Positions 1 through 64,000 of a stretch of 64,000 bases of DNA are shown piece after piece (the stretch's first letter is position 1; every line of letters starts with the position of its first letter). The notes under the pieces are model-generated. The model had not been told where the DNA came from, made no database searches, and was given only the letters and a program-made list of their open reading frames with translations. The stretch is from contig CALBKX010000015.1 of the NCBI GenBank assembly GCA_937895935.1, forward strand, positions 31,079 to 95,078. The letters run 5' to 3'. This stretch comes from an uncultured Clostridia bacterium. Lineage in GTDB: Bacteria > Bacillota > Clostridia > Christensenellales > UBA1242. The translations under genes were made by a program, and so were the position numbers.

Positions 1-34
1 TATTTATTAAATTTGTTATTTGATAAATATACAC
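1..34 (-). CDS. GIY-YIG homing endonuclease, first 11 codons only (gene runs off the left edge)
   Basis: RBS AAAGGAGGTG (rc of 41-50), 6-nt spacer, GTG at 34. Translation VYIYQITNLIN resembles the opening GIY strand of the free-standing GIY-YIG ORF at 11357-12175 (KGIYKITNKKNGKSYIG). Lies inside the presumed dnaE intron. Confidence 0.4.
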   Translation of the reverse strand, partial: MYIYQITNLIN

Positions 35-248
35 GTTTTTCACCTCCTTTCTTTGAATATTATTTGTACCCTTATTTCAAGAACTTAAAGAAATAAATAA
101 CTTTAATACTTTTTAGTTCGGTGATTGCCATGCCTTTAAGGTTTAGGTTTCCCCGAAGCACTATTAGTATTTTTTACTTATGAGACTTATTCTCTCTGCT
201 AATAGCACTTTATTTTTTATAATTAAGCGTTAGTGGGCAATGTTATTT
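1..248 (-). mobile_element. Group I intron (5' portion, continues beyond window) interrupting the Pol III alpha gene
   Basis: The Pol III alpha ORF stops at ...TSEKLG|K* inside the conserved GLLKxDxLGL motif. The last exon base is U (ggt). About 210 nt of non-coding sequence with hairpins follows, then an endonuclease gene start. Confidence 0.5.
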
Positions 249-2102
249 ACCCAATTTTTCACTAGTGTGGAGGTCATATTGAGTTGTCAAATCGCCATTT
301 GGACTACGCATAAGAGCATTTGTCTCAAATGGAGTTTTATTATATAATACTACTCCACTTGCGTGTTGTCCTCTTTTGTTCTTTAATCCTTCTATAGCTT
401 CCAATATTTCTAAAAGACCCGGATATTTTTCTATTTCATTTATAAAACTTTTTATAGGTTTAGTCCCTTTTTCTTCATTCCCATATAACACGTCTTTTAA
501 TGGCGGTAAAAAGCCACGTTCTTTTGGAATTAAACTGCTTAAATATTGTGCTGTTTCTATCGGCAATCCATCAGGATATTCTTTAGAACGATACCCACGA
601 CATCCACTATTAATTGCACTTTTTAATGTTTCAGTTCCGAAAGTGCATACTTGAATTAGATTTAGTTCTCCTCTTTCTCCTCTAATTTTTTCAAAAATCA
701 TCTTTCTTTTTGATGGAGACAAATCTATATCAATATCGGGCAATTCAATTCTTTCCTTATTTAAAAATCTCCAATATTTCAAATTCCATTTTATTGGGTC
801 TAATTGAGTTATTCCCATTAAATAATTTGACAGAAAACAAACAGAGCTACCTCTACCACTTAATAAAACAGAACCGCAGTCCCAAAATAAATCAATATAA
901 TGTTTAAAAGTATTAAAATATTTAAACAAAACATTGTTTAATTTTTCTCCAATTACTCGAATAACATCTGCTTCTGTTTCTAATCGAGTAAGATACTTTT
1001 TGTTCCATTTGCCTATTCTTTTTAAAGAAGATAAACATTCATTTATCCAATATCTTTCTTGTATCTCATCCGATTTTAATAAATAAGAAAGAGTGGGGTA
1101 GTCTTTAAGCTCTTCTTTTTTAAGATAATCCTTTACTGTTACTTCTGGAATAATAGGCTTTTTAAAAAGATTGTATCCTTCAATTTTTTTATAAATCTCC
1201 ATTGAATTTTTACAAATTTGTTCAAACTCTTCTAAGCTGTAGAAATCAGAGATATTATTATATATTTCCTTATTGTCCATAAAATGTGCGTCCCAATAAA
1301 ATTGGTCAACTTCCCGCTCGCCTTCTTTAGAATTCAAATAGGCTTTATGAAGAGGTCTCTCTTTAGAAGTAAGATAGTGAGCATCAGAACCAATTATTAT
1401 TTTTAAATTATACTTTTTAACAATACTTTTTATCCTTTTATTGAAGGCTCTTTGCTCTTCTGAATTTCCTGCGGCGATTTCAAAGTAAAAGTCTTCTCCA
1501 AATAATTTTATATTCCATTTTAAAAAATCATCAATATCTTTTTTAATTCTATTTATTTCTTTTAACAGACCTTTTTCTTCAGCTTTTATTAAGCTCAACA
1601 CTCTATTACCTATATAACCGCCGATACACCCATTAGATGCAATTAGACTATTCGGATATTTTTTAACTATTTGTTCTAAATCTGACATCTCTGTAGGAAC
1701 TCTATACATACCTCTTGAAGAAAAACCATTATACCAAGCAATAGAACTTAACTCTCTTAATGCTCTATGTCCTTGATTATTCTTTGCTATTAATATATAG
1801 TGAAAATACTTTTCTATATTTTTTTTATCTTTTACTAAATAAATTTCATTCCCTAAAGCACATTTAAAGTTTTCTGGAATTACCTTTTCTTTTTTTAATC
1901 TTTTTTCCTCTTCTAATAACTCGATATGCCCACTTAAACATTCGTGGTCTGTAAGTGTTATACCTATTAACCCAAGATTATTCGCAGTTTTTATCATATC
2001 TGGAATTTTATTAATACTATCAAGCAGACGTAGGTTTGAATATTCACTATGAGCATGAGTATCAAATCTAAGAAGTTCTTTTATCCCAACCATTTTTATC
2101 AC
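249..2102 (-). CDS. dnaE: DNA polymerase III alpha subunit, exon 1 (PHP domain plus N-terminal polymerase core)
   Basis: PHP motifs HAHSEYSNLRLLDS and LTDHECLSGH. Long collinear similarity to Pol III alpha. ORF truncated within the GLLK motif by an intron. Confidence 0.8.
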
Positions 2103-2121
2103 CTCTTTATTCTCTATATTA

Positions 2122-2150
2122 ATTATACTCCTAATTATTCACTTTTTCAA
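2122..2150 (-). promoter_or_regulatory. Sigma-A type promoter for dnaE (TTGAAA-17-TATAAT)
   Basis: The rc reads ttgaaaaagtgaataattaggagtataat followed by taatatagag, the recurring downstream ATAGA block. Confidence 0.55.
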
Positions 2151-2978
2151 TTCTTCATAATAGCTAACAAAATCTCCTTTTCCAAAACCCGGAATTGTAG
2201 TATTTCTTGCCGCCAAACTATTAAAGTCCATTTTTAATATTATTTCTTCTGCTTTTTGATTCAAAAATTTTATAAAAAAGAATTGCTGACCATTTCTCAT
2301 TCTCTCTATAACTTCACTCTTAGCTTTAAGGTAAAATAGTTGATTATAATCATGCCAACCCTGTCTAAACACTGCTAAATCCCAATCTTCATAAACATTA
2401 TTAAAAGATTGTGAAGTAGCATTATACTGCCAAATTAAAAAGTCTTTATGACTAGTTTTTGGCGGCGAGGTTAATCTTTTATTTATTGAACATAGTCTTT
2501 CTTTTGCCCAAATCTGAAAGACTGTTCTTATTTTATATTCTTTACTGCTTTCTAAAAAAGAATTTTCGGGCAAGTAGAAATAATCGACTAAGTTGTAGGT
2601 GGCATTTAATTGCTTTTGAATATTCCATTTCATAAAAGAAACAGGAAAAATCATAGCAATATAATCAGCGAAAGTTGCCGATTTATTAAAAAATAATACA
2701 GCATCATTTGAACGTTTCCCAAAAGGAGGATTCCCAATTACAATATATTCTTTATTTAAATCCGGCTGATAGTCTAAAAAATTTAACTTTTTAATAGTTT
2801 GGTTTTCTGGATATAAATCATAAGCTTCACAATTTTGTAATTGAGATGAAAAACTTCCATTTCCAGCTGAGGGTTCTAAGAGAATATAGTCATTAAAATT
2901 TGGAATATGTTCTTTTGTAAAATTAATACACCTTTTTGCTATATCGAGTTTTGTATAATACTTATCGTTTTTTGTTAT
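2139..2978 (-). CDS. N6-adenine DNA methyltransferase (NPPF type), paralog of 4271-5101; no canonical start codon
   Basis: The frame is open upstream of the tracked ORF (2139-2654). It translates to ...KYYTKLDIAKRCINF...LLEPSAGNGSF...VIGNPPFGKRS..., collinear with ORF 4271-5101. No in-frame ATG/GTG/TTG lies before 2654. The proposed start is ATA at 2978, 9 nt after GGAGGTG. Confidence 0.65.
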   Translation of the reverse strand: MTKNDKYYTKLDIAKRCINFTKEHIPNFNDYILLEPSAGNGSFSSQLQNCEAYDLYPENQTIKKLNFLDYQPDLNKEYIVIGNPPFGKRSNDAVLFFNKSATFADYIAMIFPVSFMKWNIQKQLNATYNLVDYFYLPENSFLESSKEYKIRTVFQIWAKERLCSINKRLTSPPKTSHKDFLIWQYNATSQSFNNVYEDWDLAVFRQGWHDYNQLFYLKAKSEVIERMRNGQQFFFIKFLNQKAEEIILKMDFNSLAARNTTIPGFGKGDFVSYYEELKK

Positions 2979-3957
2979 AGTTATACACCTCCCAGAATGC
3001 TAAAGAAGCAATTTGATAAGCCTCTTGAAAGCTTATTCTCTTTCTGTTTCTATCTCTAAAATTGGTTAATATAATATTGTTATAATCTTTTCTAGCTTTT
3101 TGAATAATAGAGTTTGCTTTTTTAATAATTTCTTTTTGGAGATTGTCTTCTAAGTCGTAATTACAGGAAAGAGTAGCTATATTTCTATCAGAATCTTTCC
3201 CATAATAAGGGCTTTCAGAATAATAAAAATGTAATGGTTCATTCTTTTTATCAATACAGACTATGTTTATTTTTGTTGGCTTTTTGATATTATTCTCTGT
3301 AATTCTTGAAAAGATATTTTTTACTTTTGTTAATTTATCAAAGAACTCGCCGCCAAACCTATAATTATATCCTTTTTTTAATATCATTTCATTTTCTTTC
3401 GTTTCATTTTTGCTATTGTAAATTATAAAAGGTATTCTTTGAGTATCATTACTTGAATGCTTCTTAAAAGCAAAAGAACAAACATTGTATGCAGTTTTTT
3501 CAAATACTTGCTCTTCAAAATAATTTATTCTTTCTATTTTAAATCTTGTTAAAAAGATATTCCTAATTTTATTAGAACGACTATCAGAGAAAAAATTAAT
3601 TGGGATAACTAATATTCCTCCTTCCGCCTGAAGCATAGTAGAAAGAGCAACTTTATATAAATCATCATAATCATTGTCTAAAAAATACTTTTTTTCTTTT
3701 GTTTTGTTTTTTGCTAAATACGGTGGATTTGTAATTATCCACTTTCCTTGATAGTCTGGCGGCGATAGTAGAGTATCTCTTTTATGTTCGCCTCCGAGAT
3801 TAATATCATAATACTCAGATACATTAAAGTTTTTGACTAAATCTCCATCTCCATAAAAAGGTTCAACTATTTTTGCAGTTGCCGGAATAAAATCAGTCAA
3901 ATTATCAATCAATAAAGGATTCTTTGAATAATGTTCGGTTTTTTTTAAATCATTCAA
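2962..3957 (-). CDS. N6-adenine DNA methyltransferase (NPPY type)
   Basis: SAM motif I VEPFYGDGDL and motif IV ITNPPY. Confidence 0.7.
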   Translation of the reverse strand: MNDLKKTEHYSKNPLLIDNLTDFIPATAKIVEPFYGDGDLVKNFNVSEYYDINLGGEHKRDTLLSPPDYQGKWIITNPPYLAKNKTKEKKYFLDNDYDDLYKVALSTMLQAEGGILVIPINFFSDSRSNKIRNIFLTRFKIERINYFEEQVFEKTAYNVCSFAFKKHSSNDTQRIPFIIYNSKNETKENEMILKKGYNYRFGGEFFDKLTKVKNIFSRITENNIKKPTKINIVCIDKKNEPLHFYYSESPYYGKDSDRNIATLSCNYDLEDNLQKEIIKKANSIIQKARKDYNNIILTNFRDRNRKRISFQEAYQIASLAFWEVYNYNKKR

Positions 3958-3973
3958 AATTCATTCCTCCATT

Positions 3974-4010
3974 AAAAAAAGGCTATCAGCGATTAAGCCA
4001 ATAGCCTTTT
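3974..4010 (-). terminator. Rho-independent terminator after ORF 4024-4215
   Basis: Hairpin aaaggctat/atagccttt with a 14-nt loop, followed on the minus strand by a U7 run. Confidence 0.7.
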
Positions 4011-4023
4011 CTCGCCAGTAAAA

Positions 4024-4215
4024 TTAATAAACTTTTACTAACTTAACAATTACCCAACTTTCATCTTTCTTACACTTCTTAGTAGATGAATAAGATGTTA
4101 ATTCATATCCACCTTCTAACTGCTTAGCCTTGGCATTCTCAATTAATGCTTTAGCTTCTTCTTCGGTATTAACCATGAACTCTTCTGTTCTTTTTAGTAA
4201 TAATCCTTCATTCAT
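4024..4215 (-). CDS. Hypothetical small protein (63 aa)
   Basis: ORF with RBS AGGAGG and its own promoter and terminator. No recognisable motif. Confidence 0.5.
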   Translation of the reverse strand: MNEGLLLKRTEEFMVNTEEEAKALIENAKAKQLEGGYELTSYSSTKKCKKDESWVIVKLVKVY

Positions 4216-4264
4216 ATGATAGCCTCCTATTTTATTGGTGTCTTTCTCACCTTTCTATAATAAT

Positions 4265-4293
4265 ATTATATCACATTATTCCTTTAAAATCAA
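4265..4293 (-). promoter_or_regulatory. Sigma-A type promoter (TTGATT-17-TGaTATAAT)
   Basis: The rc reads ttgatt...aatgtgatataatattattatagaaagg. Confidence 0.6.
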
Positions 4294-5101
4294 CACTAAT
4301 CTTTTCTTCTATTTTTTCTATTAGTTCGCCTTTTGACAAAGATTTTGGCCCACAAGTCCAACCTAATTCTTCATATTGTATTTTGTTAATTTCTTCTACT
4401 AACTCTTTTGTATCAATAGTTGTATTATTCTTTATAAAATAATTGCTGCTATCAGCATAATTCAAATCTAGACTAGCTTTTCCAGCATTGCCTCCAACTC
4501 TTTGTATTCTAAAATCAGCTTTATCTTTAGTGGTAAAATTAAAATATTTTGTTTTTGTTTTTATTTTATATTTCTTTCTTTTGGTATTTTTCTTTTGCCA
4601 AATTTGAAATACACATGGTAAAGAGTATTCTTGTTCGTAAAAAGTATAAGAATTTTTGTCTAAGATTTTTTCTCCTATACAAATGAAATATGGCGGCATC
4701 CTATTTATATAACTTTTTTTCTTAAAGGATAAAGGTAAAATGAAAGCAATTGTTTCAGCAAAAGTAGAGCATTCATTTATAAATAGGAAAGCTTCTTTTG
4801 CTTGTTGTCCAAATGGCGGATTACCAATTATTAAAACTCTTTTATCTTTTGTAAAGCTTTTGTCTAGTAGTAAAAAATCTTGTTTAATTATTTTATCATT
4901 TTCTGGAGATATATCATAAGCAAGACAATTCTTAAATAAATTTGAAAAACTTCCGTTTCCGGCAGATGGTTCAATTATCAAATCATAGCTTTTTAAATCA
5001 ATATGTTTTTGTAAAAAATCAACACATTCCTTTGCTACTTCTTTTTTTGTATAAAATTTATCTAGTAAATCCTTTTGCTTATTACTTTTTGTTATTCCCA
5101 T
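4271..5101 (-). CDS. N6-adenine DNA methyltransferase (NPPF type)
   Basis: IIEPSAGNGSF (motif I) and IIGNPPFG (motif IV). Confidence 0.75.
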   Translation of the reverse strand: MGITKSNKQKDLLDKFYTKKEVAKECVDFLQKHIDLKSYDLIIEPSAGNGSFSNLFKNCLAYDISPENDKIIKQDFLLLDKSFTKDKRVLIIGNPPFGQQAKEAFLFINECSTFAETIAFILPLSFKKKSYINRMPPYFICIGEKILDKNSYTFYEQEYSLPCVFQIWQKKNTKRKKYKIKTKTKYFNFTTKDKADFRIQRVGGNAGKASLDLNYADSSNYFIKNNTTIDTKELVEEINKIQYEELGWTCGPKSLSKGELIEKIEEKISVDFKGIM

Positions 5102-5625
5102 GTATATTCACCAACTTGATTTATGTAGTCATGAAAATCTTTATTATTAATAGCACATTGAATTCGTTTTTGCTTCTTGTGGTCTCTTTTGAAACGTGGT
5201 CTAATAAAATTAAGAGTCTTTTGCTGCCATTCTTTTTTAAAAAGAGCAATTTGACTTTTCCATTTAATATCGTCAGAATAATCATTTGTCATTTCTTTTA
5301 AAAAACTTTCAAATTCTTTTAGAAGCTCATAATTGAAAAAAGAGAGATAAGTCTCTTTTGTAAAATAAACGATTCTTTGTTCAACAATATTATTTTTATC
5401 TTCACTCCAAAAGCCAACTATTAAAATAAAATCACTATTCACTTGAGAATTTCTAAAAATATCTGCCATTTCAATATCTGAATTATACTTCTCTAATTTT
5501 ATTTGAACTGGAATGCCATCTTTCGTGTAAGCATCATAAATGCCAGTATATTTTATTTCTTTTGTTAAATTATATTCGTTAATGATATAATCCTCAAAAA
5601 TAAAGCCATGTTTCTGTCTTTCCAT
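5092..5625 (-). CDS. Hypothetical protein, possible PD-(D/E)xK-like nuclease
   Basis: HGFIFE...YDAY...PVQIKLEK spacing is reminiscent of a D...(E/Q)xK nuclease core. Overlaps the downstream methyltransferase by 10 nt. Weak assignment. Confidence 0.3.
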   Translation of the reverse strand: MERQKHGFIFEDYIINEYNLTKEIKYTGIYDAYTKDGIPVQIKLEKYNSDIEMADIFRNSQVNSDFILIVGFWSEDKNNIVEQRIVYFTKETYLSFFNYELLKEFESFLKEMTNDYSDDIKWKSQIALFKKEWQQKTLNFIRPRFKRDHKKQKRIQCAINNKDFHDYINQVGEYTWE

Positions 5626-5657
5626 TCTAATTCTATCCTTTCTCTAATTCTATCAGT

Positions 5658-5686
5658 ATTATACCACATTTTATTCCAAAAGTCAA
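5658..5686 (-). promoter_or_regulatory. Sigma-A type promoter (TTGACT-17-TGgTATAAT)
   Basis: The rc reads ttgact...aaatgtggtataatactgatagaatt. Confidence 0.55.
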
Positions 5687-7008
5687 AAACTTAAATAATT
5701 ATCTTCTTTTATTTCAATATCAGAAATCATAATTTGCGGCGATACATTACCCATATATTCATTTCTATTAGGTGTTCCAATAACAGTTAAATTAATTTTA
5801 TTATCTAGTCCATTAATCTCATCAATAATTTTTTCTGCCTTAAACATCACATACTTAACATTATTAAAAGTAAAATTAATAACATTTTTTGCCGCACCAA
5901 CAATTCTAATATCCTTTTTATTTAAAGTAATATCTTTTACTAAAATTTTTGGCTCTGGATTAAACTGCCCAAAACTTTCTCCATCATTTTTTGTTAAATC
6001 AAAAATTAAATCATTAAGTTTAGAATAGTTGCCCGCAACAATAAAATCAACTTCATAAACACCTTCGTTAAAATTAATTTCTGAAAGTTTTGTGTTAGCA
6101 TATTGCAATAATTTTGGGATATTTTTTTCTTTAATGGAAAAGCCAAATGCTTGTGAATGTCCCTCTGCGTAATCCATTAAATTGCTGTCCAACAAAAATT
6201 GTTTAGTATCTGTAAGTTCACAATTTGATACTCCTCTTACTGACCCTCTAAACAATCCCTCTGAATTCGTTCTACCTAATAAAACTGGCTTTTTATAACG
6301 TGATACAATTTCAGTAGCACATAGTCCAGTTAGTGTTGTGGAAACGTTTAAATCATCGGCATGTAAAACCAAAATTTGATTTTCATCTAAACAATTTTCA
6401 ATAATTTGAATATCTAAAAGTTCTCCAGCTTTTTCTTTTTCTTTATTTTGTCTAGCACGAGCATTCGCACAATTTCTAGCATTTTGTTCAGCAATTGTTT
6501 CTGTCTCATTGCTATGTCCTCTTTTTGTTGACGGAATTTCTTCAAGACTATAAACTTCAGTAAAAGCTTTAAATAATAAATCTTTTTCATTTTGATTTCC
6601 CACTCGAATTAAAGCATTTACTAATGGAGCAATATAATATGCCACTTGAGTTTGTGTAAGACGGCAATTATCTAAAAATTCTTCTGTAATATCCTCTGAT
6701 TTCATCCGAAATAATGAATATGCTTGCTGTTTAATTAATGCTCTAAGCCCCTCATTAAAAATATTAGACAGCCCAACTTTGTTGATATATCTATTTTCAA
6801 GAGTGTTAGTATCCATACAATCAGCAACATGAGCAACTGCAACTAAATCTAAAAAAGCATCAGCAAATTTAGTTTCTTTATTACTTTCAAAATATTTCAA
6901 AAACTTATAAACTACACCAGCACCACTTAACGCTTTATTGGAATAGTTTTTTGATAATTGATTATTGATTACTATAGCATTTTGACAATAGTCAGAACTA
7001 AGGTGATG
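5683..7008 (-). CDS. RecJ-like DHH-family exonuclease, exon 2
   Basis: The frame is open upstream of the tracked ORF. It reads HHLSSDYCQNAIVINNQLSKNYSNKALSGAGVVYKF..., with the HH of the DHH motif III and a GAGV motif. The first canonical start is only at 6900. Confidence 0.7.
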   Translation of the reverse strand, partial: HHLSSDYCQNAIVINNQLSKNYSNKALSGAGVVYKFLKYFESNKETKFADAFLDLVAVAHVADCMDTNTLENRYINKVGLSNIFNEGLRALIKQQAYSLFRMKSEDITEEFLDNCRLTQTQVAYYIAPLVNALIRVGNQNEKDLLFKAFTEVYSLEEIPSTKRGHSNETETIAEQNARNCANARARQNKEKEKAGELLDIQIIENCLDENQILVLHADDLNVSTTLTGLCATEIVSRYKKPVLLGRTNSEGLFRGSVRGVSNCELTDTKQFLLDSNLMDYAEGHSQAFGFSIKEKNIPKLLQYANTKLSEINFNEGVYEVDFIVAGNYSKLNDLIFDLTKNDGESFGQFNPEPKILVKDITLNKKDIRIVGAAKNVINFTFNNVKYVMFKAEKIIDEINGLDNKINLTVIGTPNRNEYMGNVSPQIMISDIEIKEDNYLSF

Positions 7009-7323
7009 TATTTATACTCTTGCTTTCGCTATAAAGCACTATTTAATAGTATCTTTATACATATAATTTAAAATTACATTGTTCCTCCATTAAATTATAT
7101 GAAGAGATTGGACTATCTCTTCAGTGTATTCACTGTTCCCCATATAGTCTCTGAACGTCTTTCTCAAAAAAAGAAATTTCGCTGCGGATTGTCCAATCTT
7201 TAACCTTTTTACTATCTCTTTGCCTTTCAGCATTGCCATATCAATATTACTATTAATACTTAGTAGTTAAAGCTCTAAGGAGTTTCCCGCAATTAGAGGA
7301 ATTTTATTTGAACCATCAAATTA
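7009..7323 (-). mobile_element. ORF-less group I-like intron splitting the DHH motif (LD|HH); 3' boundary uncertain
   Basis: Exon 1 ends ...DILILD followed by a stop, and exon 2 resumes HH.... The interior shares a ~45-nt block with phoH intron 12601-12853 and the gactat/atagtc pairing elements. No G precedes the HH codons. Confidence 0.55.
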
Positions 7324-7800
7324 ATCCAAAATTAAAATATCATATCCTAAATCTTTGAGAATCTTACATTCTTCTGTGTCATTGCTACCAGCGTCAGGGA
7401 TTATGATTAAATCACAAACCCTATCTTTTAAAAATAAATCCATTTTTGTTTCTAAACCATGTTCTTTACCCTCTGGAATTGAATACTTTAAAGTATATTT
7501 ATATCCCTCATTTACTTTTAGCATTGATAAATAATTATAAATTATTGTGCTACTGGCTACGCCATCCAAATCTGAATCCATGATGATTAACATTGTGCTA
7601 TTGTTCTTAATATGCTTCTCTAATAGCTCTTTTCCCTCTTCCATATTATCCAATAACTCAGGCGGCAATAATTCTTTTACTGTGGGATTAAAATATCTAT
7701 TCTTGTAATCTTCGTTATCTTCTAAAATTCCTCTGTCAATTAACAAATTTTCTAAAAAATTCTCATTAATTTCTTTCTTTGTTCTTCTTAAAAACTTCAA
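7324..7800 (-). CDS. RecJ-like DHH-family exonuclease, exon 1
   Basis: DHH motifs I (MDSDLDG) and II (IIPDAGS), ending with the D of motif III. Confidence 0.7.
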
Positions 7801-8858
7801 ACGTAAATCGCTCTCCTTAATAATTTTTCAAAAGTTTCCTTTCCTTTATCTAAAGGGCTGTCTTTTAACCCTAACAGTTTCTGATAGTCCCATAAAAACC
7901 CCATTTTACATAAAGAACTAAATTTTAAACAATAGCCTTTTAATTTTTGATAATATTTTTGTTTCTCTTTATAATCTTTACCTTCTTTATCAAAAGCAAT
8001 AATAATTCTATTTACTCCAATTTTTTTTAATATTTCTATTTGATAACGATGAATTGAACTGCCGCAAGCTGCTACACAAATGTTTGCCGCTGAGCCATAA
8101 TAAGTTTCATATAATAAAACAGATTTTTCACCCTCTACAAGAATAGCCGTTTTATATTTTTTTAAATTATCTTTTACATTATTTATTCCATACAAGTTAA
8201 ATCCTAATGGATGAGAATAGGTTGTTTCACCAACAGAAATAGGCATATATTTTCCTATTTTTAAGTCTTCTGGATTCAATGAACGACCTCTTATTCCAAT
8301 TAGTTTACCGTCTATATTATAATGTGGAATAATAATCTTATTCTGACTAATGGAATAAAGAATATTATATCTATCCATTGCTGCCTTCGAGATTCCATCA
8401 CTTAGCCATTCACTTGTATAATATTTAATAAAACAATTTAAAATGCCACTATCATATTCTTTTAGATTAATGACTGGTCGACGTCTATGAAAATCAGAAT
8501 AAATTGTTTCATAACTTTTGTAGTCAAAAGATTCAATATAATTTTTCTTTTTTAAATCATCAACAACTTTTAGAACTATGTCTCTGTAAAAATCGTATTG
8601 GATTCCTAATAAATTATATCTTCTTTCAAAAAGACCAAAAATATCAAAAGATTCGCCACAATGCGTATAACAAGTAAAAAGTTTGGAATTTTTGTAATAA
8701 TACAATTTTAGACTTGCTTCTTCTGGGTTTTCATTATGACACAAAGTTTGAAAAATAATACAATCTTTTTTTTCAATATGAGTTGTGCCGCCTAAAGAAT
8801 AAACTAATTCAATTATCCTTTGCGGCGTTAATTGTTCATTTAATTCTTTTAATGTCAT
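7797..8858 (-). CDS. dnaG: DNA primase (DnaG-like: CHC2 zinc finger plus Toprim)
   Basis: CHNENPEEASLKLY...CYTHCGESFD zinc finger and Toprim ILVEGEKSVL. Overlaps neighbours by 4 nt. Confidence 0.75.
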   Translation of the reverse strand: MTLKELNEQLTPQRIIELVYSLGGTTHIEKKDCIIFQTLCHNENPEEASLKLYYYKNSKLFTCYTHCGESFDIFGLFERRYNLLGIQYDFYRDIVLKVVDDLKKKNYIESFDYKSYETIYSDFHRRRPVINLKEYDSGILNCFIKYYTSEWLSDGISKAAMDRYNILYSISQNKIIIPHYNIDGKLIGIRGRSLNPEDLKIGKYMPISVGETTYSHPLGFNLYGINNVKDNLKKYKTAILVEGEKSVLLYETYYGSAANICVAACGSSIHRYQIEILKKIGVNRIIIAFDKEGKDYKEKQKYYQKLKGYCLKFSSLCKMGFLWDYQKLLGLKDSPLDKGKETFEKLLRRAIYV

Positions 8859-10528
8859 AACATATCATCCCAGTCTTTCTTTTCAGCTAAAGTTCCAAAA
8901 GCTTCTTTAATATCATCTGCAGTTAAATTTTCAGTTTCTTTTGGTTCAATAGCACAACTGCTTTCTAATAAAGAATCACTAACTTCACCAGTATTATACA
9001 ATTTTAATTCATCATTAAAGCTGCCGTTTTTTAAAACAGAATAATTTGCTAAATTAAAATCAGTTAAAATACGACCTTGAGCATCTGTTATAAACAAGTC
9101 TTTTCGGCGACAAATGCCTAAATCATTCTTACAAAAAATTCTTACCATATTCCAACGTCCACGTCGATTTTTATATACATCAATTACTAAATTCGGCTCT
9201 CCAAAACTAAAAATATATTCTGAATATGGCTGTAATTCTTCTCTTGTTGGTCGGCTCATGATACAACCTACGTCTACCAAATCAGCTATCGAGCGTGACC
9301 CTCTGACTTTCTTATAATCTCTGAATCCCCCCTTTGGGTCGTCATCTCCAGAAATTTGAGTTGAAGTCATAATAAAACTATTTAGTTCTACTGCTAAATT
9401 TTTTAATGCTGTTGTAAATAATCTTAAACAGACGTGTTCCGGCAATTTCAAATCTCGATATTCCTCTAACATTGCCGGACTTGAGAATATATAATCATAA
9501 AAGAAATTTTCTACACCATATTGTAAATTATATCGCCTGAATAGATTTTTAATAACACTTGAACTTGGGTCAGGTATTCGTGCGAATAGAACGTTATCTT
9601 TATATTTTTCCATAATAGAAATTGCCACATTTATTCGTTCCATGTGTTCTTCTGCATAATTTCCATAAAGAAATATTTCTTCATTATAACCAGTTAAATA
9701 AGCCAAAATCATTGTTTTAATTTCTTCTGGGTCTTGTTCGGTCATTACATATAACACTTTTTCACAATTTCCCGTTGAAACCCATTCATTTTTGTTAATA
9801 TCGTATCTAATTGGATAAGCGATACAGCAACAATCTCCTACCATTTGCCTTGATTTGCCGATACTAGTTGAGCCTGAACGCAAATACATTTTTCCTTTTC
9901 TGCCACCACGACAAATGGTATTAAAAATATCTCCCTGTAATGGACATCCAACTTCTGGCTCTTCTTTTAACTCCTTAATTAAATCTCTAATATTATCAGA
10001 AGCTCGACTTTCAGATAATTGATTGTTTAATACGAATTTCTTTTCATAATTTGCCACTTCACTTTTTAAAAGATTAATAATGTCATTAGGAGTCATTGTT
10101 TCAAACTTGTCATTAATTTTATTATAATCTGGACTTAGAACATCTTCACAATAAATATCACTAACATCTTTTCCCGTTCTTTGTAAATCTTTTAGTAAAT
10201 TTAGTTTTTTTAAATTATTATAATAATAACTAAAGTTTTTTGGCTCACATTCGTTTTCACAATCTTGTAAAAAACTAATTCCATTTTCTTTTTCAATCAA
10301 ATTTTTTGCTTTAGAATTGGTGTCTAAATAATTTACAATATCAACAGTTCTAATAGCTTCAGCACCTTGTGTATACAAGTTATAAATTGCTGAAAAAATG
10401 TATTTATCCATTGTTTGTGGGAAATCATCTTTCTCTAATAAATATTTATCTGTATCGTTTAATAACGACGGCTGTGCCATTAATGAACCCAAAATTTGAA
10501 TTACCGTATGTCTATCAACTTGAATCAA
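8855..10528 (-). CDS. dnaB: Replicative DNA helicase (DnaB family)
   Basis: DnaB N-terminal domain pattern, Walker A GSTSIGKS, RecA-like C-terminal domain. Confidence 0.75.
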   Translation of the reverse strand: MIQVDRHTVIQILGSLMAQPSLLNDTDKYLLEKDDFPQTMDKYIFSAIYNLYTQGAEAIRTVDIVNYLDTNSKAKNLIEKENGISFLQDCENECEPKNFSYYYNNLKKLNLLKDLQRTGKDVSDIYCEDVLSPDYNKINDKFETMTPNDIINLLKSEVANYEKKFVLNNQLSESRASDNIRDLIKELKEEPEVGCPLQGDIFNTICRGGRKGKMYLRSGSTSIGKSRQMVGDCCCIAYPIRYDINKNEWVSTGNCEKVLYVMTEQDPEEIKTMILAYLTGYNEEIFLYGNYAEEHMERINVAISIMEKYKDNVLFARIPDPSSSVIKNLFRRYNLQYGVENFFYDYIFSSPAMLEEYRDLKLPEHVCLRLFTTALKNLAVELNSFIMTSTQISGDDDPKGGFRDYKKVRGSRSIADLVDVGCIMSRPTREELQPYSEYIFSFGEPNLVIDVYKNRRGRWNMVRIFCKNDLGICRRKDLFITDAQGRILTDFNLANYSVLKNGSFNDELKLYNTGEVSDSLLESSCAIEPKETENLTADDIKEAFGTLAEKKDWDDML

Positions 10529-10555
10529 TAAGTATCACTCCTTTTCTATAATAAT

Positions 10556-10584
10556 ATTATAACACATTATTGATACAATAGCAA
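10556..10584 (-). promoter_or_regulatory. Sigma-A type promoter (TTGCTA-17-TGtTATAAT)
   Basis: The rc reads ttgcta...aataatgtgttataatattattatagaaaagg. Confidence 0.55.
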
Positions 10585-10586
10585 AA

Positions 10587-11267
10587 TTATTCAATAGAAT
10601 CTAAATCAATTTGTTTCTTTTTCTTTCTCTTTTTATACAAAAATTGAGATGGATTATAAGGAATTTCAATTCTGTCTCTTTCTAATTGCTTTTTAATTTG
10701 TTCTTCAATTAACTTTTGTTCCGCCGCCTTTTCTTTATAATAATTTATTGAATCTTTTAGAACATAAGTGATAATACCGATTGTTTTATACTCTTCTTTT
10801 ACTCTATTTCTTTTAATTTCATAAAAGTATTTCAAAGTTAAAAGCTGGGCTTTATAAGAAATTCCTTGATTTAACATTCGGTTCATTAATGTTAAATTAT
10901 GAACACTTACTGGTTCTTCTTCTGAATTAACTCCAAAAAGTCTAATAATGTAATAAAACAAAGCATCTCTATCATCATAATTTTTCTTTTTTAACTCTTT
11001 GTTTTCTTCTGATAAATATTTTCCGGCAATAGCATATGAAATGTTTAATTCTTTTGCTACACGAGATAGATTTTTGTATTCTTTGTATTTTTTATTTATT
11101 TCATTAATCAATTCGGGAGATAGTTCTTTTCTAACTTTCTTCTTATTTGAATATTTGCTTACAGTTGCCGGACTTAGTTTCAAAATTTCTGCCACTTCTT
11201 TTTGTGTTTTTTCTTTTAAAAGTTCATTAATTTGCTCTACAATTTCCGGCGTAATTTTAGTTCTCAT
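10587..11267 (-). CDS. Helix-turn-helix DNA-binding protein (two HTH repeats), function unknown
   Basis: Start revised to ATG 11267 (RBS GAGAGG, promoter at 11301-11329). Repeats TQKEVAEILKLSPATVSKY and LSRVAKELNISYAIAGKY. Confidence 0.5.
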   Translation of the reverse strand: MRTKITPEIVEQINELLKEKTQKEVAEILKLSPATVSKYSNKKKVRKELSPELINEINKKYKEYKNLSRVAKELNISYAIAGKYLSEENKELKKKNYDDRDALFYYIIRLFGVNSEEEPVSVHNLTLMNRMLNQGISYKAQLLTLKYFYEIKRNRVKEEYKTIGIITYVLKDSINYYKEKAAEQKLIEEQIKKQLERDRIEIPYNPSQFLYKKRKKKKQIDLDSIE

Positions 11268-11300
11268 ATTTACCGACCTCTCTTTTCTCTTTCTATATTT

Positions 11301-11329
11301 ATTATAGCATATTTTAAAAGGAGAATCAA
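11301..11329 (-). promoter_or_regulatory. Sigma-A type promoter (TTGATT-17-TGcTATAAT); the -35 lies in the loop of the upstream terminator hairpin
   Basis: The rc reads ttgattctccttttaaaatatgctataataaatatagaaag. The hairpin is gggagaat/attctcc at 11320-11348. Confidence 0.55.
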
Positions 11330-11356
11330 GAAAATTCTCAATTCTCCCTTTTTGTT

Positions 11357-12175
11357 TTATTTTATTTTTAAATAAGGACATTTACGTTTTAGTTCTAGCA
11401 AAATTCTTTCATAGTATCTTTTTCTTTTATTGTAATTATAATCGTCTTTATTGGATTTAGGATAGAATTTTAAGCACTTTTTCGCATCAACTGGATAATT
11501 CATAATATTGTTTATTAATGTAAAGATGTATAATTTGCCATAAACCGTCTTCATATCTAAAATAACTTTTTCGTTTTTAAAGAATGCTGACAAACCTAAA
11601 TACTTAATAGGAAAAGCAATTTTACATTTTTTATCCTCTGTGATTTCTATTAATCCCTCTTTATATAACTCTTTAATTGATTGATTCGCTTTTGCGGTAG
11701 TTCCTTTGTGTGCCTTACTTGAAAATAAGAAAATTAATTTATCAATAGAGATTGGTTCTTTTTTATATAATAAATAAATTAAAATTGTATCATAGAAGAG
11801 TGGATTCCTATTCAATCTTAATATTCTTTGATAATAATCCTTCTCTTCTTTGTTATCTTCAATAACAGAGTTTTCTTTTTTATCAACTTGTTCTTTAGAA
11901 AAAGTTAAATTTGTATTTAATCTTAAATTATAGCCTTTCGGTTCGAGTGTATCATATTTATGGATATAAAAATCTTCCCAATAAGACAATTGGCTAATAA
12001 TATCTACTTCTTTTAAAATTTCAAAAGTAAAATTTTCAATTCCTTCTTTTTCTATAATCTTGTCAATATATTGGTCGCCCTTGCAATGCTCATCTAATCT
12101 TTTGCCACAATGAATTGATTGACCGATATAACTTTTCCCATTTTTCTTATTTGTAATTTTATAGATTCCTTTCAT
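11357..12175 (-). CDS. Free-standing GIY-YIG homing endonuclease
   Basis: KGIYKITNKKNGKSYIGQS...RLDEH GIY-YIG module. Intergenic position between the phoH-like and HTH genes. Confidence 0.7.
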   Translation of the reverse strand: MKGIYKITNKKNGKSYIGQSIHCGKRLDEHCKGDQYIDKIIEKEGIENFTFEILKEVDIISQLSYWEDFYIHKYDTLEPKGYNLRLNTNLTFSKEQVDKKENSVIEDNKEEKDYYQRILRLNRNPLFYDTILIYLLYKKEPISIDKLIFLFSSKAHKGTTAKANQSIKELYKEGLIEITEDKKCKIAFPIKYLGLSAFFKNEKVILDMKTVYGKLYIFTLINNIMNYPVDAKKCLKFYPKSNKDDYNYNKRKRYYERILLELKRKCPYLKIK

Positions 12176-12195
12176 TTTTTTATTACATCCTTTTC

Positions 12196-12600
12196 TTAAA
12201 TTTCATCCAAATATTCTGCCGCCTGAGCAACTAAACTACGTTCAATTCTTCTTAGCTTTACCGCAGCAAAAATTTTAGAATAAATTGGAGATTCTCTTAA
12301 TTTCAGCAATAACTTTAAACCACTCTTATCTTTAAAAATTAAGCTGTCTGTTTGTTTTAAATCACCATCAAAAAAGATTCTGCTATTTTCGCCGCAACGA
12401 GAAATCAAAAGCTTAATATGGTATTCAGTTAAGTTTTGTGCTTCATTGATAATAACAATAGCATTTGAAAAACTGCGTCCTCTGATAGAAGCAATAGGAA
12501 CGACTTCTAATTCTTCTAGTTCAATCATATTTTGAACTCTGTCGATTCCGATTAAGTCAATTAACGGGCCAATTTGACCACTGATTTTTGGGAGTAAATC
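12196..12600 (-). CDS. phoH: PIN-PhoH ATPase, exon 3
   Basis: Begins DLLPKISGQIGPLIDL, continuing the GxLPG|DL.eK PhoH motif. Contains INEAQN (Walker B region). Length 405 nt, in frame. Confidence 0.8.
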   Translation of the reverse strand, partial: DLLPKISGQIGPLIDLIGIDRVQNMIELEELEVVPIASIRGRSFSNAIVIINEAQNLTEYHIKLLISRCGENSRIFFDGDLKQTDSLIFKDKSGLKLLLKLRESPIYSKIFAAVKLRRIERSLVAQAAEYLDEI

Positions 12601-12853
12601 CTTTTAGACTATATCTTATTTTAAAAAATAAATTTTAACACTTCGATTTTTAAAAATCTACTTCCATAAGGAATAGTCGTTGAACGTCTTTCTTAAAAAA
12701 GAAATTTCGCTGCGGATTGTTCAAAAACATATCTTTTTACTATACTGATTTTATTAAAATCACCGCAATAATATTCCCTATTATTGTTTAGTAATATGTT
12801 CTTTATAGAATATTCCCGCAATTCATTAAATTTTAGCCGAGCAATTCGCTTCC
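12601..12853 (-). mobile_element. ORF-less group I intron (253 nt) in phoH-like gene
   Basis: The 5' exon ends in U (ccg ggt) and the last intron base is G (12601). Joining gives GTLPG|DLLPK. Contains the gactat/atagtc pairing and blocks shared with other introns. Confidence 0.8.
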
Positions 12854-12976
12854 ACCCGGCAGTGTCCCTACTTCCAAAGAGTCTTTTGTATAAGCGTTAT
12901 TTGGAACATAAATAATTTTTGAAATTTTTCCTCTTTCTAATTCTTGTAAAGCAAAATTTGTTAAGATGTAGCTTTT
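12854..12976 (-). CDS. phoH: PIN-PhoH ATPase, exon 2 (41 codons)
   Basis: KSYILTNFALQELERGKISKIIYVPNNAYTKDSLEVGTLPG completes Walker A (GSG|KS). 123 nt, in frame. Confidence 0.8.
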
Positions 12977-13216
12977 CCTTTATACCGTCCTTTTCAGGAT
13001 ACTTTAACACTTTTGTCGGAGTAGACTATATCTTCTTCATTGAAATGAAGTGTGGTTTTTCGGATTTAAAAAATCTACTTCCATAAGGAATAGTCGTTGA
13101 ACTTCCCGTTGGCTAAACGGTTTAGCTGCTGATTACCATATTAACATTAATTTAGGCGTTCCAGCAATTAACCACATTATTCAATATATATTACTATATA
13201 AGGGAGCTAATTAATA
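12977..13216 (-). mobile_element. ORF-less group I intron (240 nt) splitting the Walker A motif of the phoH-like gene
   Basis: Exon 1 ends GCAGSG (ggt, U). The intron ends in G (12977). The next exon starts KS. Confidence 0.8.
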
Positions 13217-13918
13217 ACCCGAACCTGCACAGCCTCCAGCATAAATAATTTTATTATCTCTATCAGATAGTGCGGCAAGTAAGCATTGCTGTTCAGTATT
13301 TCTTGCTCTTAAAGTATCTATATACTTATTATGAATAGCATAAGTATCTTTAACTAAATTAAGTCTAAACCCATCATAACGAAAGGCGGTGATGTCTTTA
13401 TAATCTTCAATTCCATATTTATCAATTTCTTTTTCATACTTATTCTTAACAATCAAAAATTGATTATAATTAAGTTTTAGACCTTCTGGCACAATTCCTT
13501 TTTCATAGACATCTTCCAGTTCTTTAGAATACAGATTGCTATCCAAATCTGGAGACCAATAAGCTACACCGCTATATTCGTCTTTATCACCATATCCTTC
13601 AGTTTTAATACCTTTAATAATGGCTTGAACTTTAAGATATACATCATTTGTAATAAGAATACCATCGTTTTCTTTTGTAATATCTAAAAGCTGCTCATCC
13701 ACAACTTTGTCTCGATAAGTCGAATCCCATTTTAATTTATCTAAATTTCTTGAAATATAAACTGCCGCCCGCCGTGCTTTTTCAGCAACCTCTTTATTTA
13801 AATGCTTTTTTAGTCCATCTAATTCTTTTAGAACAGATAAAGCAATTAAATTATCGTCTTCTTTTTCTACAATTTGTGGATAATCTAATAGAACATTTGT
13901 ATCAATAATTTTTTTCAA
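13217..13918 (-). CDS. phoH: PIN-PhoH ATPase, exon 1 (PIN domain plus first half of the P-loop)
   Basis: N-terminal IIDTNVLLD PIN signature. Ends GGCAGSG. TTG start with RBS AGGAGTGG. Confidence 0.75.
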
Positions 13919-13942
13919 TCGCCGCCACTCCTATAAATAAGT

Positions 13943-13974
13943 AAAATAAAAGGGGAGATAATTGCTATCTCCCC
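13943..13974 (-). terminator. Rho-independent terminator
   Basis: Hairpin ggggagata/tatctcccc followed by a U-run on the minus strand. Confidence 0.7.
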
Positions 13975-13980
13975 AAAGAA

Positions 13981-14976
13981 TTAGTCAAAGTTTAGACTAT
14001 CTTTAATTTCTCTAAGAGAGTCTTCTAATTCAGTCTTTTGTTCTGATGTAATTTCAGAAAATTTAATCGTTTTTTCAAAATTCTTTTCTAAAATAGTCAT
14101 AATTGCTTCTTTTTGGTCTACTGTTGCCTTAATCCAGATATTCTTTGCTTCTTCCATTAATTCATCAAAAGTTTTGCTAAAATAAATATTTTCTTCATCA
14201 GTCGCTTCATCACCGCTTGCTGCAGCTTCTTTATCGATAGCTTCATAAATAGCATTGACAAAATCATTATAATTTAACTTAACTTTAGGGACAATATAAT
14301 GAAAACGACACTTGGTTAAGAATCTTTCATCACTTCTCAGGAAAATGTATCTTTCATGAACAATCTTATCATCTCGCTTTTCAGGCACATCTCTAATATA
14401 ACCAATAATGTCTACAAACTTATTAATAAGCAAGAACGGTCTATTAGGTAAAGCAGGAACAATTTGATTATATTCTTGCCCAAGGTCATTAATCTTTGGC
14501 TTTTCAGTTTCGTGAGAAATGAATAACAAACCGTATCCATAATAAACTAATTCTCTAAAAGAATCCATAAATTCATTATCAAGAATCTTATACCCACCAC
14601 CATAGCCTGCAACATCCTTAATAGTTTCCGCATCATGTTCATTACAAACATACTTTTCACAAAGTTTATATGCTTCATCTACTGTATCAATTACTAAAAT
14701 TTCATATTTATCTAAAAGTAAAGGTTTCTTTGTCTTGGGTTCTGTTCTTTTTAATTGCTTAACGAAATCCTTATAATCACTCCAACTTTTAACAGGAGCA
14801 ACATATTTATCATGCAATCCATTTGTGCCGGGTTCAAAAGACAAGATAAGAGATTTAGGAAATTTTGAAGCCAATGTAGTCTTCCCACATCCCGCTGCCC
14901 CGTACAATAAAGTTATCTTTCCTTTTAAATTTCTACTGATTTTCTGTGGTTCAAGTTCAAATAAATTTAAAGCCAT
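13981..14976 (-). CDS. Sak4-like / AAA_24 family recombination ATPase
   Basis: Walker A LLYGAAGCGKTT and Walker B LVIDTVDE. Start revised to ATG 14976 (RBS GGAGG). Confidence 0.6.
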   Translation of the reverse strand: MALNLFELEPQKISRNLKGKITLLYGAAGCGKTTLASKFPKSLILSFEPGTNGLHDKYVAPVKSWSDYKDFVKQLKRTEPKTKKPLLLDKYEILVIDTVDEAYKLCEKYVCNEHDAETIKDVAGYGGGYKILDNEFMDSFRELVYYGYGLLFISHETEKPKINDLGQEYNQIVPALPNRPFLLINKFVDIIGYIRDVPEKRDDKIVHERYIFLRSDERFLTKCRFHYIVPKVKLNYNDFVNAIYEAIDKEAAASGDEATDEENIYFSKTFDELMEEAKNIWIKATVDQKEAIMTILEKNFEKTIKFSEITSEQKTELEDSLREIKDSLNFD

Positions 14977-15008
14977 AAATATTATTTCCTCCAAAAAGTA
15001 AAATAGAT

Positions 15009-15035
15009 ATAAAAATAGGGGAACTTAATCCCCTA
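15009..15035 (-). terminator. Rho-independent terminator
   Basis: Hairpin tagggga/tccccta plus a U5 run on the minus strand. Confidence 0.65.
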
Positions 15036-15040
15036 TTAAC

Positions 15041-15982
15041 TTAGAAATCAAATTCACTACCCATTACATTTGATGTCTTTTGCTTATTTGCACTATTTGC
15101 CTTTTGCTTGGCTTGTTCAATTCTTGCCTGTCTTTCCGTTAAGGCTTGCTGAATATCGCCCATATCATAACTTTGAGCTTCGTCATTTGGCATTGTGCCG
15201 CCAGTAATAATAAGTTCTCTTACATTTACTGTATGATGTTCTACTACTGGTTCACCAAATGCTTGTTCAATTTTCTTTACTTCATCCTTAACAGAATACT
15301 TAATTCTACCGACAATGTTTACTGTATCACCCTTGTTCCAATTTTCAGAAATAAAGTCATATGCCTGAGAATTTTCGCTTTCAGCAATAAATTCTACAAC
15401 ATCCACTCGACCTTGATAACCTACAAGAATAACCTTAACTTTTAACCGTCCTGTATTTTCACCATCACGATTGACTTCTTCCTTAACAGAGCCAATTACA
15501 ACATTATTAAGATTAAAAGTAGCACAATCAACATCCTTTGATGTTGCTTCTTTAGCACTTAGTATTCTGAACTTTGTAATGCTTACTTCCTTATCCGTTC
15601 CAGCAGGAATATAAACATTTTCACCAATTGAGCCGCCCTTCCTACCATCAGCACCAATAGAAATTCTTGTTGCTCTTTCTGGCTTATCACCTGCGGCGGA
15701 CAAAGAAATAAAATCCTTAAATCTTTGACCGTTATTGTAAATAGGATTAATGCCGCCCTTAGAACAATCCTTATTAGCATACAATTCAATCGGAACTTCA
15801 CATTGAGTTAATACGCCATTAATTTCTTGGTCTAAACGAACCATAGCATTTACTCGAACATAATCACGTCCTTGTGGATGTGCATCTGTTGACTTACTAC
15901 GTCCTTCCTTAATATCAATCGTAGATAGCGTTCCTGTAATCACAAAATTATTATAACTCTCATTTTCCTTAATATTTAACAT
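15041..15982 (-). CDS. Probable single-stranded DNA-binding protein
   Basis: Position between the recombination ATPase and topoisomerase genes. Gln/Ala-rich linker and acidic-aromatic C-terminal tip ...GSEFDF, typical of SSB tails. Confidence 0.45.
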   Translation of the reverse strand: MLNIKENESYNNFVITGTLSTIDIKEGRSKSTDAHPQGRDYVRVNAMVRLDQEINGVLTQCEVPIELYANKDCSKGGINPIYNNGQRFKDFISLSAAGDKPERATRISIGADGRKGGSIGENVYIPAGTDKEVSITKFRILSAKEATSKDVDCATFNLNNVVIGSVKEEVNRDGENTGRLKVKVILVGYQGRVDVVEFIAESENSQAYDFISENWNKGDTVNIVGRIKYSVKDEVKKIEQAFGEPVVEHHTVNVRELIITGGTMPNDEAQSYDMGDIQQALTERQARIEQAKQKANSANKQKTSNVMGSEFDF

Positions 15983-16052
15983 TCAATATCCTCCAAAAAA
16001 AAATAATAGTAGTAAGTTTTAAGAATAAGTGGGGAGATTAACTCCCCTTATA

Positions 16053-16337
16053 TTATTCAATTGTTAGGTTCATACCAGCATCTGTTAGAGTAAAATACTT
16101 CACATCCTTAACCGTTGTAGTTCCATCTGGATTCTGAATTTCTGTTGGCATAGAAAATCTTTCAATATAATCTACGCCTGCCTTCTTACCCTTACGCTCA
16201 ATTGTTAGAACAGCACCAGTAATCTGCTGAACTTTTTCAACACCAAGAGCTTCCTGAACCTGCTTGGCAGTAAACTTAGCACCAGCACCATTACTCTTTA
16301 GAAAATCTAGAACCTTAATTGTATTAATACTTGCCAT
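16053..16337 (-). CDS. Hypothetical small protein (94 aa), possibly DNA-binding
   Basis: ORF with its own promoter, a 5' UTR hairpin (aaatagc/gctattt) and a terminator-like hairpin at 16024-16050. Confidence 0.4.
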   Translation of the reverse strand: MASINTIKVLDFLKSNGAGAKFTAKQVQEALGVEKVQQITGAVLTIERKGKKAGVDYIERFSMPTEIQNPDGTTTVKDVKYFTLTDAGMNLTIE

Positions 16338-16410
16338 AAAAACATCTCTCCTTTAAAATAATAAATTTTATATCTTAAATAGCTGGTGTGCTATTTAATT
16401 TACTATAATT

Positions 16411-16439
16411 AGTATAACATGATTTTTATTTAAAATCAA
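16411..16439 (-). promoter_or_regulatory. Sigma-A type promoter (TTGATT-17-TGtTATACT)
   Basis: The rc reads ttgattttaaataaaaatcatgttatactaattatagtaaatt. Confidence 0.55.
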
Positions 16440-18787
16440 CTTTTTGCTTTAAGCAAATTTGTGATTTCTTGATTTGTTCCTTTCACACCTAAAGCATTTT
16501 TGGAAACAAGAGAAATTTCTTTTGTATTAATTCTTACTGTTCCCTCATTTCCTATAATAATTATATCACAATCCTTATCAGTAGTCAAGAATTTGATAAC
16601 ATAATCATTGTCTTTTACTTTTGAAATCTTATTTCCCATGGTTGCTCTGCCTTGTGCATGATATTCAGATAGCAATGTCTTTTTAATTAAACCATTATGC
16701 GTGGCGGCAACTAAATTTGTAGAGTTGTTAGAAATTGCTTTCGCATCAATTACATAGTCATTTGATTGTAATTTAATTCCTTTTACTCCAGTAGATTGCC
16801 GTCCAATAGCCTCGATACTATCTGAATCGGTAATTAAAAAGTTATTTTTCTTTGTTAAAATTCCAATTTTTTCGTCATTAATTAAACAAACATTTAATAC
16901 TTCATCCCCTTCTTTCAATTTAATTGCCGCCAGACCTCTTTTAGAGCAGCTATTATATAACTTGCTCTCTGACTTTTTAATCATACCATTCTTTGTGATA
17001 AAAAGCAAATATTTGTAAGCATTCTTTTTTTCTGTAGAAATAATGGTAGTAATAATTTCGTCATCAGCTAAGTCCAAAAGTTGTGAGTAATGAACACGAC
17101 CAATTGGAATTTCACTAGCCGGAATTTGATACATTTTCCCCTTATTTGTAAAAACTAGAATATTACTATAATTAGAATCTGTAAGTGAAAAGATAGATAC
17201 TTCGTCCGGCTTCATTTTTAATTTTTTTCCTTTTGCTCCTCGTTTTTGAGTAATTAAAGTGGAAGATTCCATTGTATAAAAATTGCCCATGTTAGTATAA
17301 TTGATTAGTAGTTCTTTTTGTTCAATAGGTTCAGCTTCTTCATCATCAGAAGTAAAGTCCAGATTAATCACCTTTGTCCGGCGTTCATCACCATAAACTT
17401 TTGCCACTTCTCTTAAATCATCTTCAATTTCTTTATAAAGTAATTTTTTGTTGTTTAAAACATTATTATGATACTCTTGCTCTTTTAATAATTTTTCTTT
17501 TTCATCATTAAAAGATTGAATTTCTAAATGAATAAGTCTTGATAGAGTCATTTTAAGAATTGCATCTACTTGTTCTTCATTATACCCAAATCTTTCAATT
17601 AATTTTACTTTGGCTTCATCTTTATCATTTGATTCTCGAATTAAACTAACTACTTCATTAATATTAGCAATAGCTATTAAAAGTCCAGCAATAATATTTA
17701 ATCTTTTATTAATAGCTTTTAAATCAAATTGATGTGCTTTTGTTCTTACAGAAATTTCATGGTCTAAATGAGCTTGCAATGCCTCTTTCCAACCAAATAC
17801 TTTTGGTCTTGTGCCGCCGTCAAGCATAACCATATTAATTCCATAGTAAGATTGTAGAGATGTCTTTTTATATAAAATTTTTAATACTCTCTGATAGTTA
17901 GCACTTTTAGATAAATAAATTTTAATATTAGGAGAAACTTTTGTTAAATCCAGCACCTTATCAATTCCAACCAATTCACCGTTATCAATTAATTCTTTAA
18001 TTTCCCCACAAATTGTATTAGTAAAAACACCAAAAGGAATTTCTCTTACAATTAAAATTCGTTCCGATTCGTCATAATCAATTACACTTCTGATACAACA
18101 TGATTTTCCTGTTCCATTCCTTAAAGATTCTTTTACTTCTTTTTCATTTAAAATTACACCACCACTAATGAAATCCGGCGGACAATAAATTTCATCAAAA
18201 GAAATGTCAGGATTATATAATAATTTAATCATAGCATTATTGGTTTCTTTTAAGGAAAATTGCGGAATTGATGAAGAAATTCCACAAGAGATTCCAGTTG
18301 ACCCATTTACAATATTATAAAATCCTAAAGACGGTAAAACAGAGGGAAATTTTTTAGTATTAGAAAAATTATCAAACCAAACATCAATTGTATCTTTATC
18401 TAACGATTCAAAAAGTTTATCACCTAATTTATTTAAACGCATTTTGGTATATCTACTGGCGGCTTCTGAATTAGCAGATAATAAAGAACCAGTAGAGCCA
18501 TGAAAATCTTCCAAAGGATAACGCATAACATACTCTTTACCATATCTTGCTAAAAGCTTATAACAACTTGAATCACCATGTAAATAATAATTTTTAATAC
18601 ATTCGCCAACAGACGCTGGTGAAGGCTGAATTGTATGTGAGCTATCAATTTTAGCTTCTTTTTGAGCGAAAAAACACATTCGAGCAGAAGGTTTAATATT
18701 ATCTCTAACGTCAGTAATAGCTCTTTGCTGGATAGTCATTGCGGCATATCCAGAAAAAGCTTCTTTAATTGTATTTACTAATTTCAA
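16436..18787 (-). CDS. Type II topoisomerase subunit A (GyrA/ParC-like)
   Basis: QRAITDVRDNIKP and the active-site region AASRYTKMRL. C-terminal beta-pinwheel-like repeats. Confidence 0.8.
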   Translation of the reverse strand: MKLVNTIKEAFSGYAAMTIQQRAITDVRDNIKPSARMCFFAQKEAKIDSSHTIQPSPASVGECIKNYYLHGDSSCYKLLARYGKEYVMRYPLEDFHGSTGSLLSANSEAASRYTKMRLNKLGDKLFESLDKDTIDVWFDNFSNTKKFPSVLPSLGFYNIVNGSTGISCGISSSIPQFSLKETNNAMIKLLYNPDISFDEIYCPPDFISGGVILNEKEVKESLRNGTGKSCCIRSVIDYDESERILIVREIPFGVFTNTICGEIKELIDNGELVGIDKVLDLTKVSPNIKIYLSKSANYQRVLKILYKKTSLQSYYGINMVMLDGGTRPKVFGWKEALQAHLDHEISVRTKAHQFDLKAINKRLNIIAGLLIAIANINEVVSLIRESNDKDEAKVKLIERFGYNEEQVDAILKMTLSRLIHLEIQSFNDEKEKLLKEQEYHNNVLNNKKLLYKEIEDDLREVAKVYGDERRTKVINLDFTSDDEEAEPIEQKELLINYTNMGNFYTMESSTLITQKRGAKGKKLKMKPDEVSIFSLTDSNYSNILVFTNKGKMYQIPASEIPIGRVHYSQLLDLADDEIITTIISTEKKNAYKYLLFITKNGMIKKSESKLYNSCSKRGLAAIKLKEGDEVLNVCLINDEKIGILTKKNNFLITDSDSIEAIGRQSTGVKGIKLQSNDYVIDAKAISNNSTNLVAATHNGLIKKTLLSEYHAQGRATMGNKISKVKDNDYVIKFLTTDKDCDIIIIGNEGTVRINTKEISLVSKNALGVKGTNQEITNLLKAKS

Positions 18788-18800
18788 TTAGAACACCACC

Positions 18801-19403
18801 TTAATATTCCATATACTTACTAAAATCAATATTTTCAAAAATAAATTCTTTTCTAGGCAGAACATCTTCTCCCATTAAGTCCTCTAATAATTTATCTACT
18901 TCTGGTTCGTATTCTAATATATCTAATTTTTGATTTTCTTCTGTAAACATTGCTTCTTCCATTTCGTCTGCACTCATAGAACCTAAGCCTTTCGCAGAAA
19001 TAATTGTGCCACCACGATATTTTTCTTGTTTTTCTCTTTCTGAATAATAATAATATCGTTTATTGCCTTTTGTTTCAATAAACAAAGGTGCTCTAAGCCA
19101 GCAAAGTCGATTTTCTTTTAAGAATTGTGGGCAAAGTTTATAAATTGCCGCCATTAATAATAATGAGATGTGGCTGCCATCTAAATCCCCATCAACGCAA
19201 ATTCCAATTTTACCATATCTTAATTTTTTAGGGTTATAATTATTTATATCAATTCCCATAGCATAAAGTAAAAGTTTAATTTCTTCGTTTGCTAAATACT
19301 TTTCTTCTGTATTGGAAAGACAATTAATAATCTTCCCTTTTAATGATAGTAAGCCAAATTTATCTACTTTTCTGGCTTTTGCTACCATGGATGCTGCGGA
19401 GTT
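18801..19403 (-). CDS. Type II topoisomerase subunit B (GyrB-like), exon 3 (Toprim C-terminal part)
   Basis: Begins NSAASMVAKARKVDKFGLLSLKGKIIN, collinear with [27 protein letters not shown]. Contains DGDLDGSHI (DxD). Confidence 0.75.
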   Translation of the reverse strand, partial: NSAASMVAKARKVDKFGLLSLKGKIINCLSNTEEKYLANEEIKLLLYAMGIDINNYNPKKLRYGKIGICVDGDLDGSHISLLLMAAIYKLCPQFLKENRLCWLRAPLFIETKGNKRYYYYSEREKQEKYRGGTIISAKGLGSMSADEMEEAMFTEENQKLDILEYEPEVDKLLEDLMGEDVLPRKEFIFENIDFSKYMEY

Positions 19404-19595
19404 CGCATAAAATGCTGACTATTTCTTTAGTAATTCACTACTTACCGTTTCAGGCTATGTGTCAATAATAGCCTTACTCCTCGACAAAGAGGATAGTCGA
19501 TACAGGATTTTATTCCCACGAGATTTTACCCTCGTTAGCTATTTAATAAAATAACCTCATTGACAAATGACAAAATAAGTAAGGGCGACCCAACC
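19404..19595 (-). mobile_element. ORF-less mini group I intron (192 nt) inside the Toprim EGxSA motif
   Basis: Exon 2 ends CVEG (ggt, U). The intron ends in G (19404). The splice gives VEG|NSAAS. Contains gactat (19430 region) and atagtc (19491 region). Exon lengths 340+938+603 = 1881 nt, in frame. Confidence 0.7.
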
Positions 19596-20533
19596 ACCCT
19601 CAACACACAGGAGAATAGAATTTTCTCCTAATTCTTCAGAATCTTTCAATTTTTCAATAAAAGCTAACTTACTTTTTCTTAATTCTTTCATTTCTTGACT
19701 GTGGTTCAAAACCGCTTCTCTTGCTTTATCAGCTGCCCGTTCAGCTTTATCCACTTGTAGCAGCAAAGTAATTACTTGATTAAAATCTTTTTGTCTTTTA
19801 ACAGAAAATTCTTTTAAGCATTCTGAAATAGCCGCTGATGTAGCTGTTCCTGCTTCTGGATTAGCTAAAGAAGTTTTCTGTTGATTACTCCATTGACCTA
19901 CTCGAACTTTTACAGATACAAAACCACTTAAAACATTTCTGATTAAATCGCCGTTAAATTTAGTATGAGCCAAAGCATTAAAAGTTCTTGTTAAAGAAGA
20001 TTTAAAGGCACTAATAAATCGTCCACCATCTTTTACATACAAAGAATTGGCATAACCTTTAATTTCTCCTCTTTTTTGAACCCATTGTAAAGCCAATTCA
20101 ACTTTACAATCAGCTGTTTCGTAATGATAAGAAAAAGGTTTAGATAAAGCATTCTTATTATTAATTCCGTCAATTAGCCCATTTTCAGAATAAAATTCGG
20201 TTATTTCTCCATCGACTACTAACTTAAATTTTAGCCCTTTAGAAAAATAACTCATATTTTTTAACATTTCTTTTAGTGATTCAACATCAATAAAAATGTT
20301 TCCATATACTTTTGTATCTGGGACATAAGTAATTTTTGTTCCAGTTTCTTTTGTTTTTCCAATAATTTTTACATCATCATCTGCTACAGCTCCTTCATCA
20401 TTAGAATGAAACTTTTGATAATAGATATTATTATCTCTTTTGACTTCTACTTCAAGCCATTCTGCTGTATGACAAACAATTTTGTTTCCTTCCAGTGCCC
20501 TTCGCAATAGTTCATTACTACTGTTGCCGCAAA
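19596..20533 (-). CDS. Type II topoisomerase subunit B (GyrB-like), exon 2 (transducer domain)
   Basis: Collinear with the GyrB transducer. Ends with the Toprim E of LCVEG. Confidence 0.7.
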
Positions 20534-21339
20534 CGCTGCTATATATTGCTATATAGATTAGACTATATCTTTAAGATAATTCTTACTTCGCATTATTTAA
20601 TGCTACTCTACTAAAACATTCTTGAAAAGATATGTTTAATAGCTGTTCCATATTAACATATTCTTTTTCAAGTAAAATTTTTTCGATAGTCGTTGAACGC
20701 TCATCAATTAGATAACCATTTTCTTTCATTTTCTTAATTCTAAATAAAATTGCTTCCCTCAGAATTTGGTTTAAATCGTAATTATATTTTTTTAATGAAA
20801 AAGTTTTTGTTCTTTCTTTTGCTCGCCAGCCGAATCCCTCTATCCATATTGGCTTACCTTCTGTCCAACTTACTCTTATTCTTTGGTATTTTCCATTGTC
20901 TTCATATCTTATCCCATTAAAATTAAATTTATTTGCGACAGTTGTGCTTTGATTCTTTTTATTTAAGCTAGATGATACTAATCTTAAATTACTTTTTTGA
21001 TTATTAAGCCCATTTTTATCTATATGGTCAACTAAAATCTTATTATCTGTAAGACCAAGTATCCATCTATGCATCCGACCATAAGTATCATGAATAGCAT
21101 ACACAGTTTTTCTGTCATGAGAACAATCACTTCTTTTATATCCAGTTAAATACCAACCTTTTTTGGGAATTCTTTCATAATCTTCATCGTCCAGCAGAAC
21201 TTCTGCTCCGCAAGTTAAAATAAATTTTTTCATACAACACCTCTTTAATGAGGTTATCTAATTGTGAACGCTGCTGATTGTCCCATAGGGAGTTTCCAGC
21301 AATTCAAGAATTTTTACAATGGCTCAGGTTAACCATTAC
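20534..21339 (-). mobile_element. Group I intron with HNH-AP2 homing endonuclease gene in the gyrB-like gene (boundaries approximate)
   Basis: Exon 1 is open only to ...SSAIGCNG*. The proposed splice (gga t|tt tgc) gives AIGFCGNSSNELL, aligned to GLHGVGASVVNALS. The 3' 34 nt are near-identical to nrdD intron 1. The intron ends in G (20534). Confidence 0.6.
20583..21233 (-). CDS. HNH homing endonuclease with AP2-like DNA-binding domain (intron-encoded)
   Basis: VDHIDKNGLNNQKSNLRLVSSSLN (HNH_3) and an IRYEDNGKYQRIRVSW (AP2-like) strand. Confidence 0.7.
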   Translation of the reverse strand: MKKFILTCGAEVLLDDEDYERIPKKGWYLTGYKRSDCSHDRKTVYAIHDTYGRMHRWILGLTDNKILVDHIDKNGLNNQKSNLRLVSSSLNKKNQSTTVANKFNFNGIRYEDNGKYQRIRVSWTEGKPIWIEGFGWRAKERTKTFSLKKYNYDLNQILREAILFRIKKMKENGYLIDERSTTIEKILLEKEYVNMEQLLNISFQECFSRVALNNAK

Positions 21340-21679
21340 ATCCAATAGCAGATGAATAAGCTCCTTCTTCGTGCTTACCGCCACTATGCGGAATAAGAAA
21401 GGCAGCAGTTAAAGAATTAATTCCATCTTCTCTTTTACCTACTGGAATCCCTCTAAATTCATCCTTAACAGTAATTGTTCTATTTTTTGTATCTAAAGTA
21501 ATTTCACAAACAGAATTGGGTTTTGGATAAACTTCGTATTCATCTTGAACATTTACGATTAATTCTCGAAGTCCAAGATTGATTGCTTCTTGCTTTTCAC
21601 CAGTCAAATACATTCCCAATTTTTGTCGAAATGCTTTCCCAGCACTAAGTGTTTTTATATCATTAGCACCATAACTCAC
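21340..21679 (-). CDS. Type II topoisomerase subunit B (GyrB-like), exon 1 (GHKL ATPase N-terminus)
   Basis: RQKLGMYLTG, LRELIVNVQDE (N-box) and DEFRGIPV (G1 region). GTG start with RBS GGGAGG. Confidence 0.75.
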
Positions 21680-21709
21680 TGTATCTACCTCCCTTACTTT
21701 TCTATTATA

Positions 21710-21738
21710 ATTATACTATAATTAGGCTTCTTTTTCAA
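21710..21738 (-). promoter_or_regulatory. Sigma-A type promoter (TTGAAA-17-TATAAT)
   Basis: The rc reads ttgaaaaagaagcctaattatagtataattataatagaaaag. Confidence 0.55.
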
Positions 21739-22276
21739 TAATTTCTTTACCGTAAATACTTAAAAATTTCTTTAAATTATCTTCACTTAACATAATGTTC
21801 TTGTGCTCTAAAAAGAATTCTTCATTATCGATTTTCCATTTTTTATCTTTATTGTATAAATAAAGCGGTGTGGTTATAGGTCTTAATAAATTGCGGCTAC
21901 TAATATCTGGAAAATCTTTTAGTAAAGCAATTTTATGTTCTTTTGGATAAAATTCTTTACAAACAGCTTGAATATAAGTTGCCCATTCTGGTGTTCCTAA
22001 ACCATATTTTTCTAGATTTATTTTATATCCTTCAGGCAAACATTGTCCACAAAATCTACAATCATGGCAAGTAAAAACACCGCCATGCTTATCCATAAAC
22101 TCTTGAACATTATAATATAGTTTTTTAGATAAATTATATTTTTTTACAATAGTGTTATACATTTTATTAGAAAAATGCTGATAACCCAATTTTTTCAAAA
22201 ACTCTGTTTTAGTTCTGGAAGCCCTAAATATCTTTTTTATTTCATCTTCTGAAAAATTGTTATAAATTGCCGCCAA
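21722..22276 (-). CDS. Hypothetical Cys-rich protein (CHDCRFCGQC)
   Basis: ORF between nrdG and the gyrB-like gene. No assignable family. Confidence 0.4.
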   Translation of the reverse strand: MAAIYNNFSEDEIKKIFRASRTKTEFLKKLGYQHFSNKMYNTIVKKYNLSKKLYYNVQEFMDKHGGVFTCHDCRFCGQCLPEGYKINLEKYGLGTPEWATYIQAVCKEFYPKEHKIALLKDFPDISSRNLLRPITTPLYLYNKDKKWKIDNEEFFLEHKNIMLSEDNLKKFLSIYGKEIIEKEA

Positions 22277-22287
22277 AATACCACCTC

Positions 22288-22839
22288 TTACAAGAAAATT
22301 TTGTTATGATATTGCTCGACATCATTTGGATAAATTTCTTTAAAATATTCTTGAGAAATATTTAAAAAATAAGTGTCTTTGTTTTCATAACACTGTTGAT
22401 TATAAGAACCTCTCAAATCTAATCCTTTTAAGACTTTAGTTTTATCAAATCTTCCATCAATAATATAGTTAAAATAAGATAACTTGTCTTTTGGATATAG
22501 TTCTTTTAATTCTTTCATTGTATAACCGCTATAGCAAATAATTTTTTTATTTAATTCTTTGACTCTGCGGCACAGATTTAAAACAGTTTCAATATTTTCT
22601 TTTTCAACTGGATTACCGCCGGATAACACAAAATAAGAAATATGAGGAGACTTTAGTTTGTCTAAAATCTCCTCGATAGTATTATTTGTAAATAGTTTTC
22701 CGCCATTAAAATCCCATGTTTGTTTATTATGGCATTCGGAACAATGTAAATGACATCCACTAACAAATAAAGTTATAGAAATGCCATGACAATTTCCCGT
22801 ATCAAAATTTATGATTTCGTTATAGTTCATTAGCATCAC
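22288..22839 (-). CDS. nrdG: Anaerobic ribonucleotide reductase activating protein (radical SAM)
   Basis: GISITLFVSGCHLHCSECHN CxxxCxxC cluster. Size and neighbourhood with nrdD. Confidence 0.75.
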   Translation of the reverse strand: MMLMNYNEIINFDTGNCHGISITLFVSGCHLHCSECHNKQTWDFNGGKLFTNNTIEEILDKLKSPHISYFVLSGGNPVEKENIETVLNLCRRVKELNKKIICYSGYTMKELKELYPKDKLSYFNYIIDGRFDKTKVLKGLDLRGSYNQQCYENKDTYFLNISQEYFKEIYPNDVEQYHNKIFL

Positions 22840-22843
22840 ACCT

Positions 22844-23553
22844 TTAGATTGTATATAATTTTTCAGTAATAAAAAACTTCTTTTGATGACTTAAAGACCT
22901 ATTACATTCTTTTTCCCAAATGATTTTAAAATCATTTGGCATTGTCATTTCGCTAATAAAAATTTTATTATTTTTAGAATTGGTTCTTACCCAGTCGTAA
23001 AAATTTCTATAATTAAAATCAATATCATAATATTGCTTTTTACTTTCTCGATATGGAATATCACAATATATTAAACAATTATTAAGTTTTAATTCATCAT
23101 AAGATTTTGCTTCAAAAATACAATTCTTAATTTTTAAAAAACTTTCTTTTACTGATAAATAATGCTCTTTTTGATATAATCGCTGACCACCATCTTTAGC
23201 ATAAGAACCCCACATTCTCCCATTATAACTTGGCACAAACATCATATAGCCATAATAATAATCTGGATATTTCCCATCTTTTAATTTAAAAGAATTTTTA
23301 ACCTCATTATAATGCTCCGCCCCAAAACTATTAGGTTGCGGCATTTCCCATCCGTCTTGTAAAGCTTTATAAAAGGCAATCAGATATTTATTAATATCGT
23401 AAAAATATCTGATTGAAAAATTAATATTTTCCATTATATTGCCGCCCCTCCAAATGGTTCTACATAAGCTGAATATTTTCCAGTATCCAGCTCTTTTTGT
23501 AGAATCGGGCAAATATATTTCGCCAATTTCTTTTTACCACCTACATAAACCAT
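22844..23553 (-). CDS. Dam-like (D12 class) N6-adenine methyltransferase interrupted by a 1-nt frame change
   Basis: ATG 23553 gives MVYVGGKKKLAKYICPILQKELDTGKYSAYVEPFGGAAI* (stop 23434-23436). The -1 frame continues GGNIMENINFSIRYFYDINKYLIAFYKAL...CDIPYRE. The frame change is at the G4 run (C4 on plus, 23445-23448). Confidence 0.6.
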
Positions 23554-23843
23554 TAAAACACCTCTACATAAACTCTTCTATTAGGTAAATCAATCCATGG
23601 TTTAAAATTCTCTTTATAAAAATCATACCTTACACTACTTTCAATGTCAAGAATTTCACCATTCTCAGTTTCTTTAATTTCATTAGGGTATAATAAATAA
23701 AAACTACAAGGAGTTTCATTTAACTTTCCTAAATAACTTTCATAATACTCTTTAATATCCTTTCTTAATAATTTTGGATAAATAAAGCTATGAATATGAT
23801 ATTCAACTTTTTCTTCTCTCTGAATTTGTAATAGAATTAGCAT
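23553..23843 (-). CDS. Hypothetical protein (96 aa)
   Basis: ORF. Its stop overlaps the Dam start (TAATG). Confidence 0.4.
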   Translation of the reverse strand: MLILLQIQREEKVEYHIHSFIYPKLLRKDIKEYYESYLGKLNETPCSFYLLYPNEIKETENGEILDIESSVRYDFYKENFKPWIDLPNRRVYVEVF

Positions 23844-24273
23844 TTTTAAGTTCGTGTTCCTTTCTTCTTTGAATTTTTCTTTGTGTATAATATTCTTTTA
23901 GTTTTATTGGACATCTGTTTTTCCAAATGATTTTTTCTTTTCCCTCTTTTAGTCTCGCATCATCATTAAATAATGTTCGCCACTCTTCTGTCATAAAATA
24001 CTCAAGCTGAAAAAGAAATTGTTCTAACTCATATTTTTTTAAAGAATCGGTTTCTGTTTTTAGTGCTTTTCTATATCTATCATAAGCACGTTCAATTACA
24101 GTGGGGATGTTTCTATCAAAAACTTTGTTGTTTCTAGAAAAAGCTTTAGAATCTTTTAGAATTTTATTCCAAAACTTTACCCCAAAAGGACTATCATAAT
24201 CATGAATTCTTTGGTTCTCTTTTACTAAATTTTTAATTACATTTTTCTTTGTTCTCTTAACTCTATTTTCCAT
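23803..24273 (-). CDS. Hypothetical basic protein (156 aa)
   Basis: ORF with RBS and a promoter upstream. Confidence 0.4.
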   Translation of the reverse strand: MENRVKRTKKNVIKNLVKENQRIHDYDSPFGVKFWNKILKDSKAFSRNNKVFDRNIPTVIERAYDRYRKALKTETDSLKKYELEQFLFQLEYFMTEEWRTLFNDDARLKEGKEKIIWKNRCPIKLKEYYTQRKIQRRKEHELKNANSITNSERRKS

Positions 24274-24333
24274 AATTAACTCCTTTTTTAAATTTTATTT
24301 ACTATTATCCTCCTTTCTTAATTTTCTATAATT

Positions 24334-24362
24334 AGTATAGCATAAAAAAGAAGAGAAATCAA
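24334..24362 (-). promoter_or_regulatory. Sigma-A type promoter (TTGATT-17-TGcTATACT); the -35 lies in the terminator loop
   Basis: The rc reads ttgatttctcttcttttttatgctatactaattatagaaaatt. Confidence 0.55.
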
Positions 24363-24378
24363 ATAGAGATTTCTCTTC
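24343..24378 (-). terminator. Rho-independent terminator after nrdD
   Basis: 11-bp hairpin gaagagaaatc/gatttctcttc followed by U6 on the minus strand. Confidence 0.75.
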
Positions 24379-24404
24379 AGGTTTGAATACTGATATTATT
24401 CTTG

Positions 24405-25934
24405 TTAATTTAAATGTTTTACTCTATTATAAACATCCGCCGCACGTCCTTCTTTTACATTATTTAGAGTTGTTAAATAACCGCAAATACGCCAAGAAGT
24501 TCTTACTCTATCTGTCTCGCCACATTTAGGACATTGCCATTTAATTTCTCCGCCATTCATAATCTTTTTAAAGTCATAGCCCATAAATAAACAATCCGGA
24601 TTTTCACATTGAGAAACTTCACTATTAACTTCAGCATATAAACAATTATTACCAATATGTTCAATTATTTCTAACATAGCATCAAGATTATTTGATAAAT
24701 TAGGAACTTCTATATATGAAATACTGCCCCCTTGTGTTTTATCACTAAATTGTGCTTCTGCTGTTAATTTACTAAAAGCATCAATTTTTTGAAAAACTGG
24801 TATATGATAACCATTTGTTAAATATTTTCTTTGAGTTCCATCACCTACTTGTTCAAAATCTCTTAAACAGGCTTTAGCGAATTTATCAGTCAAGGATTCG
24901 GCGGGTGTAGCATATAAAGCAATACTTACATTGACTTTATCCCCAAAACTTTTATTCTTATCATTAAGGTAATCTAAAATTTTATGTGCTAATATTCTAC
25001 CTTTGCCTTCCCAATGATTTCCTCCTGTAATGTATTTTACACATTCATAAAGTCCCATATACCCAAGAGTGCAAGTATAAAATCCACCATAAACTAATTT
25101 TTCAAGATTATCTTCTGGATTTAAACGTGCCATACCACCATAAACCCAAAGTAAAGGACAAGCTTTTGCTTTTATTTTTGCTACATGATTGATTCTCCAA
25201 ACCATATCTTGATAAGCAATATCTAAATAATGGTCAAGATTTTTAAATAAAATCTCTTCAGAACGCTCTTTGTTGTTTTCCATTGCTATATACGGTAAAT
25301 TTAAAGATTGAACTCCGCAATTCCCTCTGCCATATACTTGTAATTTTCCAGTTTCTGGATTAACCCATGGAGAAAGGAGTGCTCTACATCCCATGCTTGG
25401 AGTAGCAATCCCTTTCAATTCCATGTGTTTTTTAACACTCATATAATCTGGAACAAGTCTTTTTGCTGAACATTCAGCACACATTTTTGTTATTTCGTAG
25501 TATTTTCCACCTTTCATAGTATCTTCATCAAGAAAATAAAGAATTTTTGGGAAATTAGGATTTACTTTTAAACCACTTTTATCTTTTACGCCAGAAATTC
25601 TTTGCTTTAACATTTCTTTAAAAATTAGAATTAAATCATCTGTATATTCAGGCTCTTCATTCAAATAAACAGAAACAGTTAAAAAAACAGCTTGCCCAAC
25701 AGAACTACAAAGAGTTGAATTTTGATAATCAAAACACTGCATTCCTTGCTCGATTTCTTTAGATAATCTTTTATTTACAATTTTTGCTTTAGTCTTTTTA
25801 AAATCAAAATTGTGCATCTCATTATTAGAAAAATTATCTAACACAAAATAGATTTCATCTTCAACTTCAGCTTCAATTTTTTTTCGGCTAGCATTAACAA
25901 ATTTGGCAAGATGCAATAAATTAATAGTGCAACC
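24405..25934 (-). CDS. nrdD: Anaerobic ribonucleoside-triphosphate reductase, exon 3 (glycyl radical domain)
   Basis: Begins GCTINLL, continuing ...SYG|G. C-terminal zinc cysteines CENPDC...CPKCG and glycyl radical motif RICGYL. Confidence 0.85.
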   Translation of the reverse strand, partial: GCTINLLHLAKFVNASRKKIEAEVEDEIYFVLDNFSNNEMHNFDFKKTKAKIVNKRLSKEIEQGMQCFDYQNSTLCSSVGQAVFLTVSVYLNEEPEYTDDLILIFKEMLKQRISGVKDKSGLKVNPNFPKILYFLDEDTMKGGKYYEITKMCAECSAKRLVPDYMSVKKHMELKGIATPSMGCRALLSPWVNPETGKLQVYGRGNCGVQSLNLPYIAMENNKERSEEILFKNLDHYLDIAYQDMVWRINHVAKIKAKACPLLWVYGGMARLNPEDNLEKLVYGGFYTCTLGYMGLYECVKYITGGNHWEGKGRILAHKILDYLNDKNKSFGDKVNVSIALYATPAESLTDKFAKACLRDFEQVGDGTQRKYLTNGYHIPVFQKIDAFSKLTAEAQFSDKTQGGSISYIEVPNLSNNLDAMLEIIEHIGNNCLYAEVNSEVSQCENPDCLFMGYDFKKIMNGGEIKWQCPKCGETDRVRTSWRICGYLTTLNNVKEGRAADVYNRVKHLN

Positions 25935-27075
25935 CAATAATATAAAGGTTTTTTAATTACCCTTATATTTTAGACTATTTCTTGTAATCTTTTTGGTTGA
26001 TTACCGATGTGTTTCAAACATTGCCACCAATGTCCTACAATTAGTCGTTACAATTATTTATTAATTTTATATTATATTTTTCGGGAGTTTCTAAATATCT
26101 ACGAACTTGAGTTTCAGATTTTCCCATAAATTTTGATAAAGCTGCGACACTTTTAAATTCATATTTGTCTTTGTAAATAATTTTGTCAAAAATAAATCTT
26201 CGTTTTATAACTGGTTTTCTATTTAATTCTCTATAGGAATGAAGATTGTTTTCAGATTGTGAAACCCATTCTAAATTAATAGATTTATTGTTAGTAATAT
26301 CACCGTCTTTATGATTAATAGTGTTATGTTTTTCATCATGACCTTCGCAAAAGGCAAATCCCACTAATCTTGCAACTTGGTATATTTTAGATTCATTATT
26401 TTTACTTAATACTGCTTGTAGTCTACCACTTATAGGGTTTACACAATATCTTAAAAGAATTTCTTCATTCAAATATTTTGTTTTTATTCTGCCATAATTT
26501 GACACTTGATAATTCTCATATCCTAAAATTTCTTTCCAAATTTCTCCGTCAATTAAATTGTCTTTTAATAAAATTTTATTATTACTTTGCTTTGTTTCAG
26601 AATTCCTTTTTTGCCATTCTTTGTAAGCTTTTTGAAGCACCTTGTCATATTTAAACAATCTGACAAGACTATCATTACTTATTTTTATTTCTTTGGCAAT
26701 ATTTGTAATAGTATTGTTTCTACCAAGTTGAGAAATTATGTATTGTTTATATTCATTTAATATTTTTTCATTTTTCGGCGTTAAATGCATTTTAGATTGA
26801 TTTTGAGGAAAATTCCATTCTTTAATTTTTTTTCCAACTATTCTTCTATCTATTTCAAGTAGTCGAGCTATATAAGTTTTGGTTCTCCCCTCGTTTGTAT
26901 ATAATTGATAGATAGTATTTCTTAAAAGTTCGCATTTTTCTTTATTTGTCATCTTGTATTCCACCTTAAATTAATAAATAATCACGAGATTAGCTTTTCC
27001 ATCCTACCTCGTTAGCTGCGATACGCAACCCCGTTTTGACGGTTAACATCGTTTTGATACGGCAGTTTATTTTAA
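25935..27075 (-). mobile_element. Group I intron (1141 nt) with HNH/NUMOD homing endonuclease gene in nrdD
   Basis: Exon 2 ends tac ggt (U). The intron ends in G (25935). Contains tagactat (25969 region) and tagtcg (26041 region) pairing partners. Confidence 0.75.
26041..26964 (-). CDS. HNH homing endonuclease with NUMOD4-like and HTH modules (intron-encoded)
   Basis: YQVSNYGRIKT (NUMOD4) and INHKDGDITNNKSINLEWVSQSENN (HNH_3). Confidence 0.7.
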   Translation of the reverse strand: MEYKMTNKEKCELLRNTIYQLYTNEGRTKTYIARLLEIDRRIVGKKIKEWNFPQNQSKMHLTPKNEKILNEYKQYIISQLGRNNTITNIAKEIKISNDSLVRLFKYDKVLQKAYKEWQKRNSETKQSNNKILLKDNLIDGEIWKEILGYENYQVSNYGRIKTKYLNEEILLRYCVNPISGRLQAVLSKNNESKIYQVARLVGFAFCEGHDEKHNTINHKDGDITNNKSINLEWVSQSENNLHSYRELNRKPVIKRRFIFDKIIYKDKYEFKSVAALSKFMGKSETQVRRYLETPEKYNIKLINNCND

Positions 27076-27237
27076 ACCGTATGAATTTCCGGTAATATGA
27101 CTTAAGATTTGAGTTGTAATAGTGCAAGCAGTTAAAAAACTTTTTGGCTTTTCAATCCATCTGCCACCTAATTCAAAACCATTTTGTAATAACTCATCAA
27201 GATTTAATAATCTACAATTTTCCCATTTATATTCACA
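27076..27237 (-). CDS. nrdD: Anaerobic ribonucleoside-triphosphate reductase, exon 2 (54 codons)
   Basis: CEYKWENCRLLNLDELLQNGFELGGRWIEKPKSFLTACTITTQILSHITGNSYG matches the NCxLxDL...GF...PKS...A core of NrdD. Not in the ORF track because it lacks a start codon. Confidence 0.8.
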
Positions 27238-27496
27238 CAGTCATTTCTGTGCCGTTCTCTTATGAACTGCTATATATTACTATATAGATTAGACTATATC
27301 ATCAACTTAAAACAAGTTGTCCACTTTTTCGTTTTATTTAAAAAACTACTCATTTCTGATAGTCGTTAGGCTTTTAAAATTTAGCACGGCAAGTTATCTT
27401 CTTTAATTGAAATTGTATTAAAGACTTTCTCCGTTTAAATAGATTTTTCTAATATTCTCACGAACATTAGGCACAGCTTTTATTTATGCTTCTAAA
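27238..27496 (-). mobile_element. ORF-less group I intron (about 259 nt) in nrdD; the 5' boundary could be 3 nt either way
   Basis: Exon 1 is open to ...FHDMSYSFRSINKSCA*. The intron ends in G (27238). The splice HDMSYS|CEYKWENC restores E. coli-like spacing between HD and NC. Shares a 34-nt 3' block with gyrB intron 1. Confidence 0.75.
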
Positions 27497-27973
27497 AGAA
27501 TAGGACATATCATGAAAATATACTACTCCTCTATCATGAGCTTCTAAAGCATCTTTAGGTAAAGCTTCACGCATAGCTTCTTTACTGGGGATTTCTGCCA
27601 AATACGAATTTTTGATATGAGTTAATTCAGTATCTTTGTTAGCATTTTCTTCTTTTACTTCTTTTGTAGAATAAAGAACTTTTTCAATTTCTGTAGGATT
27701 TTTATTAATTCGCTCTTTATTAATTTTATAATCAGAATACTGTCTTGCTATATCAGGAGCTTTATCATAGAGAACACTCATAACGATATTTTCTATTTCG
27801 CTATTAGATACGGCATCCTTTCCTTTCATTACTACTTTAGTTGTAATTTCATTAGTTAAAGAATCAATAAAATCAAAATCCGGCAACTTAATTTGATTAG
27901 CCGCTTGAATGATTGCTCTTCTAATTTTATTACTGTCATATGGTATTTCTTTATTATTTTTAATTACTACCAT
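27497..27973 (-). CDS. nrdD: Anaerobic ribonucleoside-triphosphate reductase, exon 1 (ATP-cone)
   Basis: ATP-cone VIKNNKEIPYDSNKIRRAI. Ends at the HD of the conserved HDxxxY region. Confidence 0.8.
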
Positions 27974-27996
27974 AAGACCACCTCCTTATATTAATA

Positions 27997-28025
27997 ATTA
28001 TAGCAAAAAATATAAAGAGAGTCAA
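27997..28025 (-). promoter_or_regulatory. Sigma-A type promoter for nrdD (TTGACT-17-TGcTATAAT); the -35 lies in a terminator hairpin (28009-28040)
   Basis: The rc reads ttgactctctttatattttttgctataattattaatataagg. The hairpin is aagagagt/actctctt. Confidence 0.6.
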
Positions 28026-28049
28026 GAAAACCTCAACTCTCTTTTTAAT

Positions 28050-28460
28050 TTATCCTTCAATTTTTTCAATAGGTATATTTTCTAATTCTTTCCAAAGTTC
28101 TTTAATATAGGAATTGCCGCCAAGAGCAATGTAAGCTTCATAAAGACCAATTAAATCTTTTTTTGTATTTAAAGAAATTGCTTGTTTAGAACTACATTCA
28201 TAATAAAGTTCAGTTATTTCGTGCCGCAAACAGGCAAGTGTTCCTTCTTTATTTGAATCAATTTTCTCATTTATAGATTCTAAAAGTTCCTTAATTTCTT
28301 TATTCTCTTCTTTCTGAGCTTCAGCGGCAATACTTTTAATCATTTCTTTTGGTTTTTTTAATACAAAAGTAATAAAACCAGCAATTGTCATAATAGCACC
28401 GCAAACACCACTAATAGATAATAAAATTGCTACAAAACTTGTCATTTTAACACCTCCCAT
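28050..28460 (-). CDS. Hypothetical membrane-anchored coiled-coil protein
   Basis: N-terminal TM segment FVAILLSISGVCGAIMTIAGFITFVL. Confidence 0.4.
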   Translation of the reverse strand: MGGVKMTSFVAILLSISGVCGAIMTIAGFITFVLKKPKEMIKSIAAEAQKEENKEIKELLESINEKIDSNKEGTLACLRHEITELYYECSSKQAISLNTKKDLIGLYEAYIALGGNSYIKELWKELENIPIEKIEG

Positions 28461-28851
28461 TTCTTAGATAATCTAAATGATATTTAGACTTAACTCTATA
28501 CTCTGGAGTATTAAAAATTTTTTCAAAAGTAAGAGTATCTAAATCCCAATAAGGTATTCTGATAAGAGGTATATTATTAATCAAAGCAAATTTATTTTTT
28601 ACTCTATCTCTTTCTTGTGCTCTAAGAAAACCGCTATAATTTTTATGAAAGTATTTAATATATTCATAGTGTTGCCGCCCATCCACTTCTATGAGCATAA
28701 ATACCTTATTATTTTTAAAAATAGCGACATCATACCTTAGTTGAACATGCTTTTTCCCCACCAGTCCCTCAAACATAACTTCTGTTCTAAAAGGAATACC
28801 ATTTCTCTTTAAAAGATTAGCTACTTTTTGTTCTCCTTTAGAAGTCTTCAT
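28447..28851 (-). CDS. DUF559/Vsr-like PD-(D/E)xK endonuclease-fold protein
   Basis: E..VANLLKRNGIPF...RYDVAIF...MLIEVDGRQH pattern, typical of Vsr-fold endonuclease-like proteins. Confidence 0.45.
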   Translation of the reverse strand: MKTSKGEQKVANLLKRNGIPFRTEVMFEGLVGKKHVQLRYDVAIFKNNKVFMLIEVDGRQHYEYIKYFHKNYSGFLRAQERDRVKNKFALINNIPLIRIPYWDLDTLTFEKIFNTPEYRVKSKYHLDYLRNGRC

Positions 28852-29671
28852 TTAACTCACATCGAGTTTTATTTCTTTGACAATCACAAGGTTTTTCAGG
28901 AATATATACTGGATAAGGCATTGGCATGAAAGCTACTCTTCCGTTTTCTGGATGATAACAAGGAACTTTATTCGGTTCGATATGATAAGTAGCTAAATGA
29001 TATAGAGTGCCGCATTTATCAATAGGAATACCATCTGGATATTTCGTAATAATCCTTCTCATTCCTTCCTCATAAGTTAAGCCTTTTTCCCATTCATAAA
29101 AATCACAGTTAAGGGCGGCACTAAAAGCAGATACATTAATAACATCTTTATCTTTACTACAAGGACACTCTTCACTTTCGATGTCTTCTTTTAGAGTTAA
29201 TAATCCTAATTGTAAATCATCTAAACTTTCTTTTTCAATAGTAAAATCAACACCATAATAAATTTCCTTGCCCACTGGAATATCAAATTCTTTTGTTTCT
29301 GAATTATAAGTGGCTTTATATAAAACAAAATAGCAATCAAATTTATAAATGAAATTTACTACTGTTTCACTTTCGTATTTTGCTCCAAAGAATTCACCCT
29401 TTTTATCTTTGTTGGCAGTAATTTCTTTTGGGAAATAGGAATCCGGATTTTCTACTACTGTTCCAACAAATCCTTCAATTCTAACCAGTTCTAATGGGTC
29501 TGCCGGATAGCCTAATACATTTTGGATAAGAGTTGCTGTTTTAAGGTAATCTGACAAAATTTTACAGATTCCAAAGTGCTTGCACGTAAAACATCTTATC
29601 TGAATTTCACTGTTCTTTGGTGGTGGCGGCACGCAAGGTAATGGAGTTAAAAAAATTTCATTTTTATACAC
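28838..29671 (-). CDS. Hypothetical Cys-rich protein (277 aa)
   Basis: ORF with a CVPPPP...CFTCKHFGIC N-terminus. Confidence 0.4.
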   Translation of the reverse strand: MYKNEIFLTPLPCVPPPPKNSEIQIRCFTCKHFGICKILSDYLKTATLIQNVLGYPADPLELVRIEGFVGTVVENPDSYFPKEITANKDKKGEFFGAKYESETVVNFIYKFDCYFVLYKATYNSETKEFDIPVGKEIYYGVDFTIEKESLDDLQLGLLTLKEDIESEECPCSKDKDVINVSAFSAALNCDFYEWEKGLTYEEGMRRIITKYPDGIPIDKCGTLYHLATYHIEPNKVPCYHPENGRVAFMPMPYPVYIPEKPCDCQRNKTRCELNEDF

Positions 29672-29689
29672 AATAATTTCACCTCTTTA

Positions 29690-29730
29690 TAAAAAAAAAT
29701 AAGAGAGAACACAAATAGTATTCTCTCCTT
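29690..29730 (-). terminator. Rho-independent terminator after the DNA ligase gene
   Basis: Hairpin aaggagagaa/ttctctctt followed by a U9 run on the minus strand. Confidence 0.7.
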
Positions 29731-29756
29731 AAAGGTAAAAATTATTATATTAAATT

Positions 29757-30869
29757 TTATAAAAGTTGTTCATAAAGACAATCAGACGCTAGTTTATCTG
29801 GTCTCCAGCATTCAATAGACCCATGTCTAAAAGTCTTGTGTCCATCATTATTCACATCTTGAAGCTCCATAGCCGTAATTTGTGCAACTTTTCCTTTATA
29901 TTTCTCTGGATTAGCAACAATATCTTTTCTTAAAGAATCTTCAATGCCACTAATATATCCAACACTAACTTCTTTACCATCTTTTAGAACAGCAAATTCT
30001 ACTGCTCCTGCCCAACCTAAAGCATAGTATTGTGTAATGGGGATTAATGGGACACCATCCAAATATAAATCATATTGATTCTCGGTATAAATTTGTTCTG
30101 TCTTTACGTTTTTCCAATAATTCCAGTTCTGAATATTCTTCCCTGTATATTCCATTTTTGGTTCTCTATATTTTCCTGTTAAAAACGCATCAATAGAATC
30201 TTCCAACTCTTTTTTCAACTTTAAAGTTTCCCACGCTGGTCTTTTTCCGGGGGTATAATGAGAGGTTTTCTTTGTAATAACAATGCCCTCGCCGCCAATA
30301 GCAAGAATTTTGTTATATTCATCCCATAATTCTTGTCCTTCAAGATATTTAGCAATGGAAATATAAGGACTATTTATATCAATTCTATTTAAATAATTAA
30401 CTCTATCTTCAAAACAAGTTTTTAATAATGAATCGCCGTCCCAAGCTAAAACATCAAAACAATAAAAGCAGAGTTTATTTTCTTCCATCTTTTGTCGTTC
30501 AAGACTTTTTTCTTTCAAACAGTTAAGAATAGAAGTGGTATTCCTGCTACCCTCTTTCTTTGGTAAATAAATTTCTCCTAATAATACTGTTCCGGCAGGA
30601 ATATTTAATCCTCCAATGATTTGTGGAATCCATTCAACTTTATCTAAATAAATTCCATCTACTGTTCTTTGGCGGCTACGTAAATGATATGAACCATCAT
30701 TATCTCTAAGAATCATAGACCAAACTCCATCCATTTTTCTAGAACCAAGATAAGAACCGCTTAAACATAAATATTTTGCCTTTTCTTTTTTTTCTGCTTT
30801 TGTATACTTTTTAGGAAAAGAAAAATATTTAGCAGCATCCATTTCCCAAAAGTCATAATTATCTATCAT
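29757..30869 (-). CDS. ATP-dependent DNA ligase
   Basis: Motif I RKMDG (KxDG), LLGEIY, FYCFDVL, EGIVIT (motif IV), LKLKKE (motif V). Confidence 0.75.
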   Translation of the reverse strand: MIDNYDFWEMDAAKYFSFPKKYTKAEKKEKAKYLCLSGSYLGSRKMDGVWSMILRDNDGSYHLRSRQRTVDGIYLDKVEWIPQIIGGLNIPAGTVLLGEIYLPKKEGSRNTTSILNCLKEKSLERQKMEENKLCFYCFDVLAWDGDSLLKTCFEDRVNYLNRIDINSPYISIAKYLEGQELWDEYNKILAIGGEGIVITKKTSHYTPGKRPAWETLKLKKELEDSIDAFLTGKYREPKMEYTGKNIQNWNYWKNVKTEQIYTENQYDLYLDGVPLIPITQYYALGWAGAVEFAVLKDGKEVSVGYISGIEDSLRKDIVANPEKYKGKVAQITAMELQDVNNDGHKTFRHGSIECWRPDKLASDCLYEQLL

Positions 30870-31137
30870 TGATATTCTCCTTTAAGATGTAATATTCTCT
30901 GTTTTTTTCTCCAATACAGCAGTCTTTTGAAATACCTTTTGGTTCGTATTCAAAAGTCCAAGCAATTGTTTCCATTTCACCCGTATTAAAATACTTATCT
31001 TTATCAATATAAAAAATCTTTTTCAATCTTCCAGTATTATAAGGGTCATAAGGAACTGTTTCTAATCTATAAATTCTTCTTTTTTTTGATTCGGTATTAA
31101 TAAAATTTAAAAATTCTTCTTTATTTACTGTTGTCAT
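30859..31137 (-). CDS. Hypothetical protein (92 aa)
   Basis: ORF only. Confidence 0.35.
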   Translation of the reverse strand: MTTVNKEEFLNFINTESKKRRIYRLETVPYDPYNTGRLKKIFYIDKDKYFNTGEMETIAWTFEYEPKGISKDCCIGEKNREYYILKENINDR

Positions 31138-31145
31138 GATACTCC

Positions 31146-31700
31146 TTATCTATTAATTTGATTAATTTCGCTATAAATTTCTCTCCAATCTTTACATCTA
31201 ATTCCTCTAAATTCAGCGTTCCAAGGATAAGCAAAACAAATAGAATGCTTAGCCCCTCCAAAGTTTTTTACACAATCATCAATAAGAATATCAACTTTCA
31301 TTAAGGTCTTGTCGGGGCAACAGAAGAAACACTTACGAATTTCAAGATATGGAAATAGTTTTTCTAACCATTTTGCTTTTTTGTAGAAATTATAAGGCTC
31401 TGTTTTGGTGATAAATAAAATTCGATGTCCTTCGTTGAATAATTTTAAAATATATTTTTGACAATCTGGCACAACTTTAATTCGCCGCCATACTTCTTTA
31501 TTTAAAAAAATTTTATAAAATCCCTCTTTGTATTGCGGCTTAACAAAGTTTTCAATATTATATTTTGTAATATCAGATACTTTAAGATTATCATCTGCTT
31601 CTTCATTATAAACAGATAATACAGCTTCACAAAGGTTATTTAATACGTTGTCAATATCAATTCCAATAGTCATTAAATTCTCCTTTACTGTCTTTCCCAA
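31146..31700 (-). CDS. 5'(3')-deoxyribonucleotidase (HAD/NT5C family)
   Basis: IGIDIDNVLNNL DxDxV HAD motif I. Size typical of NT5C. Confidence 0.55.
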   Translation of the reverse strand: MGKTVKENLMTIGIDIDNVLNNLCEAVLSVYNEEADDNLKVSDITKYNIENFVKPQYKEGFYKIFLNKEVWRRIKVVPDCQKYILKLFNEGHRILFITKTEPYNFYKKAKWLEKLFPYLEIRKCFFCCPDKTLMKVDILIDDCVKNFGGAKHSICFAYPWNAEFRGIRCKDWREIYSEINQINR

Positions 31701-32056
31701 AAATCATCATAAAAATTATTATATTGCTCTTCTCCTAGAAAATCAACAAGTTCCTTTGTCTTAATTGCTGACGCTTCTCTTGCCGCCCAATCACTAATTT
31801 CAGACATGAGTTCTTCAATTACAATATATGGGTGAGCACCTTTGGCATAAGTATTCCATAACTTGTTTTCAGAATCATAAAAATTAAAAGCTTCGTAATT
31901 ATTTTTAATTTTATTATATTCTTTTTCGTTTTTATCCTTTTGAGCTAAAACAACAGAAATTAATTCCATAGTCTTAGAATTATAAATTGCTTGTCCAATC
32001 CAAGCATCTGGATAATTCTCCTCATCATAATTTTCAATTGTATAACGCATATCCAT
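31685..32056 (-). CDS. Hypothetical protein (123 aa)
   Basis: ORF only. Confidence 0.35.
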   Translation of the reverse strand: MDMRYTIENYDEENYPDAWIGQAIYNSKTMELISVVLAQKDKNEKEYNKIKNNYEAFNFYDSENKLWNTYAKGAHPYIVIEELMSEISDWAAREASAIKTKELVDFLGEEQYNNFYDDFWERQ

Positions 32057-32125
32057 TTCTTTAATTACTCCTTTCGTTGGTTAAATGGCGGTTTAACCTT
32101 ATGTTAATATAATAACATTATTCGT

Positions 32126-32689
32126 TTATGAAATCAACTTTTCTTCAACACAAAAATTATATGCTAATTCTTTAAGATGTTCTAAGTCGCTGTCGTTATT
32201 AATAATAATATTATATTTAAAATTATCTACATTAAGGTCGGCGGCATTATTTTTACAATAGTCATTGTCTGGTCTTTTTACAAGAATGGATTTTGAATTA
32301 GGAATAGTATTTAATAATTTTTTAATTTCTTCTGGTTCTCTACAGTGAATAAATAAAGCTTTTGTTTCCATTTCTAAATCTTGTTTATAAATATTTATAA
32401 CATAATTATATGATAAATCACAATAGTTAGTTAATAGTTCTTTTAGTTCACACATTACTTTTCTATCTTTATCTTCTTTTTGTCCATTCCAATTACAATA
32501 AGTTCTCATAATATCTTTAATTGGGTCAATAGTCGAAATATTATCTATATTAATTGCCGGAACAATTCTTTTCATAGAATTAAGTCTATATTCTTCTTTT
32601 GGATATTTATTATTATACATATCTTTAATTAAGTCAACAAAAGTATCTTTACCTGCTCTACTATGTCCATTAATTATATATACTTTCAT
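32126..32689 (-). CDS. Deoxynucleoside monophosphate kinase-like P-loop protein
   Basis: MKVYIINGHSRAGKDTFVDLI resembles the T4 gp1 N-terminus (LSGVKRSGKDT). Confidence 0.5.
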   Translation of the reverse strand: MKVYIINGHSRAGKDTFVDLIKDMYNNKYPKEEYRLNSMKRIVPAINIDNISTIDPIKDIMRTYCNWNGQKEDKDRKVMCELKELLTNYCDLSYNYVINIYKQDLEMETKALFIHCREPEEIKKLLNTIPNSKSILVKRPDNDYCKNNAADLNVDNFKYNIIINNDSDLEHLKELAYNFCVEEKLIS

Positions 32690-33645
32690 TTTTTATCCTC
32701 CCAATTACCCATTTTTCTTATAAATATTAGTTTTATTTCTTTGTAAGAATTAATAATATTATCTATTTCACTTCCTTCTATAATATTATTATTATATTTT
32801 TTATTAGGACTATTATCAACTTTTTTAAAATAATTTCCATTATATCTTTCTTCTATATTAAAACTATTATTATTAATATAATAAATTATATTATCTGTAT
32901 CATAAATAGAATCTATAATTTTATTATTTTTATTTATATTTTCTTCAGAATTATTATTATAAAATTTAATTAAATAAACCCCCTTACCCCCTTTAATTAA
33001 ATCATATATCATTTGTTGCTTTAAGTCAACATTTTTAAAATTACAATTTTGATTATCACATAAAAGTTGATATTCAGAATTAAGTATATTATTATTAATA
33101 TCTAATAAATTTTTATTTTTAATATTATAAAAATTAGCAATAATATTAAATTGTTTAGGAGTTAAATCATAAAAAGGACTTATTCCATTTTGATTAAATT
33201 TAATATTATTAAAAAATACTTTATATAGAGGATTATTTGTATTAAGAATAAGTTTATTATTAATTTTATTAATATTAATAATTTTTTTATAACTATTTTT
33301 ATATAAATATTCCTTAATTTTATTAGTTTTACCAATTATATATATATTAAATTTTCTTAAAGATAATAAGTTATTTAATAATCTATATAATATAACTGTA
33401 TATATATCATTTTTAGATTCTATAATAATATTTTTATAATTATTTTTATTAATTAATACATATATATTATTAATAATATTATTTAATTTATTATCTGTTT
33501 GAGAAATATAATTATCTATAATTTGATAATCTAAATTTAAATAATTTCTATATAATTTATTGTGAGTATTAATAATCTCATCATCACCTCTAATATTAAT
33601 ATAACATATTTTGATAACTGAGTCAAATATTTTGCTGTTAGAAAA
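32686..33645 (-). CDS. Asn/Ile/Lys/Tyr-rich hypothetical protein (up to 319 aa) with no canonical start in its first ~211 codons
   Basis: Checked triplet by triplet. No in-frame stop from 33645 down to 32689, despite very AT-rich DNA (not computed). No in-frame ATG/GTG/TTG until 33012. Confidence 0.5.
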   Translation of the reverse strand, partial: FSNSKIFDSVIKICYINIRGDDEIINTHNKLYRNYLNLDYQIIDNYISQTDNKLNNIINNIYVLINKNNYKNIIIESKNDIYTVILYRLLNNLLSLRKFNIYIIGKTNKIKEYLYKNSYKKIININKINNKLILNTNNPLYKVFFNNIKFNQNGISPFYDLTPKQFNIIANFYNIKNKNLLDINNNILNSEYQLLCDNQNCNFKNVDLKQQMIYDLIKGGKGVYLIKFYNNNSEENINKNNKIIDSIYDTDNIIYYINNNSFNIEERYNGNYFKKVDNSPNKKYNNNIIEGSEIDNIINSYKEIKLIFIRKMGNWEDKK

Positions 33646-33663
33646 TTATATAGAAAGAAAAGT

Positions 33664-33692
33664 TTGATTTCATAGATAAATTGATATATAAT
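33664..33692 (+). promoter_or_regulatory. Sigma-A type promoter opening the right arm (TTGATT-17-TATAAT)
   Basis: ttgatttcatagataaattgatatataat, followed by RBS AAGGGAGG. Confidence 0.6.
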
Positions 33693-33709
33693 ATAGTATA
33701 TAAGGGAGG

Positions 33710-33973
33710 ATGGATATGTATAATATTAAATATTTAATTAATAAAGATTTAGTTAATAGAGAAGCTATCAATCTAATTTTTAAATTAAATAATTTAAAAA
33801 CAAATTTATATATCTTAAATAATAAAAAAAGATTAATTAATGGAAAGTCTTTAATTGGATTACTACAAGCTAATATTCGTGGCGGCGATATTATTACAGT
33901 AAGTATTGAAGATTCAACAGAAACTTATAATATTAAAAATATTTTTAATAATATAGGGAGGGAACTAAAGTAA
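33710..33973 (+). CDS. HPr/Crh-like phosphocarrier-fold protein lacking the His15 equivalent
   Basis: ...LINGKSLIGLLQANIRGGDIITVSIEDS aligns with HPr ...[26 protein letters not shown]. The Ser46 context is retained. The GIHARPA region is replaced by LVNREAI. Confidence 0.55.
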   Translation: MDMYNIKYLINKDLVNREAINLIFKLNNLKTNLYILNNKKRLINGKSLIGLLQANIRGGDIITVSIEDSTETYNIKNIFNNIGRELK

Positions 33974-33974
33974 A

Positions 33975-34265
33975 ATGATTCCAAATTATAGAACTTTTAC
34001 ATTGACAGCAACAGCTGAAGATGATATAGTTAAATTAATTTATGAAGAATTAAAAAAAGAAGGATATAAGAATCCTGATTTTAAATTAAGATTTATTGGT
34101 TTTGAAGCGGCGGCAGGCACACAGATTATCATTAATGGCAATCCAAATAAAGTTCCATCTACCAAGTATTTTATTACTCCTTATACTGGTGATGAATATA
34201 TGCTAATTAAAACAGTGAAAATGCCGGCGGGTTGTGCTGCTTTGGATTTCCATGTTATTTATTAA
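33975..34265 (+). CDS. Hypothetical protein (96 aa)
   Basis: ORF directly upstream of the tail-fibre-like gene. Confidence 0.4.
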   Translation: MIPNYRTFTLTATAEDDIVKLIYEELKKEGYKNPDFKLRFIGFEAAAGTQIIINGNPNKVPSTKYFITPYTGDEYMLIKTVKMPAGCAALDFHVIY

Positions 34266-34277
34266 GAGGTGATATGA

Positions 34278-35774
34278 TTGAGTTTTAATCCTTTTTTAAA
34301 TAACAATTCTGGCGGCAGTGGGTCGTCAGGAGAAGCTGGAAAAGATGGTAGAGGTATTATTTCCATTGCCTTTTCTTCAAGTAATAAAGGTGATATTCCT
34401 AATCTTTCTGGAGCAATAGATACATATGAAATTTTATATACAGATAATACTGAATCAATTATCAATGTTTACAACGGTCTTGATGGGAAAAATGGTATTG
34501 ACGGAACAAACGGTAAAGAAGTTGAACTGAAAGTATCTGATGAAGCCATTCAATGGAAATATAGCGGTGATACAACTTGGGTAAATTTAGTATTACTATC
34601 AGACATCAAAGGAACTGATGGGCAATCTGTTTCTTTAAGAACAAATAACAATTATATTCAGTGGAAAAAAGATAATGAAACTGAATGGACTAATTTGATT
34701 TCGCTATCGGAACTCAAGGGTGCAGATGGTTTTTCTCCAACAGTAGAAATTACAGCTATTGATGGCGGCAATAAATTAGATATTACAGATGCTACTGGAA
34801 CAAAAAGTCTACAAATCCTCAATGGTACAGATGGTAAAGAAATTGAAATTGGTAAAGATGATATAAATTTAAAATGGTGTTATGTTGGTGATAGTAGCTG
34901 GAAAGTTTTAATGCCATTGAGTAGTCTAAAAGGAACAGATGGAACTAACGGAACTGATGGTATTTCTATTACTTCTATTTCTTTTACATCTTCTGATAAA
35001 GGCGATGTTGCTGGATTAGCGGGAGCTACCGATACTTATACAATTACTCTATCGAATAACACAACATCAACTTTTTTAGTTTATAATGGCAAAGATGGTT
35101 CAGGCGGCAGTTCAAGTGGTTTTAGTGGCGATTATAATGACTTAATTAATAAACCTACTATTCCAACAGTTTCAAATGATTTGACAGACGAATTAAAAGA
35201 GCATTATGATTTAGCTTATAGTCAAACTCACACACATAATAATAAAGTAATTTTAGACGCATTATCAGAAGATAGTAATCAAGAGCTTGTATATAATTCT
35301 GAAAATGTTTATAGAACTAAAATTTTAACAAAAACCGAATATGATAGTGAAAAAACAGCAGGAACTTTAAAAGATAATTGGATTTATGTAGTATCGGATG
35401 AAGTCGATACACCACAGCTAGAAGATAGTGGTTGGAATACTTTAGCCGTTTCAGCCGATGGAGTGGGGTATTCAGAATCGAAGATTAAATACAGAAAGAT
35501 AGGTAAAGTAGTTTATATTGAGGGATACTTAAACGTAAAAGAAAATCAAAATAATACTCCAAAAGTTTCTTTGATTGGAATTTTACCAACGGGATTCCGA
35601 CCAACTAAAGCTGTTTTCGGAATCAATACCTCACCATTGACTGATGGAAATAATGCTTTACACAGTTCTTTTATAAAAATTAAGTCTTCAGGAGAAATGT
35701 TATTAGTGAATACTGGTGAAAGTCTAACAACAGATTTACATTATTTTCTTAATGTTTCTTATTTAATTGATTAA
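34278..35774 (+). CDS. Tail fibre / receptor-binding-like protein with collagen-like Gly-rich segments and internal repeats
   Basis: GGSGSSGEAGKDGRG. Three ~35-aa repeats (IQWKYSGDTTWVNLVLLSDIKGTDG and similar). Duplicated ~45-aa module (SIAFSSSNKGD.../SISFTSSDKGD...). Confidence 0.55.
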   Translation: MSFNPFLNNNSGGSGSSGEAGKDGRGIISIAFSSSNKGDIPNLSGAIDTYEILYTDNTESIINVYNGLDGKNGIDGTNGKEVELKVSDEAIQWKYSGDTTWVNLVLLSDIKGTDGQSVSLRTNNNYIQWKKDNETEWTNLISLSELKGADGFSPTVEITAIDGGNKLDITDATGTKSLQILNGTDGKEIEIGKDDINLKWCYVGDSSWKVLMPLSSLKGTDGTNGTDGISITSISFTSSDKGDVAGLAGATDTYTITLSNNTTSTFLVYNGKDGSGGSSSGFSGDYNDLINKPTIPTVSNDLTDELKEHYDLAYSQTHTHNNKVILDALSEDSNQELVYNSENVYRTKILTKTEYDSEKTAGTLKDNWIYVVSDEVDTPQLEDSGWNTLAVSADGVGYSESKIKYRKIGKVVYIEGYLNVKENQNNTPKVSLIGILPTGFRPTKAVFGINTSPLTDGNNALHSSFIKIKSSGEMLLVNTGESLTTDLHYFLNVSYLID

Positions 35775-35788
35775 GAGGAGGGGTAATA

Positions 35789-36682
35789 TTGTCAATTTAC
35801 AAAGGCACAGAGAAAGTATCAACGATTAATATTATTTCTTCTATTGATACAGATGAAGGAACAGCAACCTCTGCCGATATTTTAGAAGGAAAAATCGCTT
35901 TTTCTAAGAAGAACAAATTAGTTGGAACAATTCCAAGCATTGGGGCTAAAACCTATGTACCAACGATAGTAGACCAAAATATTTTAAATGGAAGTTATTT
36001 ATCAGGAAATCAGGTATTAAAAGGTGATTCTAATTTAGTTGCGACCAATATTAAAAAAGGAGTAGAAATTTTTGGTGTTGTTGGGACTCTTGAATCTGAT
36101 GGCAGCACAACAATTCATAAATCTACTATTTTGGATACAACGACCTCCACTTCTAAACAAGATACAGTAGATAACTGGAGTTCTAAAATTTTAATTAAAG
36201 ATGGAGATTTAGACTGGATGAACTTGTCTGATATGGTAGCCCATTGGGGCGGCGTAAGTGCTGCTAATAATTTTATTGGTGATGCTTCACAAAAATATGG
36301 AATTTTTATGACCAACTGGACTGAAAGTAGTGGTAATACAAGTATTTTATTTACAACTCCAATTAATTTGGTTGCTGGAGAATTGTTAATAATTTTTAAT
36401 TGTAATATTAGCAGTTGGATGAATCAAACGATGAATATTAATTTTATGACGGCTTCTGGAGACACAGAAGAAGAAATACTCACATCTCTTAAGGATAAGA
36501 TTGCCGCAGAAAATTATGATAAAACTATTACAACCACTTACGCTGGTAGCTCAAGTCTAAAAGATACAACAATAGTGTCCAGTATGGAAACTGCGGGAAA
36601 TTATTATATGTATATTACTGGTTTTAAAAAAGCTGATAACAGTGCTTTTAATTTAATTACCATTAAGACTATTAATTTTTAA
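35789..36682 (+). CDS. Tail fibre-like protein
   Basis: The N-terminal pattern DTDEGTATSADILEGKIAFSKKNKLVGT...NIKKGVEIFGVVGT is common in Firmicute phage fibre proteins. Confidence 0.45.
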   Translation: MSIYKGTEKVSTINIISSIDTDEGTATSADILEGKIAFSKKNKLVGTIPSIGAKTYVPTIVDQNILNGSYLSGNQVLKGDSNLVATNIKKGVEIFGVVGTLESDGSTTIHKSTILDTTTSTSKQDTVDNWSSKILIKDGDLDWMNLSDMVAHWGGVSAANNFIGDASQKYGIFMTNWTESSGNTSILFTTPINLVAGELLIIFNCNISSWMNQTMNINFMTASGDTEEEILTSLKDKIAAENYDKTITTTYAGSSSLKDTTIVSSMETAGNYYMYITGFKKADNSAFNLITIKTINF

Positions 36683-36685
36683 GAG

Positions 36686-37498
36686 GTGAAAGAAATGTAT
36701 AAAGCCTATTTAACAGAACCTGAATCCTATTCTTATGAAGAAATCTCTAATATTTATTATAAAGTTATTTTAAGAAACAATATTAGTCAAAAAGATAATC
36801 TTTACACGGCAAATGAATATACTATTGTTTTAATTAAAAACGATAGCGATATTGATGAATATATTAAGGGAAATTTTGATACGCTTTTGGAACAAGCAAA
36901 GGTAAATGAAAAAGAATCTAACCTTAATAAAAAAATTGAAAATTTAAAAAAGAGACTCGATGACTCAGATTACCAAATTTTAAAATGTTCTGAAAATTTT
37001 ATGATTGGCAATGTTTTGCCTTATGACTTTTCTAAGCTATTATCTAATAGAATCGGTATTAGAGATGAAATTAACAAGTTGCAAAATGATGAATTAACTA
37101 TAGAATCTACTTTAGAAGAAGAGAAGCAAAGAAAAATTATTGAAATGATGAGTTATAGTCAAACAACAATTACAAATGGAATTGATTATAACAATAAACA
37201 TTACAGATTAAATACAACAGACCAGATTAATTTAACTACTTTAGGAGCACTGGCAGCACAGGGGCAATCAGTTCCATATCATGCTGATGGCGAAATTTGT
37301 TCTATTTATACTGCTGAAGAAATGAATGGCTTAATTGCTGCAGCATCTAAATTTATTATTTATCATACAACATACTTTAATTTGTTAAAACATCAGATTT
37401 TAAATTTAGATGCCATTGAAGAGGTAAAAGCTGTTTACTATGGAGTAGAATTAAAAGATGAATATAAAGCAGTAATTAATGCTATTACAGGTGCTTAA
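36686..37498 (+). CDS. DUF4376/XkdW-like tail fibre accessory protein
   Basis: The C-terminal region YRLNTTDQINLTTL...ADGEICSIYTAEEMNGL resembles DUF4376. The likely true start is ATG 36695. Confidence 0.4.
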   Translation: MKEMYKAYLTEPESYSYEEISNIYYKVILRNNISQKDNLYTANEYTIVLIKNDSDIDEYIKGNFDTLLEQAKVNEKESNLNKKIENLKKRLDDSDYQILKCSENFMIGNVLPYDFSKLLSNRIGIRDEINKLQNDELTIESTLEEEKQRKIIEMMSYSQTTITNGIDYNNKHYRLNTTDQINLTTLGALAAQGQSVPYHADGEICSIYTAEEMNGLIAAASKFIIYHTTYFNLLKHQILNLDAIEEVKAVYYGVELKDEYKAVINAITGA

Positions 37499-37501
37499 TT
37501 T

Positions 37502-37927
37502 ATGAAACAAATTCTAAAGTATTTGTTTCTTTTTTTAATTGGCGGTGGTGCTTACTTTTTAATTGAGGTTGCTTCTAGGGGCTATTCTCACTGGACAATG
37601 TTTATTTTGGGCGGCATTTGTTTCATAGCTGTTGGATTATTAAATGAAATTTTTCCTTGGAATATGCCCTTTGAATATCAATGTTTAATTGGTGGCGGCA
37701 CTATTACAGGATTAGAATTAATAACAGGTATTATTGTTAATATCATATTAAAGTGGCATATTTGGGATTATTCCAGTATGCCGCTTAATTTTATAGGACA
37801 AATTTGTCTGCCTTTTACTTTATTATGGGTGCTATTGAGTGCCTTAATTATTTTATTAGATGATTATATTAGATACAAAGTATTTAAAGAGGAAAAACCG
37901 AAATATAAGTTTTTATTTAAGAGGTGA
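37502..37927 (+). CDS. Multi-pass membrane protein (4 TM), holin candidate
   Basis: Four hydrophobic segments, immediately upstream of the endolysin. Confidence 0.45.
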   Translation: MKQILKYLFLFLIGGGAYFLIEVASRGYSHWTMFILGGICFIAVGLLNEIFPWNMPFEYQCLIGGGTITGLELITGIIVNIILKWHIWDYSSMPLNFIGQICLPFTLLWVLLSALIILLDDYIRYKVFKEEKPKYKFLFKR

Positions 37928-37932
37928 ATATT

Positions 37933-39294
37933 ATGGCTTTTTTACAACCAGATAAAACTTTAAATTGGAATGGGCTTAAAGGTTATCAATATTATTTAGA
38001 GCAGCATAATGTAAATGGTATTGCTATTCCAACACAAAAAAGAGCTAAAACTGTTGGCATTACTGTTCATAATACTGAAGCTATTAGTTGTGCTTCTGGA
38101 ACTACTCCAGCAGAACAATATACGAGAGCTTGTAGAAACGGCAATTTAAATGACGTTCGTGTTCATATTTTTGTTGATGAATATTGCTTTTGGATAGGAC
38201 ATGACTTGTCCATGGTTTCTTGGCACTCAGGTGATGGAACTTCTGACCCTAATAGTGGAAATAATACTACGATTTCTATTGAAGTAATCGGTAATTCATC
38301 TAAAGTAGAAGATAATGCCGCAAAAGTAGTAGCATATCTGATGAAGCAATATGGATGGAATATTGAAAACAATTTGTATACCCACACTTACTGGATTAAT
38401 AGAGGATTGGGTATTGGCGGCACAAGAGATAATCAAAATACTTATAAATCTTCAAGAGCATATAAATATTGTCCTTGTTATATCTTGCCACATTGGTCTA
38501 CTTTTAAGAATACCATTAAAAAATATTTAGGTTCTACCAGTAATTCAACTGCTACCACACCTATCGATTCTAAAAAATTATATAGAATTCGTAAATCTTG
38601 GAATGATGAAAAATCTCAAATTGGGGCTTATAGCACTTTAGTAAATGCAAAAAAAGCATGGAAAGAAGGTTATTTTATCTATGATTCTACTGGAAAGCAA
38701 GTTTATCCAGAAGTAAAAACATCCACAGATGAATTATATAGAATTCGTAAATCTTGGGATAATGCTAAATCTCAAATTGGAGCATATAGGTCTTTAGAAT
38801 CAGCAAAGAAAGCTTGTAAAACAGGTTATCACATCTATAATTCAAAAGGAAATGAAGTAAAAACAAATAGTGGCTATTATTTTATTGACCCTATTGCTGA
38901 AACTACGCCAACAATTTGTATTAGAACTTATGACAATAGTTGGACTAATGAAGGAACTAACTGTGGAAATACTAATTCAGCTATCAGAGGGGTTGCCGCA
39001 AAATCCAATATTGTAGGCTTTAGATATAGGGTTCATTTAAGCGGCGGTAATGGTTGGTTATCTTGGATTACTGCTTATGATATTAATAATTGGAATACTG
39101 GCTGTGCTGGTTTAAAGAGTAGAACAATTGATGCTATTCAATTTGATACCACTTCCAGCTCTTATGCTATTTCTTATCGTGTTAAGGTTGTTGGCGGCGA
39201 TTATCTCCCTTGGGTAAGAAATACAGAAGATTATGCTGGAATTTTTAATAGAAATATTGATAAAATTGAAGTAAAAATCGAGAAAAAGGGGTGA
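37933..39294 (+). CDS. Endolysin: N-acetylmuramoyl-L-alanine amidase (Amidase_2) plus 2 tandem 52-aa repeats plus 2 ChW-like repeats
   Basis: ITVHNTEA...HTYW...KYCP amidase_2 zinc site. Repeats LYRIRKSW(N/D)..KSQIGAY. C-terminal GNGWLSW / GGDYLPW ChW-like units. Confidence 0.75.
   Translation: MAFLQPDKTLNWNGLKGYQYYLEQHNVNGIAIPTQKRAKTVGITVHNTEAISCASGTTPAEQYTRACRNGNLNDVRVHIFVDEYCFWIGHDLSMVSWHSGDGTSDPNSGNNTTISIEVIGNSSKVEDNAAKVVAYLMKQYGWNIENNLYTHTYWINRGLGIGGTRDNQNTYKSSRAYKYCPCYILPHWSTFKNTIKKYLGSTSNSTATTPIDSKKLYRIRKSWNDEKSQIGAYSTLVNAKKAWKEGYFIYDSTGKQVYPEVKTSTDELYRIRKSWDNAKSQIGAYRSLESAKKACKTGYHIYNSKGNEVKTNSGYYFIDPIAETTPTICIRTYDNSWTNEGTNCGNTNSAIRGVAAKSNIVGFRYRVHLSGGNGWLSWITAYDINNWNTGCAGLKSRTIDAIQFDTTSSSYAISYRVKVVGGDYLPWVRNTEDYAGIFNRNIDKIEVKIEKKG
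38581..38892 (+). repeat. Two tandem 156-bp units inside the endolysin gene (wall-binding module duplication)
   Basis: tatagaattcgtaaatcttgg...aaatctcaaattgg recurs at 38581 and 38737. Confidence 0.7.
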
Positions 39295-39300
39295 TTTAAA

Positions 39301-39582
39301 ATGAATAGCTTGTTAGGATATGTTGGTCTTTTAGCAACTTTAGTTTCTATCATTGTTCAGATTCTTAAAGGGGTATTACCACAAAGTTTTCCAACTCAAT
39401 TGCTTACCTTAATCGTTAGTTTAATCACTACGGTTTTAGCGGTAATTGCTTTTGGCGGAGCAACATTAACGACTATTTTGGGCGGCATTTTTGGGTCTTT
39501 TGTAGTTGCTTTTGTTTCTATGAATGGTTTTGATACACTAAAAGACTTATTCACACGTTATAAATATAAAGGTGGTGAATAA
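39301..39582 (+). CDS. Holin (small, 3 predicted TM segments)
   Basis: 93 aa with hydrophobic helices and a charged C-terminus, adjacent to the endolysin. Confidence 0.55.
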   Translation: MNSLLGYVGLLATLVSIIVQILKGVLPQSFPTQLLTLIVSLITTVLAVIAFGGATLTTILGGIFGSFVVAFVSMNGFDTLKDLFTRYKYKGGE

Positions 39583-39586
39583 CTAA

Positions 39587-42500
39587 ATGGATTTAAATTT
39601 AAGTAATATTAATAATTATATAGATGTAAACGAAGCCAATAGCACAGACATCGGACTCGTTCCAGACTCAACACTAGATGTTGGGTCTTTCGATTCCGAA
39701 GCGATTCGTTATTGGAATGAATCTTTACAGCAGCTATATGAAAAGTATAAAGAATTAGTTTCAAAAGATGATATTGTAGACGGCAAATTTGATATTAATA
39801 TGTCAATTCGAGATGGCGGCGATGCAGGCTATCATTTTTCAGAAGGTGAACCCTACATAATCCCAGATAAAAATGCTGACAACAAAACATATGAAGAAGT
39901 TCGTGGAGATGATAAAATTGATGCTGTCTTGCAGAATCAAAACAATCTTCAGTTTACAAGAGAAAAACCATCTGAAAAGAAAACTTATGTAAGATTAATT
40001 ATGCCAAAGTATAGTCGCAGAGTAGAAGTTGAAGATTTAGATAGAAACTTCTGGGTCATTGGTCAAGCTTTAGACCAAATTTGCGATTTCTTATTTAATG
40101 ACAAAAGCCCACTAAATTTGATTTTAAAGAATATCTTAAATGAATTATTGGGAATTTGGCAGAATATTTACTTACTTTGGGGCAAGGTTAATGGCGTAGA
40201 AGATGGTTTAAATGAAATTGGTTCTCAGGCGGCAAAGTCTAACCTAAGAATTCAATTCACATCTGCAGGTGATTCATGGACTTTTATTGTATCCGAAATT
40301 CTAAAGCAAACTGGAATTGATATTTCACAATCTTTCTATGAGAATAATGCTAAAATGGAAAACATTTATCTTTTTGGTAGTAAAAAAGACTTAGATGGGA
40401 CAGAATTAAATCCTATTCCTGAATGGTTTACAAATGAGGGGTCAGCAATTAGAATTTCCTATCCATGGCTTTTTGATAGCAATGGTGATTTTATTTATAA
40501 AGACGTGGATAAAGCTGAAAATACGGACGATATTTATGGTTTTTGCGGCGACTACTTAACAGCAGAGCAACGTAAATACCTTACTTTCCCTAGAATTGGT
40601 GGCATTTGTAAGTATACTTTAAACAACAACACTTACTATTTAGCTTATGACTTTAAACATCCCTATATAGTTGATTTAAATTTTGAAAACGCTACTTTCA
40701 AAGCTTTAAAATATGCTACTCCAAGTCCGGATTTTATTGATGAAAATGGTATCGCTTCTGGTCAAACTATTTTTCCATTAAATAGATATATTTATGAAGA
40801 ATCATTAGATAAGGAATTAGGTTCTTCAGTTAGTGGTCTTGGAGAATTAATTACCTTAGAGCGGCAGTCTTTTGATAAACGAAATTTTTCCGAAATTTTA
40901 CATGATTTAAGTCAATTAAATATGACTTTTATTAGTTGTTCTAAAAGTTCCTCGATTACAAAAGACATTTGTCCATGGGACGGTATTCCATCAGTTCAAA
41001 AATACACAAGAGAACAGATTTTTCAAGGCGTTTTAACAATGTTAGCGAAAGTGTGTGATTATGGTATTACAGCAAAAGAAGATTATTATTACACCGATGG
41101 CGGCGAAACATCAGGCGATGGAATCACTTTTGTTCATACCGGATTAGTTCCACTATTGAATAAAGTGTTGGAAAAATATAATTTAAAAGACGTTGATGAA
41201 GAATTAAGTCCCAAGAAATATTTCTATTTTGATGACTTAACTTTTTTGAGTTTCTTATCTCGATTTAAGCAGACAGAAAAGTATAATGATTTTATAGAAA
41301 TCTTTAAGTTAATGAATTTTTCCAATTTAAAAAATTATACTATTTTTGTTAATAAGATTTTATCTGATTTTGGTTTAACTTTTAAAAATTATTGTGAGGT
41401 AAAAAATATTACAGAAATAGATGAAAATAATTTAGGAACTTATAAAGATGATTATGAGAATTTCTGTAAGGAAAAGATTAATAATTTTTCAGATGAAGAC
41501 TTTAAATATCTTATTAAAGAGTATTATCCGGAAGAAGGTATTGAAGGATATGTTATTAGCAATCCTTTTATTAATTATGTTTTTAACGATTCAGATACCG
41601 GATATATTCATTCTCCACAGCTAACATACAATACCGATGCTGGTGATGATTTCAATAGAGATTCATACTATCTATTAAGAAACCTCTCTTCAAATAATAG
41701 AAATTTATGGAAATGTGTATTTACATTATTGCCGCCAAATGCTTTCAGCAATAGTAATAAATTAAATTATTATGAAAATAAATTAATGACAATTAAAGAC
41801 CACTACAATTTACCGAAAGACCAAGGTGGAGCAAAACATGAAGAATTATTATTAACTTATGATAACAATGTTTATTCTCCTGCTACTCCAATAGATTATT
41901 TACCATCTTTCACAACCACAAAAACTACAGAGAGAGCGGAAACTTATGGTTATTTAAGAGGATTTGAAACTGGTAATAAGAACATCAAATCACAATATTT
42001 ACAACCTATTGAAAAGTTTACAGGTTATTGGCTATATTGCGAATCTGGTAGTTATCTACAAACATTCTTAGCTACACCAAAAATTATTGGATATAATTTA
42101 CGTTCAATGGATGGGGATAGATTTTCTTTTTATGATACAGCGTTCATTCTAAAAACTTTTAATCCTTATGAGAAAGAGCCAGAAAAGTTTAATAATGAAA
42201 GAATTAGCACTGTTTATGAATTCAATTCTCCTGAGCCGCAGCCACTATATGTGGTTGAACCAGCGGATGAATTTATTAGACCAAGCATTTTAAATAGGGG
42301 TAAAAGCGATAAAATTCGTTATGTTGCTAGAAAAGGAAATGCTTACAAGAATGCTGTTGTTGATGGTTTAATTGGTATTCCAGATGGAATCACTTGGGGA
42401 AAAGAATTAGAAACAAATAGTATTCCAGAAAGTCCAAATGGTGTTTCGTTTAAAACAGAATTAGAAAAACAAGACTTTAGTGTTTTGGGCGATGCTGATG

Positions 42501-43012
42501 CGGCGAAAGAAAAATTAGATTTTTCATTGGATAATGTATGTTATTTAAATACCAATAAAGACCCAGACGAAACATTAAATTGGTTAAGGAATTCCGGAGT
42601 TTCTAATTTATTTGGTTCTGCTGTAAAAGGTTATTTAACAAAAGACATATGTTCTCCAAATTTTTGGTTTGATACAAACGGAAACAATTCATGGGAAGAG
42701 TCAGTAAAAGAGTTTAGCTTCTTGCAGAGTTCACCATATGATAGTGTTTATATTTATGATGGCAATCAAAAAGAATTAAATGTAGGTCATAAATATTGGA
42801 AAGATTTTACTATTGGAGAGTTGGTAAATTCAAAAACAATTAACACTTTTGCTGTTTTGCTAGAGTTTTTTAAAGATACTATTTCAAATTATAATTCTGA
42901 TAAAGCTTTCGTTCGTTTTTCAGTAATTAGAGAATATGAAGCAGATAATACAAGTAGCGAGATTAATAGTATAGTTGCTAATCCGGGAGGGGATGTTAAT
43001 GCCGAAGGGTGA
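39587..43012 (+). CDS. Large hypothetical protein (1141 aa), possibly virion or adsorption associated
   Basis: Long ORF between the lysis genes and the LRR paralog array. No motif recognised. Confidence 0.4.
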   Translation: MDLNLSNINNYIDVNEANSTDIGLVPDSTLDVGSFDSEAIRYWNESLQQLYEKYKELVSKDDIVDGKFDINMSIRDGGDAGYHFSEGEPYIIPDKNADNKTYEEVRGDDKIDAVLQNQNNLQFTREKPSEKKTYVRLIMPKYSRRVEVEDLDRNFWVIGQALDQICDFLFNDKSPLNLILKNILNELLGIWQNIYLLWGKVNGVEDGLNEIGSQAAKSNLRIQFTSAGDSWTFIVSEILKQTGIDISQSFYENNAKMENIYLFGSKKDLDGTELNPIPEWFTNEGSAIRISYPWLFDSNGDFIYKDVDKAENTDDIYGFCGDYLTAEQRKYLTFPRIGGICKYTLNNNTYYLAYDFKHPYIVDLNFENATFKALKYATPSPDFIDENGIASGQTIFPLNRYIYEESLDKELGSSVSGLGELITLERQSFDKRNFSEILHDLSQLNMTFISCSKSSSITKDICPWDGIPSVQKYTREQIFQGVLTMLAKVCDYGITAKEDYYYTDGGETSGDGITFVHTGLVPLLNKVLEKYNLKDVDEELSPKKYFYFDDLTFLSFLSRFKQTEKYNDFIEIFKLMNFSNLKNYTIFVNKILSDFGLTFKNYCEVKNITEIDENNLGTYKDDYENFCKEKINNFSDEDFKYLIKEYYPEEGIEGYVISNPFINYVFNDSDTGYIHSPQLTYNTDAGDDFNRDSYYLLRNLSSNNRNLWKCVFTLLPPNAFSNSNKLNYYENKLMTIKDHYNLPKDQGGAKHEELLLTYDNNVYSPATPIDYLPSFTTTKTTERAETYGYLRGFETGNKNIKSQYLQPIEKFTGYWLYCESGSYLQTFLATPKIIGYNLRSMDGDRFSFYDTAFILKTFNPYEKEPEKFNNERISTVYEFNSPEPQPLYVVEPADEFIRPSILNRGKSDKIRYVARKGNAYKNAVVDGLIGIPDGITWGKELETNSIPESPNGVSFKTELEKQDFSVLGDADAAKEKLDFSLDNVCYLNTNKDPDETLNWLRNSGVSNLFGSAVKGYLTKDICSPNFWFDTNGNNSWEESVKEFSFLQSSPYDSVYIYDGNQKELNVGHKYWKDFTIGELVNSKTINTFAVLLEFFKDTISNYNSDKAFVRFSVIREYEADNTSSEINSIVANPGGDVNAEG

Positions 43013-44738
43013 TAGTATTGGTAATTATTTTATAGGAAAGAATCCGCCAACAGTAGATGTTGTAGAGGAAAACCTGTTAGGGAAGATTGCTCAAGATGAC
43101 GATGGTGGATTAGTTTTTGAGGATATTGATTTTACTTATGATGGAAAGAATACAGGTGTTCAATATTTTGATTTTGTTGAGTGTCCAGTTAAAGAATTTA
43201 AAAATTGTTCATTAAAAGGTGATTTTTCCACTCCTTTTATTTCTTTTGCTCGATGTAATCAACTTACTATTGATAAGGAACACGTGCCATTTTTATTCGA
43301 TGAAAGTAATGGACAGAAATATAAGATTGCTAATGGTTCTTTTCAAAGCGTAAAAAGAATAAATGATTTTCCTTTTTCTTATAATGAAAATCTTTATGGA
43401 AATTTTTATCACTTGGCTGACGGAAGTGGAACGACTATTCTGTCAGCTGCTTTTGAGCATTGTTATTTCAAAGGTAGTCGGTATGCTTATGATGGTAGAG
43501 ACTGGAAAGATTATGCTGATAAAAGGTATGCTTTTGCTAATACAACAATAGACCCTCGTTTTTCCCCGCCTTGGAAGATGATTTTTAAAATCAATGCTTT
43601 TTCAAATACAGATTTAAGCTATAGCTTTTATAATGTAAAAAGTAGCACTTCAGGTTGCCTTCCTATAGTGTTAGAAGTGAGTGAAGCAAAAAGTCCAATT
43701 GAATCATGTGAATCTTTCAATGGGAATGTTAGTTATATGTTTGCTGATTCAGATTTTGGTCTTTATGACGACGATAGTGTTTCAAGTTCCTCTGGAACAA
43801 TCTGGGGTAAATTATATGAGAATATAACTACTTGTCAAGGTACTTTTAAAAATTGCAAAAAATTATATTCAAGTCGTTATAATATTCAGAATTATCCACT
43901 TATTTTTAGATTATTACCAAGGAGTGCTTCAGATTATTCTAGTGTTTTTGAAAATTCAAATTATTCTGGTTCAACTATAGGAGATATATCTGATGAAAAT
44001 GTTTCGCCTTTTATTTTTACCAATCGTAAGAATCAAACAATTAATGCGGAAAGAATGTTTTATAATTGTGAGGGATTGACTGATTTGTATCTAGGCGGCG
44101 TGGGATATAAATTATTAGCTTATAATATTACCAATTTTGATAATGAAAATTTAAAAAGAATTAAATTTCAATATTTTGATGAAATCATTATGCTTCCCAC
44201 ACTAAATGCTTATATTCAAATTCCTACGCATATAAATTATTTAAATTTTGACCGTGTTAGGTCTGTTAGTTGTGGAGCATTTAAAACGGATTGTCCTTCA
44301 GGCGAATTAAAATTAATTTTTAACAATACTGTTTTGTTAAACCAAGGTTCTGGATTAATTGAGTGTGACAATTTGCAGCCACAAATTACAGGCGAATGTT
44401 ATAATCTATTAATTTCACCTGATTATGATGGAGATTTTACAATTGATTACTCTTGTTTTCCTAATTTAACTCGGTATACATTGATAAATTTATTATCTAA
44501 TTTATATGAAAGTAATAATAGAACAAAATCAAAAATTATTTTAAATTCTAATGTCTTTCCTGAAAAAACAGTAGATACTATATATGTCTATGGCTTTTTT
44601 ACGCAAACTAACAATAATAAAATTGCTCATACTATTCATGGTTGTTCTGAAACACCAATATCAGGTGGCATGACTTTAAAAGAATGGTTAACTACATATC
44701 ATCCGGGATTATCAGTTGAATTTATAGAAAAGAAATAA
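42999..44738 (+). CDS. BspA/DUF285-type leucine-rich-repeat protein, paralog 1
   Basis: Start revised to ATG 42999 after GGGAGGGG. N-terminus MPKGD like paralog 2. F.nC..L..i LRR units. Shared C-terminal module ...GGMTLKEWL... Confidence 0.5.
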   Translation: MPKGDSIGNYFIGKNPPTVDVVEENLLGKIAQDDDGGLVFEDIDFTYDGKNTGVQYFDFVECPVKEFKNCSLKGDFSTPFISFARCNQLTIDKEHVPFLFDESNGQKYKIANGSFQSVKRINDFPFSYNENLYGNFYHLADGSGTTILSAAFEHCYFKGSRYAYDGRDWKDYADKRYAFANTTIDPRFSPPWKMIFKINAFSNTDLSYSFYNVKSSTSGCLPIVLEVSEAKSPIESCESFNGNVSYMFADSDFGLYDDDSVSSSSGTIWGKLYENITTCQGTFKNCKKLYSSRYNIQNYPLIFRLLPRSASDYSSVFENSNYSGSTIGDISDENVSPFIFTNRKNQTINAERMFYNCEGLTDLYLGGVGYKLLAYNITNFDNENLKRIKFQYFDEIIMLPTLNAYIQIPTHINYLNFDRVRSVSCGAFKTDCPSGELKLIFNNTVLLNQGSGLIECDNLQPQITGECYNLLISPDYDGDFTIDYSCFPNLTRYTLINLLSNLYESNNRTKSKIILNSNVFPEKTVDTIYVYGFFTQTNNNKIAHTIHGCSETPISGGMTLKEWLTTYHPGLSVEFIEKK

Positions 44739-44749
44739 GAGGTGATTTT

Positions 44750-45385
44750 ATGCCTAACGGAGATGTTTTAAACCAAGCGGAAATAAATAAACCTATAAAC
44801 AATAATGTTGAAAAATCTAATAAATTAAGAGGAAAAATTGTTAATTATTATGGTAAGATGAATAATACCGCTTTCCTAGCAAACGAAATTGAAAATTGTG
44901 TAATTGGAATGGACAAAGTTATGCCAAGTATAAAAAAATTAAAAAATTGTCATTTTTTGAAAAATTATTCTTATACACATTTATTTGATTATGCTTTTGT
45001 TTTAAAAGATTATTCAGTATATGATATGAATGAATTTACAGAAAGCAATGCTTTGAATTTATTACCTCGTGGCCATTATCCTACAAATGAACCTGTTAAT
45101 TACACTTTTAAAAATTTAAAAAAAGGGTTTGAAAAAACTGAAATTTATGAAATTTTATTGTCAGAAGATAGTCTTTTAAATATGTTATATGAGTTAATGG
45201 CAACTGATAAAATCTTAAGTTTACAGTTGAATTCCATTAATTATGATTACCTTTCCACACACTATTGCCGCATTATTGATAAAACAGACCCAAAGAAAAA
45301 ATTTGAAATGTGTAAAGAAACAGACCGTGGAGCAATGACTTTATTAAATTATGCTCTAAAGAAAAATTGGAAAATTACAAAGTGA
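44750..45385 (+). CDS. LRR-family paralog 2 (short)
   Basis: MPNGD N-terminus. C-terminal THYCRIIDKTDPKKKFEMCKETDRGAMTLLNYALKKNWKI module shared with paralogs 3 and 4. Confidence 0.45.
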   Translation: MPNGDVLNQAEINKPINNNVEKSNKLRGKIVNYYGKMNNTAFLANEIENCVIGMDKVMPSIKKLKNCHFLKNYSYTHLFDYAFVLKDYSVYDMNEFTESNALNLLPRGHYPTNEPVNYTFKNLKKGFEKTEIYEILLSEDSLLNMLYELMATDKILSLQLNSINYDYLSTHYCRIIDKTDPKKKFEMCKETDRGAMTLLNYALKKNWKITK

Positions 45386-46182
45386 TGCGTATGAAAGAAG
45401 CTAATTATACTATGGAAAAAGTAAATGATGAATATAAGTTAAAAGAAGTTGTTGATGGAGTTGCTCAATTTGTTGGTGATTCTATCAGTTCTATTGCTCA
45501 GGGAGAAATTATTGGTGGGTGGTTTAACCCCATTGAAATTAATAATATTAATATTGTTGGTTCACATATTCCTTTTAGAAAAGATGTGTATGATTGTCCA
45601 ATGAGATTAAAGAAAATTGATAGTATTATTAATTATTATGATGAAGAAGCAGATTTTACAAGTTTATTATATAATGCTACTAACATAGAATATATAAAAG
45701 AAATAAGAAGTTCTAAAGTATATAATTTTACAAAAAGTTTTTACGGATGTGAAAAAATTGAAAATTTACCGGAATTAAATTTTTCTATTAGCTGGTCTAA
45801 AACTATGAATTTTACAGAAACTTTTAAAAAATGCTATAAATTAAAAGAGGTAAGAATTAAAAACTTAAAAGGAGATACTTTTGGGAAAGAGATTATAAAA
45901 TTAGATTTTAGTGATTGTTTAGAACTATCAAATGAATCTATAAACAATATTATTAATAATATCTCTAAACACACTGTCGATAATAGTTCTTATGTTTTAG
46001 TTTTTAATAATAATAAAGAAAATCATTTTGTAAATACATATTGTAAAATTTTAAACAGAGAGGACGACTATTTACCAATGGAAGAGGTTAGTGGTTCTAC
46101 TGACTTGGCAATGACTTTGAAGGATTATATCATTACTGAAAAAGGAATTCCTTTATTGTTTAATGAGGTGAATTCTCAATGA
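45385..46182 (+). CDS. BspA/DUF285-type LRR protein, paralog 3
   Basis: FYGCEKIENLPELNF...FKKCYKLKEVRI LRR units. C-terminal NTYCKILNREDDYLPMEEVSGSTDLAMTLKDYI. ATG overlaps the previous stop (TGATG). Confidence 0.5.
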   Translation: MRMKEANYTMEKVNDEYKLKEVVDGVAQFVGDSISSIAQGEIIGGWFNPIEINNINIVGSHIPFRKDVYDCPMRLKKIDSIINYYDEEADFTSLLYNATNIEYIKEIRSSKVYNFTKSFYGCEKIENLPELNFSISWSKTMNFTETFKKCYKLKEVRIKNLKGDTFGKEIIKLDFSDCLELSNESINNIINNISKHTVDNSSYVLVFNNNKENHFVNTYCKILNREDDYLPMEEVSGSTDLAMTLKDYIITEKGIPLLFNEVNSQ

Positions 46183-47390
46183 GTAAATTTTATACTATTA
46201 TAAAAAAAGAGAAAAATAAATATAATTTTATCGAAAAAAAAGATAATAAAAAATATAATAAGAAAGGGGAAATTACAAGTGTATCGGGTGGAATGTATGG
46301 AAATGATATTATGAAAGGAATACGATTTTCTAATATAGAATCTTGTTGCGATTTCTTTGCTCCTGAGTTATATAATTCTCCTACTTACCCATATTATCCA
46401 GATTACTATTTAAAGTTTAGAGATTCTTGTCTCGCCTTTCCAGAAATTGTAGATGAAAATAGCTTAATAATGGATACCAGTAAAGTCAAAGATTTTAGAC
46501 GTTTTATGTGTAATAATAGTCTTAAATTAAGGATTTTTACTCCAAAAATTGATTATTCTTCCGCCGAAAATATGACTAGAGCTTTTTATTGCTTAAAAGC
46601 ATTGGAGACAATACATGACATCAATTCAGAGAAATGTGTTAATTTTAATGGGGCTTTTCTAGGTTGTGAAAAACTAAAAACAGTTAATATTGATACTTCT
46701 TCGGCGAAATATTTTAGTCAAATGTTTGATGGATGCTTGGAAATTGATAATTTGAATTTAAAAACTGATAATGTTATAAATTTTAATAGAACTTTTGAAG
46801 ACTGTAAAAAATTAAAAAATATTAATTTATCTAGTTTTTCTAAGGGCATGGATTTTAAAAATATGTTTCGGAATTGTGAATCTTTAAAAGAAATTAATTT
46901 CCGAAATGAAATATCTACTGATGAACATTATCTCGGTTATGAGTCTTTTGACGGTATGTTTCGTTATTGTTCTTCTTTGGAAACAATTGAGGGATTAGAT
47001 TTTGGCGGCAGCTACACATACCCAGACCACACGATTGAAGTTTATTACAATTGTTTTACTGGATGTAATAGTTTAATTAATTTAGATATAAAAAATATAA
47101 AGTTTAGTTTAGATTTACATTGGAGTAGTAAACTTTCTGAAGATTCTATCTTAAAAGTGTCTAAAGAATTGCACTCTATTCCAGAATCCTATAAAAGTTT
47201 TAGTAGAACAATTTTTTTTAATGATAACGATAGAATTAAAAATTATTTAAATAACACATATTGTAAAATTTTAGATTCACAAGATAAAAAGAAACCAATA
47301 GAAATTGTAGATAAGTCAACCGAAAATGCTATTTCGTTATTTGATTATATTACTAAAAGGAAAAGATGGACATTAGAATTTGAACAATAG
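46179..47390 (+). CDS. BspA/DUF285-type LRR protein, paralog 4
   Basis: Consecutive units AFLGCEKLKTVNI / MFDGCLEIDNLNL / TFEDCKKLKNINL / MFRNCESLKEINF / FRYCSSLETIEGL. C-terminal NTYCKILDSQDKKKPIEIVDKSTENAISLFDYI. Confidence 0.6.
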   Translation: MSKFYTIIKKEKNKYNFIEKKDNKKYNKKGEITSVSGGMYGNDIMKGIRFSNIESCCDFFAPELYNSPTYPYYPDYYLKFRDSCLAFPEIVDENSLIMDTSKVKDFRRFMCNNSLKLRIFTPKIDYSSAENMTRAFYCLKALETIHDINSEKCVNFNGAFLGCEKLKTVNIDTSSAKYFSQMFDGCLEIDNLNLKTDNVINFNRTFEDCKKLKNINLSSFSKGMDFKNMFRNCESLKEINFRNEISTDEHYLGYESFDGMFRYCSSLETIEGLDFGGSYTYPDHTIEVYYNCFTGCNSLINLDIKNIKFSLDLHWSSKLSEDSILKVSKELHSIPESYKSFSRTIFFNDNDRIKNYLNNTYCKILDSQDKKKPIEIVDKSTENAISLFDYITKRKRWTLEFEQ

Positions 47391-47403
47391 TTAAAAACAA
47401 CAA

Positions 47404-47434
47404 AGAGCAGCCTAATTGACTGCTCTCTTTTTTT
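47404..47434 (+). terminator. Rho-independent terminator ending the structural/LRR operon
   Basis: Hairpin agagcag/ctgctct followed by cttttttt. Confidence 0.7.
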
Positions 47435-47444
47435 ATGCTATAAT
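47416..47444 (+). promoter_or_regulatory. Sigma-A type promoter (TTGACT-17-TGcTATAAT); the -35 is inside the terminator hairpin
   Basis: ttgactgctctctttttttatgctataattgatttatagaaaa. Confidence 0.6.
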
Positions 47445-47476
47445 TGATTTATAGAAAATGGAAAGGAGGAATAAAA

Positions 47477-47683
47477 ATGGAGTTGAAACCATGTTCTTTT
47501 TGTGGGAATTTAAGTATGTTTTTACAAAGAGACAAATTCGCAAAATGTGATGTGTATTACATTAAATGCTATAATTGCGGAGCATGCGACCCTAAACTTG
47601 AAAGTTCATGGGAATGTGGCTTTGGCTATGAACGTGATGAAGCAGAAGAGTTTGTAAGCAAGAGATGGAATGAACGACATTGA
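47477..47683 (+). CDS. Lar-family (restriction alleviation-like) zinc-ribbon protein
   Basis: MELKPCSFCG...IKCYNCGA...EAEEFVSKRWNER matches the Lar family pattern (LKPCPFCG...C..C....A...WN.R). Start revised to ATG 47477. Confidence 0.5.
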   Translation: MELKPCSFCGNLSMFLQRDKFAKCDVYYIKCYNCGACDPKLESSWECGFGYERDEAEEFVSKRWNERH

Positions 47684-47715
47684 CTAATTTTATGAGAAAA
47701 AAACGAGGGAGTAAA

Positions 47716-48798
47716 ATGAAACTAACAGAAGAACAATTATTACCAATTAACGCAAAAGAAAAGAAAATTCTTGTTCTAAGTGCTGCAGGTGCTAGTAAAA
47801 CTACTGTATTAATCAATAGAATAGGACATTTATTAGATATTGGAGTAGAACCCTCTTCTATTGTAGCAATTACTTTTACTAGAATGGCGGCAGATGAAAT
47901 GCGGCAAAGATTAGGAACAAAAAGCAATGGCATGTTTGTTGGGACAATTCATAGCTATGCGAACTATATTTGTCGATTAAATAAAATTTCTAATTATGAA
48001 GAAATTACAGAAGAACAATTTGAAATGATTTTAAAGAAAGCAATATCTATTCCACAAGAAAACTATCCTAAAGTAGGGCATTTATTAATTGATGAATTTC
48101 AAGATACCTCTGATTTACAATATAGTTTAGTAGAAAAAATTCCAGCAGAGAACTTTTTTGTTGTTGGAGATGACCGCCAAGTTATTTATAGTTGGCGAAA
48201 TTGTTCCGCCAAATATATTAATGATTTATATTTTGACCCTTATTGTAAGAAATATTACCTAAAGAACAATTATCGTAGCGGCAGACCAATCATCAATTTT
48301 GCCGAAAAGCTATTAAAAGGTGATGAATACAATTCTCCACATGGTGAGCCAATTAAAAAGAAAGGTTATGTAAGTGAATGTTCTTTTTTTGATGCTTTGG
48401 AAGAAATGGAGAATTATGGCAATTGGGGAGATTGGGCAATACTCTGCCGTTGGAATAAACAAATTGCTGATATTGCTGAAAAATTAGAAAAAAAGAAAAT
48501 TCCTTTTGTTTCTTTTAAAAAGGGAGATTTAACTTTAGAAGAGCTGAATGAAAGAATGGCAGACAATTCTGTTAAGCTGCTTTCTGGGCATTCTAGCAAA
48601 GGGTTGTCTTTTCCTCATGTAATTGCTGTTGGCGGCGTATTAACTTCACCAGAAGAAAGAAGAGTATCCTATGTAATGGCTACAAGAGCAGAGCAATCTT
48701 TATACTGGTGTCCAAAATATAAAATTAGTAATAAATTGACTAATCATCAAATGGAAGATATAATTAGTAGGAAGAAAAACAAAATTATTAGTTTCTAA
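47716..48798 (+). CDS. Compact UvrD/Rep-like superfamily 1 helicase
   Basis: LSAAGASKTT (P-loop variant), ITFTRMAADEMRQRL, LLIDEFQDTS, VVGDDRQVIYSWR, YRSGRPI, VMATRAEQSLY. Confidence 0.65.
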   Translation: MKLTEEQLLPINAKEKKILVLSAAGASKTTVLINRIGHLLDIGVEPSSIVAITFTRMAADEMRQRLGTKSNGMFVGTIHSYANYICRLNKISNYEEITEEQFEMILKKAISIPQENYPKVGHLLIDEFQDTSDLQYSLVEKIPAENFFVVGDDRQVIYSWRNCSAKYINDLYFDPYCKKYYLKNNYRSGRPIINFAEKLLKGDEYNSPHGEPIKKKGYVSECSFFDALEEMENYGNWGDWAILCRWNKQIADIAEKLEKKKIPFVSFKKGDLTLEELNERMADNSVKLLSGHSSKGLSFPHVIAVGGVLTSPEERRVSYVMATRAEQSLYWCPKYKISNKLTNHQMEDIISRKKNKIISF

Positions 48799-48809
48799 AA
48801 GGAGAAAAA

Positions 48810-49319
48810 ATGGAATCTATTACTATTTTTAAATCTGATAAAACTCATAAGTTAAAGGTCGAAGGAAATAATATTTTAGAAATTACTATTTCAAAAGACT
48901 TTGATAAGTTGCTAAAAAAATATAGTAAAGCTTTATGTAAAGTAATGAGCTTACCCGTGGATGATATTAAATTGTCTTTTTTGGTAAGAAGAGCAAAAGA
49001 AATCTTAAAGCTAAAAGAATCAGAAAAAATCTACGTTTCCGCCCAAGTGCCGCTTATTCAGCATGAACAAATTATTGAAATGGCGGGGCAATTCGTTATT
49101 TTTCAAGATGCTGTAGAACTATTATCTACCATTAGTGTGTGGGATAAAGAAAATGAAGAAGCAATTATAGATGGTATTGAAGAATATTACAGAGACGACA
49201 AAGAAAAAGATTTAAAAATTCGCTTTTTTGAAAAAGAATTGTTTGGAGTTGCCGGAGTCCTATATTGTGATAACATGTTCTTTTTCTTTGGTATTTATGA
49301 GGAGGTGGATTATGAATGA
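48810..49319 (+). CDS. Hypothetical protein (169 aa)
   Basis: ORF with RBS AAGGAG. Confidence 0.4.
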   Translation: MESITIFKSDKTHKLKVEGNNILEITISKDFDKLLKKYSKALCKVMSLPVDDIKLSFLVRRAKEILKLKESEKIYVSAQVPLIQHEQIIEMAGQFVIFQDAVELLSTISVWDKENEEAIIDGIEEYYRDDKEKDLKIRFFEKELFGVAGVLYCDNMFFFFGIYEEVDYE

Positions 49320-49807
49320 TGTATATTACAGGTGGACAATTCACCGATACAATAAACAAAGATATTGATTTTTTAATTAATAAGTGGAATAATATTGTAA
49401 AAGAAAATGATACCGTATTATATGTGGGAGATTTTGTTTATTCAAACGAAACTGATTTAAGAAATACCATTGAGCAGTTAAATGGTAAAATTTGTATTTT
49501 ACAGCAGAATAACGGTGAAGCAGAAAAGGATAAACTATTAAGAAACGGTATTCATTCTGTGTTTAGAATTCCTTTTTATCTTGCTATTGAAGATACCGAT
49601 AGTAAAATAATTTTTAACTATACTCCAGAAAAAGATAAAATTGGAGATAATTATTATATTGTTTTTTCAAAAGAATCAAAAATTTATGATGCTGATACAC
49701 ATACTTTAAATTTGTATTGCGGTTTGTGGGATTATTCGCCCATTTCACTAGATATGTGTCCTACTATTCTACAAAATATGATTGACTTTGAAAAAATGGA
49801 GGGGTAA
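49316..49807 (+). CDS. Hypothetical protein (163 aa), weakly metallophosphoesterase-like
   Basis: The VLYVGDFVY segment resembles calcineurin-like motif II, but the other motifs are absent. Confidence 0.3.
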   Translation: MMYITGGQFTDTINKDIDFLINKWNNIVKENDTVLYVGDFVYSNETDLRNTIEQLNGKICILQQNNGEAEKDKLLRNGIHSVFRIPFYLAIEDTDSKIIFNYTPEKDKIGDNYYIVFSKESKIYDADTHTLNLYCGLWDYSPISLDMCPTILQNMIDFEKMEG

Positions 49808-49808
49808 A

Positions 49809-50399
49809 ATGGAAATTAGAGATATTGTTAATAATGAAAAAATTTATGGAATTGAAGAATCTTTTAGAGCTTCTAAGTTCCCAATGTCAACGGATGTTAA
49901 TGAATGTGATAAGAATTTTCGAGATAGACAAGTTAAGTTAGCTAATGCTCCTGCCGGCTCTGGACACGATTGTTTTTTAAAAGGCATTGTCGTTCAATTT
50001 GATTTAAGCTTTACAAATAAGGCTTGGGTTGAAGCAGAACGCTATCATTTTTTTGATATTATCTCAAGTCAATCGACAATGCATTGTTTACCGAAATTTG
50101 ACCTCTATAAGTCCTATTGCGAATACGTAGACGAGAGAATGATTGCTATTATGCGAGGATTGTTAAATAATTATAATAATAATAAAACAACTGAAAACAG
50201 ATTAAAATTACTCTATTCTAATCCTTGTGGTTTTATTTTAACAGCGAGAATTACCACAAATTATTTACAATTAAAGACTATTTATGCTCAGAGAAAGAAC
50301 CATACTCTTCCAGAATGGAGATTATTTTGTAAATGGATTGAACAATTACCTTATAGCAATTTGATTACAGGGGGAAAAAATGGAACAGATTTATCTTGA
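49809..50399 (+). CDS. Divergent ThyX-like (flavin-dependent thymidylate synthase family) protein lacking the canonical RHR motif
   Basis: GSGHDCFLKGIVVQFDL...AERYHFFDIISSQSTMH aligns with ThyX GH.S.LEH..F.F.I...SR....Q..RHR..S.S..S.RY. C-terminal TTNYLQLKTIYAQRKNHTLPEWRLF aligns with MN.REL.HF..LR....AQ.EIR. Start ATG 49809 after GGAGGGG. Confidence 0.45.
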   Translation: MEIRDIVNNEKIYGIEESFRASKFPMSTDVNECDKNFRDRQVKLANAPAGSGHDCFLKGIVVQFDLSFTNKAWVEAERYHFFDIISSQSTMHCLPKFDLYKSYCEYVDERMIAIMRGLLNNYNNNKTTENRLKLLYSNPCGFILTARITTNYLQLKTIYAQRKNHTLPEWRLFCKWIEQLPYSNLITGGKNGTDLS

Positions 50400-51540
50400 T
50401 TATGCCGCAACTCATCCATGTTTTACAGGAAAATTTTTAAAAATGTGTTATAAAGACATAGGCAACCCTTCTTCTACACACGAATCTGGATTAATTCTTA
50501 AAAGAAATTATGACCAAACGATAGAATATCTTAAAAAGAATTTGTTTGCTAATGACATTACTATTACTTCTGGAGCAACTGAATCTAATAATTTGGCGGC
50601 AAGAATTGGAATTGAATATTGTTTAGAAAAACCATATACAAATGGTATTGCTTATAGTAGCATTGAACATCCATCAGTAAGTAAAGCCATTGAAGGACAT
50701 TCAAAAGATGTTTTTTTATGGACGTATGAACTTGGATTGCGATATTTTTTTGGAAAAGGTTGGGAAGAAAGATTAAAAAATAAGTTAAAAGACTGTAATA
50801 TTGGCTTTCTTTCGGTTATGACAGTTAACAATGAAACTGGCATTCGTTTTCCTGTTGAAAAGATTTACAAGATTTGTAGAGAATTAGGTGTATTGTTTCA
50901 TACAGATGCTTCACAATCTTGGCTACAGGTAAATCTAAATCCTAATTATGATAGAGAAAATAATTTATATATGATAACTTATTCTGGACACAAAATTGGA
51001 GCGTCTATTGGTAGCGGAATTTTAGTCAATGGACAAAATCTTTGTCGAGTAGTTCCTTGTCTATTGTATGGCGGCGAACAGCAAGATTTACGCTCAGGAA
51101 CTTTAAATTATCCTACCTTAAGAGAATTGGACTATGCGATTTTGAATTATAAGCTTAAAAAGCATTATGACGTTAGCAATGGAGTAAGAGGATATAAAAA
51201 AGCTTTTGCAGACTTAATTAAACAATACTCTGGAGAAATTATTACTTATAAGGATTGCTATAATTACTCGCCATATATTTTAAGTTTTTATTTCAAAAAT
51301 TTTGATGGAGAATTTGTCCAAAAGTTTATGTCAAAGAATGGAATCTATCTTTCTGCTGGTTCTGCTTGTTCTAGAGGAAATAGACAAGGTTCTAAAACGA
51401 TTAAAGAACTGGGATATAATGAACAAATAGCAAAAAATGCTTTAAGAATTTCTTTTTCACCACATATGCTTGAAGAAGAACTTGCTTATGCTTATAAGCG
51501 TTTCAAAGAGGTGCTGATTGAATTAAATGAATTGTCCTAA
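50380..51540 (+). CDS. Cysteine desulfurase (class V aminotransferase; NifS/IscS/DndA-like)
   Basis: LDYAATHP, SGATESNN, HTDASQS, PLP lysine YSGHKIGA, active-site loop SAGSACS. Confidence 0.75.
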   Translation: MEQIYLDYAATHPCFTGKFLKMCYKDIGNPSSTHESGLILKRNYDQTIEYLKKNLFANDITITSGATESNNLAARIGIEYCLEKPYTNGIAYSSIEHPSVSKAIEGHSKDVFLWTYELGLRYFFGKGWEERLKNKLKDCNIGFLSVMTVNNETGIRFPVEKIYKICRELGVLFHTDASQSWLQVNLNPNYDRENNLYMITYSGHKIGASIGSGILVNGQNLCRVVPCLLYGGEQQDLRSGTLNYPTLRELDYAILNYKLKKHYDVSNGVRGYKKAFADLIKQYSGEIITYKDCYNYSPYILSFYFKNFDGEFVQKFMSKNGIYLSAGSACSRGNRQGSKTIKELGYNEQIAKNALRISFSPHMLEEELAYAYKRFKEVLIELNELS

Positions 51541-52516
51541 AAATAAGGAAATAGTTAAAGCTTTTTTAACAACAGAAGAAAAACTAAAAGATTATAAAAA
51601 CATCATGCTTACTACATCTGGCGGTGCGGATTCTGATATTATGCTTGATATGGTATATAGAAATTTGCCGCCAAATACTAATATTCATTATGTGTTTTTT
51701 GATACTGGACTTGAATTTCAAGCGTCAAAAGACCATTTAAAAGAACTTGAAAAAAAATATAATATTAAAATTGAAGTTGAAAAACCTTATAAGCCGATTC
51801 CAGTTTGTTGTAAAGAATATGGACAGCCATTTCTGTCTAAATTCATTAGTGATTACATTAGTCGTTTACAACGTCATGATTTTAAATGGGAAGACAGACC
51901 TTTTGAGGAACTTTACAAAGAATATCCACATTGTAAGTCTGCTTTAAAATGGTGGTGTAATTATCAGCCCGGCAGAAAAGATGGCTCTCAGTCTAAATTT
52001 GGAATCGGCTATTATCCTTATCTGAAAGAATATATGGTATTAAATCCTCCAACTTTTAAAATTTCAGATAAGTGCTGCCAATATTCTAAAAAAGAAGCAG
52101 CAAAGAATTATCATAAGAAATATAATATCGATTTAACTATGACAGGTGTTCGCAAAGCAGAAAAGGGGCAAAGAGCAGATGCTCATAAAAGCTGCTTTAG
52201 CCGCCATGACAAAGGTAAACCAGATGAATACAGACCGTTATTCTGGTTTAAAAAGCAAGATAAAATTGATTATGATGAATTCTTTGAAATTAAACACAAT
52301 CGATGTTATACTGTTTATGGAATGGATAGGACTGGCTGTGGCGGCTGTCCATTTGGTAAGGACTTTGAGGAAGAGCTTTTAATCATGGAGAAGTTTGAAC
52401 CTAAGCTAAAAAAAGCAGCTGAATACATTTTTAAGGATTCATATGAATATACCAGAAGATATAGAGAATTTAGAAAGAAAAGAACAGAGGAGGATAAAAA
52501 AAAGAATGAAGAATAA
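51527..52516 (+). CDS. PAPS-reductase-family PP-loop ATP pyrophosphatase with multiple Cys pairs (DndC/TtuA-like)
   Basis: PP-loop TTSGGADSD, TGVRKAEKGQRA, YRPLFWF...YGMDRTGCGGCPFG, plus CC pairs. Overlaps the desulfurase gene by 14 nt. Confidence 0.65.
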   Translation: MNCPKNKEIVKAFLTTEEKLKDYKNIMLTTSGGADSDIMLDMVYRNLPPNTNIHYVFFDTGLEFQASKDHLKELEKKYNIKIEVEKPYKPIPVCCKEYGQPFLSKFISDYISRLQRHDFKWEDRPFEELYKEYPHCKSALKWWCNYQPGRKDGSQSKFGIGYYPYLKEYMVLNPPTFKISDKCCQYSKKEAAKNYHKKYNIDLTMTGVRKAEKGQRADAHKSCFSRHDKGKPDEYRPLFWFKKQDKIDYDEFFEIKHNRCYTVYGMDRTGCGGCPFGKDFEEELLIMEKFEPKLKKAAEYIFKDSYEYTRRYREFRKKRTEEDKKKNEE

Positions 52517-52688
52517 TTATGTTGTAAAAAGAAGCAGATTAGGTTATACTGTTAAGGTAAGGTTAAGAACTAAGCAAGAAGTTGAGAGTTTAATTTCTTA
52601 TTTAACAAAGCCTTTGCTTAGCACTTATATAATTTCTTTTAGAAAGGAGACAGCACAATGTGGGGATTTATCTTACTTGGCGTTTTGA
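52506..52688 (+). CDS. Hypothetical small basic protein (60 aa)
   Basis: ATG 52506 overlaps the stop region of the previous gene. The tracked ORF start 52443 lies inside the previous gene. Confidence 0.35.
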   Translation: MKNNYVVKRSRLGYTVKVRLRTKQEVESLISYLTKPLLSTYIISFRKETAQCGDLSYLAF

Positions 52689-52732
52689 TTTACATCGCAA
52701 GTGAAGCAATTTTAACATTATTTTTTCATTAA
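52658..52732 (+). CDS. 24-aa hydrophobic peptide MWGFILLGVLIYIASEAILTLFFH
   Basis: AGGAG RBS 8 nt upstream of ATG 52658. Single TM-length hydrophobic stretch. Below the ORF track cutoff. Confidence 0.35.
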   Translation: MWGFILLGVLIYIASEAILTLFFH

Positions 52733-52746
52733 AAGGAGATTTGCGT

Positions 52747-53004
52747 ATGTTTAATAGAGTTATGCTTTTGGGAACACAAGATGTTAAGAAGTTTGTTGAT
52801 TTAGCTAATACAGTTAAGTCAGATGTAAGACTTATGAATCGTTCTAGAAATTATGTCGTTGATGGCAAATCTTATTTGGGCGTGCTATTGGCAGCAACTG
52901 AATGGAAAGATGATACATGGATTCAATGCGATGAAGATATTTATAGTCTTATGGAATATTTTATTGTAATTTGTGCTGATGATGCCGCCAATGTTCATGA
53001 GTAA
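52747..53004 (+). CDS. Second HPr/Crh-like fold protein, also without a His15 equivalent
   Basis: VVDGKSYLGVLLAATEWKDDTWIQCDED aligns with HPr V(N/D)(A/L)KS(I/L)(M/L)GV(M/L).L. Start ATG 52747 after AAGGAG. Confidence 0.45.
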   Translation: MFNRVMLLGTQDVKKFVDLANTVKSDVRLMNRSRNYVVDGKSYLGVLLAATEWKDDTWIQCDEDIYSLMEYFIVICADDAANVHE

Positions 53005-53016
53005 GGAGTGTTTAAT

Positions 53017-53316
53017 ATGAATAGAGATAATCTTAGAGAAAAGGCTAACAATATTACAAAGCAGCAATTTGATTTGTTAATTTCAATTATTGATGAAAGG
53101 TGTCTTGCTGCCGCTGACCGTGGTTATTATTATACAGATATTTATTTTAAAGACCATGTTTATTTTAAGACAGCTGTAGATGTATGGAGTGATGAAATCC
53201 TATTCAATAAGCTTATGAACTATTATGCTTTAACTACAAGCCTAATTTTAACTCCATTGAGCGATACAGGAGATTATTATACTGGGATTAGAGTAAACTG
53301 GGGGAAGGATTGGTAA
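53017..53316 (+). CDS. Hypothetical protein (99 aa)
   Basis: ORF with RBS AAGGAG. Confidence 0.4.
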   Translation: MNRDNLREKANNITKQQFDLLISIIDERCLAAADRGYYYTDIYFKDHVYFKTAVDVWSDEILFNKLMNYYALTTSLILTPLSDTGDYYTGIRVNWGKDW

Positions 53317-53468
53317 TGAAGGAAAAATTTAGAGATTCTTATGATGGACGGCAGCAAGAAGATTCTAAAAGAAGTAAGAGTAAGCGTTTGGCAAAGAGAA
53401 GCATTCACAAGAAATATAGAAGAAAGGTAAAGGAGAAGATTAATGAATACGATTGTTTTACAGACTAA
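53316..53468 (+). CDS. Hypothetical highly basic 50-aa protein
   Basis: ATG overlaps the previous stop (GGTAATG). MKEKFRDSYDGRQQEDSKRSKSKRLAKRSIHKKYRRKVKEKINEYDCFTD. Confidence 0.3.
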   Translation: MKEKFRDSYDGRQQEDSKRSKSKRLAKRSIHKKYRRKVKEKINEYDCFTD

Positions 53469-54300
53469 TTATACCAAAGATAAGACTTCAGATTATCTAA
53501 CAAGTATGGAAAACTTGATTGAAGATTTAAACAAGAAAGACAATCAAAGAATTGTAGTTGAGGGACAATTTTATAATAAGAAAAGCCGCAATCCAATTCT
53601 TAGTTATTTAAAAGATAACTCAAAAAGACTTTTGTATGATTATGAAACTGAATTAGTTTTTTATACTTCTGAAAATTTTTATACCTTAGAGCAACTAAAG
53701 ACGAACCATAACTTTAAAACTTTTTGCGTTCCTGATTTTGATGAAGTCGATAAGTTTGAATTCTATTTGCTTTTATCAGATATGCGTAATGTTTATCATT
53801 TCTATGATATTCCTCATGACAATCCACATCATAGAGTTGATGTAAGAACCCATGCTCTTTTGACACAAGATTTTGTTTTAAATTCTTTCACAAATTCAAA
53901 ATTTATGTCGCTTTATAACAAGTTTTTACTATTGGATGCTGCATATCTTCATGATATTGGAAAGCCTTTAACAAAAACCTTTTTAGATAAAAGGGGTAAT
54001 CGAACAGAAATTGCTCATTACTATAATCACGCAAATATTGGAGCAGTAATTTCTTTTGTTATTCCTTCTCCAGATAACATTTTAGATTATAAGGATATTG
54101 AAGCATTTCATAGATATAAATGGGAACGTGCTTGGTTAATTAATCATCATATGGATTTTTACAATTATCCAAAAGATTGGACTGATTCTCAAAGACTTAT
54201 TCGCTTTAAAGAAAAACATAAGGGGAATGATGCCTTAGTAGATTTACTTTGGAAGCTACATGAGGCGGATAAAAACTGTGAAAGTTTTATTGGAGATTAA
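53443..54300 (+). CDS. HD-domain phosphohydrolase
   Basis: HH...AYLHDIGKP...HYYNHANIGA HD signature. Confidence 0.6.
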   Translation: MNTIVLQTNYTKDKTSDYLTSMENLIEDLNKKDNQRIVVEGQFYNKKSRNPILSYLKDNSKRLLYDYETELVFYTSENFYTLEQLKTNHNFKTFCVPDFDEVDKFEFYLLLSDMRNVYHFYDIPHDNPHHRVDVRTHALLTQDFVLNSFTNSKFMSLYNKFLLLDAAYLHDIGKPLTKTFLDKRGNRTEIAHYYNHANIGAVISFVIPSPDNILDYKDIEAFHRYKWERAWLINHHMDFYNYPKDWTDSQRLIRFKEKHKGNDALVDLLWKLHEADKNCESFIGD

Positions 54301-54318
54301 AGTTTTATAACTACTTTT

Positions 54319-54355
54319 CTACTGTAGGGATTATATCTCTACAGTTTTTCTTTTT
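54319..54355 (+). terminator. Rho-independent terminator
   Basis: Hairpin ctgtag/ctacag followed by tttttcttttt. Confidence 0.6.
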
Positions 54356-54363
54356 ATCAGGAG

Positions 54364-54885
54364 GTGATTTGTTTGCCAACTATCGACCTTGTAAAAAATT
54401 CTGATATTTATAAAATCCCAGATGGAGGTGATTCTATGTCAAATTGTAATTGCAATAACAATACTACTAACACTGATAATTCTGATAAAACATGTTGCCC
54501 ACCTAATGGTTATTGGATTCCGGGCTGTCCACCACCACCGCCTTATCCACCATATCCATATGATTGTCCTCCAGTAAATCCAAATGGTAGTTCTATTGAA
54601 GCTCAAATTGCTAAATTAGCAAAGAAGTCTTCTATCATTAGAAAGATGATTGATAACTTGAAGAATAAGAAGAAGTCTATTCAAATTTCTATTGGCTGCG
54701 GTGCTTCTTATAATTTTGGAACTTATACGAATACCGAAGGAGAAGAAACGGATTATGGTAAAAAGGTGCTTGAAATTTTAGAGGAAGAGCTTGAAGCAAT
54801 TAAAGAAAAGCTAACAGAACTTAGTGGCGAATTAGAAGTTGAAGACGTCTCTACTACGGGCACTGAAACAACTGTTAAGCAGTAA
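54364..54885 (+). CDS. Cys/Pro-rich N-terminus plus coiled-coil protein, function unknown
   Basis: CNCNNN...CCPPNGYWIPGCPPPPPYPPYPYDCPP, then a heptad-like C-terminal half. The start is ambiguous (TTG 54373 or ATG 54436). Confidence 0.4.
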   Translation: MICLPTIDLVKNSDIYKIPDGGDSMSNCNCNNNTTNTDNSDKTCCPPNGYWIPGCPPPPPYPPYPYDCPPVNPNGSSIEAQIAKLAKKSSIIRKMIDNLKNKKKSIQISIGCGASYNFGTYTNTEGEETDYGKKVLEILEEELEAIKEKLTELSGELEVEDVSTTGTETTVKQ

Positions 54886-54891
54886 AGAAAA

Positions 54892-54929
54892 AGAGGACAG
54901 GTAAATAAAGCCTGTTCTCTTATTTTTTT
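54892..54929 (+). terminator. Rho-independent terminator
   Basis: Hairpin agaggacagg/cctgttctct followed by tattttttt. Confidence 0.7.
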
Positions 54930-54956
54930 GACTTTGTGCTTAAAATGAGATATAAT
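54928..54956 (+). promoter_or_regulatory. Sigma-A type promoter (TTGACT-17-TATAAT)
   Basis: ttgactttgtgcttaaaatgagatataattatttatagaaaag. Confidence 0.6.
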
Positions 54957-55019
54957 TATTTATAGAAAAGGGGCTAAAAAGAAAGGAGAAAAGAACTTAA
55001 ACAGAAGTCCTTAAAAGGT

Positions 55020-55048
55020 TTGATTCTTAAGGAAAAAGATGATATAAT
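55020..55048 (+). promoter_or_regulatory. Sigma-A type promoter (TTGATT-17-TGaTATAAT), near-duplicate of 55979-56007
   Basis: ttgattcttaaggaaaaagatgatataatg. Confidence 0.6.
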
Positions 55049-55082
55049 GTAATTAAAGAAATTAAAAAGTGAGGTTTTACTT

Positions 55083-55628
55083 ATGGGAAAAGTTTTAAAT
55101 GAAAAAGTTTTTACCAAACTAGTTCGGTTGAAAAAAGCAAAATACAATAAGATAAAGACCGGAGCAATTCAATATGATGATTCGCATTATATATTTACTG
55201 ATGGAATTATTGTCGCAAAAGTAAAAGAAAAAACTTTAACAGAAAAAATGAAAACGGTTAGTGATTTTGATGAAGGACAAATGAGACAAGTAGAAAGGAT
55301 TTTTAAGGAGTATGAAGAACAGAACTTGGACGAGGAAGAATTAGAATTAATAAAACTTTCAAATTTTGATTTTTGTGAAAATCCTACCGCCGCAGAAAAA
55401 CGATTAGAAACTCTTTATATTTTACAAGGTAAAGGGAATGGTGTTTTTACTCTTTTAAATAAAGATTTTGTAGACCCACTTTTGCCTTATAATCCTAAAT
55501 TTTATGCTACAAGAGATTTTTCACCAGTAGCCGTTAAAATTGGAAATAAATTATATGCCTTGATATGTTCAGTGAAGCCAAGTGATGAAATTATTGAGGA
55601 AATTAGAAAGGATTTAGAGAATGCTTGA
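55083..55628 (+). CDS. Hypothetical protein (181 aa)
   Basis: ORF with RBS. Confidence 0.4.
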   Translation: MGKVLNEKVFTKLVRLKKAKYNKIKTGAIQYDDSHYIFTDGIIVAKVKEKTLTEKMKTVSDFDEGQMRQVERIFKEYEEQNLDEEELELIKLSNFDFCENPTAAEKRLETLYILQGKGNGVFTLLNKDFVDPLLPYNPKFYATRDFSPVAVKIGNKLYALICSVKPSDEIIEEIRKDLENA

Positions 55629-55974
55629 ATTTGACAAAGTTGTAAAAGAAATTAAAGAGTATAAAAGAAAATCATCTTACTATTTGGAAACCGCATATGG
55701 TTTAGACTTTAATTGTAAGAATGGTTTCTTTCCTTGCGAAGTTTACAATCTTGACCGTTCCATTGCTCTTGAAATTTTACCTAGACTGTTGTATTTTAGA
55801 GACGCAACAACCACTTATCCCGGCGGTTTTAATTCATTAGAGGATTGGCGGCGAGAATTAAATAATATGTGTAATGAATTTTATAACTATATTTTTGATG
55901 AAGATTCCTACTCTGGTAGTGTTATAAATCCCTACATTAAATTGGCAGAATATGCTCCAGTTTTGTGGAATTAA
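55621..55974 (+). CDS. Hypothetical protein (117 aa)
   Basis: ORF overlapping the previous gene by 8 nt. Confidence 0.4.
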   Translation: MLEFDKVVKEIKEYKRKSSYYLETAYGLDFNCKNGFFPCEVYNLDRSIALEILPRLLYFRDATTTYPGGFNSLEDWRRELNNMCNEFYNYIFDEDSYSGSVINPYIKLAEYAPVLWN

Positions 55975-55978
55975 AAAA

Positions 55979-56007
55979 TTGATTCTTAAAGAGAAAGATG
56001 GTATAAT
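55979..56007 (+). promoter_or_regulatory. Sigma-A type promoter (TTGATT-17-TGgTATAAT)
   Basis: ttgattcttaaagagaaagatggtataataattacag. Confidence 0.6.
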
Positions 56008-56031
56008 AATTACAGTAAAGGTGATAATTAA

Positions 56032-56286
56032 ATGGACGAAAATATGTTAAGCGAGATTTTAAAAAAGAAAGTAATTGTTAAAATTACAACTTTTGAAAAG
56101 AACGAAGAATCCATGAACATTAAAGATAAGCAATATTTAAACTGGAGCAAGAAAGAAATTTTAGGCTCTATTGGCAATCGAACTTATGAAATTGTGGATA
56201 AAGAACCAGATAAGTTTCAATTTGGTGTTTTCTATGTTCTTAGAGATGGCAAGAGAGCTTACATTTTTGACTTAGACGAAAGTTGA
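56032..56286 (+). CDS. Hypothetical protein (84 aa)
   Basis: ORF with RBS AAGGTG. Confidence 0.4.
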   Translation: MDENMLSEILKKKVIVKITTFEKNEESMNIKDKQYLNWSKKEILGSIGNRTYEIVDKEPDKFQFGVFYVLRDGKRAYIFDLDES

Positions 56287-56311
56287 AAAACAAGAAAATT
56301 TATGTTATAAT
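56283..56311 (+). promoter_or_regulatory. Sigma-A type promoter (TTGAAA-17-TGtTATAAT)
   Basis: ttgaaaaacaagaaaatttatgttataataaatatagagagg. Confidence 0.6.
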
Positions 56312-56333
56312 AAATATAGAGAGGTGAAAAGAT

Positions 56334-56459
56334 ATGGAAACTTATGAATGCATTTGTGAAGAATGTGGTAAGGTATTTGATTCAACTGAAGAAAGAGCAA
56401 CCCTTTGTCCAGAATGTTGGCAAAAAATTGTTTCTGGTGAAGGTAAGGGAAATGATTAA
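56334..56459 (+). CDS. 41-aa zinc-ribbon protein METYECICEECGKVFDSTEERATLCPECWQKIVSGEGKGND
   Basis: RBS GAGAGGTG. Two CxxC pairs. Below the ORF track cutoff. Confidence 0.45.
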   Translation: METYECICEECGKVFDSTEERATLCPECWQKIVSGEGKGND

Positions 56460-56803
56460 TCCCTCCCTTTAAGTATAAACGCCGGCTTATGATAATTTAC
56501 CCACTTTATTGTAGGTCGGCACTATAAAAGATTACATTTTAAATAGACGCATTCAGCAAATTTTTATTATAAATTATAGGAATTATTTTAATGCGTCTAG
56601 TATAAATAAAGACATTTACAGCAATTGTTATTATTTATAGTGTTTCTTTTTTTTTCATGACGCTCCTTTTGTATTTTTAAATGTCTTGTTTTAAAGACTC
56701 ACCCAGCAAATACTTATAACAGGTTTGATGAATTGGTTAAAAGTATCTATGATAGGTGCTGCGACCCTATAAAAAAAAATGAGTCTTGTCAAGGAGAAAT
56801 AAA

Positions 56804-56968
56804 ATGCTTGAATTTTTATACTTTTTAGTAAAAATTGCGGCGGCGGTATTAATCGTTAAATATATTTGTGAAACAATACAAGTATATTTATCTCCAGAAA
56901 AGAAAAAACAAAAGAAAAAATTGTTCGACCCATTTTACATAGATGAGGATAAATTAGAAAGGAAATAA
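56804..56968 (+). CDS. Small membrane protein (54 aa)
   Basis: ATG 56804 after AAGGAG. TM segment FLYFLVKIAAAVLIVKYI followed by a Lys-rich tail. Confidence 0.4.
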   Translation: MLEFLYFLVKIAAAVLIVKYICETIQVYLSPEKKKQKKKLFDPFYIDEDKLERK

Positions 56969-56969
56969 A

Positions 56970-57434
56970 ATGTTGGAGTCAGCTTATCTTTATAAGGATG
57001 AAATTGAAAAGAGTTTTATTAAACTGCAAGGAACGAAAGAAATATTATTTTATTGCGGCAGTTATTTTGGATACATTCCAGAAATAGAAAAAGAAAGAAG
57101 TAATCAATATGCTATTACTGAAAGAGGAAAATTAATCGGATATTTTACTTACACTTTTGATGTTTATAGTCTGTGCGTGAAGGACTTTGGATTAATGTCT
57201 TTTGATTTAAATAATAAAAGAATTGGATTAGATGTCTATAAACAAATCAAAAAACTAATTTCTGAATATAATGCTCATAGAATTGAATACCATATGATTA
57301 GCGACAATCCAGTTGAAAAACATTATGATAATTTTTGTGAAAGGTTTCAGGGCAGAAAGCTTGTTCTTAAGGATGTTTTCAAAGATGAGAAAGGAGTATA
57401 TCATGATGATGTTATTTATGAAATTTTAATATAA
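56970..57434 (+). CDS. Hypothetical protein, weakly GNAT-acetyltransferase-like
   Basis: Size and the ...GKLIGYFTY...RIGLDVYKQIKKLI... pattern. Weak assignment. Confidence 0.3.
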   Translation: MLESAYLYKDEIEKSFIKLQGTKEILFYCGSYFGYIPEIEKERSNQYAITERGKLIGYFTYTFDVYSLCVKDFGLMSFDLNNKRIGLDVYKQIKKLISEYNAHRIEYHMISDNPVEKHYDNFCERFQGRKLVLKDVFKDEKGVYHDDVIYEILI

Positions 57435-57435
57435 T

Positions 57436-57512
57436 GAGATATTAGCTCAGTTGGTAGAAGCGTTATACTTTTAATATAAAGGTCGAGGGTTCAAATCCCT
57501 CATATCTCACCA
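57436..57512 (+). tRNA. tRNA-Lys (anticodon UUU) with encoded CCA
   Basis: Manual cloverleaf. Acceptor gagatat/atatctc. D arm gct(c)/(a)agc with loop agttggta. Anticodon stem ttata/tataa with loop cTTTTaa. T arm gaggg-ttcaaat-ccctc. Discriminator A plus CCA. Confidence 0.85.
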
Positions 57513-57515
57513 AAA

Positions 57516-57547
57516 AGTCAATAGTTTTTTCTATTGACTATTTTTTT
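57516..57547 (+). terminator. Rho-independent terminator after the tRNA
   Basis: Hairpin agtcaatag/ctattgact followed by attttttt. Confidence 0.75.
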
Positions 57548-57569
57548 ATCTAAAAAGGAGAAAAATATC

Positions 57570-57953
57570 ATGATTAGTTTTGAAAACGGTAAAGCAAAAG
57601 TGAATACCAATCCACTTAAACCTTGTAAGAGAATGGTTTTTATCTCTCAGCCAATGAGGGGTTTAACAGAGGAACAGATTAAACAAAGAAAACATGAAGC
57701 AATTGAAAAAATTCTTTATGTTATCAAAGAAGTTTATGGAACAGATGAAGTGGGAATTATTGATAGCTATCTTTCAAACACCCCAAAGTCTGATAATCCA
57801 AGTGTTTGGTGTCTTGGTCGGGCAATTCAATTGATGGCGGATGCTGATTTAGTTTTTGTCTGTGATGGATACGAAAATGCTCGTGGTTGTTTAATTGAAG
57901 TTGAGGTTGCTAAGAAGTATAATATTCCAATTATTTATGAGGAGGACTGCTAA
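57570..57953 (+). CDS. DUF4406 / nucleoside 2-deoxyribosyltransferase-like protein
   Basis: MVFISQPMRGL...ADLVFVCDGYENARGCLIEVEVAKKYNIPI pattern, typical of the DUF4406 Rossmann-like family. Start ATG 57570. Confidence 0.45.
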   Translation: MISFENGKAKVNTNPLKPCKRMVFISQPMRGLTEEQIKQRKHEAIEKILYVIKEVYGTDEVGIIDSYLSNTPKSDNPSVWCLGRAIQLMADADLVFVCDGYENARGCLIEVEVAKKYNIPIIYEEDC

Positions 57954-57955
57954 TT

Positions 57956-58078
57956 ATGAGAGCGATTAATGATGTTAAGTTAAGAATTGAAAAGTTAAGC
58001 AAGAAGCCAGTAGAAAATTTTAGGCTAATTAATAAGTGGAAGAGAATTCTAAAGAAGATGGAAGGAGAAGTTGCCTAA
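57956..58078 (+). CDS. Hypothetical 40-aa protein
   Basis: ATG 57956 after GGAGGA. The stop overlaps the next ATG (TAATG). Confidence 0.3.
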   Translation: MRAINDVKLRIEKLSKKPVENFRLINKWKRILKKMEGEVA

Positions 58079-58338
58079 TGAATTATATTGTAATTAATTT
58101 GAAAGATAATAGTGGTCGTTTCTTCGATACCAAGCAAATTGCTTATGATTATATTTTCTCTAAGATTGGCTACATGACTGCTAGAATGCTTACTGATAAT
58201 ACTGCTGATAAAGATATTGAAGATTATTTAAACAGTTTTGAAATGAACGAAAAGCAAAATGGAGATTGTGTGCTTTCTGTAAAGAATTCTTGTTTTAATT
58301 TTAAAGTATATCAGGTTAGCATTTGCTGTAAGGCATAA
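58078..58338 (+). CDS. Hypothetical protein (86 aa)
   Basis: Start revised to ATG 58078 (after GGAAGGAG). Confidence 0.35.
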   Translation: MNYIVINLKDNSGRFFDTKQIAYDYIFSKIGYMTARMLTDNTADKDIEDYLNSFEMNEKQNGDCVLSVKNSCFNFKVYQVSICCKA

Positions 58339-58392
58339 AAATAAATGACATTTACCGCAAAAAATTTTTTTAGTGTCATGTGGGGGTTTTGT

Positions 58393-59832
58393 ATGAATTT
58401 TTCTGATAAAATTAAATCTTTAACAAACTTAAAACAAACTGAAAACGGCGGCGTAGCTTATTCTACCAGTGGTTCTCCTTTACTGGACTTATTTGCTTGG
58501 GGCGGCAGCCTAAGAACTCGTAGCGAAGAAGAAATTAAGAATATGTATCTTGCCGCAAGAGACGAAGACAAAGAATTAGCAGACTCTTTTGTTCTCTATG
58601 TAAGAGATATTCGTAATACCGGATGTGGCGAACGTAGAACTGGCAGAATTTTATTAAAAACTTTGGCGGCATTAGACCCGAACAAGATTATTAGAAATTT
58701 TCAAACCATTGTTAATGCTGGAAGATACGATGATTTATTCATTTTCATTGGAACACCAGTCGAAAAAGAAATGTTTTCCTTTATCAAAGAGCAATTAACA
58801 AAAGATATTATTAGTTATGAAAAGAAAGAACCCGTTAGTTTATTAGCTAAATGGCTTAAAAGCGCCAATACTTCAAGTAAAGAATCCAGAGATATTGCCA
58901 GAAAAACATATAATTTTTTAGGAATTAATGAAAAGGATTATAGAAAGCTACTTTCTATTTTAAGAGAATATTTAAATATTACAGAACGCTATATGAGTCT
59001 AAATCAATGGGAAAAGATTGATTTTTCTAAAGTCCCTTCTTATTCTATGAGCAAATATAAAAATGCTTTTAGAGATAAGCAACCTGAACGATTCCAAGAG
59101 TATATTGATAGTCTAAAAAGTGGAGAAACAAAGATTAATTCTTCTGTATTATTTCCACATGATTTGATTAAGAAATATGACATAACTCATACTGATGATA
59201 TTATAGAAGAACAATGGAAAGCTTTACCCAACTATGTAAATGGTGAAAAAGATGTTTTGGTTATGATTGACATCTCAGGTTCAATGGTAGTGGATGGGGC
59301 AATCTATGTTTCTATAGGATTAGGGATTTATTTTGCTCAAAGAAATAAAGGGGCTTACCATAATCAATTTATGACTTTTTCTAAAAAGCCTAGATTGGTT
59401 AGTCTAGATGATTGTCATACTTTACGAGACAGTATCACAAAAACATCAAATCCATCTTATGTAGGTTTTAATACTGATTTAGATAAAGCTTTTCATTTAA
59501 TTTACAATATAGCAAAAGATACAAATGACGCTCCAGCAGCTTTAGTTGTTATTAGCGATATGGAAATTGATTCATACAGAGAAGATAGCTTCGGTATTGT
59601 CGATAAATGGAGAAGGAAATTTGATGAGATTGGTGTTGAATTACCAAAGCTAATTTTATGGAACGCACAATCAAGAAATGATACTCAACTATCAGATAAA
59701 AATGACCCAAATATTAGTTTCATTTCTGGATGTTCTGCCGCAACTTTTAATCATTTAGATACATTAATTAATAAAAGTTCTTATAGTGCTATGGTTGAGA
59801 TTTTATCTTTGCCACAATTTCAATGGCAGTAA
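58393..59832 (+). CDS. DUF2828-like protein with C-terminal vWA domain (Ro60/TROVE-like architecture)
   Basis: N-terminus KQTENGGVAYSTSGSPLLDLF...YVRDIRNTGCGERR matches my recollection of the DUF2828 signature. vWA MIDAS VLVMIDISGSM and ...VVISDME. Confidence 0.5.
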   Translation: MNFSDKIKSLTNLKQTENGGVAYSTSGSPLLDLFAWGGSLRTRSEEEIKNMYLAARDEDKELADSFVLYVRDIRNTGCGERRTGRILLKTLAALDPNKIIRNFQTIVNAGRYDDLFIFIGTPVEKEMFSFIKEQLTKDIISYEKKEPVSLLAKWLKSANTSSKESRDIARKTYNFLGINEKDYRKLLSILREYLNITERYMSLNQWEKIDFSKVPSYSMSKYKNAFRDKQPERFQEYIDSLKSGETKINSSVLFPHDLIKKYDITHTDDIIEEQWKALPNYVNGEKDVLVMIDISGSMVVDGAIYVSIGLGIYFAQRNKGAYHNQFMTFSKKPRLVSLDDCHTLRDSITKTSNPSYVGFNTDLDKAFHLIYNIAKDTNDAPAALVVISDMEIDSYREDSFGIVDKWRRKFDEIGVELPKLILWNAQSRNDTQLSDKNDPNISFISGCSAATFNHLDTLINKSSYSAMVEILSLPQFQWQ

Positions 59833-59840
59833 GATTTTTA

Positions 59841-59870
59841 GAGGATGGATTAAAGTCTGTCCTCTTTTTT
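59841..59870 (+). terminator. Probable rho-independent terminator
   Basis: Imperfect hairpin gagga.../...tcctc followed by tttttt. Confidence 0.45.
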
Positions 59871-59872
59871 AT

Positions 59873-59901
59873 TAGATTTTTTAGTCGGCGTATGTTATAA
59901 T
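59873..59901 (+). promoter_or_regulatory. Sigma-A type promoter (TAGATT-17-TGtTATAAT)
   Basis: tagattttttagtcggcgtatgttataataattatagaaac. Confidence 0.5.
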
Positions 59902-59932
59902 AATTATAGAAACAAAAGAGGAGGTATGCCTA

Positions 59933-61522
59933 TTGTATACACAAGAAGAAACTCAATTTTATCCAACTCCTAAAGAACTGGCTGAACATATTGGAAGAAA
60001 AATTAATCAAAGAGAAATTCATTCTGTATTAGAACCATCCGCTGGAAAAGGCGATTTATTGCTAGCATTAGATACAAAATATTCAAGAGCTATTGAAGTT
60101 ATTGAAACTGACCCAAATTTACAAGCTATTTTAAAAGAAAAAGATTATCCTATTGTTGGAGATGATTTTTTAAATTTTTCAACTTATATGTCTTATGATT
60201 TGATTCTAATGAATCCACCATTTAAAGATGGAGACAAACATTTACTCAAAGCTATTGAAATTCAAAAGAATGGCGGACAAATTGTTTGCATTTTAAATGC
60301 TGAAACCTTAAAAAATCCTTATTCTAATACAAGAAAAGAACTTTTAGCAAAAATTGAAGATTATGATGGAGAAGTGGAATATTTAATTTCTGCTTTTTCT
60401 AATGCTGAAAGAAAAACAGATGTTAAAATCGCCATTGTCTATTTGAATATTCCTAAAGTGATATATAATATGGATATTTTTAATAATTTAATTGCTGGAG
60501 AAGAATTCAATTCAACTTATGAAGAATATAATAAATATCAATTAGCTACTAATAATACAATTTCAAATATTTTAAAACAATATAATGATGAAAGTCGTTT
60601 AGGTTTAACTTTGATTGATACTTATGAAAAAATGGCGGCAATTATTCCTGATTATACTTTTGGCGGCACAAAAACTCCTTTAATTAAAATGTCGATTAGT
60701 AGCTCAGAGACTGAAGATGAAAAAAAGAAGCATTATTCGCTCAAGAATTCCTTCATTCGACAATTAAGATATAAATATTGGAGTTTATTGTTCCAAAGCA
60801 ACGAATTATCAAAACTTTTTACACAAGAAGTGAAACAACAATACATGACACAATTAAATAAAATGCGGGCATATGATTTTACTCCAGCAAATATTAGAAA
60901 AATCTATGCTGATTTGTCTAAAAATCTGTCTAACAATATTGAGGCAGCAATTCTAAAACAATTTGATGAATTATCTTATCAAGGTTCTTTAGAAAAAGTA
61001 AACAATATTCATTATTTTAATGGCTGGAAGACTAATTCCGCCTTTAAAATCAATAAAAAAGTTATTATTCGTCATATGTATAACGGCAATGGGTGGAATT
61101 ATTCTTATAAAGGTAGAGATATTCTTGAAGAGTTAGAAAAGATTTTTACTTATTTAGATGCAGAAAAAAGAGATGGTGAACCTATTTATCCTATTCTGTC
61201 TAAAGCTTTTAATCGTTGGAATTATGCTGGTGAACGACTACATTTTAAATATTTTGATGTAGAATTTAAAAAGAAAGGAACTCTACATTTATGGTTCAAT
61301 GATTTGGAACTATTAAAAAAATTTAATATCTTTGGGGCTAATAAGAAAGGCTGGTTGCCAAATGATTATGGAAAAAAATCTTATAGCGAAATGAATGAAG
61401 AAGAAAAAGAAGTAGTAAATTCTTTTGAAGGAAAGAAAGAATATGAAGATACCATGAGAAATAGTTCCTATTATTTAGGGAATACAACTCAAAACTTTTT
61501 AGGAATCGAAATGAATACTTAA
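59933..61522 (+). CDS. N6-adenine DNA methyltransferase (NPPF) with a long C-terminal extension
   Basis: FYPTPKELAEHI, LEPSAGKGDL (motif I), LILMNPPF (motif IV). TTG start 7 nt after GAGGAGGT. Confidence 0.7.
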   Translation: MYTQEETQFYPTPKELAEHIGRKINQREIHSVLEPSAGKGDLLLALDTKYSRAIEVIETDPNLQAILKEKDYPIVGDDFLNFSTYMSYDLILMNPPFKDGDKHLLKAIEIQKNGGQIVCILNAETLKNPYSNTRKELLAKIEDYDGEVEYLISAFSNAERKTDVKIAIVYLNIPKVIYNMDIFNNLIAGEEFNSTYEEYNKYQLATNNTISNILKQYNDESRLGLTLIDTYEKMAAIIPDYTFGGTKTPLIKMSISSSETEDEKKKHYSLKNSFIRQLRYKYWSLLFQSNELSKLFTQEVKQQYMTQLNKMRAYDFTPANIRKIYADLSKNLSNNIEAAILKQFDELSYQGSLEKVNNIHYFNGWKTNSAFKINKKVIIRHMYNGNGWNYSYKGRDILEELEKIFTYLDAEKRDGEPIYPILSKAFNRWNYAGERLHFKYFDVEFKKKGTLHLWFNDLELLKKFNIFGANKKGWLPNDYGKKSYSEMNEEEKEVVNSFEGKKEYEDTMRNSSYYLGNTTQNFLGIEMNT

Positions 61523-61553
61523 TAATTTGTTTATAAGTTTTTGTTAAAAATAG

Positions 61554-61582
61554 TAGAAATGAGTTGCCGCCTGTGCTATAAT
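61554..61582 (+). promoter_or_regulatory. Sigma-A type promoter (weak -35, TGcTATAAT)
   Basis: tagaaatgagttgccgcctgtgctataataattatagaaag. Confidence 0.5.
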
Positions 61583-61611
61583 AATTATAGAAAGTGAAAG
61601 AGAGGTAAAAT

Positions 61612-61944
61612 ATGAAAATTAAAACTCATTTAATAACGATAAGCCAACATGATGATTATGAAGTTAAGTGGGTAAATAGACTTATAGACATGAAACCTCA
61701 GTTAAAAAATGAATTACCAACTTTCGTAATTATTTCAAACAAAGGACGAATGGAACTAAACACTATTAATATCCTTCAAGTAGAAAAAGCGGCAATGAAA
61801 TTCTCTATGCCGAAAGGAAAAGAATCAATTACAAGCGATAGGAGTTATATTTATATTAAAGAACAGAATAATATTGAAACTCTTTTGGGAATTATAACTC
61901 ATTATCATGTTAGAGATTTTGCTCCTATGTATGACGAACTTTGA
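61612..61944 (+). CDS. Hypothetical protein (110 aa)
   Basis: ORF with RBS GAGAGG. Confidence 0.4.
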   Translation: MKIKTHLITISQHDDYEVKWVNRLIDMKPQLKNELPTFVIISNKGRMELNTINILQVEKAAMKFSMPKGKESITSDRSYIYIKEQNNIETLLGIITHYHVRDFAPMYDEL

Positions 61945-61960
61945 AAGGAGATAATGTAGA

Positions 61961-62314
61961 ATGTTTACTTGTTGTTTGTGTGGTAAAAAATATAGCACTT
62001 CTAACGAAGCTGTGCAATGTGTTAATCGTTGCGGAAGAGAGTATCAGAGAGATGGAAAATTTTCAGTAAAAGAATCTGTATATAGAGAGGGAAAGAAGAC
62101 GGTGTCTTTTTCGCATCAATATAGTAGCACAGAAACATTAGAGAACATTTTCAACGAAGTAAAAGAAATCACACCTGAACCTGAGTTTAAAAATTTTAAG
62201 ATTTCTATTTTAAAAGGTTGGGACACGTTATCACTGCTTGAAAAAGAAAATAGAATTAAGTCGGCGGCAATGGTGAGAGATTTGATGTATGTTAGTAAAA
62301 TGTTCAAAAATTAA
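61961..62314 (+). CDS. Hypothetical zinc-finger protein (CCLCG...CVNRC)
   Basis: ORF with RBS AAGGAG. Confidence 0.4.
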   Translation: MFTCCLCGKKYSTSNEAVQCVNRCGREYQRDGKFSVKESVYREGKKTVSFSHQYSSTETLENIFNEVKEITPEPEFKNFKISILKGWDTLSLLEKENRIKSAAMVRDLMYVSKMFKN

Positions 62315-62327
62315 AATGATTCCTGTG

Positions 62328-62356
62328 TTGTTTCTAACCTATGTTTATAGTATAAT
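62328..62356 (+). promoter_or_regulatory. Sigma-A type promoter (TTGTTT-17-TATAAT)
   Basis: ttgtttctaacctatgtttatagtataat. Confidence 0.5.
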
Positions 62357-62385
62357 ATATGCAGGAAGTTGAGAGGAGCGATAGG

Positions 62386-62580
62386 GTGGAAACGTATATT
62401 TTTACAATTTATAATCCAGAAAGTTCTAAGTATTTTTTCTATAAACAGGATTTAGGCTATGAGTGTAGTGAGAATCTATTGAATCATTTATTGAAGGAAT
62501 ATTGTAGGATTGAAAGTAATAGAGATAATTACGAAGAAAGCTTGTCAAAATCTTTTTGGGAAATGAAAGGAGATATGTAA
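62386..62580 (+). CDS. Hypothetical protein (64 aa)
   Basis: The tracked ATG 62359 lies 3 nt after the -10 box. GTG 62386, 7 nt after GAGAGGAG, is the more plausible start. Confidence 0.35.
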   Translation: METYIFTIYNPESSKYFFYKQDLGYECSENLLNHLLKEYCRIESNRDNYEESLSKSFWEMKGDM

Positions 62581-62581
62581 A

Positions 62582-63190
62582 ATGGATAGTGTATATGTTA
62601 TTATTAAAGATTTAAGAAATAATGTTGTTATGGCAGAAGCATATTGTTCGCCTGACAACTATAATGAATTTGTGTATGATTCATTAAGCAAGTTTATTAA
62701 ATTGAGTGGAAGTGATAAATATGAGTTGTCGGCAAGATTAGATGAATATCAAAGTTGTGAATTCTTGGGGTATTTGATTACTTTAAAAGACAATTCTGAA
62801 AAAAAATGGCGGCGTTATTTTCCAGAAAGCTATAAAGATTATATTAATGATTTAATTACCAAAGAAACTTTACTTTTGAATTGTGATGAATCTGATTATT
62901 ATGTTTTTCAAGATAAAGAGGATAGAGAACGCTGGCATGAACTTTTAACCAAAAGAATTGATAGGGAGAGCTACTGGGATGTATCTTATGACGTAAACTA
63001 TAATTATTTAACTAATATTTACAAAAAAGAGTTTGAAATCTTTAAGAAGAATGTAGAAAAAGAATTAGGATGTTTTCCACTTGATGTAAAAACTGAACCA
63101 AATCTTGTTCGTGCGGCAATGGAAATTTGGTACATTAGACTGTTTGAAAAGAATGTTGAATGGGGATATTTGCCAGATATTGTTGAGTAA
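62582..63190 (+). CDS. Hypothetical protein (202 aa)
   Basis: ORF only. Confidence 0.4.
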   Translation: MDSVYVIIKDLRNNVVMAEAYCSPDNYNEFVYDSLSKFIKLSGSDKYELSARLDEYQSCEFLGYLITLKDNSEKKWRRYFPESYKDYINDLITKETLLLNCDESDYYVFQDKEDRERWHELLTKRIDRESYWDVSYDVNYNYLTNIYKKEFEIFKKNVEKELGCFPLDVKTEPNLVRAAMEIWYIRLFEKNVEWGYLPDIVE

Positions 63191-63203
63191 GAAAGGAGTA
63201 GTT

Positions 63204-64000
63204 CATGAAATTAAAAATTCAAGAGTTCATAAATAACCACTCCAATTGGCAAGAATTATTGTCTAATGCTCCTTATAATTTAAAAATTACTTATAAAAAT
63301 GGATTATATTGTTTCAAATATAATCAAATCAATTCTGATTTTAGCAATCCTATTGTCTGCGAAGCTCGTGGTCTTATTTTGGATGCTAAAACTTTTAAAG
63401 TTGTGTGCTGTCCATTTTTTAAATTCTTTAATATTGACGAATCTCATGCTGCAAAAATTGATTGGAAAAATGGAATTTCTGTTAGTGAAAAAATTGATGG
63501 TAGCTTAATTAAACTTTATTATTGGAATGATAAATGGAATGTGGCTACTAATAGTGGAATTGATGCTGTTGATTCTAACTTAAGTAATAATGCCGTTTAT
63601 AAGAATTTCTATGAACTTTTTATGGCGGCATTACCTTCTACTTTTTCTTTTGATAATTTAAATAAAGCTTATACTTATGTATTTGAATTGGTATCGCCAT
63701 TTAATAAAGTTGTCATTTCTTATGATAGACCTAAGTTATATCTTTTAATGGTAAGAGATAATGAATCTTTGAAAGAAGTCAATTACAATTTTTCTGATAT
63801 AGAAAAGCCAGAAATTTATTTTGTAAGAACAGAAGAAGATTGCCGCCGTTTGATTCAAAGACTAAATGATAGTAATGTTTTAACTGAAGGTGTTGTTATA
63901 AAGGATTCTCATAACAATAGAGTTAAATTAAAAACAGCGAAATACTTTGATTTACATTATATGGTTAATAATCATGTAATGACTTTGGATAGACTTATTC
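63204..64000 (+). CDS. RNA ligase, Rnl2 family (partial, runs off the right edge)
   Basis: Not in the ORF track because it has no stop within the window. ATG 63204 after AAAGGAG. Motif I SEKIDGS (KxDG), motif III YVFELVSP, motif IV EGVVIKD, motif V VKLKTAKY. Confidence 0.75.

Follow-up and report, generated by a model that had tools for sequence, protein, structure and literature searches.

A dispersed G/C-rich word, GGCGGC(A/G), kept by selection on the DNA of an AT-rich gut phage and a candidate Chi-like sequence

The hexamer GGCGGC occurs throughout the examined part of the ~157 kb genome of an AT-rich gut phage in large excess, and it is kept there by selection on the DNA itself. In the window (the whole stretch of 64,000 nucleotides that was analysed; G+C content 29.3%), GGCGGC/GCCGCC is present exactly 67 times (41 plus, 26 minus), the number tallied by eye in the initial annotation, whose counts for the two arms (31 plus and 6 minus to the right of 33.65 kb; 10 plus and 20 minus to the left) are likewise exact. 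Window composition predicts ~0.65 copies per strand at zero order, in agreement with the earlier estimate of about one at ~30% GC, and GGCGGC(A/G), at about one copy per kb, is ~20 to 50 times commoner than expected. The shorter words GGCGG and GCGGC are found 105 and 112 times on both strands, with ~8.6 expected for each. Other all-G/C hexamers had been described as nearly absent; 33 of the 64 do not occur at all, and those that are frequent besides GGCGGC are shifted versions of it (GCGGCG 23, CGGCGG 12). Independent assemblies of the same phage from at least 5 samples give identical counts over a shared 21 kb and, hence, the excess is not an assembly artefact. All copies of GGCGGC in the window are listed below by position, strand, 3' neighbour, orientation and frame relative to the gene, encoded residues, and open reading frame (ORF) with its strand.

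2209..2214, minus, 3' A, sense f2 LAA, ORF 2139-2654(-)
2461..2466, plus, 3' G, antisense f2 SPP, ORF 2139-2654(-)
3349..3354, minus, 3' G, sense f0 GG, ORF 2962-3957(-)
3758..3763, plus, 3' G, antisense f2 SPP, ORF 2962-3957(-)
4692..4697, plus, 3' A, antisense f2 MPP, ORF 4271-5101(-)
7661..7666, plus, 3' A, antisense f2 LPP, ORF 7321-7800(-)
8787..8792, minus, 3' A, sense f0 GG, ORF 7797-8858(-)
10723..10728, minus, 3' G, sense f2 KAA, ORF 10587-11381(-)
12218..12223, minus, 3' A, sense f2 QAA, ORF 12196-12528(-)
13764..13769, minus, 3' A, sense f2 RAA, ORF 13211-13918(-)
13921..13926, minus, 3' G, intergenic
15197..15202, minus, 3' A, sense f0 GG, ORF 15041-15982(-)
15632..15637, minus, 3' T, sense f0 GG, ORF 15041-15982(-)
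15752..15757, minus, 3' A, sense f0 GG, ORF 15041-15982(-)
16703..16708, plus, 3' A, antisense f0 AA, ORF 16436-18787(-)
16926..16931, minus, 3' A, sense f2 LAA, ORF 16436-18787(-)
17813..17818, minus, 3' A, sense f0 GG, ORF 16436-18787(-)
18458..18463, plus, 3' T, antisense f0 AA, ORF 16436-18787(-)
19147..19152, minus, 3' A, sense f2 MAA, ORF 18801-19388(-)
22269..22274, minus, 3' A, sense f2 LAA, ORF 21722-22276(-)
23441..23446, minus, 3' A, sense f0 GG, ORF 22844-23512(-)
28116..28121, minus, 3' A, sense f0 GG, ORF 28050-28460(-)
28674..28679, minus, 3' A, sense f1 GRQ, ORF 28447-28851(-)
29114..29119, plus, 3' A, antisense f0 AA, ORF 28838-29671(-)
29625..29630, plus, 3' A, antisense f2 VPP, ORF 28838-29671(-)
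30291..30296, minus, 3' G, sense f0 GG, ORF 29757-30869(-)
30671..30676, plus, 3' T, antisense f1 SRQ, ORF 29757-30869(-)
31484..31489, minus, 3' G, sense f1 WRR, ORF 31146-31700(-)
31782..31787, minus, 3' A, sense f2 WAA, ORF 31685-32056(-)
32240..32245, plus, 3' A, antisense f0 AA, ORF 32126-32689(-)
33881..33886, plus, 3' G, sense f0 GG, ORF 33710-33973(+)
34109..34114, plus, 3' A, sense f2 AAA, ORF 33975-34265(+)
34311..34316, plus, 3' A, sense f0 GG, ORF 34278-35774(+)
34764..34769, plus, 3' A, sense f0 GG, ORF 34278-35774(+)
35103..35108, plus, 3' A, sense f0 GG, ORF 34278-35774(+)
36248..36253, plus, 3' G, sense f0 GG, ORF 35789-36682(+)
37610..37615, plus, 3' A, sense f0 GG, ORF 37502-37927(+)
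37694..37699, plus, 3' A, sense f0 GG, ORF 37502-37927(+)
38416..38421, plus, 3' A, sense f0 GG, ORF 37924-39294(+)
39193..39198, plus, 3' G, sense f0 GG, ORF 37924-39294(+)
39481..39486, plus, 3' A, sense f0 GG, ORF 39301-39582(+)
39815..39820, plus, 3' G, sense f0 GG, ORF 39587-43012(+)
40228..40233, plus, 3' A, sense f2 QAA, ORF 39587-43012(+)
41099..41104, plus, 3' G, sense f0 GG, ORF 39587-43012(+)
41731..41736, minus, 3' A, antisense f2 LPP, ORF 39587-43012(+)
44094..44099, plus, 3' G, sense f0 GG, ORF 42975-44738(+)
47004..47009, plus, 3' A, sense f0 GG, ORF 46179-47390(+)
47886..47891, plus, 3' A, sense f2 MAA, ORF 47680-48798(+)
48631..48636, plus, 3' G, sense f0 GG, ORF 47680-48798(+)
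50595..50600, plus, 3' A, sense f2 LAA, ORF 50380-51540(+)
51070..51075, plus, 3' G, sense f0 GG, ORF 50380-51540(+)
51667..51672, minus, 3' A, antisense f2 LPP, ORF 51527-52516(+)
52200..52205, minus, 3' T, antisense f1 SRH, ORF 51527-52516(+)
52340..52345, plus, 3' T, sense f0 GG, ORF 51527-52516(+)
52984..52989, minus, 3' A, antisense f0 AA, ORF 52741-53004(+)
55847..55852, plus, 3' G, sense f1 WRR, ORF 55621-55974(+)
56839..56844, plus, 3' G, sense f2 AAA, ORF 56786-56968(+)
58447..58452, plus, 3' G, sense f0 GG, ORF 58345-59832(+)
58501..58506, plus, 3' A, sense f0 GG, ORF 58345-59832(+)
58665..58670, plus, 3' A, sense f2 LAA, ORF 58345-59832(+)
60634..60639, plus, 3' A, sense f2 MAA, ORF 59933-61522(+)
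60662..60667, plus, 3' A, sense f0 GG, ORF 59933-61522(+)
61566..61571, minus, 3' A, intergenic
62263..62268, plus, 3' A, sense f2 SAA, ORF 61961-62314(+)
62808..62813, plus, 3' G, sense f1 WRR, ORF 62582-63190(+)
63624..63629, plus, 3' A, sense f2 MAA, ORF 63202-63999(+)
63842..63847, minus, 3' A, antisense f1 CRR, ORF 63202-63999(+)

The word is found in all six reading frames, and its excess is retained when the encoded proteins are held constant. In the null proposed in the initial annotation, synonymous codons were permuted 500 times gene by gene, so that every gene retained its protein sequence and its own codon usage. It gives 10.3±2.5 copies with a maximum of 20, as against the 67 observed, and is conservative because the extra GGC, GCG and CCG codons contributed by the word itself are retained. 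A codon-aware model, in which background codon usage is estimated outside the GGCGGC copies, leads to an expectation of 2.7 copies in coding sequence, where 64 are observed (24x). The codon-level pattern described in the initial annotation is confirmed. Gly-Gly is written GGC-GGC in 29 of 78 cases (including all six positions named earlier, viz. 33881, 34311, 34764, 39481, 51070, and 58501), although GGC accounts for only 19% of Gly codons and just 14% when Gly is isolated. The reported Ala-Ala preference is also borne out, with 27 GCG-GCN and 20 GCC-GCN among 73 pairs when GCG and GCC each make up ~10% of Ala codons, and Pro-Pro is written CCG-CCN in 13 of 24 cases, the four CCG-CCA positions given previously (2461, 4692, 7661, and 29625) all being correct. 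Codon junctions that complete the word are favoured (GGC|GG 53%, CCG|CC 54%) and the word-incompatible junction GGC|GC is found in 0 of 43 cases; G/C at codon junctions is thus taken only where GGCGGC results. The six frames, the codon-preserving nulls and the restriction to word-compatible junctions support an excess at the level of the DNA word rather than of the protein, in line with the original suggestion of selection on a DNA or RNA word.

The overall strand skew of ~3:1 is real but adds nothing, and the view of the initial annotation that it is an independent polar property of the word is not supported. Sense-orientation copies number 49, with 2.5 expected from what the encoded amino acids allow (19.4x), and antisense copies 15, with 1.0 expected (15.2x), a split that matches the expected sense fraction of 0.755 (binomial p=1.0). 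Ala-Ala, which can accommodate the word in both orientations, divides 27 to 20 (p=0.24). That the word reads away from 33.65 kb, where the two arms diverge, is simply a consequence of outward transcription of the genes. Polar, KOPS-like readings are unsupported, since the word is enriched in both orientations and the skew is no greater than coding constraints predict.

This phage belongs to a large, uncultivated phage family from gut and rumen with genomes of 130-170 kb, whose close and more distant members each carry 0.6-1.5 copies of GGCGGC per kb at differing positions. About half of the sites are held in common with a relative at ~90% nucleotide identity and 0 of 10 with one at ~70%; copies turn over in position while the family density is maintained. 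In three relatives, four-fold degenerate G/C inside the word differs in 26-36% of cases, whereas four-fold G/C elsewhere differs in 52-61% (Fisher p ~1e-5 to 1e-6). All testable positions of the word are alike in this protection, and site loss is ~2.4 times slower than at other synonymous G/C. Synonymous positions within the word are thus protected relative to other synonymous G/C, and the force is directional. Distant polymerase relatives have GGCGGC at background level; the enrichment is specific to this family, one lineage of which uses GGCGGCC instead, a word with zero occurrences in the window. Further dispersed G/C-rich words are seen in the relatives L036 (GCGGCC, GCGCCC, GCCCGC) and L003 (GCCGGC).

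The fuller motif is GGCGGCR: the hexamer is enriched 38x when followed by A, 30x by G and 6.5x by T, it is never followed by C in the window, and words that differ from it by one base at position 3, 4 or 5 show no enrichment. A motif this sharp and asymmetric is as expected for a site read by a protein, and a different reader from the one favoured below could be supplied by the phage's own DNA-modification or helicase genes. A methyltransferase target is disfavoured, because GGCGGC offers the two N6-type enzymes no invariant A and the C5 methyltransferase that the phage encodes, just beyond the window, resembles a CpG methylase. A sulfur-modification target and a site bound by a protein of the phage are further candidates.

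The most plausible role for GGCGGC(A/G), to which we assign a probability of roughly 40%, is that of a candidate Chi-like word. Restriction sites are avoided by the phage to an extreme degree (GATC 0 vs 171 expected, CGCG 0 vs 29, GCGC 1 vs 29, GGCC 3 vs 29, and GTAC 6 vs 171), which suggests heavy DNA-cleavage pressure under which surviving exonuclease attack matters. Free DNA ends would arise from injection, restriction cuts and rolling-circle tails; a helicase-nuclease of the AddAB/RexAB type, either the host's or an analogue that the phage encodes, may degrade the DNA from such an end until it meets GGCGGC(A/G) on the unwound strand, whereupon it would switch from degradation to the production of a recombinogenic 3' end, both this switch and the identity of the reader being putative. 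Because breaks may occur anywhere and both ends need protection, both orientations would be useful everywhere, and orientation-neutral enrichment therefore fits a Chi-like role; the Chi-like proposal of the initial annotation is retained in this form only, without its outward polarity. A Chi would, by definition, be enriched and skewed along replication in the genome of the host and would act on AddAB/RecBCD. Several points argue against a Chi-like role, viz. that the phage has genes of its own that could supply another reader, as noted above, that a 20-fold enrichment under simple mutation-selection balance predicts ~8 times slower loss instead of the ~2.4 times seen, and that a single Chi does not explain the extra words in L036 and L003.

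The known Chi sequences of Bacillus subtilis (AGCGG) and Staphylococcus aureus (GAAGCGG) (bioRxiv 10.1101/2021.07.08.451572) have the GCGG core in common with GGCGGC. The S. aureus Chi is present 335 times in the 2.82 Mb of its own genome, and in Staphylococcus phage K, a large lytic phage of 30.6% G+C in which GGCGGC is at background level, it occurs 20 times in 100 kb with ~2 expected. GGCGGC (~1.05 per kb) is far denser than either, roughly 9 times the former density and 5 times the latter, which also speaks against a Chi-like role. In the codon-aware analysis, GAAGCGG in phage K has an enrichment of 7.3x for sense and 6.7x for antisense copies and is, thus, orientation-neutral like GGCGGC in the window, and the Chi-like reading gains indirect support from this enrichment of a host Chi in a phage genome.

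Exact counting has identified 67 copies of the hexamer GGCGGC in the window, 41 on the plus strand and 26 on the minus strand. To the right of the divergence point at 33.65 kb there are 31 (+) and 6 (-) copies and to its left 10 (+) and 20 (-), so that the tally by strand and arm made in the initial annotation is matched to the single copy. At the 29.3% G+C content of the window, any hexamer composed solely of G and C is expected about 0.65 times per strand; 33 of the 64 such hexamers are absent from the window, and the remaining frequent ones are shifted forms of GGCGGC. The copies are isolated islands, their flanks (50 nt on each side) having the genome-average G+C content of 29%. The gaps between copies look Poisson-like (CV 0.93), with an unremarkable largest gap of 4.7 kb, and a regular spacing of the word, as for packaging or priming, was rejected for this reason. 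All six reading frames relative to the genes are occupied, as summarized below.

Placement of the 67 GGCGGC copies in the window relative to genes
Sense, Gly-Gly: 29 copies
Sense, xxG-GCG-GCx (Ala-Ala): 17 copies
Sense, third frame: 4 copies
Antisense, Pro-Pro: 7 copies
Antisense, Ala-Ala: 5 copies
Antisense, third frame: 3 copies
Intergenic: 2 copies

Synonymous codon shuffling within genes yielded 10.3±2.5 copies, and none of the 500 shuffles gave more than 20, compared with the 67 observed; this null is conservative in that it retains the codons contributed by the word itself. In a codon-aware model, which gives the probability of spelling the word at each position from the encoded amino acids and the background codon usage away from the word, 2.7 copies are expected in the coding sequence of the window and 64 are observed (24x). 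The excess of GGCGGC is thus confirmed and is highly significant. The earlier proposal that selection acts on the DNA word rather than on the protein, for which a codon-shuffled null had been suggested as a check, is supported: the shuffles do not reproduce the count, and both they and the codon-aware model are far exceeded. In addition, Ala-Ala (2.0x), Pro-Pro (1.4x), and Gly-Gly (1.3x), in which the word can be accommodated, are the three most over-represented homodipeptides (all others 0.7-1.13x), which suggests that the pressure for the word has marked the encoded proteins as well.

The genes of the left arm lie on the minus strand and those of the right arm on the plus strand, and the G/C skew follows the same pattern. 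Relative to coding opportunity, the word is enriched 19.4x in the sense orientation (49 vs. 2.5) and 15.2x in the antisense orientation (15 vs. 1.0), and the division of 49:15 agrees with the expected sense fraction of 0.755 (binomial p = 1.0). At Ala-Ala, where either orientation can be written, the core shows 27 occurrences in one orientation and 20 in the opposite one (p = 0.24). The strand bias reported in the initial annotation is therefore real as a raw skew but does not stand as an independent polar property, since coding predicts the 49:15 division and leaves no skew over. Its outward reading from the divergence point simply follows from the outward direction of the genes, and the suggestion that this reflects polarity, or replication from a central origin, is unsupported, both orientations being equally enriched. 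Likewise, a polar, replication-oriented word of the KOPS/SRS type was rejected because the orientation tests show no excess skew.

These orientation data also bear on a translational or codon-pair effect, viz. a preference for GGC-GGC or an avoidance of the Shine-Dalgarno-like GGAGG. Gly-Gly in frame is the largest class of copies (29 of 67), and in coding sequence GGAGG occurs at about half its expected frequency (0.52), which would steer Gly-Gly away from GGA-GGN. However, enrichment is 15x on the antisense strand of the genes and 20-44x for out-of-frame sense copies, the second Gly codon also ends in C, the depletion of competing spellings (0.4-1.1x) is too mild to explain 24x, and Staphylococcus phage K and distant polymerase relatives, of similar G+C content, show no such effect. 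The enrichment of antisense and out-of-frame copies largely refutes a translational explanation, which we regard as very improbable. An origin of the word as a by-product of avoiding GCWGC, GGAGG, TGCA, or 4-bp palindromes was rejected on the same figures for the competing spellings, which leave the 24x unexplained.

The enrichment grows with the length of the word, from about 3x for tetramers and 5-8x for pentamers to 19-24x for the hexamer. Among its 3' extensions, GGCGGCA (38x) and GGCGGCG (30x) are high, GGCGGCT is lower (6.5x), and GGCGGCC is absent from the window (0 copies), which defines the motif as GGCGGCR. Positions 3 to 5 show no enrichment of one-off variants, and positions 1 and 6 are more tolerant. 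The T- and A-containing one-off variants are at or above the codon-aware expectation (GGTGGC 1.2x, GGCGGT 3.1x, AGCGGC 2.1x, GACGGC 2.5x, and GGCAGC 1.9x). At codon junctions (boundary marked by a hyphen), a third base of G or C is far over baseline solely where the word results: it is used at 53% of GGC-GG, 37% of GCG-GC, 25% of GCC-GC, and 54% of CCG-CC junctions, against 0/43 for GGC-GC, 0/10 for GCS-CC, 0/15 for CGS-GG, and 1/18 for GGS-CG, with Ala-Gly at baseline. Generic clustering of G/C was rejected, as no surplus of G/C is seen at junctions where a different all-G/C pentamer would arise. The expansion of a GGC microsatellite was also rejected, as only 3 copies extend to 8-10 nt and the differences between relatives are substitutions and not 3-nt indels. 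No hairpins formed by inverted GGCGGC copies within 100 nt of each other were found from the copy positions in the window.

Several 4-bp palindromes are almost wholly avoided in the window (observed/expected: GATC 0/171, CGCG 0/29, GCGC 1/29, GGCC 3/29, and GTAC 6/171; ACGT, CTAG, and TGCA are at about 0.3x), which is a classic signature of restriction avoidance. It is because of this avoidance that Gly-Ala is never written GGC-GCN (0/43). The dinucleotide CpG is at 0.71x overall in the window, yet at 3.3x in the GCGG context.

The same phage is present in dozens of gut metagenome assemblies and has also been recovered as a contig of 156.8 kb. Its relatives, 130-170 kb in size, abound in data from the human gut and the rumen and are never found inside larger bacterial contigs; contigs of this size from the family are publicly available (e.g., ERZ27300194 k119_71755). 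The density of the word is 0.6-1.5 copies per kb in every family member examined, even where the endolysin is 43-46% identical. In distant polymerase relatives (~40% identity) the word is at background (0-3 copies per 15-22 kb), and in phage K it is also at background level (1+1 copies in 100 kb); a generic trait of AT-rich Firmicute phages was rejected on these grounds. The loci resembling the distant polymerase relatives that the genome collection yielded belong to Paenibacillus genomes. In three Paenibacillus-linked loci (L008, L031, and L033) a recurrent top codon-shuffle outlier is GGCTGTA/TACAGCC (6-7 copies vs. 1.1-1.4 expected), a weak signal that could be a different lineage-specific word.

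Comparisons within the family indicate both rapid turnover and preservation of the word. None of 10 word sites is shared at ~70% nucleotide identity and about half are shared at ~90%. Between the window and three relatives, four-fold degenerate G/C positions differ at 26-36% inside the word and at 52-61% outside it (p ~1e-5 to 1e-6), and the testable positions of the word are all protected alike. At one-off synonymous sites, a relative has the completed word 3-7x more often than the same change occurs elsewhere, a comparison that is unpolarised and includes losses. In L036, a 130 kb relative (ENA ERZ27249555 NODE_5), GGCGGCC replaces GGCGGCR, with 13 of 13 copies in the sense orientation, and further dispersed G/C-rich words occur at about 0.5 per kb (GCGGCC 18, GCGCCC 11, and GCCCGC 10). 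The combined picture is that expected of a directional force still acting on one specific word, with a specificity that can shift from lineage to lineage. The palindromes GCCGGC (11) and CCGCGG (7) in relatives were rejected as distinct words, since they partly overlap the main word or belong to a repeated element. Two further features of relatives were observed: an IS605 OrfB/Cas12f-like TnpB gene in L036 (710-1837), and in the rumen relative L004 an element, acaatgcgCCGCGGt(a/g)tcataat, in three copies (2102, 5384, and 17673), which may be a regulatory or mobile-element motif.

The turnover data could also be read as biased mutation or repair without function, viz. very-short-patch-like repair that is tied to cytosine methylation and re-creates the word, or a slowed decay of G/C within stable G/C clusters under a strong mutational bias towards AT. 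Synonymous G/C decays fast in the family (52-61% changed at ~90% identity) and more slowly inside the word, the word sites turn over rapidly, the phage has a C5 cytosine methyltransferase, and CpG combines overall depletion with its excess in the GCGG context. We nevertheless consider this explanation improbable. Such repair should deplete the T/A one-off variants, yet all are at 1.2-3.1x and none is depleted; each testable position of the word, G and C alike, is similarly protected; a generic G/C-neighbour effect is excluded by the GCS-CC, CGS-GG, and GGS-CG junctions; the C5 enzyme is similar to M.MpeI, a CpG methylase, and not to an enzyme with an asymmetric site of 6-7 bp; and no gene resembling Vsr was noted in the annotated portion of the genome.

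Protein family scans identify the genome as that of a large Firmicute-type phage, which carries three DNA methyltransferases. Its relevant features are as follows.

Features of the phage genome (coordinates are those of the window)
Left arm, replication module (protein family scans): DNA polymerase, DnaB-like helicase, RecJ-like nuclease, Sak4-type ATPase, type II topoisomerase, NrdD, NrdG, and several homing endonucleases
Right arm (protein family scans): tail and lysis genes, UvrD-like helicase, and methyltransferase-DUF4942 protein
Right arm: cysteine desulfurase followed by PAPS-reductase-family protein, tRNA-Lys(UUU), and RNA ligase
2962-3957 and 59933-61522: N6-type methyltransferases
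11357-12175, 20583-21233, and 26041-26964: GIY-YIG and HNH homing endonuclease genes
13004-13226, minus strand: group I intron (Rfam RF00028, 69.6 bits), adjoining a PIN/FEN-like gene at 13211-13918
33013-33709: divergent intergenic region
50380-52516, plus strand: desulfurase and PAPS-reductase-family PP-loop pair (model matches)
57436-57512, plus strand: tRNA-Lys(UUU)
63202-63999, plus strand: T4 Rnl1-type RNA ligase

The three homing endonuclease genes and NrdD (3.9 kb in total) contain 0 copies of the word where about 4 are expected. The GyrB-like, RecJ-like, and NrdD regions look split by insertions of the homing-endonuclease or intron type. The divergent intergenic region, which may be a control region or an origin, is extremely AT-rich (18% G+C in the surrounding 2-kb bin, 32001-34000), with numerous imperfect direct and inverted repeats made up of A and T only.

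Another explanation, which we rate as rather unlikely, is that the word is read by a phage-encoded factor, serving as a self-mark or as a site for modification, nuclease, or compaction machinery. Copy number would then matter, each copy giving local protection or recognition. The candidate reader is a phosphorothioate-type module made up of the cysteine desulfurase, a BrxP-like PP-loop protein, and a BrxL-like ATPase. The desulfurase (SspA/DndA models, 1e-55 and 9e-53) is followed directly by the PAPS-reductase-family protein, whose best defence-model match is BrxP, and a protein with BrxL_N and BrxL_ATPase domains is encoded about 4 kb past the right end of the window (13719-15134 of L040, a locus from the same phage). 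Judged by these matches, the three genes could form a phage-borne BREX type 4 or phosphorothioate-like module, and BREX type 4 brxPCZL clusters make phosphorothioate DNA (PMC12914056). A phage-encoded reader also accords with the enrichment being a property of the phage family, with the density of the word above that of known Chi words, and with the variation of the extended word by lineage, as a co-evolving phage-borne specificity would predict. In one form of this reading, which we hold to be less likely still, the word would be a 'self' mark of the phage family, read by a BREX/Dnd-derived sulfur-modification module or by a phage helicase-nuclease that spares GGCGGCR-rich DNA while host DNA is destroyed, and the specificity would co-evolve with the word (GGCGGCR in most lineages and GGCGGCC in one).

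Against such a reader, we know of no case in which a modification motif has been enriched by selection. The phosphorothioate partners PglZ, BrxC, DndD/E, and SspB/C were not seen, and a peptide scan recovered the PP-loop gene from the closest clade and one phage of 49% G+C only. Known phosphorothioate consensus sites are 3-4 nt long, are unenriched in the genomes that carry the system, and are modified only in a fraction (PMC12914056). The desulfurase/PP-loop pair shares its genome with the tRNA-Lys(UUU) gene and the Rnl1-type RNA ligase, and tRNA thiolation or repair would suit it equally well; the right-arm trio could be a set for supply, repair, and 2-thiolation of tRNA-Lys directed against an anticodon nuclease, as an alternative role for these 'sulfur' genes. 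Regarding the methyltransferases, whose specificity is uncertain when taken from sequence alone, the best solved relative of the C5 enzyme, encoded outside the window, is M.MpeI (3e-30, target-recognition part included), and GGCGGCR lacks an invariant A for the two N6-type enzymes. The C5 gene is one of three adjacent genes at 17986-20148 of L040 (~8-10 kb right of the window), the others being those for a dCMP-deaminase-like protein (weak match) and a pentapeptide-repeat protein, perhaps a DNA mimic.

Two readings are left, with the reader of the word supplied either by the host or by the phage. The one that we favour, at a probability of roughly 0.4, is that GGCGGCR is a candidate Chi-like word. 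It is favoured because the word is short, asymmetric, and G-rich, and includes the core GCGG found in the Chi of both B. subtilis and S. aureus; because phage K has its host Chi (GAAGCGG) at ~7x the codon-aware expectation in both orientations, which demonstrates a non-polar accumulation of host Chi by large lytic phages of Firmicutes; because the enrichment is lineage-specific; and because the genome is under extreme DNA-cleavage pressure, as seen in its palindrome avoidance. A Chi-like role is weakened by a density several-fold over known Chi densities, by a loss of sites faster than simple selection balance predicts, and by the extra G/C-rich words in some relatives. Searches of the literature on GGCGGC in phages, or on Chi in Clostridia, found nothing relevant.

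The sole hint to the host is one relative binned in an Erysipelotrichaceae MAG. The endolysin is of Gram-positive type, and the closest of its relatives with an annotation come from phages of Ruminococcus and Faecalibacterium. No match was obtained by blastn against the phage collection or by an endolysin scan of the genome collection, and homologue searches with the endolysin, NrdD, and a DUF285 protein yielded nothing but contigs of uncultivated phages or hits in distant bacteria. Should the word be the Chi of a host AddAB-type enzyme, it would be the first Chi candidate for an uncultivated low-G+C gut/rumen Firmicute clade, would allow the 130-170 kb phage family to be linked to hosts by sequence only, via bacterial genomes in which GGCGGCR is enriched and skewed, and would reveal a lytic phage investing heavily in Chi mimicry together with extreme restriction-site avoidance. 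A phage-encoded reader would imply a new kind of viral DNA self-marking. Either reading provides a strong, testable handle, viz. a defined 7-mer with ~150 copies per genome.

The known classes of selected genomic words differ in how closely they resemble GGCGGC. KOPS/FtsK, SRS/SpoIIIE, and 'architecture imparting sequences' are likewise over-represented short words with a raw strand skew and a central switch, but polarity defines them, whereas the skew seen here vanishes once coding is modelled. The target words of restriction-modification systems also reflect selection on short DNA words irrespective of frame; however, that selection removes words, while here a non-palindromic word has been added. 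The uptake sequences of Pasteurellaceae (USS) and Neisseriaceae (DUS) share with GGCGGC a density of about one per kb, both orientations, a placement within genes in more than one frame, an imprint on the peptides encoded, and some enrichment of one-off variants. They are 9-12 nt long, belong to naturally competent Proteobacteria, and serve uptake by cells. A DNA uptake sequence was rejected here, as the motif is of 6-7 nt and it is implausible that a lytic phage whose host is of Gram-positive type would need uptake by the cell. The Chi of L. lactis is GCGCGTG. Those of B. subtilis and S. aureus are AGCGG and GAAGCGG (bioRxiv 10.1101/2021.07.08.451572), with which the word overlaps in GCGG, 4 nt only, a weak indication of kinship. 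In the same manner as GGCGGC, the Chi of Firmicute AddAB/RexAB enzymes are short, asymmetric, and G-rich, are among the top over-represented words in AT-rich genomes, occur in all reading frames and mostly inside genes, and are lineage-specific. S. aureus Chi, in its own genome or in phage K, is several-fold below the ~1 copy per kb and ~24x found here, and a further difference from Chi is that no skew remains after coding is accounted for. GGCGGC is, as expected of Chi, a short asymmetric word over-represented beyond codon and amino acid constraints, and it is best regarded as a new entry, probably Chi-like, in the known class of selected genomic words.

Follow-up and report, generated by a model that had tools for sequence, protein, structure and literature searches.

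Eight inserts in five replication and nucleotide-metabolism genes of a low-GC phage are very probably group I introns

Five minus-strand genes within 28 kb, encoding a DnaE-like Pol III alpha, a RecJ-like protein, PhoH, a GyrB-like protein and NrdD, are interrupted by eight inserts in the 64,000-nucleotide stretch of DNA analysed here (the window). We conclude with high confidence that these inserts are group I self-splicing introns of a phage of approximately 100-160 kb. This phage is of gut type and is known only from metagenome assemblies. The original prediction, that eight group I introns are present in these five genes and that some of them carry homing-endonuclease genes, is supported by Rfam matches to two of the inserts, a covariance model, covariation, the U.G wobble pair of P1 and polymorphism among relatives.

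Results

Exon-intron junctions

The features of the five genes are listed in Table 1. Every junction is fixed by DNA or protein alignment with intron-less alleles in related phage contigs, which are designated by L-numbers (L014, L025, L044, L060 and others), and the spliced products give full-length, gap-free matches to Pfam and PDB entries (E 2e-58 for the PDB GyrB/ParE matches of the gyrB-like product). Six of the eight coordinate sets originally proposed are exact. Both phoH introns are confirmed by L025, of which the phoH gene is intron-less (97.6% amino acid identity), the recJ intron by the intron-less L043, L044, L045, L047 and L048, and nrdD intron 2 by L014, of which the nrdD gene is intron-less (82% amino acid identity). 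The position of gyrB intron 2 is exact as well. The 5' splice site of the Pol III intron, after position 249, is confirmed by L044, which is 98.9% identical there. The Pol III alpha of the relatives continues as G-DVKYDFLVTE past the junction (hyphens mark junctions), and the split motif reads KLG-DVKYDFL, not GLLK as had been proposed.

Table 1. Exons, probable introns and intronic ORFs of the five genes in the window
Feature	Position	Strand	Basis or remark
Pol III alpha (DnaE-like) exon 1, PHP and NTPase domains	249..2102	-	ends ...SEKLG; Pfam PHP and DNA_pol3_alpha
Pol III group I intron, 5' part	1..248	-	runs off window start; L044 intron-less
recJ-like exon 1	7324..7800	-	ends ...ILILD, D being first DHH-motif residue; Pfam DHH and RecJ_OB on spliced product
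recJ intron, 315 nt, ORF-less, group I	7009..7323	-	boundaries from L043-L048; covariance model R1 match
recJ-like exon 2	5683..7008	-	begins HHLSSD...
phoH exon 1, PIN domain and P-loop start	13217..13918	-	ends ...GCAGSG; Pfam PIN_4 and PhoH on spliced product
phoH intron 1, 240 nt, ORF-less, IA2-like	12977..13216	-	P2, P3, P4-P6, P7, P7.1, P7.2, P8, P9; Rfam RF00028
phoH exon 2, 41 codons	12854..12976	-	KSYILT...GTLPG
phoH intron 2, 253 nt, ORF-less, IA2-like, long P5	12601..12853	-	Rfam 31.4 bits; absent in L025
phoH exon 3	12196..12600	-	begins DLLPKISG...
gyrB-like exon 1 (type II topoisomerase ATPase subunit)	21332..21679	-	ends ...SSAIGCNG
gyrB intron 1 (corrected), 839 nt, IA2-like	20493..21331	-	junction from 11 intron-less relatives
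HNH endonuclease ORF in gyrB intron 1	20583-21233	-	placed in P6 region, extends into P7
gyrB-like exon 2	19596..20492	-	alignment
gyrB intron 2, 192 nt, ORF-less, compact 'class B'	19404..19595	-	junction VEG-NSA
gyrB-like exon 3, Toprim and C-terminal domain	18801..19403	-	Pfam, alignment
nrdD exon 1, ATP-cone and catalytic domain start	27486..27973	-	ends ...MSYSFRS and AT of Met codon
nrdD intron 1 (corrected), 262 nt, ORF-less, IA2-like	27224..27485	-	junction from L014 and four other relatives, PDB 9d3x
nrdD exon 2	27076..27223	-	...ENCRLLNL...GNSYG
nrdD intron 2, 1141 nt, class B-like	25935..27075	-	junction SYG-GCT from L014
NUMOD4-HNH endonuclease ORF in nrdD intron 2	26041-26964	-	placed in L6; stop codon inside P7
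nrdD exon 3	24405..25934	-	alignment

The other two sets, 20534-21339 for gyrB intron 1 and 27238-27496 for nrdD intron 1, are wrong, although they keep the reading frame. The former is rejected: it adds 11 spurious residues, and it is refuted because the extended exon holds a stop codon in the ORF-less copy of the intron in L025. The junction SSAIGCNG-EGNKIV is gap-free against the 11 intron-less relatives, and splicing at this junction gives a gene of 1848 nt, the same length as in these relatives. The junction of nrdD intron 1 reads MSYSFRSM-ENCRLL. The exon lengths proposed for phoH stand, while those of gyrB and nrdD are corrected to 348+897+603 and 488+148+1530 respectively.

All introns were also proposed to follow a U and to end with a G. 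Seven introns do so, but the recJ intron ends with A. In the relatives, a junction could be called for 50 inserts, positioned by protein alignment only. By far most of these inserts allow this U...G arrangement in at least one of the placements that tie for best, and there are few clear exceptions. This result excludes chance.

Conserved core and RNA models

The inserts have a conserved group I core. R/S (P7) elements, with a GACUA/UAGUC core, are present in each of the eight inserts, and unconstrained minimum free energy (MFE) folds recover P3 enclosing P4-P6 and P7.1/P7.2. All eight introns have a P1 in which the guide sequence, at intron nucleotides 9-13, pairs with the end of the 5' exon and a U.G wobble lies at the 5' splice site. 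P1 is at least 7 bp in gyrB intron 1 (UAAUGGU/GCCAUUG) and 7 bp in phoH intron 2 (GCCGGGU/GCUCGGC; P10, GAAUU/GAUUU), in the recJ intron (UUUGGAU/GUUCAAA; P10, UGAUG/CAUCA, 5 bp) and in nrdD intron 2 (AUACGGU/GCCGUAU, shuffle p=0.004; P10, AACU/GGUU). By eye, P1 and P10 of the Pol III intron are UGGGU/GCCCA and AACAUU/GAUGUU. P1 is only 4 bp in phoH intron 1 and nrdD intron 1 (GCAU/GUGC in the latter), and several introns have a weak P10 or none.

The curated Rfam model RF00028 (Intron_gpI) matches phoH intron 1 at 69.6 bits, above the gathering score of 50, and phoH intron 2 below this score (E 1.7e-4), whereas it does not match either gyrB intron or either nrdD intron even at E<=10. The gathering score is thus reached in one of the eight introns only. 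These negative results carry little weight, because the model also misses a copy with 97.5% identity to the intron that it matches at 69.6 bits and finds nothing at the gathering threshold in 132 kb of intron-rich relatives.

A covariance model, R1, was built in this analysis from class A introns and run over all 64 kb with filters off. The known inserts occupy places 1-6, 8 and 9 of the ranking. Outside the training set, R1 matches the recJ intron at 54.5 bits (E 1e-10) and nrdD intron 1 at 48.4 bits (E 3e-9); phoH intron 2 scores 94.8 bits, but is a member of the training set. Both halves of gyrB intron 1 are matched by R1 and by nhmmer, which also matches the recJ intron (E 5e-27). Marginal matches lie exactly at the P7-P8 cores of gyrB intron 2 (17.8 bits, E 0.03) and nrdD intron 2 (17.5 bits, P8-P7' region). 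In relatives, R1 finds further introns of both classes in the phoH, recJ, nrdD, gyrB and Pol III genes. When 26 distinct sequences are aligned by the covariance model, 89.9% of the cells are paired, as compared with 40-45% in slid controls. For five related class B introns, the values are 93.6% and 31-42% respectively, and 22 of 47 pairs change on both sides.

Four introns (both phoH introns, gyrB intron 1 and nrdD intron 1) are IA2-like with P7.1/P7.2. The core of the recJ intron is related to these introns but lacks P7.1/P7.2, and gyrB intron 2, nrdD intron 2 and the Pol III intron form a compact related class. The MFE folds of phoH intron 1 and nrdD intron 1 recover P2, P3, P4-P5, P6 and P8, together with P9.1 in the latter. 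The MFE fold of gyrB intron 2 consists of P3 enclosing five hairpins. In this intron P1 is directly followed by P3, an extra hairpin precedes P4, and P6, P7, P7.1, P7.2, P8 and P9 are present. When its ORF is deleted, nrdD intron 2 gives an MFE fold with z = -3.9, in which P3, P8 and P9 are recovered. The part of the Pol III intron in the window holds the guide GCCCA, the P3 5' strand AACGCU, a hairpin and P4-P5 (UUCGGGGAAACC...AAUCACCGAA), and its P3 shows a compensatory change between L060 (AACGCU/AGCGUU) and L047 (AACGUC/GGCGUU). The helices of nrdD intron 2 and the Pol III intron are predicted from analysis by hand, from MFE folds and from a small number of compensatory changes, with no significant model match.

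Intronic ORFs and polymorphism

Three intronic endonuclease genes had been proposed. Two introns contain intact HNH genes, but the third gene, the GIY-YIG ORF of the Pol III intron, is probably a remnant. Its first 11 codons lie in the window, with GTG at approximately 34, and it is cut by the window start. In L060, which shares 99.0% identity with the window along 18.9 kb, the intron is approximately 470 nt long with a 3' end of UUUUACG-GAUGUU, and a deletion remnant of 39 codons is left of the ORF. In contrast, the same intron of L047 is 1233 nt long and contains the full GIY-YIG ORF. The HNH part of the HNH-AP2 label given to the ORF of gyrB intron 1 is confirmed (Pfam HNH_3, E=1.1e-4; PHROG HNH endonuclease, 3.6e-11), but the AP2 part is not, only HNH being matched.

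Introns are polymorphic among the relatives in both their presence and their ORFs, and ORF-less introns have ORF-containing twins. phoH intron 1 carries an ORF insertion of approximately 820 nt in L036 and L043 and a LAGLIDADG gene in L062, L063 and L065. An ORF-containing version of phoH intron 2 (1066 nt) is present in L037 and L047, and gyrB intron 2 of L039 contains an ORF of approximately 770 nt in L6. Conversely, gyrB intron 1 is represented in L025 and L026 by an ORF-less 215-nt copy with the same boundaries. ORFs in the introns have matches among HNH and LAGLIDADG endonucleases. At intron sites the identity of the exons shifts abruptly; for gyrB and L025, for instance, it is 98% upstream and 67% downstream.

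Discussion

Proposed splicing and mobility

We infer that the eight introns splice and home. Transcription of each gene would run through its introns, and the intron RNA would fold into a group I core with the P3-P8 and P4-P6 domains and a G-binding P7. The internal guide would pair with the end of the 5' exon to form P1. The 5' splice site would then be attacked by exogenous GTP, and the released 5' exon would in turn attack the 3' splice site, which follows the last nucleotide of the intron, such that the exons are joined and the reading frames of Pol III alpha, RecJ, PhoH, GyrB and NrdD are restored. The introns are probably mobile, now or recently, through endonuclease-driven homing, which would account for patchy presence in near-identical genomes and for recombination breakpoints at intron sites.

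It is very improbable that the genes are truly split by endonuclease cassettes or other insertions, with fragments that are translated separately and then reassemble. In some T4-like phages, a homing-endonuclease gene is said to split a ribonucleotide-reductase or DNA-polymerase gene in this way; three of the inserts contain present or former endonuclease ORFs, and the gene callers of related contigs list the fragments as separate genes. However, five inserts measure only 192-315 nt and contain no ORF, and fragments such as phoH exon 2 and nrdD exon 2 (49 codons) are far too small alone. The junctions lie within codons (AT-G at nrdD intron 1) and catalytic motifs (D-HH, GSG-KS, EG-NSA), the downstream fragments mostly have no start codon at the junction, and the inserts have conserved, covarying group I cores. 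It is hardly credible that the inserts belong to a different class of element (group II introns, inteins, IS elements, MITEs) or are assembly artefacts. Nothing specific favours this explanation, the inserts being AT-rich like the rest of the genome. Inteins are ruled out because stop codons are present in all three frames and the inserts are not in frame. For group II introns the 192-315-nt inserts are too small and have no reverse transcriptase, and neither group II domain V/VI nor transposase-type ends are seen in the inserts. Terminal inverted repeats and target duplications were not noticed at the junctions, which were read by eye. Assembly artefacts are contradicted by more than 10 independent assemblies, made from different samples, that share the same architecture.

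Terminal nucleotide of the recJ intron

The oddest detail is that one of these probable group I introns ends with A instead of the near-universal G. The recJ intron ends with ...GUAUAAAUA, while related introns end with ...GGUAUAAAGG or ...GGGUAUAAAUG. This A is unambiguous: the CAT CAC codons are preceded, at a distance of 6-8 nt, by TAA, and the intron-less alleles point to the same junction. By the textbook mechanism, a terminal A with an unchanged G-C pair in the G-binding site should impair exon ligation, and the P7 of the recJ intron, as read from the sequence, retains this pair. It is possible, though rather unlikely, that some inserts are decayed, non-splicing introns and their host genes pseudogenes. 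The recJ intron is the prime candidate, because with A in place of G as the last nucleotide the second step of splicing would be blocked, and the stop codon TAA leaves recJ without an in-frame alternative 3' splice site after a G. However, nine independent assemblies (L046, L060-L065, L069 and L070) share the terminal A, which occurs in three diverged recJ exon backgrounds, and in one of these (L069) it belongs to a 1087-nt version with an intact LAGLIDADG gene. In addition, both recJ exons are intact everywhere, dN/dS is 0.06 at dS 0.44 between two alleles that both contain the intron, and the 7-bp P1 and 5-bp P10 suit the A-CAUCA junction well.

Comparison with known intron systems

The phage IA2 introns (T4 td, nrdB and nrdD (sunY), and those of Twort, Bacillus SPO1 and Bastillevirinae; PMC11878797, with Landthaler & Shub 1999 as cited there) likewise interrupt replication and nucleotide-metabolism genes at catalytic motifs. 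As here, they have P7.1/P7.2 between P7 and P3', and HNH, GIY-YIG or LAGLIDADG genes in peripheral loops that extend into the core. The R/S consensus GUUCAACGACUA / AAGAUAUAGUC is common to them and the window introns. With the Rfam model used here, the T4 nrdD intron reaches 105 bits, and unannotated stretches of Staphylococcus and Bacillus Herelleviridae genomes (Twort-like and Bastille/SPO1-like) are locally similar to phoH intron 1. However, the host genes of the window (phoH, recJ-like, gyrB-like, dnaE-like) and the insertion sites differ; the T4 nrdD intron lies approximately 60 residues downstream of the site of nrdD intron 2. The whole T4 genome contains three introns, and the local density of eight introns in 28 kb is much higher.

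The intron set is real and unusually dense, yet phages rich in introns had been described before. Precedents are Twort, Bastillevirinae, Zeta crAss-like phages and Jug phages, and because of the latter two the earlier view that phages seldom carry introns at such density is outdated. A Zeta crAss-like phage genome can contain up to 14 introns plus 3 inteins (PMC7886860). The Jug jumbo gut phages contain on average 18.5 group I introns of approximately 206 nt per 360-402 kb genome, with metatranscriptome reads supporting splicing in 37 of 76 predicted introns (PMC12880540). In Zeta/Delta crAss-like phages (PMC7886860) and Jug phages, as here, essential genes, among them nrdD and DNA polymerase, are broken up by numerous small group I introns, and homing endonucleases are both free-standing and intronic. 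The window phage belongs to a different lineage, with a DnaE-type polymerase and type II topoisomerase subunits, its nearest named relatives being phAss-1 (36% GyrB identity) and Enterococcus phage EF1. Its replication module is denser, with one intron per 3.5 kb, and, unlike in Zeta crAss-like phages, no inteins are seen in the window.

The Azoarcus tRNA-Ile intron, a minimal bacterial group I intron, is about 205 nt long. gyrB intron 2 resembles introns of this type in being a compact 192-nt ribozyme with P1, P3, P4, P6, P7, P8 and P9, and its relatives share with them a GNRA-type terminal hairpin. It differs in that its P5 is only a loop, and class B differs in lacking P2, in retaining the IA-type P7.1/P7.2 and in having an extra covarying hairpin between P3 and P4, upstream of which lies a strand that pairs with the L7.2 loop in several members.

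Host genes and intron boundaries

The exons of the original prediction, in which eight group I introns interrupt five genes, were joined, and the products were compared with Pfam, PDB sequences and relatives. The five gene identities are right. According to Pfam, the products are a Pol III alpha subunit with PHP and NTPase domains, a RecJ-like protein with DHH and RecJ_OB domains, a PIN-PhoH protein, a GyrB-like protein and an NrdD with an ATP-cone. The decisive evidence for the predicted inserts is provided by intron-less alleles in related phage contigs (designated L0xx). The phoH gene of L025 is uninterrupted (97.6% amino acid identity), the nrdD gene of L014 is intron-less (82% identity), and the recJ genes of L043, L044, L045, L047 and L048 are continuous over the DHH site (about 95% identity). 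The gyrB gene is intron-less in about 25 contigs, in which it is 1848 nt long and about 60% identical, and the Pol III gene of L044 is intron-less, with 98.9% identity around the insertion site.

DNA and protein alignments confirm that the predicted coordinates are exact to the base for six of the eight inserts. The boundaries of the other two, the first introns of gyrB and nrdD (gyrB I1 and nrdD I1), are wrong, although in frame; the corrected positions are listed in the table. The gyrB product as first predicted contains 11 surplus residues as compared with E. coli GyrB and with 11 phage relatives. At the corrected junction, exon 1 runs to ...SSAIGCNG and exon 2 begins with EGNKIV, and the spliced gene is 1848 nt long, equal to the relatives. 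An ORF-less 215-nt copy of gyrB I1 in L025 has identical ends and carries a stop codon within the supposed exon. Correction also gives gyrB I1 a P1 that is at least 7 bp long. The junction of nrdD I1 is MSYSFRSM/ENCRLL (slash, splice site). Both corrected introns follow U and end in G. Two in-frame boundaries are wrong, and therefore in-frame exon sums are insufficient as a test. With these two corrections, the finding of the introns is real and rightly interpreted.

Positions of features in the window and in related contigs, with covariance model scores of the introns (bits; E-values in parentheses)
Feature	Position (strand)	Rfam RF00028	CM R1
Start of GIY-YIG ORF in Pol III intron	1-34
Three methyltransferase-like genes	2139-5101 (-)
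308-nt gap in ORF list	2655-2961
Match inside methyltransferase ORF	3832-3906 (-)		18.6 (0.02)
ORF adjoining methyltransferase-like genes	5092-5625
recJ intron, 3'-terminal A	7009 (-)		54.5 (1e-10)
Free-standing GIY-YIG gene	11357-12175 (-)
phoH I2		31.4 (1.7e-4)	94.8
phoH I1	12977-13216	69.6	171
gyrB I2			17.8 (0.03)
gyrB I1, corrected	20493-21331		38.1 and 18.9 (two halves)
nrdD I2			17.5 (0.04)
nrdD I1, corrected	27224-27485		48.4 (3e-9)
Non-coding, repeat-rich region	33012-33710
Stretch without any ORF of at least 70 aa	56286-56970
tRNA-Lys(UUU)	57436-57512 (+)
Copy of phoH I1 in L044	L044:4209-4448
GIY-YIG remnant in L060	L060:18612-19085

Search for the group I signature

The Rfam model RF00028 (Intron_gpI; gathering threshold 50 bits) detects the two phoH introns, phoH I1 above this threshold and phoH I2 below it. 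The T4 nrdD intron, used as a control, scores 105 bits. The remaining six inserts give no match to this model, and the gyrB and nrdD regions give noise only at a permissive E-value. This silence is weak evidence, because the same model does not report the 97.5%-identical copy of phoH I1 in L044 at E<=10 in 9.5 kb, and gives zero hits at the gathering threshold in six intron-rich related loci (132 kb). Either RF00028 itself or its filters behave erratically with introns as AT-rich as these.

The whole window was searched, with filters off, using CM R1, a covariance model built in this analysis from five class A cores (two from the window and three from relatives). Class A consists of the IA2-like introns phoH I1, phoH I2, gyrB I1 and nrdD I1, and the recJ intron has a related core. 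The recJ intron and nrdD I1, neither of which belongs to the training set, are both detected (table). No convincing ninth intron is found in the window by this search, all other matches being noise. One of them lies inside an uninterrupted methyltransferase ORF and was taken as a chance match. The 308-nt gap was rejected as an intron: it is coding, and the first of the methyltransferase-like genes is continuous through it, although this gene has no ATG, GTG or TTG start in the ORF list. No further introns are found in the 28-64 kb half, in which intact ORFs are tightly packed. When applied to 1.1 Mb of related loci, CM R1 detects more introns, including the class B introns recJ-442 and nrdD-420. 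Within the window, the nhmmer profiles built for the two classes detect their own members only.

Group I core and splice sites

A foldable group I core, with P3-P8, P4-P6 in canonical order and a G-binding P7, is found and is accompanied by compensatory changes. An R element (GUUCAACGACUA or variants) and an S element (AAGAUAUAGUC or variants), which form P7, are present in every insert by reading, and canonical P and Q elements (AAUUGCGGGAAA and AAUCCGCAGC) are present in four inserts, those of recJ, phoH I1, phoH I2 and gyrB I1. In all seven introns that are complete, and in the L060 copy of the Pol III intron, P7 is formed by (A/U)CGACUA or AGAGACUA paired with UAGUC(U/A/C). Covariation in P7 is confined to the flanking pair (U-A or A-U, depending on the member), because the helix is almost invariant. 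When class A introns and their relatives are compared (26 distinct sequences, in an alignment fitted to the model), both partners differ in 31 of the 36 pairs, and pairing is seen in 89.9% of the cells, as compared with 40-45% in slid controls. Rfam and CM alignments and MFE folds place P7.1 and P7.2 between P7 and the 3' strand of P3 in all four class A introns; these helices are absent from the recJ intron in the CM R1 alignment. Without constraints, MFE folding of the window introns yields a P3 that encloses internal hairpins, with z-scores of -0.9 to -3.9. As judged from these sequence comparisons, class A is typical of the IA2 introns of phages.

In all eight cases, the 5' exon ends in a U that lies opposite a G 9-13 nt inside the intron, so that P1, 4-9 bp long, contains a U.G wobble. 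Related introns covary with their exons in the guide region by eye (GCUC/GGGU versus GCGC/GCGU), and P10 is clear, partly by eye, in the introns of recJ and Pol III and in phoH I2 and nrdD I2. Among the seven complete introns, the predicted rule that the introns follow U and end in G is broken by that of recJ, whose last nucleotide is A; the other six obey it, and so does the Pol III intron as seen in L060 and L047. In relatives, 50 inserts were placed by protein alignment alone, and the large majority of them admit boundaries of this type among equally best placements.

Architecture of class B

Class B is a compact group that contains gyrB I2. Its structure was derived by comparison of gyrB I2 with its relatives recJ-442 and gyrB-443, on the basis of pair counts rather than a covariance model of its own. 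The helices are arranged in the order P1, P3, a short covarying hairpin, P4(-P5), P6 and P7, followed by P7.1, P7.2, the 3' strand of P3, P8, the 3' strand of P7, and P9. Thus, P7.1 and P7.2 are present, P2 is missing, and an extra hairpin precedes P4. ORFs are inserted in P6. When five introns are aligned simply with MAFFT, pairing is seen in 93.6% of the cells, as compared with 31-42% when slid, and both sides change in 22 of the 47 pairs. Hand analysis and MFE folds match nrdD I2 and the Pol III intron, the latter completed from L060, to the same plan, and P3 of the Pol III intron shows a compensatory change between L060 and L047. Several members have a pseudoknot in L7.2, and P5 is a mere loop in the 192-nt member. 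Class B may represent a structural variant of the IA introns that has yet to be described.

The recJ intron ending in A

A 3'-terminal guanosine (omega G) is near-universal in group I introns. The 3' end of the recJ intron is ...GAGUAUAAAUA/CAUCAC, with A as the last nucleotide. This boundary cannot slide, and any upstream G is excluded by a TAA located 6-8 nt upstream. The terminal A is identical in nine assemblies (L046, L060-L065, L069 and L070) representing three diverged exon backgrounds, including a 1087-nt version that contains a LAGLIDADG gene. No G-terminated recJ intron is found in IMG/VR or JGI metagenomes; every copy ends in A. The terminus looks like a G-to-A change, because related introns end in GGUAUAAAGG or GGGUAUAAAUG. 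The G-C pair in P7 of the recJ intron is retained.

Either the recJ intron would splice despite its terminal A, or else recJ would be dispensable and the intron would spread anyway. The recJ gene is under purifying selection, with a dN/dS of 0.06 at a dS of 0.44 for two alleles that both contain the intron. A search of the literature for natural introns with a terminal nucleotide other than G was unproductive. A more novel reading, considered less likely than not, is that the recJ intron would be a natural mobile intron that splices productively with a 3'-terminal A and, secondarily, that class B would be an undescribed IA variant. If the recJ intron does splice, its 3' splice site would be docked non-canonically, for example with strong dependence on P10/P9.0 or with the help of a protein cofactor, such as its LAGLIDADG maturase, and the intron would depart, in nature, from a rule that ranks among the most conserved in group I catalysis.

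Mobility of the introns

Related contigs contain at least 18 distinct insertion sites over the five genes, and intron-less alleles at 82-99% identity reveal presence/absence polymorphism at conserved sites. The two complete intron ORFs of the window, in gyrB I1 and nrdD I2, encode HNH endonucleases, one of them with NUMOD4; the predicted AP2 domain found no confirmation. With endonuclease ORFs and presence/absence polymorphism both present, the introns would count as mobile (homing) introns. In relatives, phoH I1 occurs with an ORF insertion of about 820 nt or with a LAGLIDADG gene, gyrB I1 occurs without the HNH gene, gyrB I2 occurs with an ORF of about 770 nt, and the recJ intron of L069 holds a LAGLIDADG gene. 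Even genomes 99% identical to the window vary, some having an extra recJ-442 intron and some a LAGLIDADG gene in phoH I1. The Pol III intron contains a full GIY-YIG gene in L047, as compared with a 39-codon remnant in L060, in which 12 N-terminal codons are joined directly to roughly the last 25 codons of the L047 gene. The window's own GIY-YIG ORF, which begins within the Pol III intron, is probably a deletion remnant too.

The exon identity of gyrB between L025 and the window is 98% upstream and 67% downstream of the intron site. In gyrB of L025 and L026 and in gyrB and phoH of L036, L037 and L039, exon identity changes from 47-67% to 98-99% exactly at intron sites. These identity jumps indicate recombination breakpoints or co-conversion at homing sites, and fit recombination at such sites (compare PMC10448857).

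The phage and its relatives

The window has a GC content of about 29%, and its genes lie on the minus strand at 1-33 kb and on the plus strand at 34-64 kb. The non-coding, repeat-rich region between them has a GC content of 18%; transcription diverges and the cumulative GC skew is minimal here, so that the region is a candidate for a replication origin or for divergent promoters. Megablast with 10 kb of the window finds no relative among GenBank phages. The nearest named phage by protein is phAss-1, with 36% GyrB identity. Many related contigs of 80-180 kb are present in IMG/VR, and ENA assemblies contain near-identical genomes; one of them, L060, which comes from a contig of 156.8 kb, matches the window at 99.0% identity across 18.9 kb. 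L058 (IMGVR_UViG_3300012983_000039) has at least four inserts in Pol III alpha, near residues 430, about 640, 713 and 838, and two in recJ, and is more intron-laden than the window.

The three neighbouring methyltransferase-like genes carry NPPY/NPPF motifs and are adjoined by a further ORF (table). A free-standing GIY-YIG homing endonuclease gene separates phoH from the next gene. This slot is polymorphic, because the near-identical genomes L062, L063 and L065 have a different 210-aa ORF there. A single tRNA-Lys(UUU) gene is located in the late-gene half, and the stretch of about 680 nt upstream of it lacks longer ORFs (table).

Significance and comparison with known systems

Automated pipelines cut the five essential genes of this lineage into at least 13 pieces, as had been anticipated, and the corrected gene models give back full-length Pol III alpha, RecJ, PhoH, GyrB and NrdD. 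The lineage, a natural collection dense in small, mobile ribozymes, contains ORF-containing and ORF-less twins of introns side by side, and breakpoints are located at intron sites. It is therefore good material for studying the cycle by which homing endonucleases are gained and lost, the competition that introns mediate between co-infecting phages, and the minimal architectures of group I introns. The recJ intron with its terminal A and the compact build of class B make it somewhat more interesting.

Class A has local sequence similarity to Twort-like and Bastille/SPO1-like phages (PMC11878797). The T4 nrdD intron is located at a site different from those of the nrdD introns in the window. The intron density was originally regarded as unusual. 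Eight introns in 28 kb are indeed a high number locally, but high intron loads have been published for several phage groups, Twort among them; Jug phages have a mean of 18.5 introns per genome, and their splicing is seen in metatranscriptomes (PMC12880540). The window represents a high local density of introns, in a lineage for which this has yet to be described, rather than a new kind of thing.

Follow-up and report, generated by a model that had tools for sequence, protein, structure and literature searches.

Organization of the locus

The window, by which we mean the whole stretch of 64,000 nt that was analysed, contains at 49809-52516 on the forward strand three consecutive ORFs, here termed gA, gB and gC, which overlap by 20 nt (gA/gB) and 14 nt (gB/gC) (Table 1). 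Three overlapping genes had been proposed in an initial sequence-only reading, and translation of the ORFs confirmed both the overlaps and every motif quoted in it (ERYHFFDIISSQSTMH, SGHK, SAGSACS, SGGADS and GCGGCPFG). The start of gA was placed at the ATG at 49809, which has a GGAGGGG ribosome-binding site just 5′ of it; the mechanical ORF list opens gA upstream, at a TTG codon at 49782. The overlap of the gB and gC reading frames suggests translational coupling. A small basic ORF that runs into the stop codon of gC prolongs the translationally coupled gene string; it is called as a gene in the relatives L004-L006 and L017, and gave no match in PADLOC.

The trio had also been taken to form its own operon, but it lies instead inside a longer unit that extends from a promoter-like site to a terminator-like hairpin, the first strong one downstream of the trio, both of these sites being consensus matches only. 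Comparison with a close relative gave dN/dS values of 0.03 for gA, 0.13 for gB and 0.03 for gC, so that purifying selection acts on each of them.

Table 1. Positions of the genes and sequence features considered in this study.
Feature	Position	Strand	Description
gA	49809-50399	+	196 aa; ThyX fold without RHR motif; phrog_6721
gB	50380-51540	+	386 aa; class-I (NifS/IscS/NifZ-like) PLP cysteine desulfurase
gC	51527-52516	+	329 aa; PAPS-reductase-fold PP-loop ATP pyrophosphatase; phrog_424
Small basic ORF	52506-52688	+	60 aa; overlaps gC stop codon by 11 nt
Promoter-like site	47416-47444	+	TTGACT-17-TATAAT with TG; 11/12 matches; consensus match only
Terminator-like hairpin	54321-54345	+	11-pair stem, then T run; consensus match only
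NT5C	31146-31700	-	
DNMK-like gene	32126-32689	-	23.9 bits, under Pfam cut-off of 27.1
DUF4406 / deoxyribosyltransferase-like gene	57534-57953		
tRNA-Lys(UUU)	57436-57512		Phage-encoded; 5 kb downstream of trio
NrdD, split	27467-27973 and 24405-25937		
NrdG	22288-22839		Radical-SAM

Of the nucleotide-metabolism genes said to lie elsewhere in the phage, the 5′-nucleotidase (NT5C) and the DUF4406-like gene are present, whereas the dNMP kinase is represented only by a DNMK-like gene that scores below the Pfam cut-off. Nearby genes encode an HD-domain protein and a Ro-like protein (phrog_850) that binds RNA. The stated absence of DndB, DndD and DndE from the window was borne out by tblastn searches with a genuine dnd cluster, in which the E-values of all three queries exceeded 0.5, and PADLOC gave no Dnd, Ssp or Brx match among ten proteins from the surrounding genes.

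The ThyX-fold protein gA

An AlphaFold2 model of gA (pLDDT 90.6) matched ThyX structures in Foldseek with a probability of 1.0 and TM scores of 0.48-0.68 (including 3ah5 and 1o26), and the top 50 matches were all ThyX/Thy1 proteins, annotated as flavin-dependent thymidylate synthase or thymidylate synthase complementing protein. The model confirms the ThyX fold described earlier for gA, and the RHR motif is lacking, as had been stated; the position of the RHRxxSxxxxSxR signature reads RYHFFDIISSQST. In a manual, ungapped alignment with TM0449, GH53, R78 and R162 (the equivalent of R174) are kept, whereas RHR is replaced by RYH, S88 by Q and R90 by T. The protein matches phrog_6721 at 3e-48, but no Pfam family, Thy1 included, at E ≤ 0.1, and no NCBIfam family. 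Alignment with TM0449 by hhalign gave a probability of 0.7%; among 45 long members of the gA family, two touch Pfam Thy1 weakly and five have HNH insertions, as judged by matches to Pfam HNH_3. We therefore did not assign gA to the ThyX family (PF02511), of which it has the fold, but neither the Thy1 match nor the signature, and binding of FAD and dUMP is doubtful because of the RYH, Q and T replacements and the missing Thy1 match.

The gA family is very large, comprising no fewer than 8000 clusters when grouped at 90% identity (3141 representatives at 50%). Elsewhere its members have DNMK-NT5C, ribonucleotide reductase and dUTPase genes as neighbours, or belong to replication modules that contain no sulfur genes. 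A gA homologue was found within 10 kb of a gC homologue in six of 80 loci, and three of those six belong to the phage lineage studied here. This distribution argues against the suggestion that the ThyX-like gene belongs to a sulfur pathway, and gA is probably an independent enzyme of nucleotide metabolism that merely lies upstream of the sulfur module.

The cysteine desulfurase gB

The assignment of gB as a NifS/IscS/DndA-like PLP desulfurase proved correct, in that the protein is an intact class-I enzyme: it matches Pfam Aminotran_5 (89.5 bits, cut-off 21.5; 2.8e-25) and has both the PLP lysine (SxHK) and the mobile cysteine loop (SxGSAC). It aligns over its full length with the structures of IscS, DndA and SspA, both of these elements being in place, and the ATESNN, HTDA.Q, SGHK, RSGTLN and SAGSAC motifs of IscS (5wt2) are all present. 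The PADLOC models for SspA and DndA matched at 1e-55 and 9e-53, respectively. As a single equivalog, gB could be assigned to none of the three, all curated cut-offs being missed (NifS, 153.9 against 530.75; DndA, 143.1 against 480; IscS, 138.2 against 643), and its identity to genuine DndA is 27%.

We found gB only in this phage lineage, the next closest sequences being Clostridia desulfurases that are about 33% identical. Four of the five nearest cellular relatives sampled are located directly upstream of thiI. The NifZ-ThiI arrangement serves the formation of 4-thiouridine in tRNA, and the position of these relatives upstream of thiI therefore points to an ancestral role in supplying sulfur to a PP-loop thiolase, rather than to a NifU/IscU scaffold. 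The best reading of gB is that of a cellular sulfur-donor desulfurase of the thiI-partner type, captured by the phage. Constraint on gB is weaker than on its neighbours (dN/dS 0.13-0.35), and in L017, a diverged relative of the same lineage, gB is 56% identical and gC 97%, showing that gB evolves much faster.

The PP-loop protein gC

The sequence-only reading had placed gC with PP-loop proteins of the PAPS-reductase/DndC/TtuA type; the PAPS-reductase fold and the motifs were upheld, whereas the profile tests for DndC and TtuA were negative. The protein matches Pfam PAPS_reduct with 58.2 bits (cut-off 22.5, 1.4e-15) and phrog_424 at 1e-29, and its AlphaFold2 model (pLDDT 93.9) was matched best in Foldseek by APS/PAPS reductases (4bwv, 6vpu, 1sur and 2goy; probability 1.0, target TM 0.61-0.70), and next by TtuA. 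In an alignment of 42 family sequences the invariant residues are S31, G33, D35, S36 and D37 of the PP-loop, the C183-C184 pair, and R268-T-G-C271-x-G-C274-P. The cysteines of the CC...GCxxCP pattern form a presumed [4Fe-4S] site, the CC...CxxC layout resembling that of iron-sulfur-containing APS reductases. In L017, the gC gene carries a group I intron directly before the RTGCGGCP motif; an intron homed exactly ahead of GCxxCP marks a highly conserved site. Selection on gC is very strong (dN 0.02 against dS 0.8).

The usual database annotation would make gC a PAPS/APS reductase of the CysH type, raising cysteine synthesis in the host, and phage homologues are described as a CysH-like auxiliary gene in genome papers (PMC6145125), in agreement with the PAPS_reduct match and the best structural matches. 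However, models for CysH and APS reductase together gave 26-38 bits against cut-offs of 154-254, aligning 65-80 residues within residues 23-100, and those for CysH alone (36-38 bits, cut-offs 154-165) reached the N-terminal PP-loop only. The ECGLH tail, sought as EC[GA][LIV]H, or a C-terminal catalytic Cys occurs in none of the 42 family members, which makes sulfonucleotide reduction by gC unlikely. Grouping of gC with ECGLH-bearing CysH reductases had been named beforehand as a result that would speak against a sulfur-modification role, and was not seen. The protein is also longer by about 100 residues and has several invariant cysteines peculiar to its family, and a desulfurase, because it consumes cysteine, is ill-suited to an assimilatory role. 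We consider sulfate assimilation extremely improbable, and gC was not classed as a CysH-type reductase, the fold of which it shares.

Other candidate classes were also rejected. No NCBIfam (DNA_S_dndC) or PADLOC model for DndC matched gC at E ≤ 0.01, and hhalign of the gC family with genuine Agrobacterium DndC covered 20 PP-loop columns with a probability of 4.6%; the SGGxDS and cluster-cysteine motifs are present, but the DndD and DndE partners are not. The only PADLOC matches of gC, to BrxP (2.7e-12) and SspD (2.5e-6), are partial, both covering residues 24-101, and no SspB/SspC or BrxC/Z/L partner was found by PADLOC among the ten neighbours. With respect to the TtuA/TtcA/NcsA tRNA thiolases, ATP_bind_3 (PF01171) gave 14.5 bits, below its cut-off of 27, and superposition was poor (TM 0.36-0.41 and rmsd 13-14 for TtuA; rmsd 13-16 for TtuA and NcsA together). 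The hhalign alignment with ThiI was confined to the PP-loop.

These comparisons bear directly on the possibility that gB and gC thiolate tRNA, for example forming s2U34 in the phage tRNA-Lys(UUU) or s4U8, and so tune the decoding of a very AT-rich genome or evade anticodon-directed defences. The ThiI-partner ancestry of gB, the phage tRNA-Lys(UUU) gene, the nearby Ro-like and HD-domain proteins and the occurrence of the iron-sulfur PP-loop tRNA thiolases TtuA and NcsA among the structural matches of gC are all consistent with such a role, as is the sensitivity of lambda infection to how tRNA-Lys thiolation is balanced against the synthesis of iron-sulfur clusters (PMC3296357). Nevertheless, gC is of the PAPS-reductase type rather than the MnmA, ThiI or TtuA type, as the sub-threshold ATP_bind_3 score, the poor TtuA superposition and the PP-loop-only ThiI match indicate, and no RNA-binding domain, whether THUMP, PUA or another, can be recognised in it; its family, moreover, is common in small temperate phages, inside replication modules. 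We regard tRNA thiolation as distinctly unlikely.

Pairing of gB with gC

Thousands of homologues share 50-60% identity with gC, the family of which is widespread in phages and prophages of Bacillota; elsewhere its members lie among replication, recombination and DNA-methylase genes. In 77 of the 80 best IMG/VR loci there is no desulfurase within 10 kb of the gC homologue, and among these 80 loci only this lineage has a dedicated desulfurase preceding gC. The family is normally standalone in phages and prophages; the gB-gC pairing is therefore lineage-specific and could be incidental, gB being a stand-alone auxiliary or host-takeover gene (acting, for example, on cysteine or alanine pools or on general sulfur trafficking) and gC an independent one. 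The contrast in L017 between a fast-evolving gB and a nearly unchanged gC fits this explanation, and overlaps are common among phage genes whatever their function. However, the order of desulfurase and then PP-loop protein repeats the cellular nifZ-thiI order, the adjacency of the two genes is kept in L017, and the pair has been retained across dS >0.8; we consider mere coincidence very unlikely. The overlap, the retention in a diverged relative and the thiI-linked ancestry of gB thus support the earlier suggestion that gB and gC are a sulfur-mobilising pair.

A possible sulfur-insertion module

We propose, with a probability that we put at roughly 0.45, that gB and gC form a two-protein module for the ATP-dependent insertion of sulfur into a nucleic acid or nucleotide. 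The phage lineage would have captured gB from a Clostridia-type host; in such hosts, enzymes of this kind are dedicated to supplying sulfur to ThiI, a PP-loop thiolase of tRNA. In the phage, gB would convert cysteine into alanine, leaving an enzyme-bound persulfide on the SAGSAC loop, while gC would bind ATP at its SGGADS PP-loop, adenylate a substrate oxygen (a nucleobase carbonyl or a phosphate) and then exchange this oxygen for sulfur. Sulfur may reach gC via the CC dyad and/or a [4Fe-4S] cluster on the CC...GCxxCP cysteines; we infer the cluster, the transfer from gB to gC and the nature of the substrate, phage DNA or a dNMP being a slightly better candidate than tRNA, whereas the folds and motifs, the gene overlap, the purifying selection and each gene's ancestry and distribution are shown by the analysis. 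Other phages that carry gC would mostly rely on a host desulfurase in place of gB. There is precedent in the supply of DndC by DndA and of SspD by SspA (PMC8569181, PMC12914056).

Several observations weigh against the module: only the PP-loop of gC can be aligned with genuine DndC and ThiI, DNA-targeting partners of the DndD/DndE or SspB/SspC type are absent, gB is less constrained than its neighbours, and NrdG is another iron-sulfur client in the phage. In addition, APS reductase shares the four-Cys CC...CxxC layout, and its cluster transfers no sulfur.

The presence of NrdG (and NrdD) makes iron-sulfur supply a serious rival and the main one, if overall rather unlikely. Here gB would be an auxiliary gene, providing sulfide for the assembly or repair of [4Fe-4S] clusters in phage enzymes while an anaerobe is being infected; its clients would be gC, the chemistry of which need not move sulfur, and NrdG, the activase of the anaerobic ribonucleotide reductase. 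The APS-reductase-like four-Cys motif of gC agrees with this, viral desulfurase and iron-sulfur genes in viromes are commonly taken as auxiliary metabolic genes, and DndA itself, according to a passage in PMC8569181, was first characterised as the assembler of the DndC cluster. On the other hand, gB is coupled translationally to gC, and 27 kb separate it from NrdG, which is encoded on the other arm; NifU, IscU and SufU scaffold genes were not seen in the window; and the closest cellular kin of gB are linked to thiI rather than to nifU.

Phage 'PAPS reductase' genes are among the commonest sulfur auxiliary metabolic genes reported in viromes, and we know of no member of the family with a demonstrated function. 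The coupling of gC to a desulfurase whose cellular kin serve a PP-loop thiolase is contextual evidence that the family inserts sulfur, and suggests that it does so into nucleic acid rather than serving sulfate assimilation; a large phage of anaerobic bacteria appears to have copied a host desulfurase gene and put it directly before gC. If sulfur insertion is the true function, the common 'PAPS reductase' auxiliary-gene annotation would be corrected, thio-modified DNA or RNA could prove to be made by a minimal pathway of two proteins, and a compact enzyme pair would be available for producing sulfur-modified nucleic acids. A more far-reaching proposal, which we think fairly improbable, is that phrog_424 is a self-sufficient thiolase, with a desulfurase as its sole helper, that marks the DNA of phages, or the precursors of that DNA, with sulfur. 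The product could be a thio-nucleobase, for example 2-thio- or 4-thio-thymidine, or a phosphorothioate whose synthesis needs no partners of the DndD/DndE type, and this lineage would expose the chemistry through its own captured NifZ-like sulfur donor. Viral DNA modification would thereby gain a new class, and 'CysH auxiliary genes' from the viromes of gut and soil would need re-annotation by the thousand. If the pair merely supplies iron-sulfur clusters, the story is an ordinary auxiliary-gene one.

Comparison with known systems

In DNA phosphorothioation, the sulfur-inserting core is formed by DndA-DndC, SspA-SspD or BrxP, and the first two pairs resemble gB-gC in combining a class-I desulfurase with a PAPS-reductase-family PP-loop protein with cluster-type cysteines. 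The similar motifs of gC and DndC can be written [W/C]C-x3-[RK]K and GCxxC[PT]; in a genuine DndC they read RWC143TDRLK and GC268WVC271T, a correspondence made by eye, at the level of motifs. That DndC is, however, a protein of 511 residues rather than 329, and DndB/D/E, SspB/C and BrxC/Z/L are absent from the locus, so that, of the DndA plus DndC core invoked at the outset, the logic holds, whereas membership of DndC does not.

The APS/PAPS reductases (CysH) provide the best structural match of gC (TM up to 0.70 on the target), but gC lacks their ECGLH tail, misses the curated cut-offs by more than 100 bits, and adds a helical insert and a basic C-terminal helix. In the NifZ-ThiI and YrvO-MnmA pairs of Bacillota, the gene for a PP-loop thiolase of tRNA adjoins that for its dedicated cysteine desulfurase. 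The gB-gC pair differs from these in that it is phage-encoded and that gC is neither ThiI nor MnmA but has the PAPS-reductase fold, without a THUMP or ThiI domain, the PP-loop alone aligning with ThiI. The cellular and phage pairs are alike in having a desulfurase directly upstream of a PP-loop ATP pyrophosphatase and in joining a persulfide donor to an adenylating enzyme, and the closest cellular kin of gB are themselves thiI-linked. Within the phage 'PAPS reductase' family phrog_424, of which gC is a clear member, a dedicated desulfurase stands in front only in this lineage among the 80 loci compared.

Genomic setting of the gene trio

The window belongs to a large phage genome of about 29% GC, for which near-identical IMG/VR contigs measure 144–161 kb, and consists of two divergent arms with a junction near 33 kb. 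On the minus strand, the left arm has genes for DNA polymerase, primase, DnaB, RecJ and topoisomerase II, for a split NrdD and the radical-SAM enzyme NrdG that activates it, and for ligase, NT5C and a DNMK-like kinase, the last two matching the 5′ nucleotidase and dNMP kinase that a sequence-only reading had ascribed to the phage. The split NrdD and NrdG point to an anaerobic host and to a second iron–sulfur client protein. On the right arm, a long run of early-type genes comes after the tail and lysis genes and includes the three genes considered here: gA, encoding a ThyX-fold protein of 196 residues; gB, a class-I cysteine desulfurase of 386 residues; and gC, a PAPS-reductase-fold PP-loop protein of 329 residues. 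The three overlap as had been read, gA with gB by 20 nt and gB with gC by 14 nt, and Shine–Dalgarno-like sequences precede gA and gB. According to a simple scan for promoters and terminators, the trio is part of what would be a larger transcription unit, and not the whole of it, because no terminator-like hairpin was found between a promoter-like site at 47416–47444 and position 54321. This unit holds genes for a Lar-like protein, a UvrD-like helicase, a protein of unknown function, a phosphoesterase-like protein, gA, gB, gC, several small ORFs and an HD-domain protein.

Features of the phage genome discussed in the text (window positions unless marked L017, a more distant relative in the same lineage)
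Feature	Position	Strand	Remarks
Group I intron	13004–13226	−	RF00028, 69.6 bits, E 1.4e-15; between ORFs 12196–12528 and 13211–13918, replication arm
Topoisomerase II, in pieces	16436–18787 and 19557–20507	−	Adjoining HNH_3 ORF 20583–21233
NrdG, radical-SAM activase	22288–22839	−	
NrdD, split	27467–27973 and 24405–25937	−	ATP-cone and N-terminal part, then remainder; HNH endonuclease ORF 26041–26964 between
Promoter-like site	47416–47444		Simple promoter scan
gA	49809–50399	+	
gB	50380–51540	+	
gC	51527–52516	+	
Insertion in L017 gC, 868 bp	L017:11931–12798 (window ~52327/52328)		After codon 267, exactly before RTGCGGCP
ORF, 60 aa	52506–52688		Overlaps gC end
87-aa protein	52741–53004	+	Weak PTS-HPr match (9e-4); two genes after gC
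tRNA-Lys(UUU)	57436–57512	+	ARAGORN and Rfam (68.4 bits); 5 kb downstream of gB/gC

Two stretches near the topoisomerase II pieces (20539–20606 and 21270–21315) match the intron of L017, and the arrangement of this minus-strand region (16436–21315) suggests an additional intron or homing element. The word GGCGGC occurs 67 times in the window against 1.75 expected (shuffle maximum 6), for example at 2209, 34311, 50595 and 52340, with the extended consensus T-GGCGGC-A/G. Its polarity follows the arms: left of 33.3 kb, 20 copies lie on the minus and 10 on the plus strand; to the right, 31 lie on the plus and six on the minus strand. Nothing ties the word to the trio, and the link that had been speculated upon is abandoned; it looks like a polar signal, either of the Chi type or with a role in packaging or replication.

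The desulfurase and its origin

The gB protein scored 89.5 bits against Aminotran_5, aligned over its full length with IscS, DndA, SspA and NifS-like structures, and has the ATESNN, HTDA.Q, SGHK, RSGTLN and SAGSAC motifs intact. These features mark it as a complete cysteine desulfurase of class I, as its SGHK lysine and SAGSACS loop had led the earlier reader to propose, and it reached none of the equivalog cut-offs.

This enzyme was found only in the present phage lineage, at 88–94% identity, or 56% in the more distant relative. The next-best matches are around 30–35% identical (best 33%), their named sources being Clostridia such as Lachnospiraceae. Of five of the nearest cellular relatives that were looked up, four (those of Lachnotalea, Paludicola, Anaerosacchariphilus and a metagenomic sequence) have thiI directly downstream, in a conserved prmA–rsmE–desulfurase–thiI block, and the fifth does not. 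This gene order is the NifZ–ThiI arrangement, which serves tRNA 4-thiouridine formation in Bacillus subtilis, YrvO–MnmA being the analogous pair for 2-thiouridine. Taken together, these observations indicate that gB descends from a desulfurase that supplies a PP-loop adenylating enzyme with persulfide sulfur. The phage keeps the gene order of NifZ–ThiI, but the ThiI position is occupied by gC, a phage-type protein that shares only the PP-loop with ThiI.

The 87-residue protein encoded two genes after gC resembles the product of a small HPr-like gene located after thiI in three cellular nifZ–thiI loci (L101:6689–6919, L103:6541–6774 and L104:5453–5692), with 30–37% identity over 35–53 residues; in the cellular loci this gene is on the opposite strand. 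As a hint, the similarity may be a trace of the capture of the desulfurase, or it may be coincidence. Capture of the whole nifZ–thiI–hpr block was considered and set aside, the similarity being single and weak (pairwise E 3e-4) and the strand different.

The PP-loop protein and its family

When gA and gC were searched against PDB chain sequences, singly and in profile form, the only matches arose by chance or at the level of the PP-loop, and folds therefore had to be compared. The gC model (pLDDT 93.9) has the PAPS-reductase fold and matched APS/PAPS reductases best, followed by TtuA, CysD, TilS, FAD synthase, NcsA and LarE. Across 42 homologues the PP-loop, C136, C144, C183–C184, C223, C260 and RTGC271xGC274P are invariant; of these, the motifs around C183–C184 and RTGC271xGC274P resemble the CC...CxxC cluster ligands found in iron–sulfur-containing APS reductases. 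The ECGLH tail was absent from every one of these homologues; the grouping with ECGLH-type CysH reductases, which the earlier reader had named as a refutation, was thus not seen, and a role for gC in sulfate assimilation is disfavoured. Phage-genome papers treat genes of this type as CysH-like auxiliary genes (PMC6145125).

The family (phrog_424) comprises more than 3600 clusters, with 50–60% identity across Bacillota phages and prophages. Foldseek against viral models gave only ‘PAPS reductase’ labels, and the three plasmid matches obtained by tblastn, all annotated ‘PAPS reductase family protein’, provided no bridge to DndC. Its members usually stand alone amid replication, recombination and methylase genes: a desulfurase lies within 10 kb of the gC homologue in only three of the 80 best IMG/VR loci, all three from this phage lineage. 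When neighbours within four genes on either side were clustered at 86 loci, a phylogenetically redundant sample, no desulfurase, DNA-binding protein or ATPase appeared as a conserved partner, the sole recurrent neighbours being hypothetical proteins common to related gut phages of about 150 kb. In a group of related gut phages of about 150 kb, a 296-residue protein with a radical-SAM-like CxxxCxxC motif is encoded three to four genes upstream of the gC homologue (L080:3235–4125 and 10 other IMG/VR loci). One 34-kb phage contig has three PAPS-reductase-family genes close to one another (L010:6001–10449; 324, 450 and 419 residues), and an N6/N4 DNA methyltransferase is encoded a few genes beyond.

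The order gA–gB–gC is retained in L017, where the proteins are 81, 56 and 97% identical, respectively, to those of the window. For gC, a dS of 0.8 with a dN of 0.02 indicates strong constraint rather than recent transfer. The rates of gB and gC thus differ greatly within one genome pair, synonymous sites being near saturation in both. The insertion in the L017 gC gene holds a group I intron (RF00028, Rfam 70.4 bits), of which the window copy is free; homing by group I introns is typically directed at the best-conserved stretches of important genes.

The ThyX-like protein

The gA protein belongs to phrog_6721 and matched nothing in Pfam or NCBIfam, while two of 45 longer family members gave a weak Pfam Thy1 match. 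Its AlphaFold2 model, built with 46 homologues (pLDDT 90.6), had ThyX/Thy1 thymidylate synthase structures, without exception, as its 50 best matches in the PDB (probability 1.0, TM up to 0.68). Because hhalign gave no significant alignment of the family with Thermotoga maritima ThyX (sequence identical to PDB 1kq4/1o26), the residue correspondences given here are tentative, having been read from an ungapped alignment made by hand. On that alignment GH53 and R78 appear to be retained, H79, R80, S88 and R90 would be replaced by Y, H, Q and T, and R174 would correspond to the invariant R162 of gA. The model supports a ThyX fold, and the alignment agrees with the earlier reading of the motif.

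The family is large (more than 8000 clusters at 90% identity; 3141 representatives at 50%). Relatives in other phages adjoin a DNMK–NT5C fusion, ribonucleotide reductase and dUTPase, or sit in replication modules; one homologue (P0082, 303 residues) has a MazG pyrophosphohydrolase domain (PF03819), and five of the 45 longer members aligned carry HNH_3 endonuclease insertions. From these neighbourhoods and members, gA is seemingly an enzyme of nucleotide metabolism that acts independently. A gA homologue lies within 10 kb of the gC homologue in just six of the 80 best IMG/VR loci, and gA, which had been grouped with the two sulfur genes, is probably a bystander to the sulfur pair.

Proposed function of the sulfur pair

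We propose that gB would convert cysteine sulfur to a persulfide, and that gC would use ATP to adenylate an oxygen of its substrate, which sulfur would then replace by way of the CC dyad and/or a putative iron–sulfur cluster. Phages with gC but no gB would draw on a host desulfurase. The main rival explanation is that gB does no more than feed the assembly of iron–sulfur clusters in gC and in NrdG, which the same phage encodes.

Under the thiolation proposal, DNA or deoxynucleotides are favoured as the target by the usual neighbourhood of the gC family and by the fact that known nucleic-acid-directed enzymes of the PAPS-reductase fold act on DNA. Bacterial tRNA-Lys(UUU) has 2-thiouridine at the wobble position, and a tRNA target is favoured by the phage tRNA-Lys(UUU), by the ancestry of gB and by RNA-related genes nearby. 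It is favoured, too, by the known sensitivity of lambda infection to how tRNA-Lys thiolation and iron–sulfur synthesis are balanced (PMC3296357).

Comparison with known sulfur-transfer systems

The desulfurase and the PP-loop protein had been likened to DndA plus DndC, and we made a comparison with a genuine dndABCDE cluster, carried by an Agrobacterium Ti plasmid. The gB protein is 27% identical to DndA, the alignment of the gC family with DndC is limited to 20 PP-loop columns, and tblastn with DndB, DndD and DndE found no match within the window, as the sequence-only reading had stated. PADLOC scores gB as SspA or DndA, and its matches of gC to BrxP and SspD are confined to the PP-loop part; ten proteins from surrounding genes included no Dnd, Ssp or Brx components. 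At the level of motifs, KCCQYSKK and RTGCGGCP of gC resemble RWCTDRLK and RFGCWVCT of DndC. These comparisons place gC on the same general plan but outside the DndC, SspD, CysH and TtuA families, so that the likeness holds in plan and motifs and membership of the Dnd system does not.

Our literature search found no paper on a phage module of desulfurase and PAPS reductase or on the function of the phage family, in keeping with the view that the module is undescribed, and no report of thio-nucleobases in phage DNA; the parts searched of three phosphorothioation surveys (PMC12914056, PMC10853773 and PMC8569181) likewise mention no phage desulfurase with a PAPS-reductase-like partner. The gB–gC sulfur pair is real, which confirms the original observation and supports its interpretation in part, and through it a phage gene family that is very common and unexplained gains a candidate function open to testing. 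With thiolation as its proposed activity, the module is a variant on the ‘desulfurase plus PP-loop thiolase’ theme.
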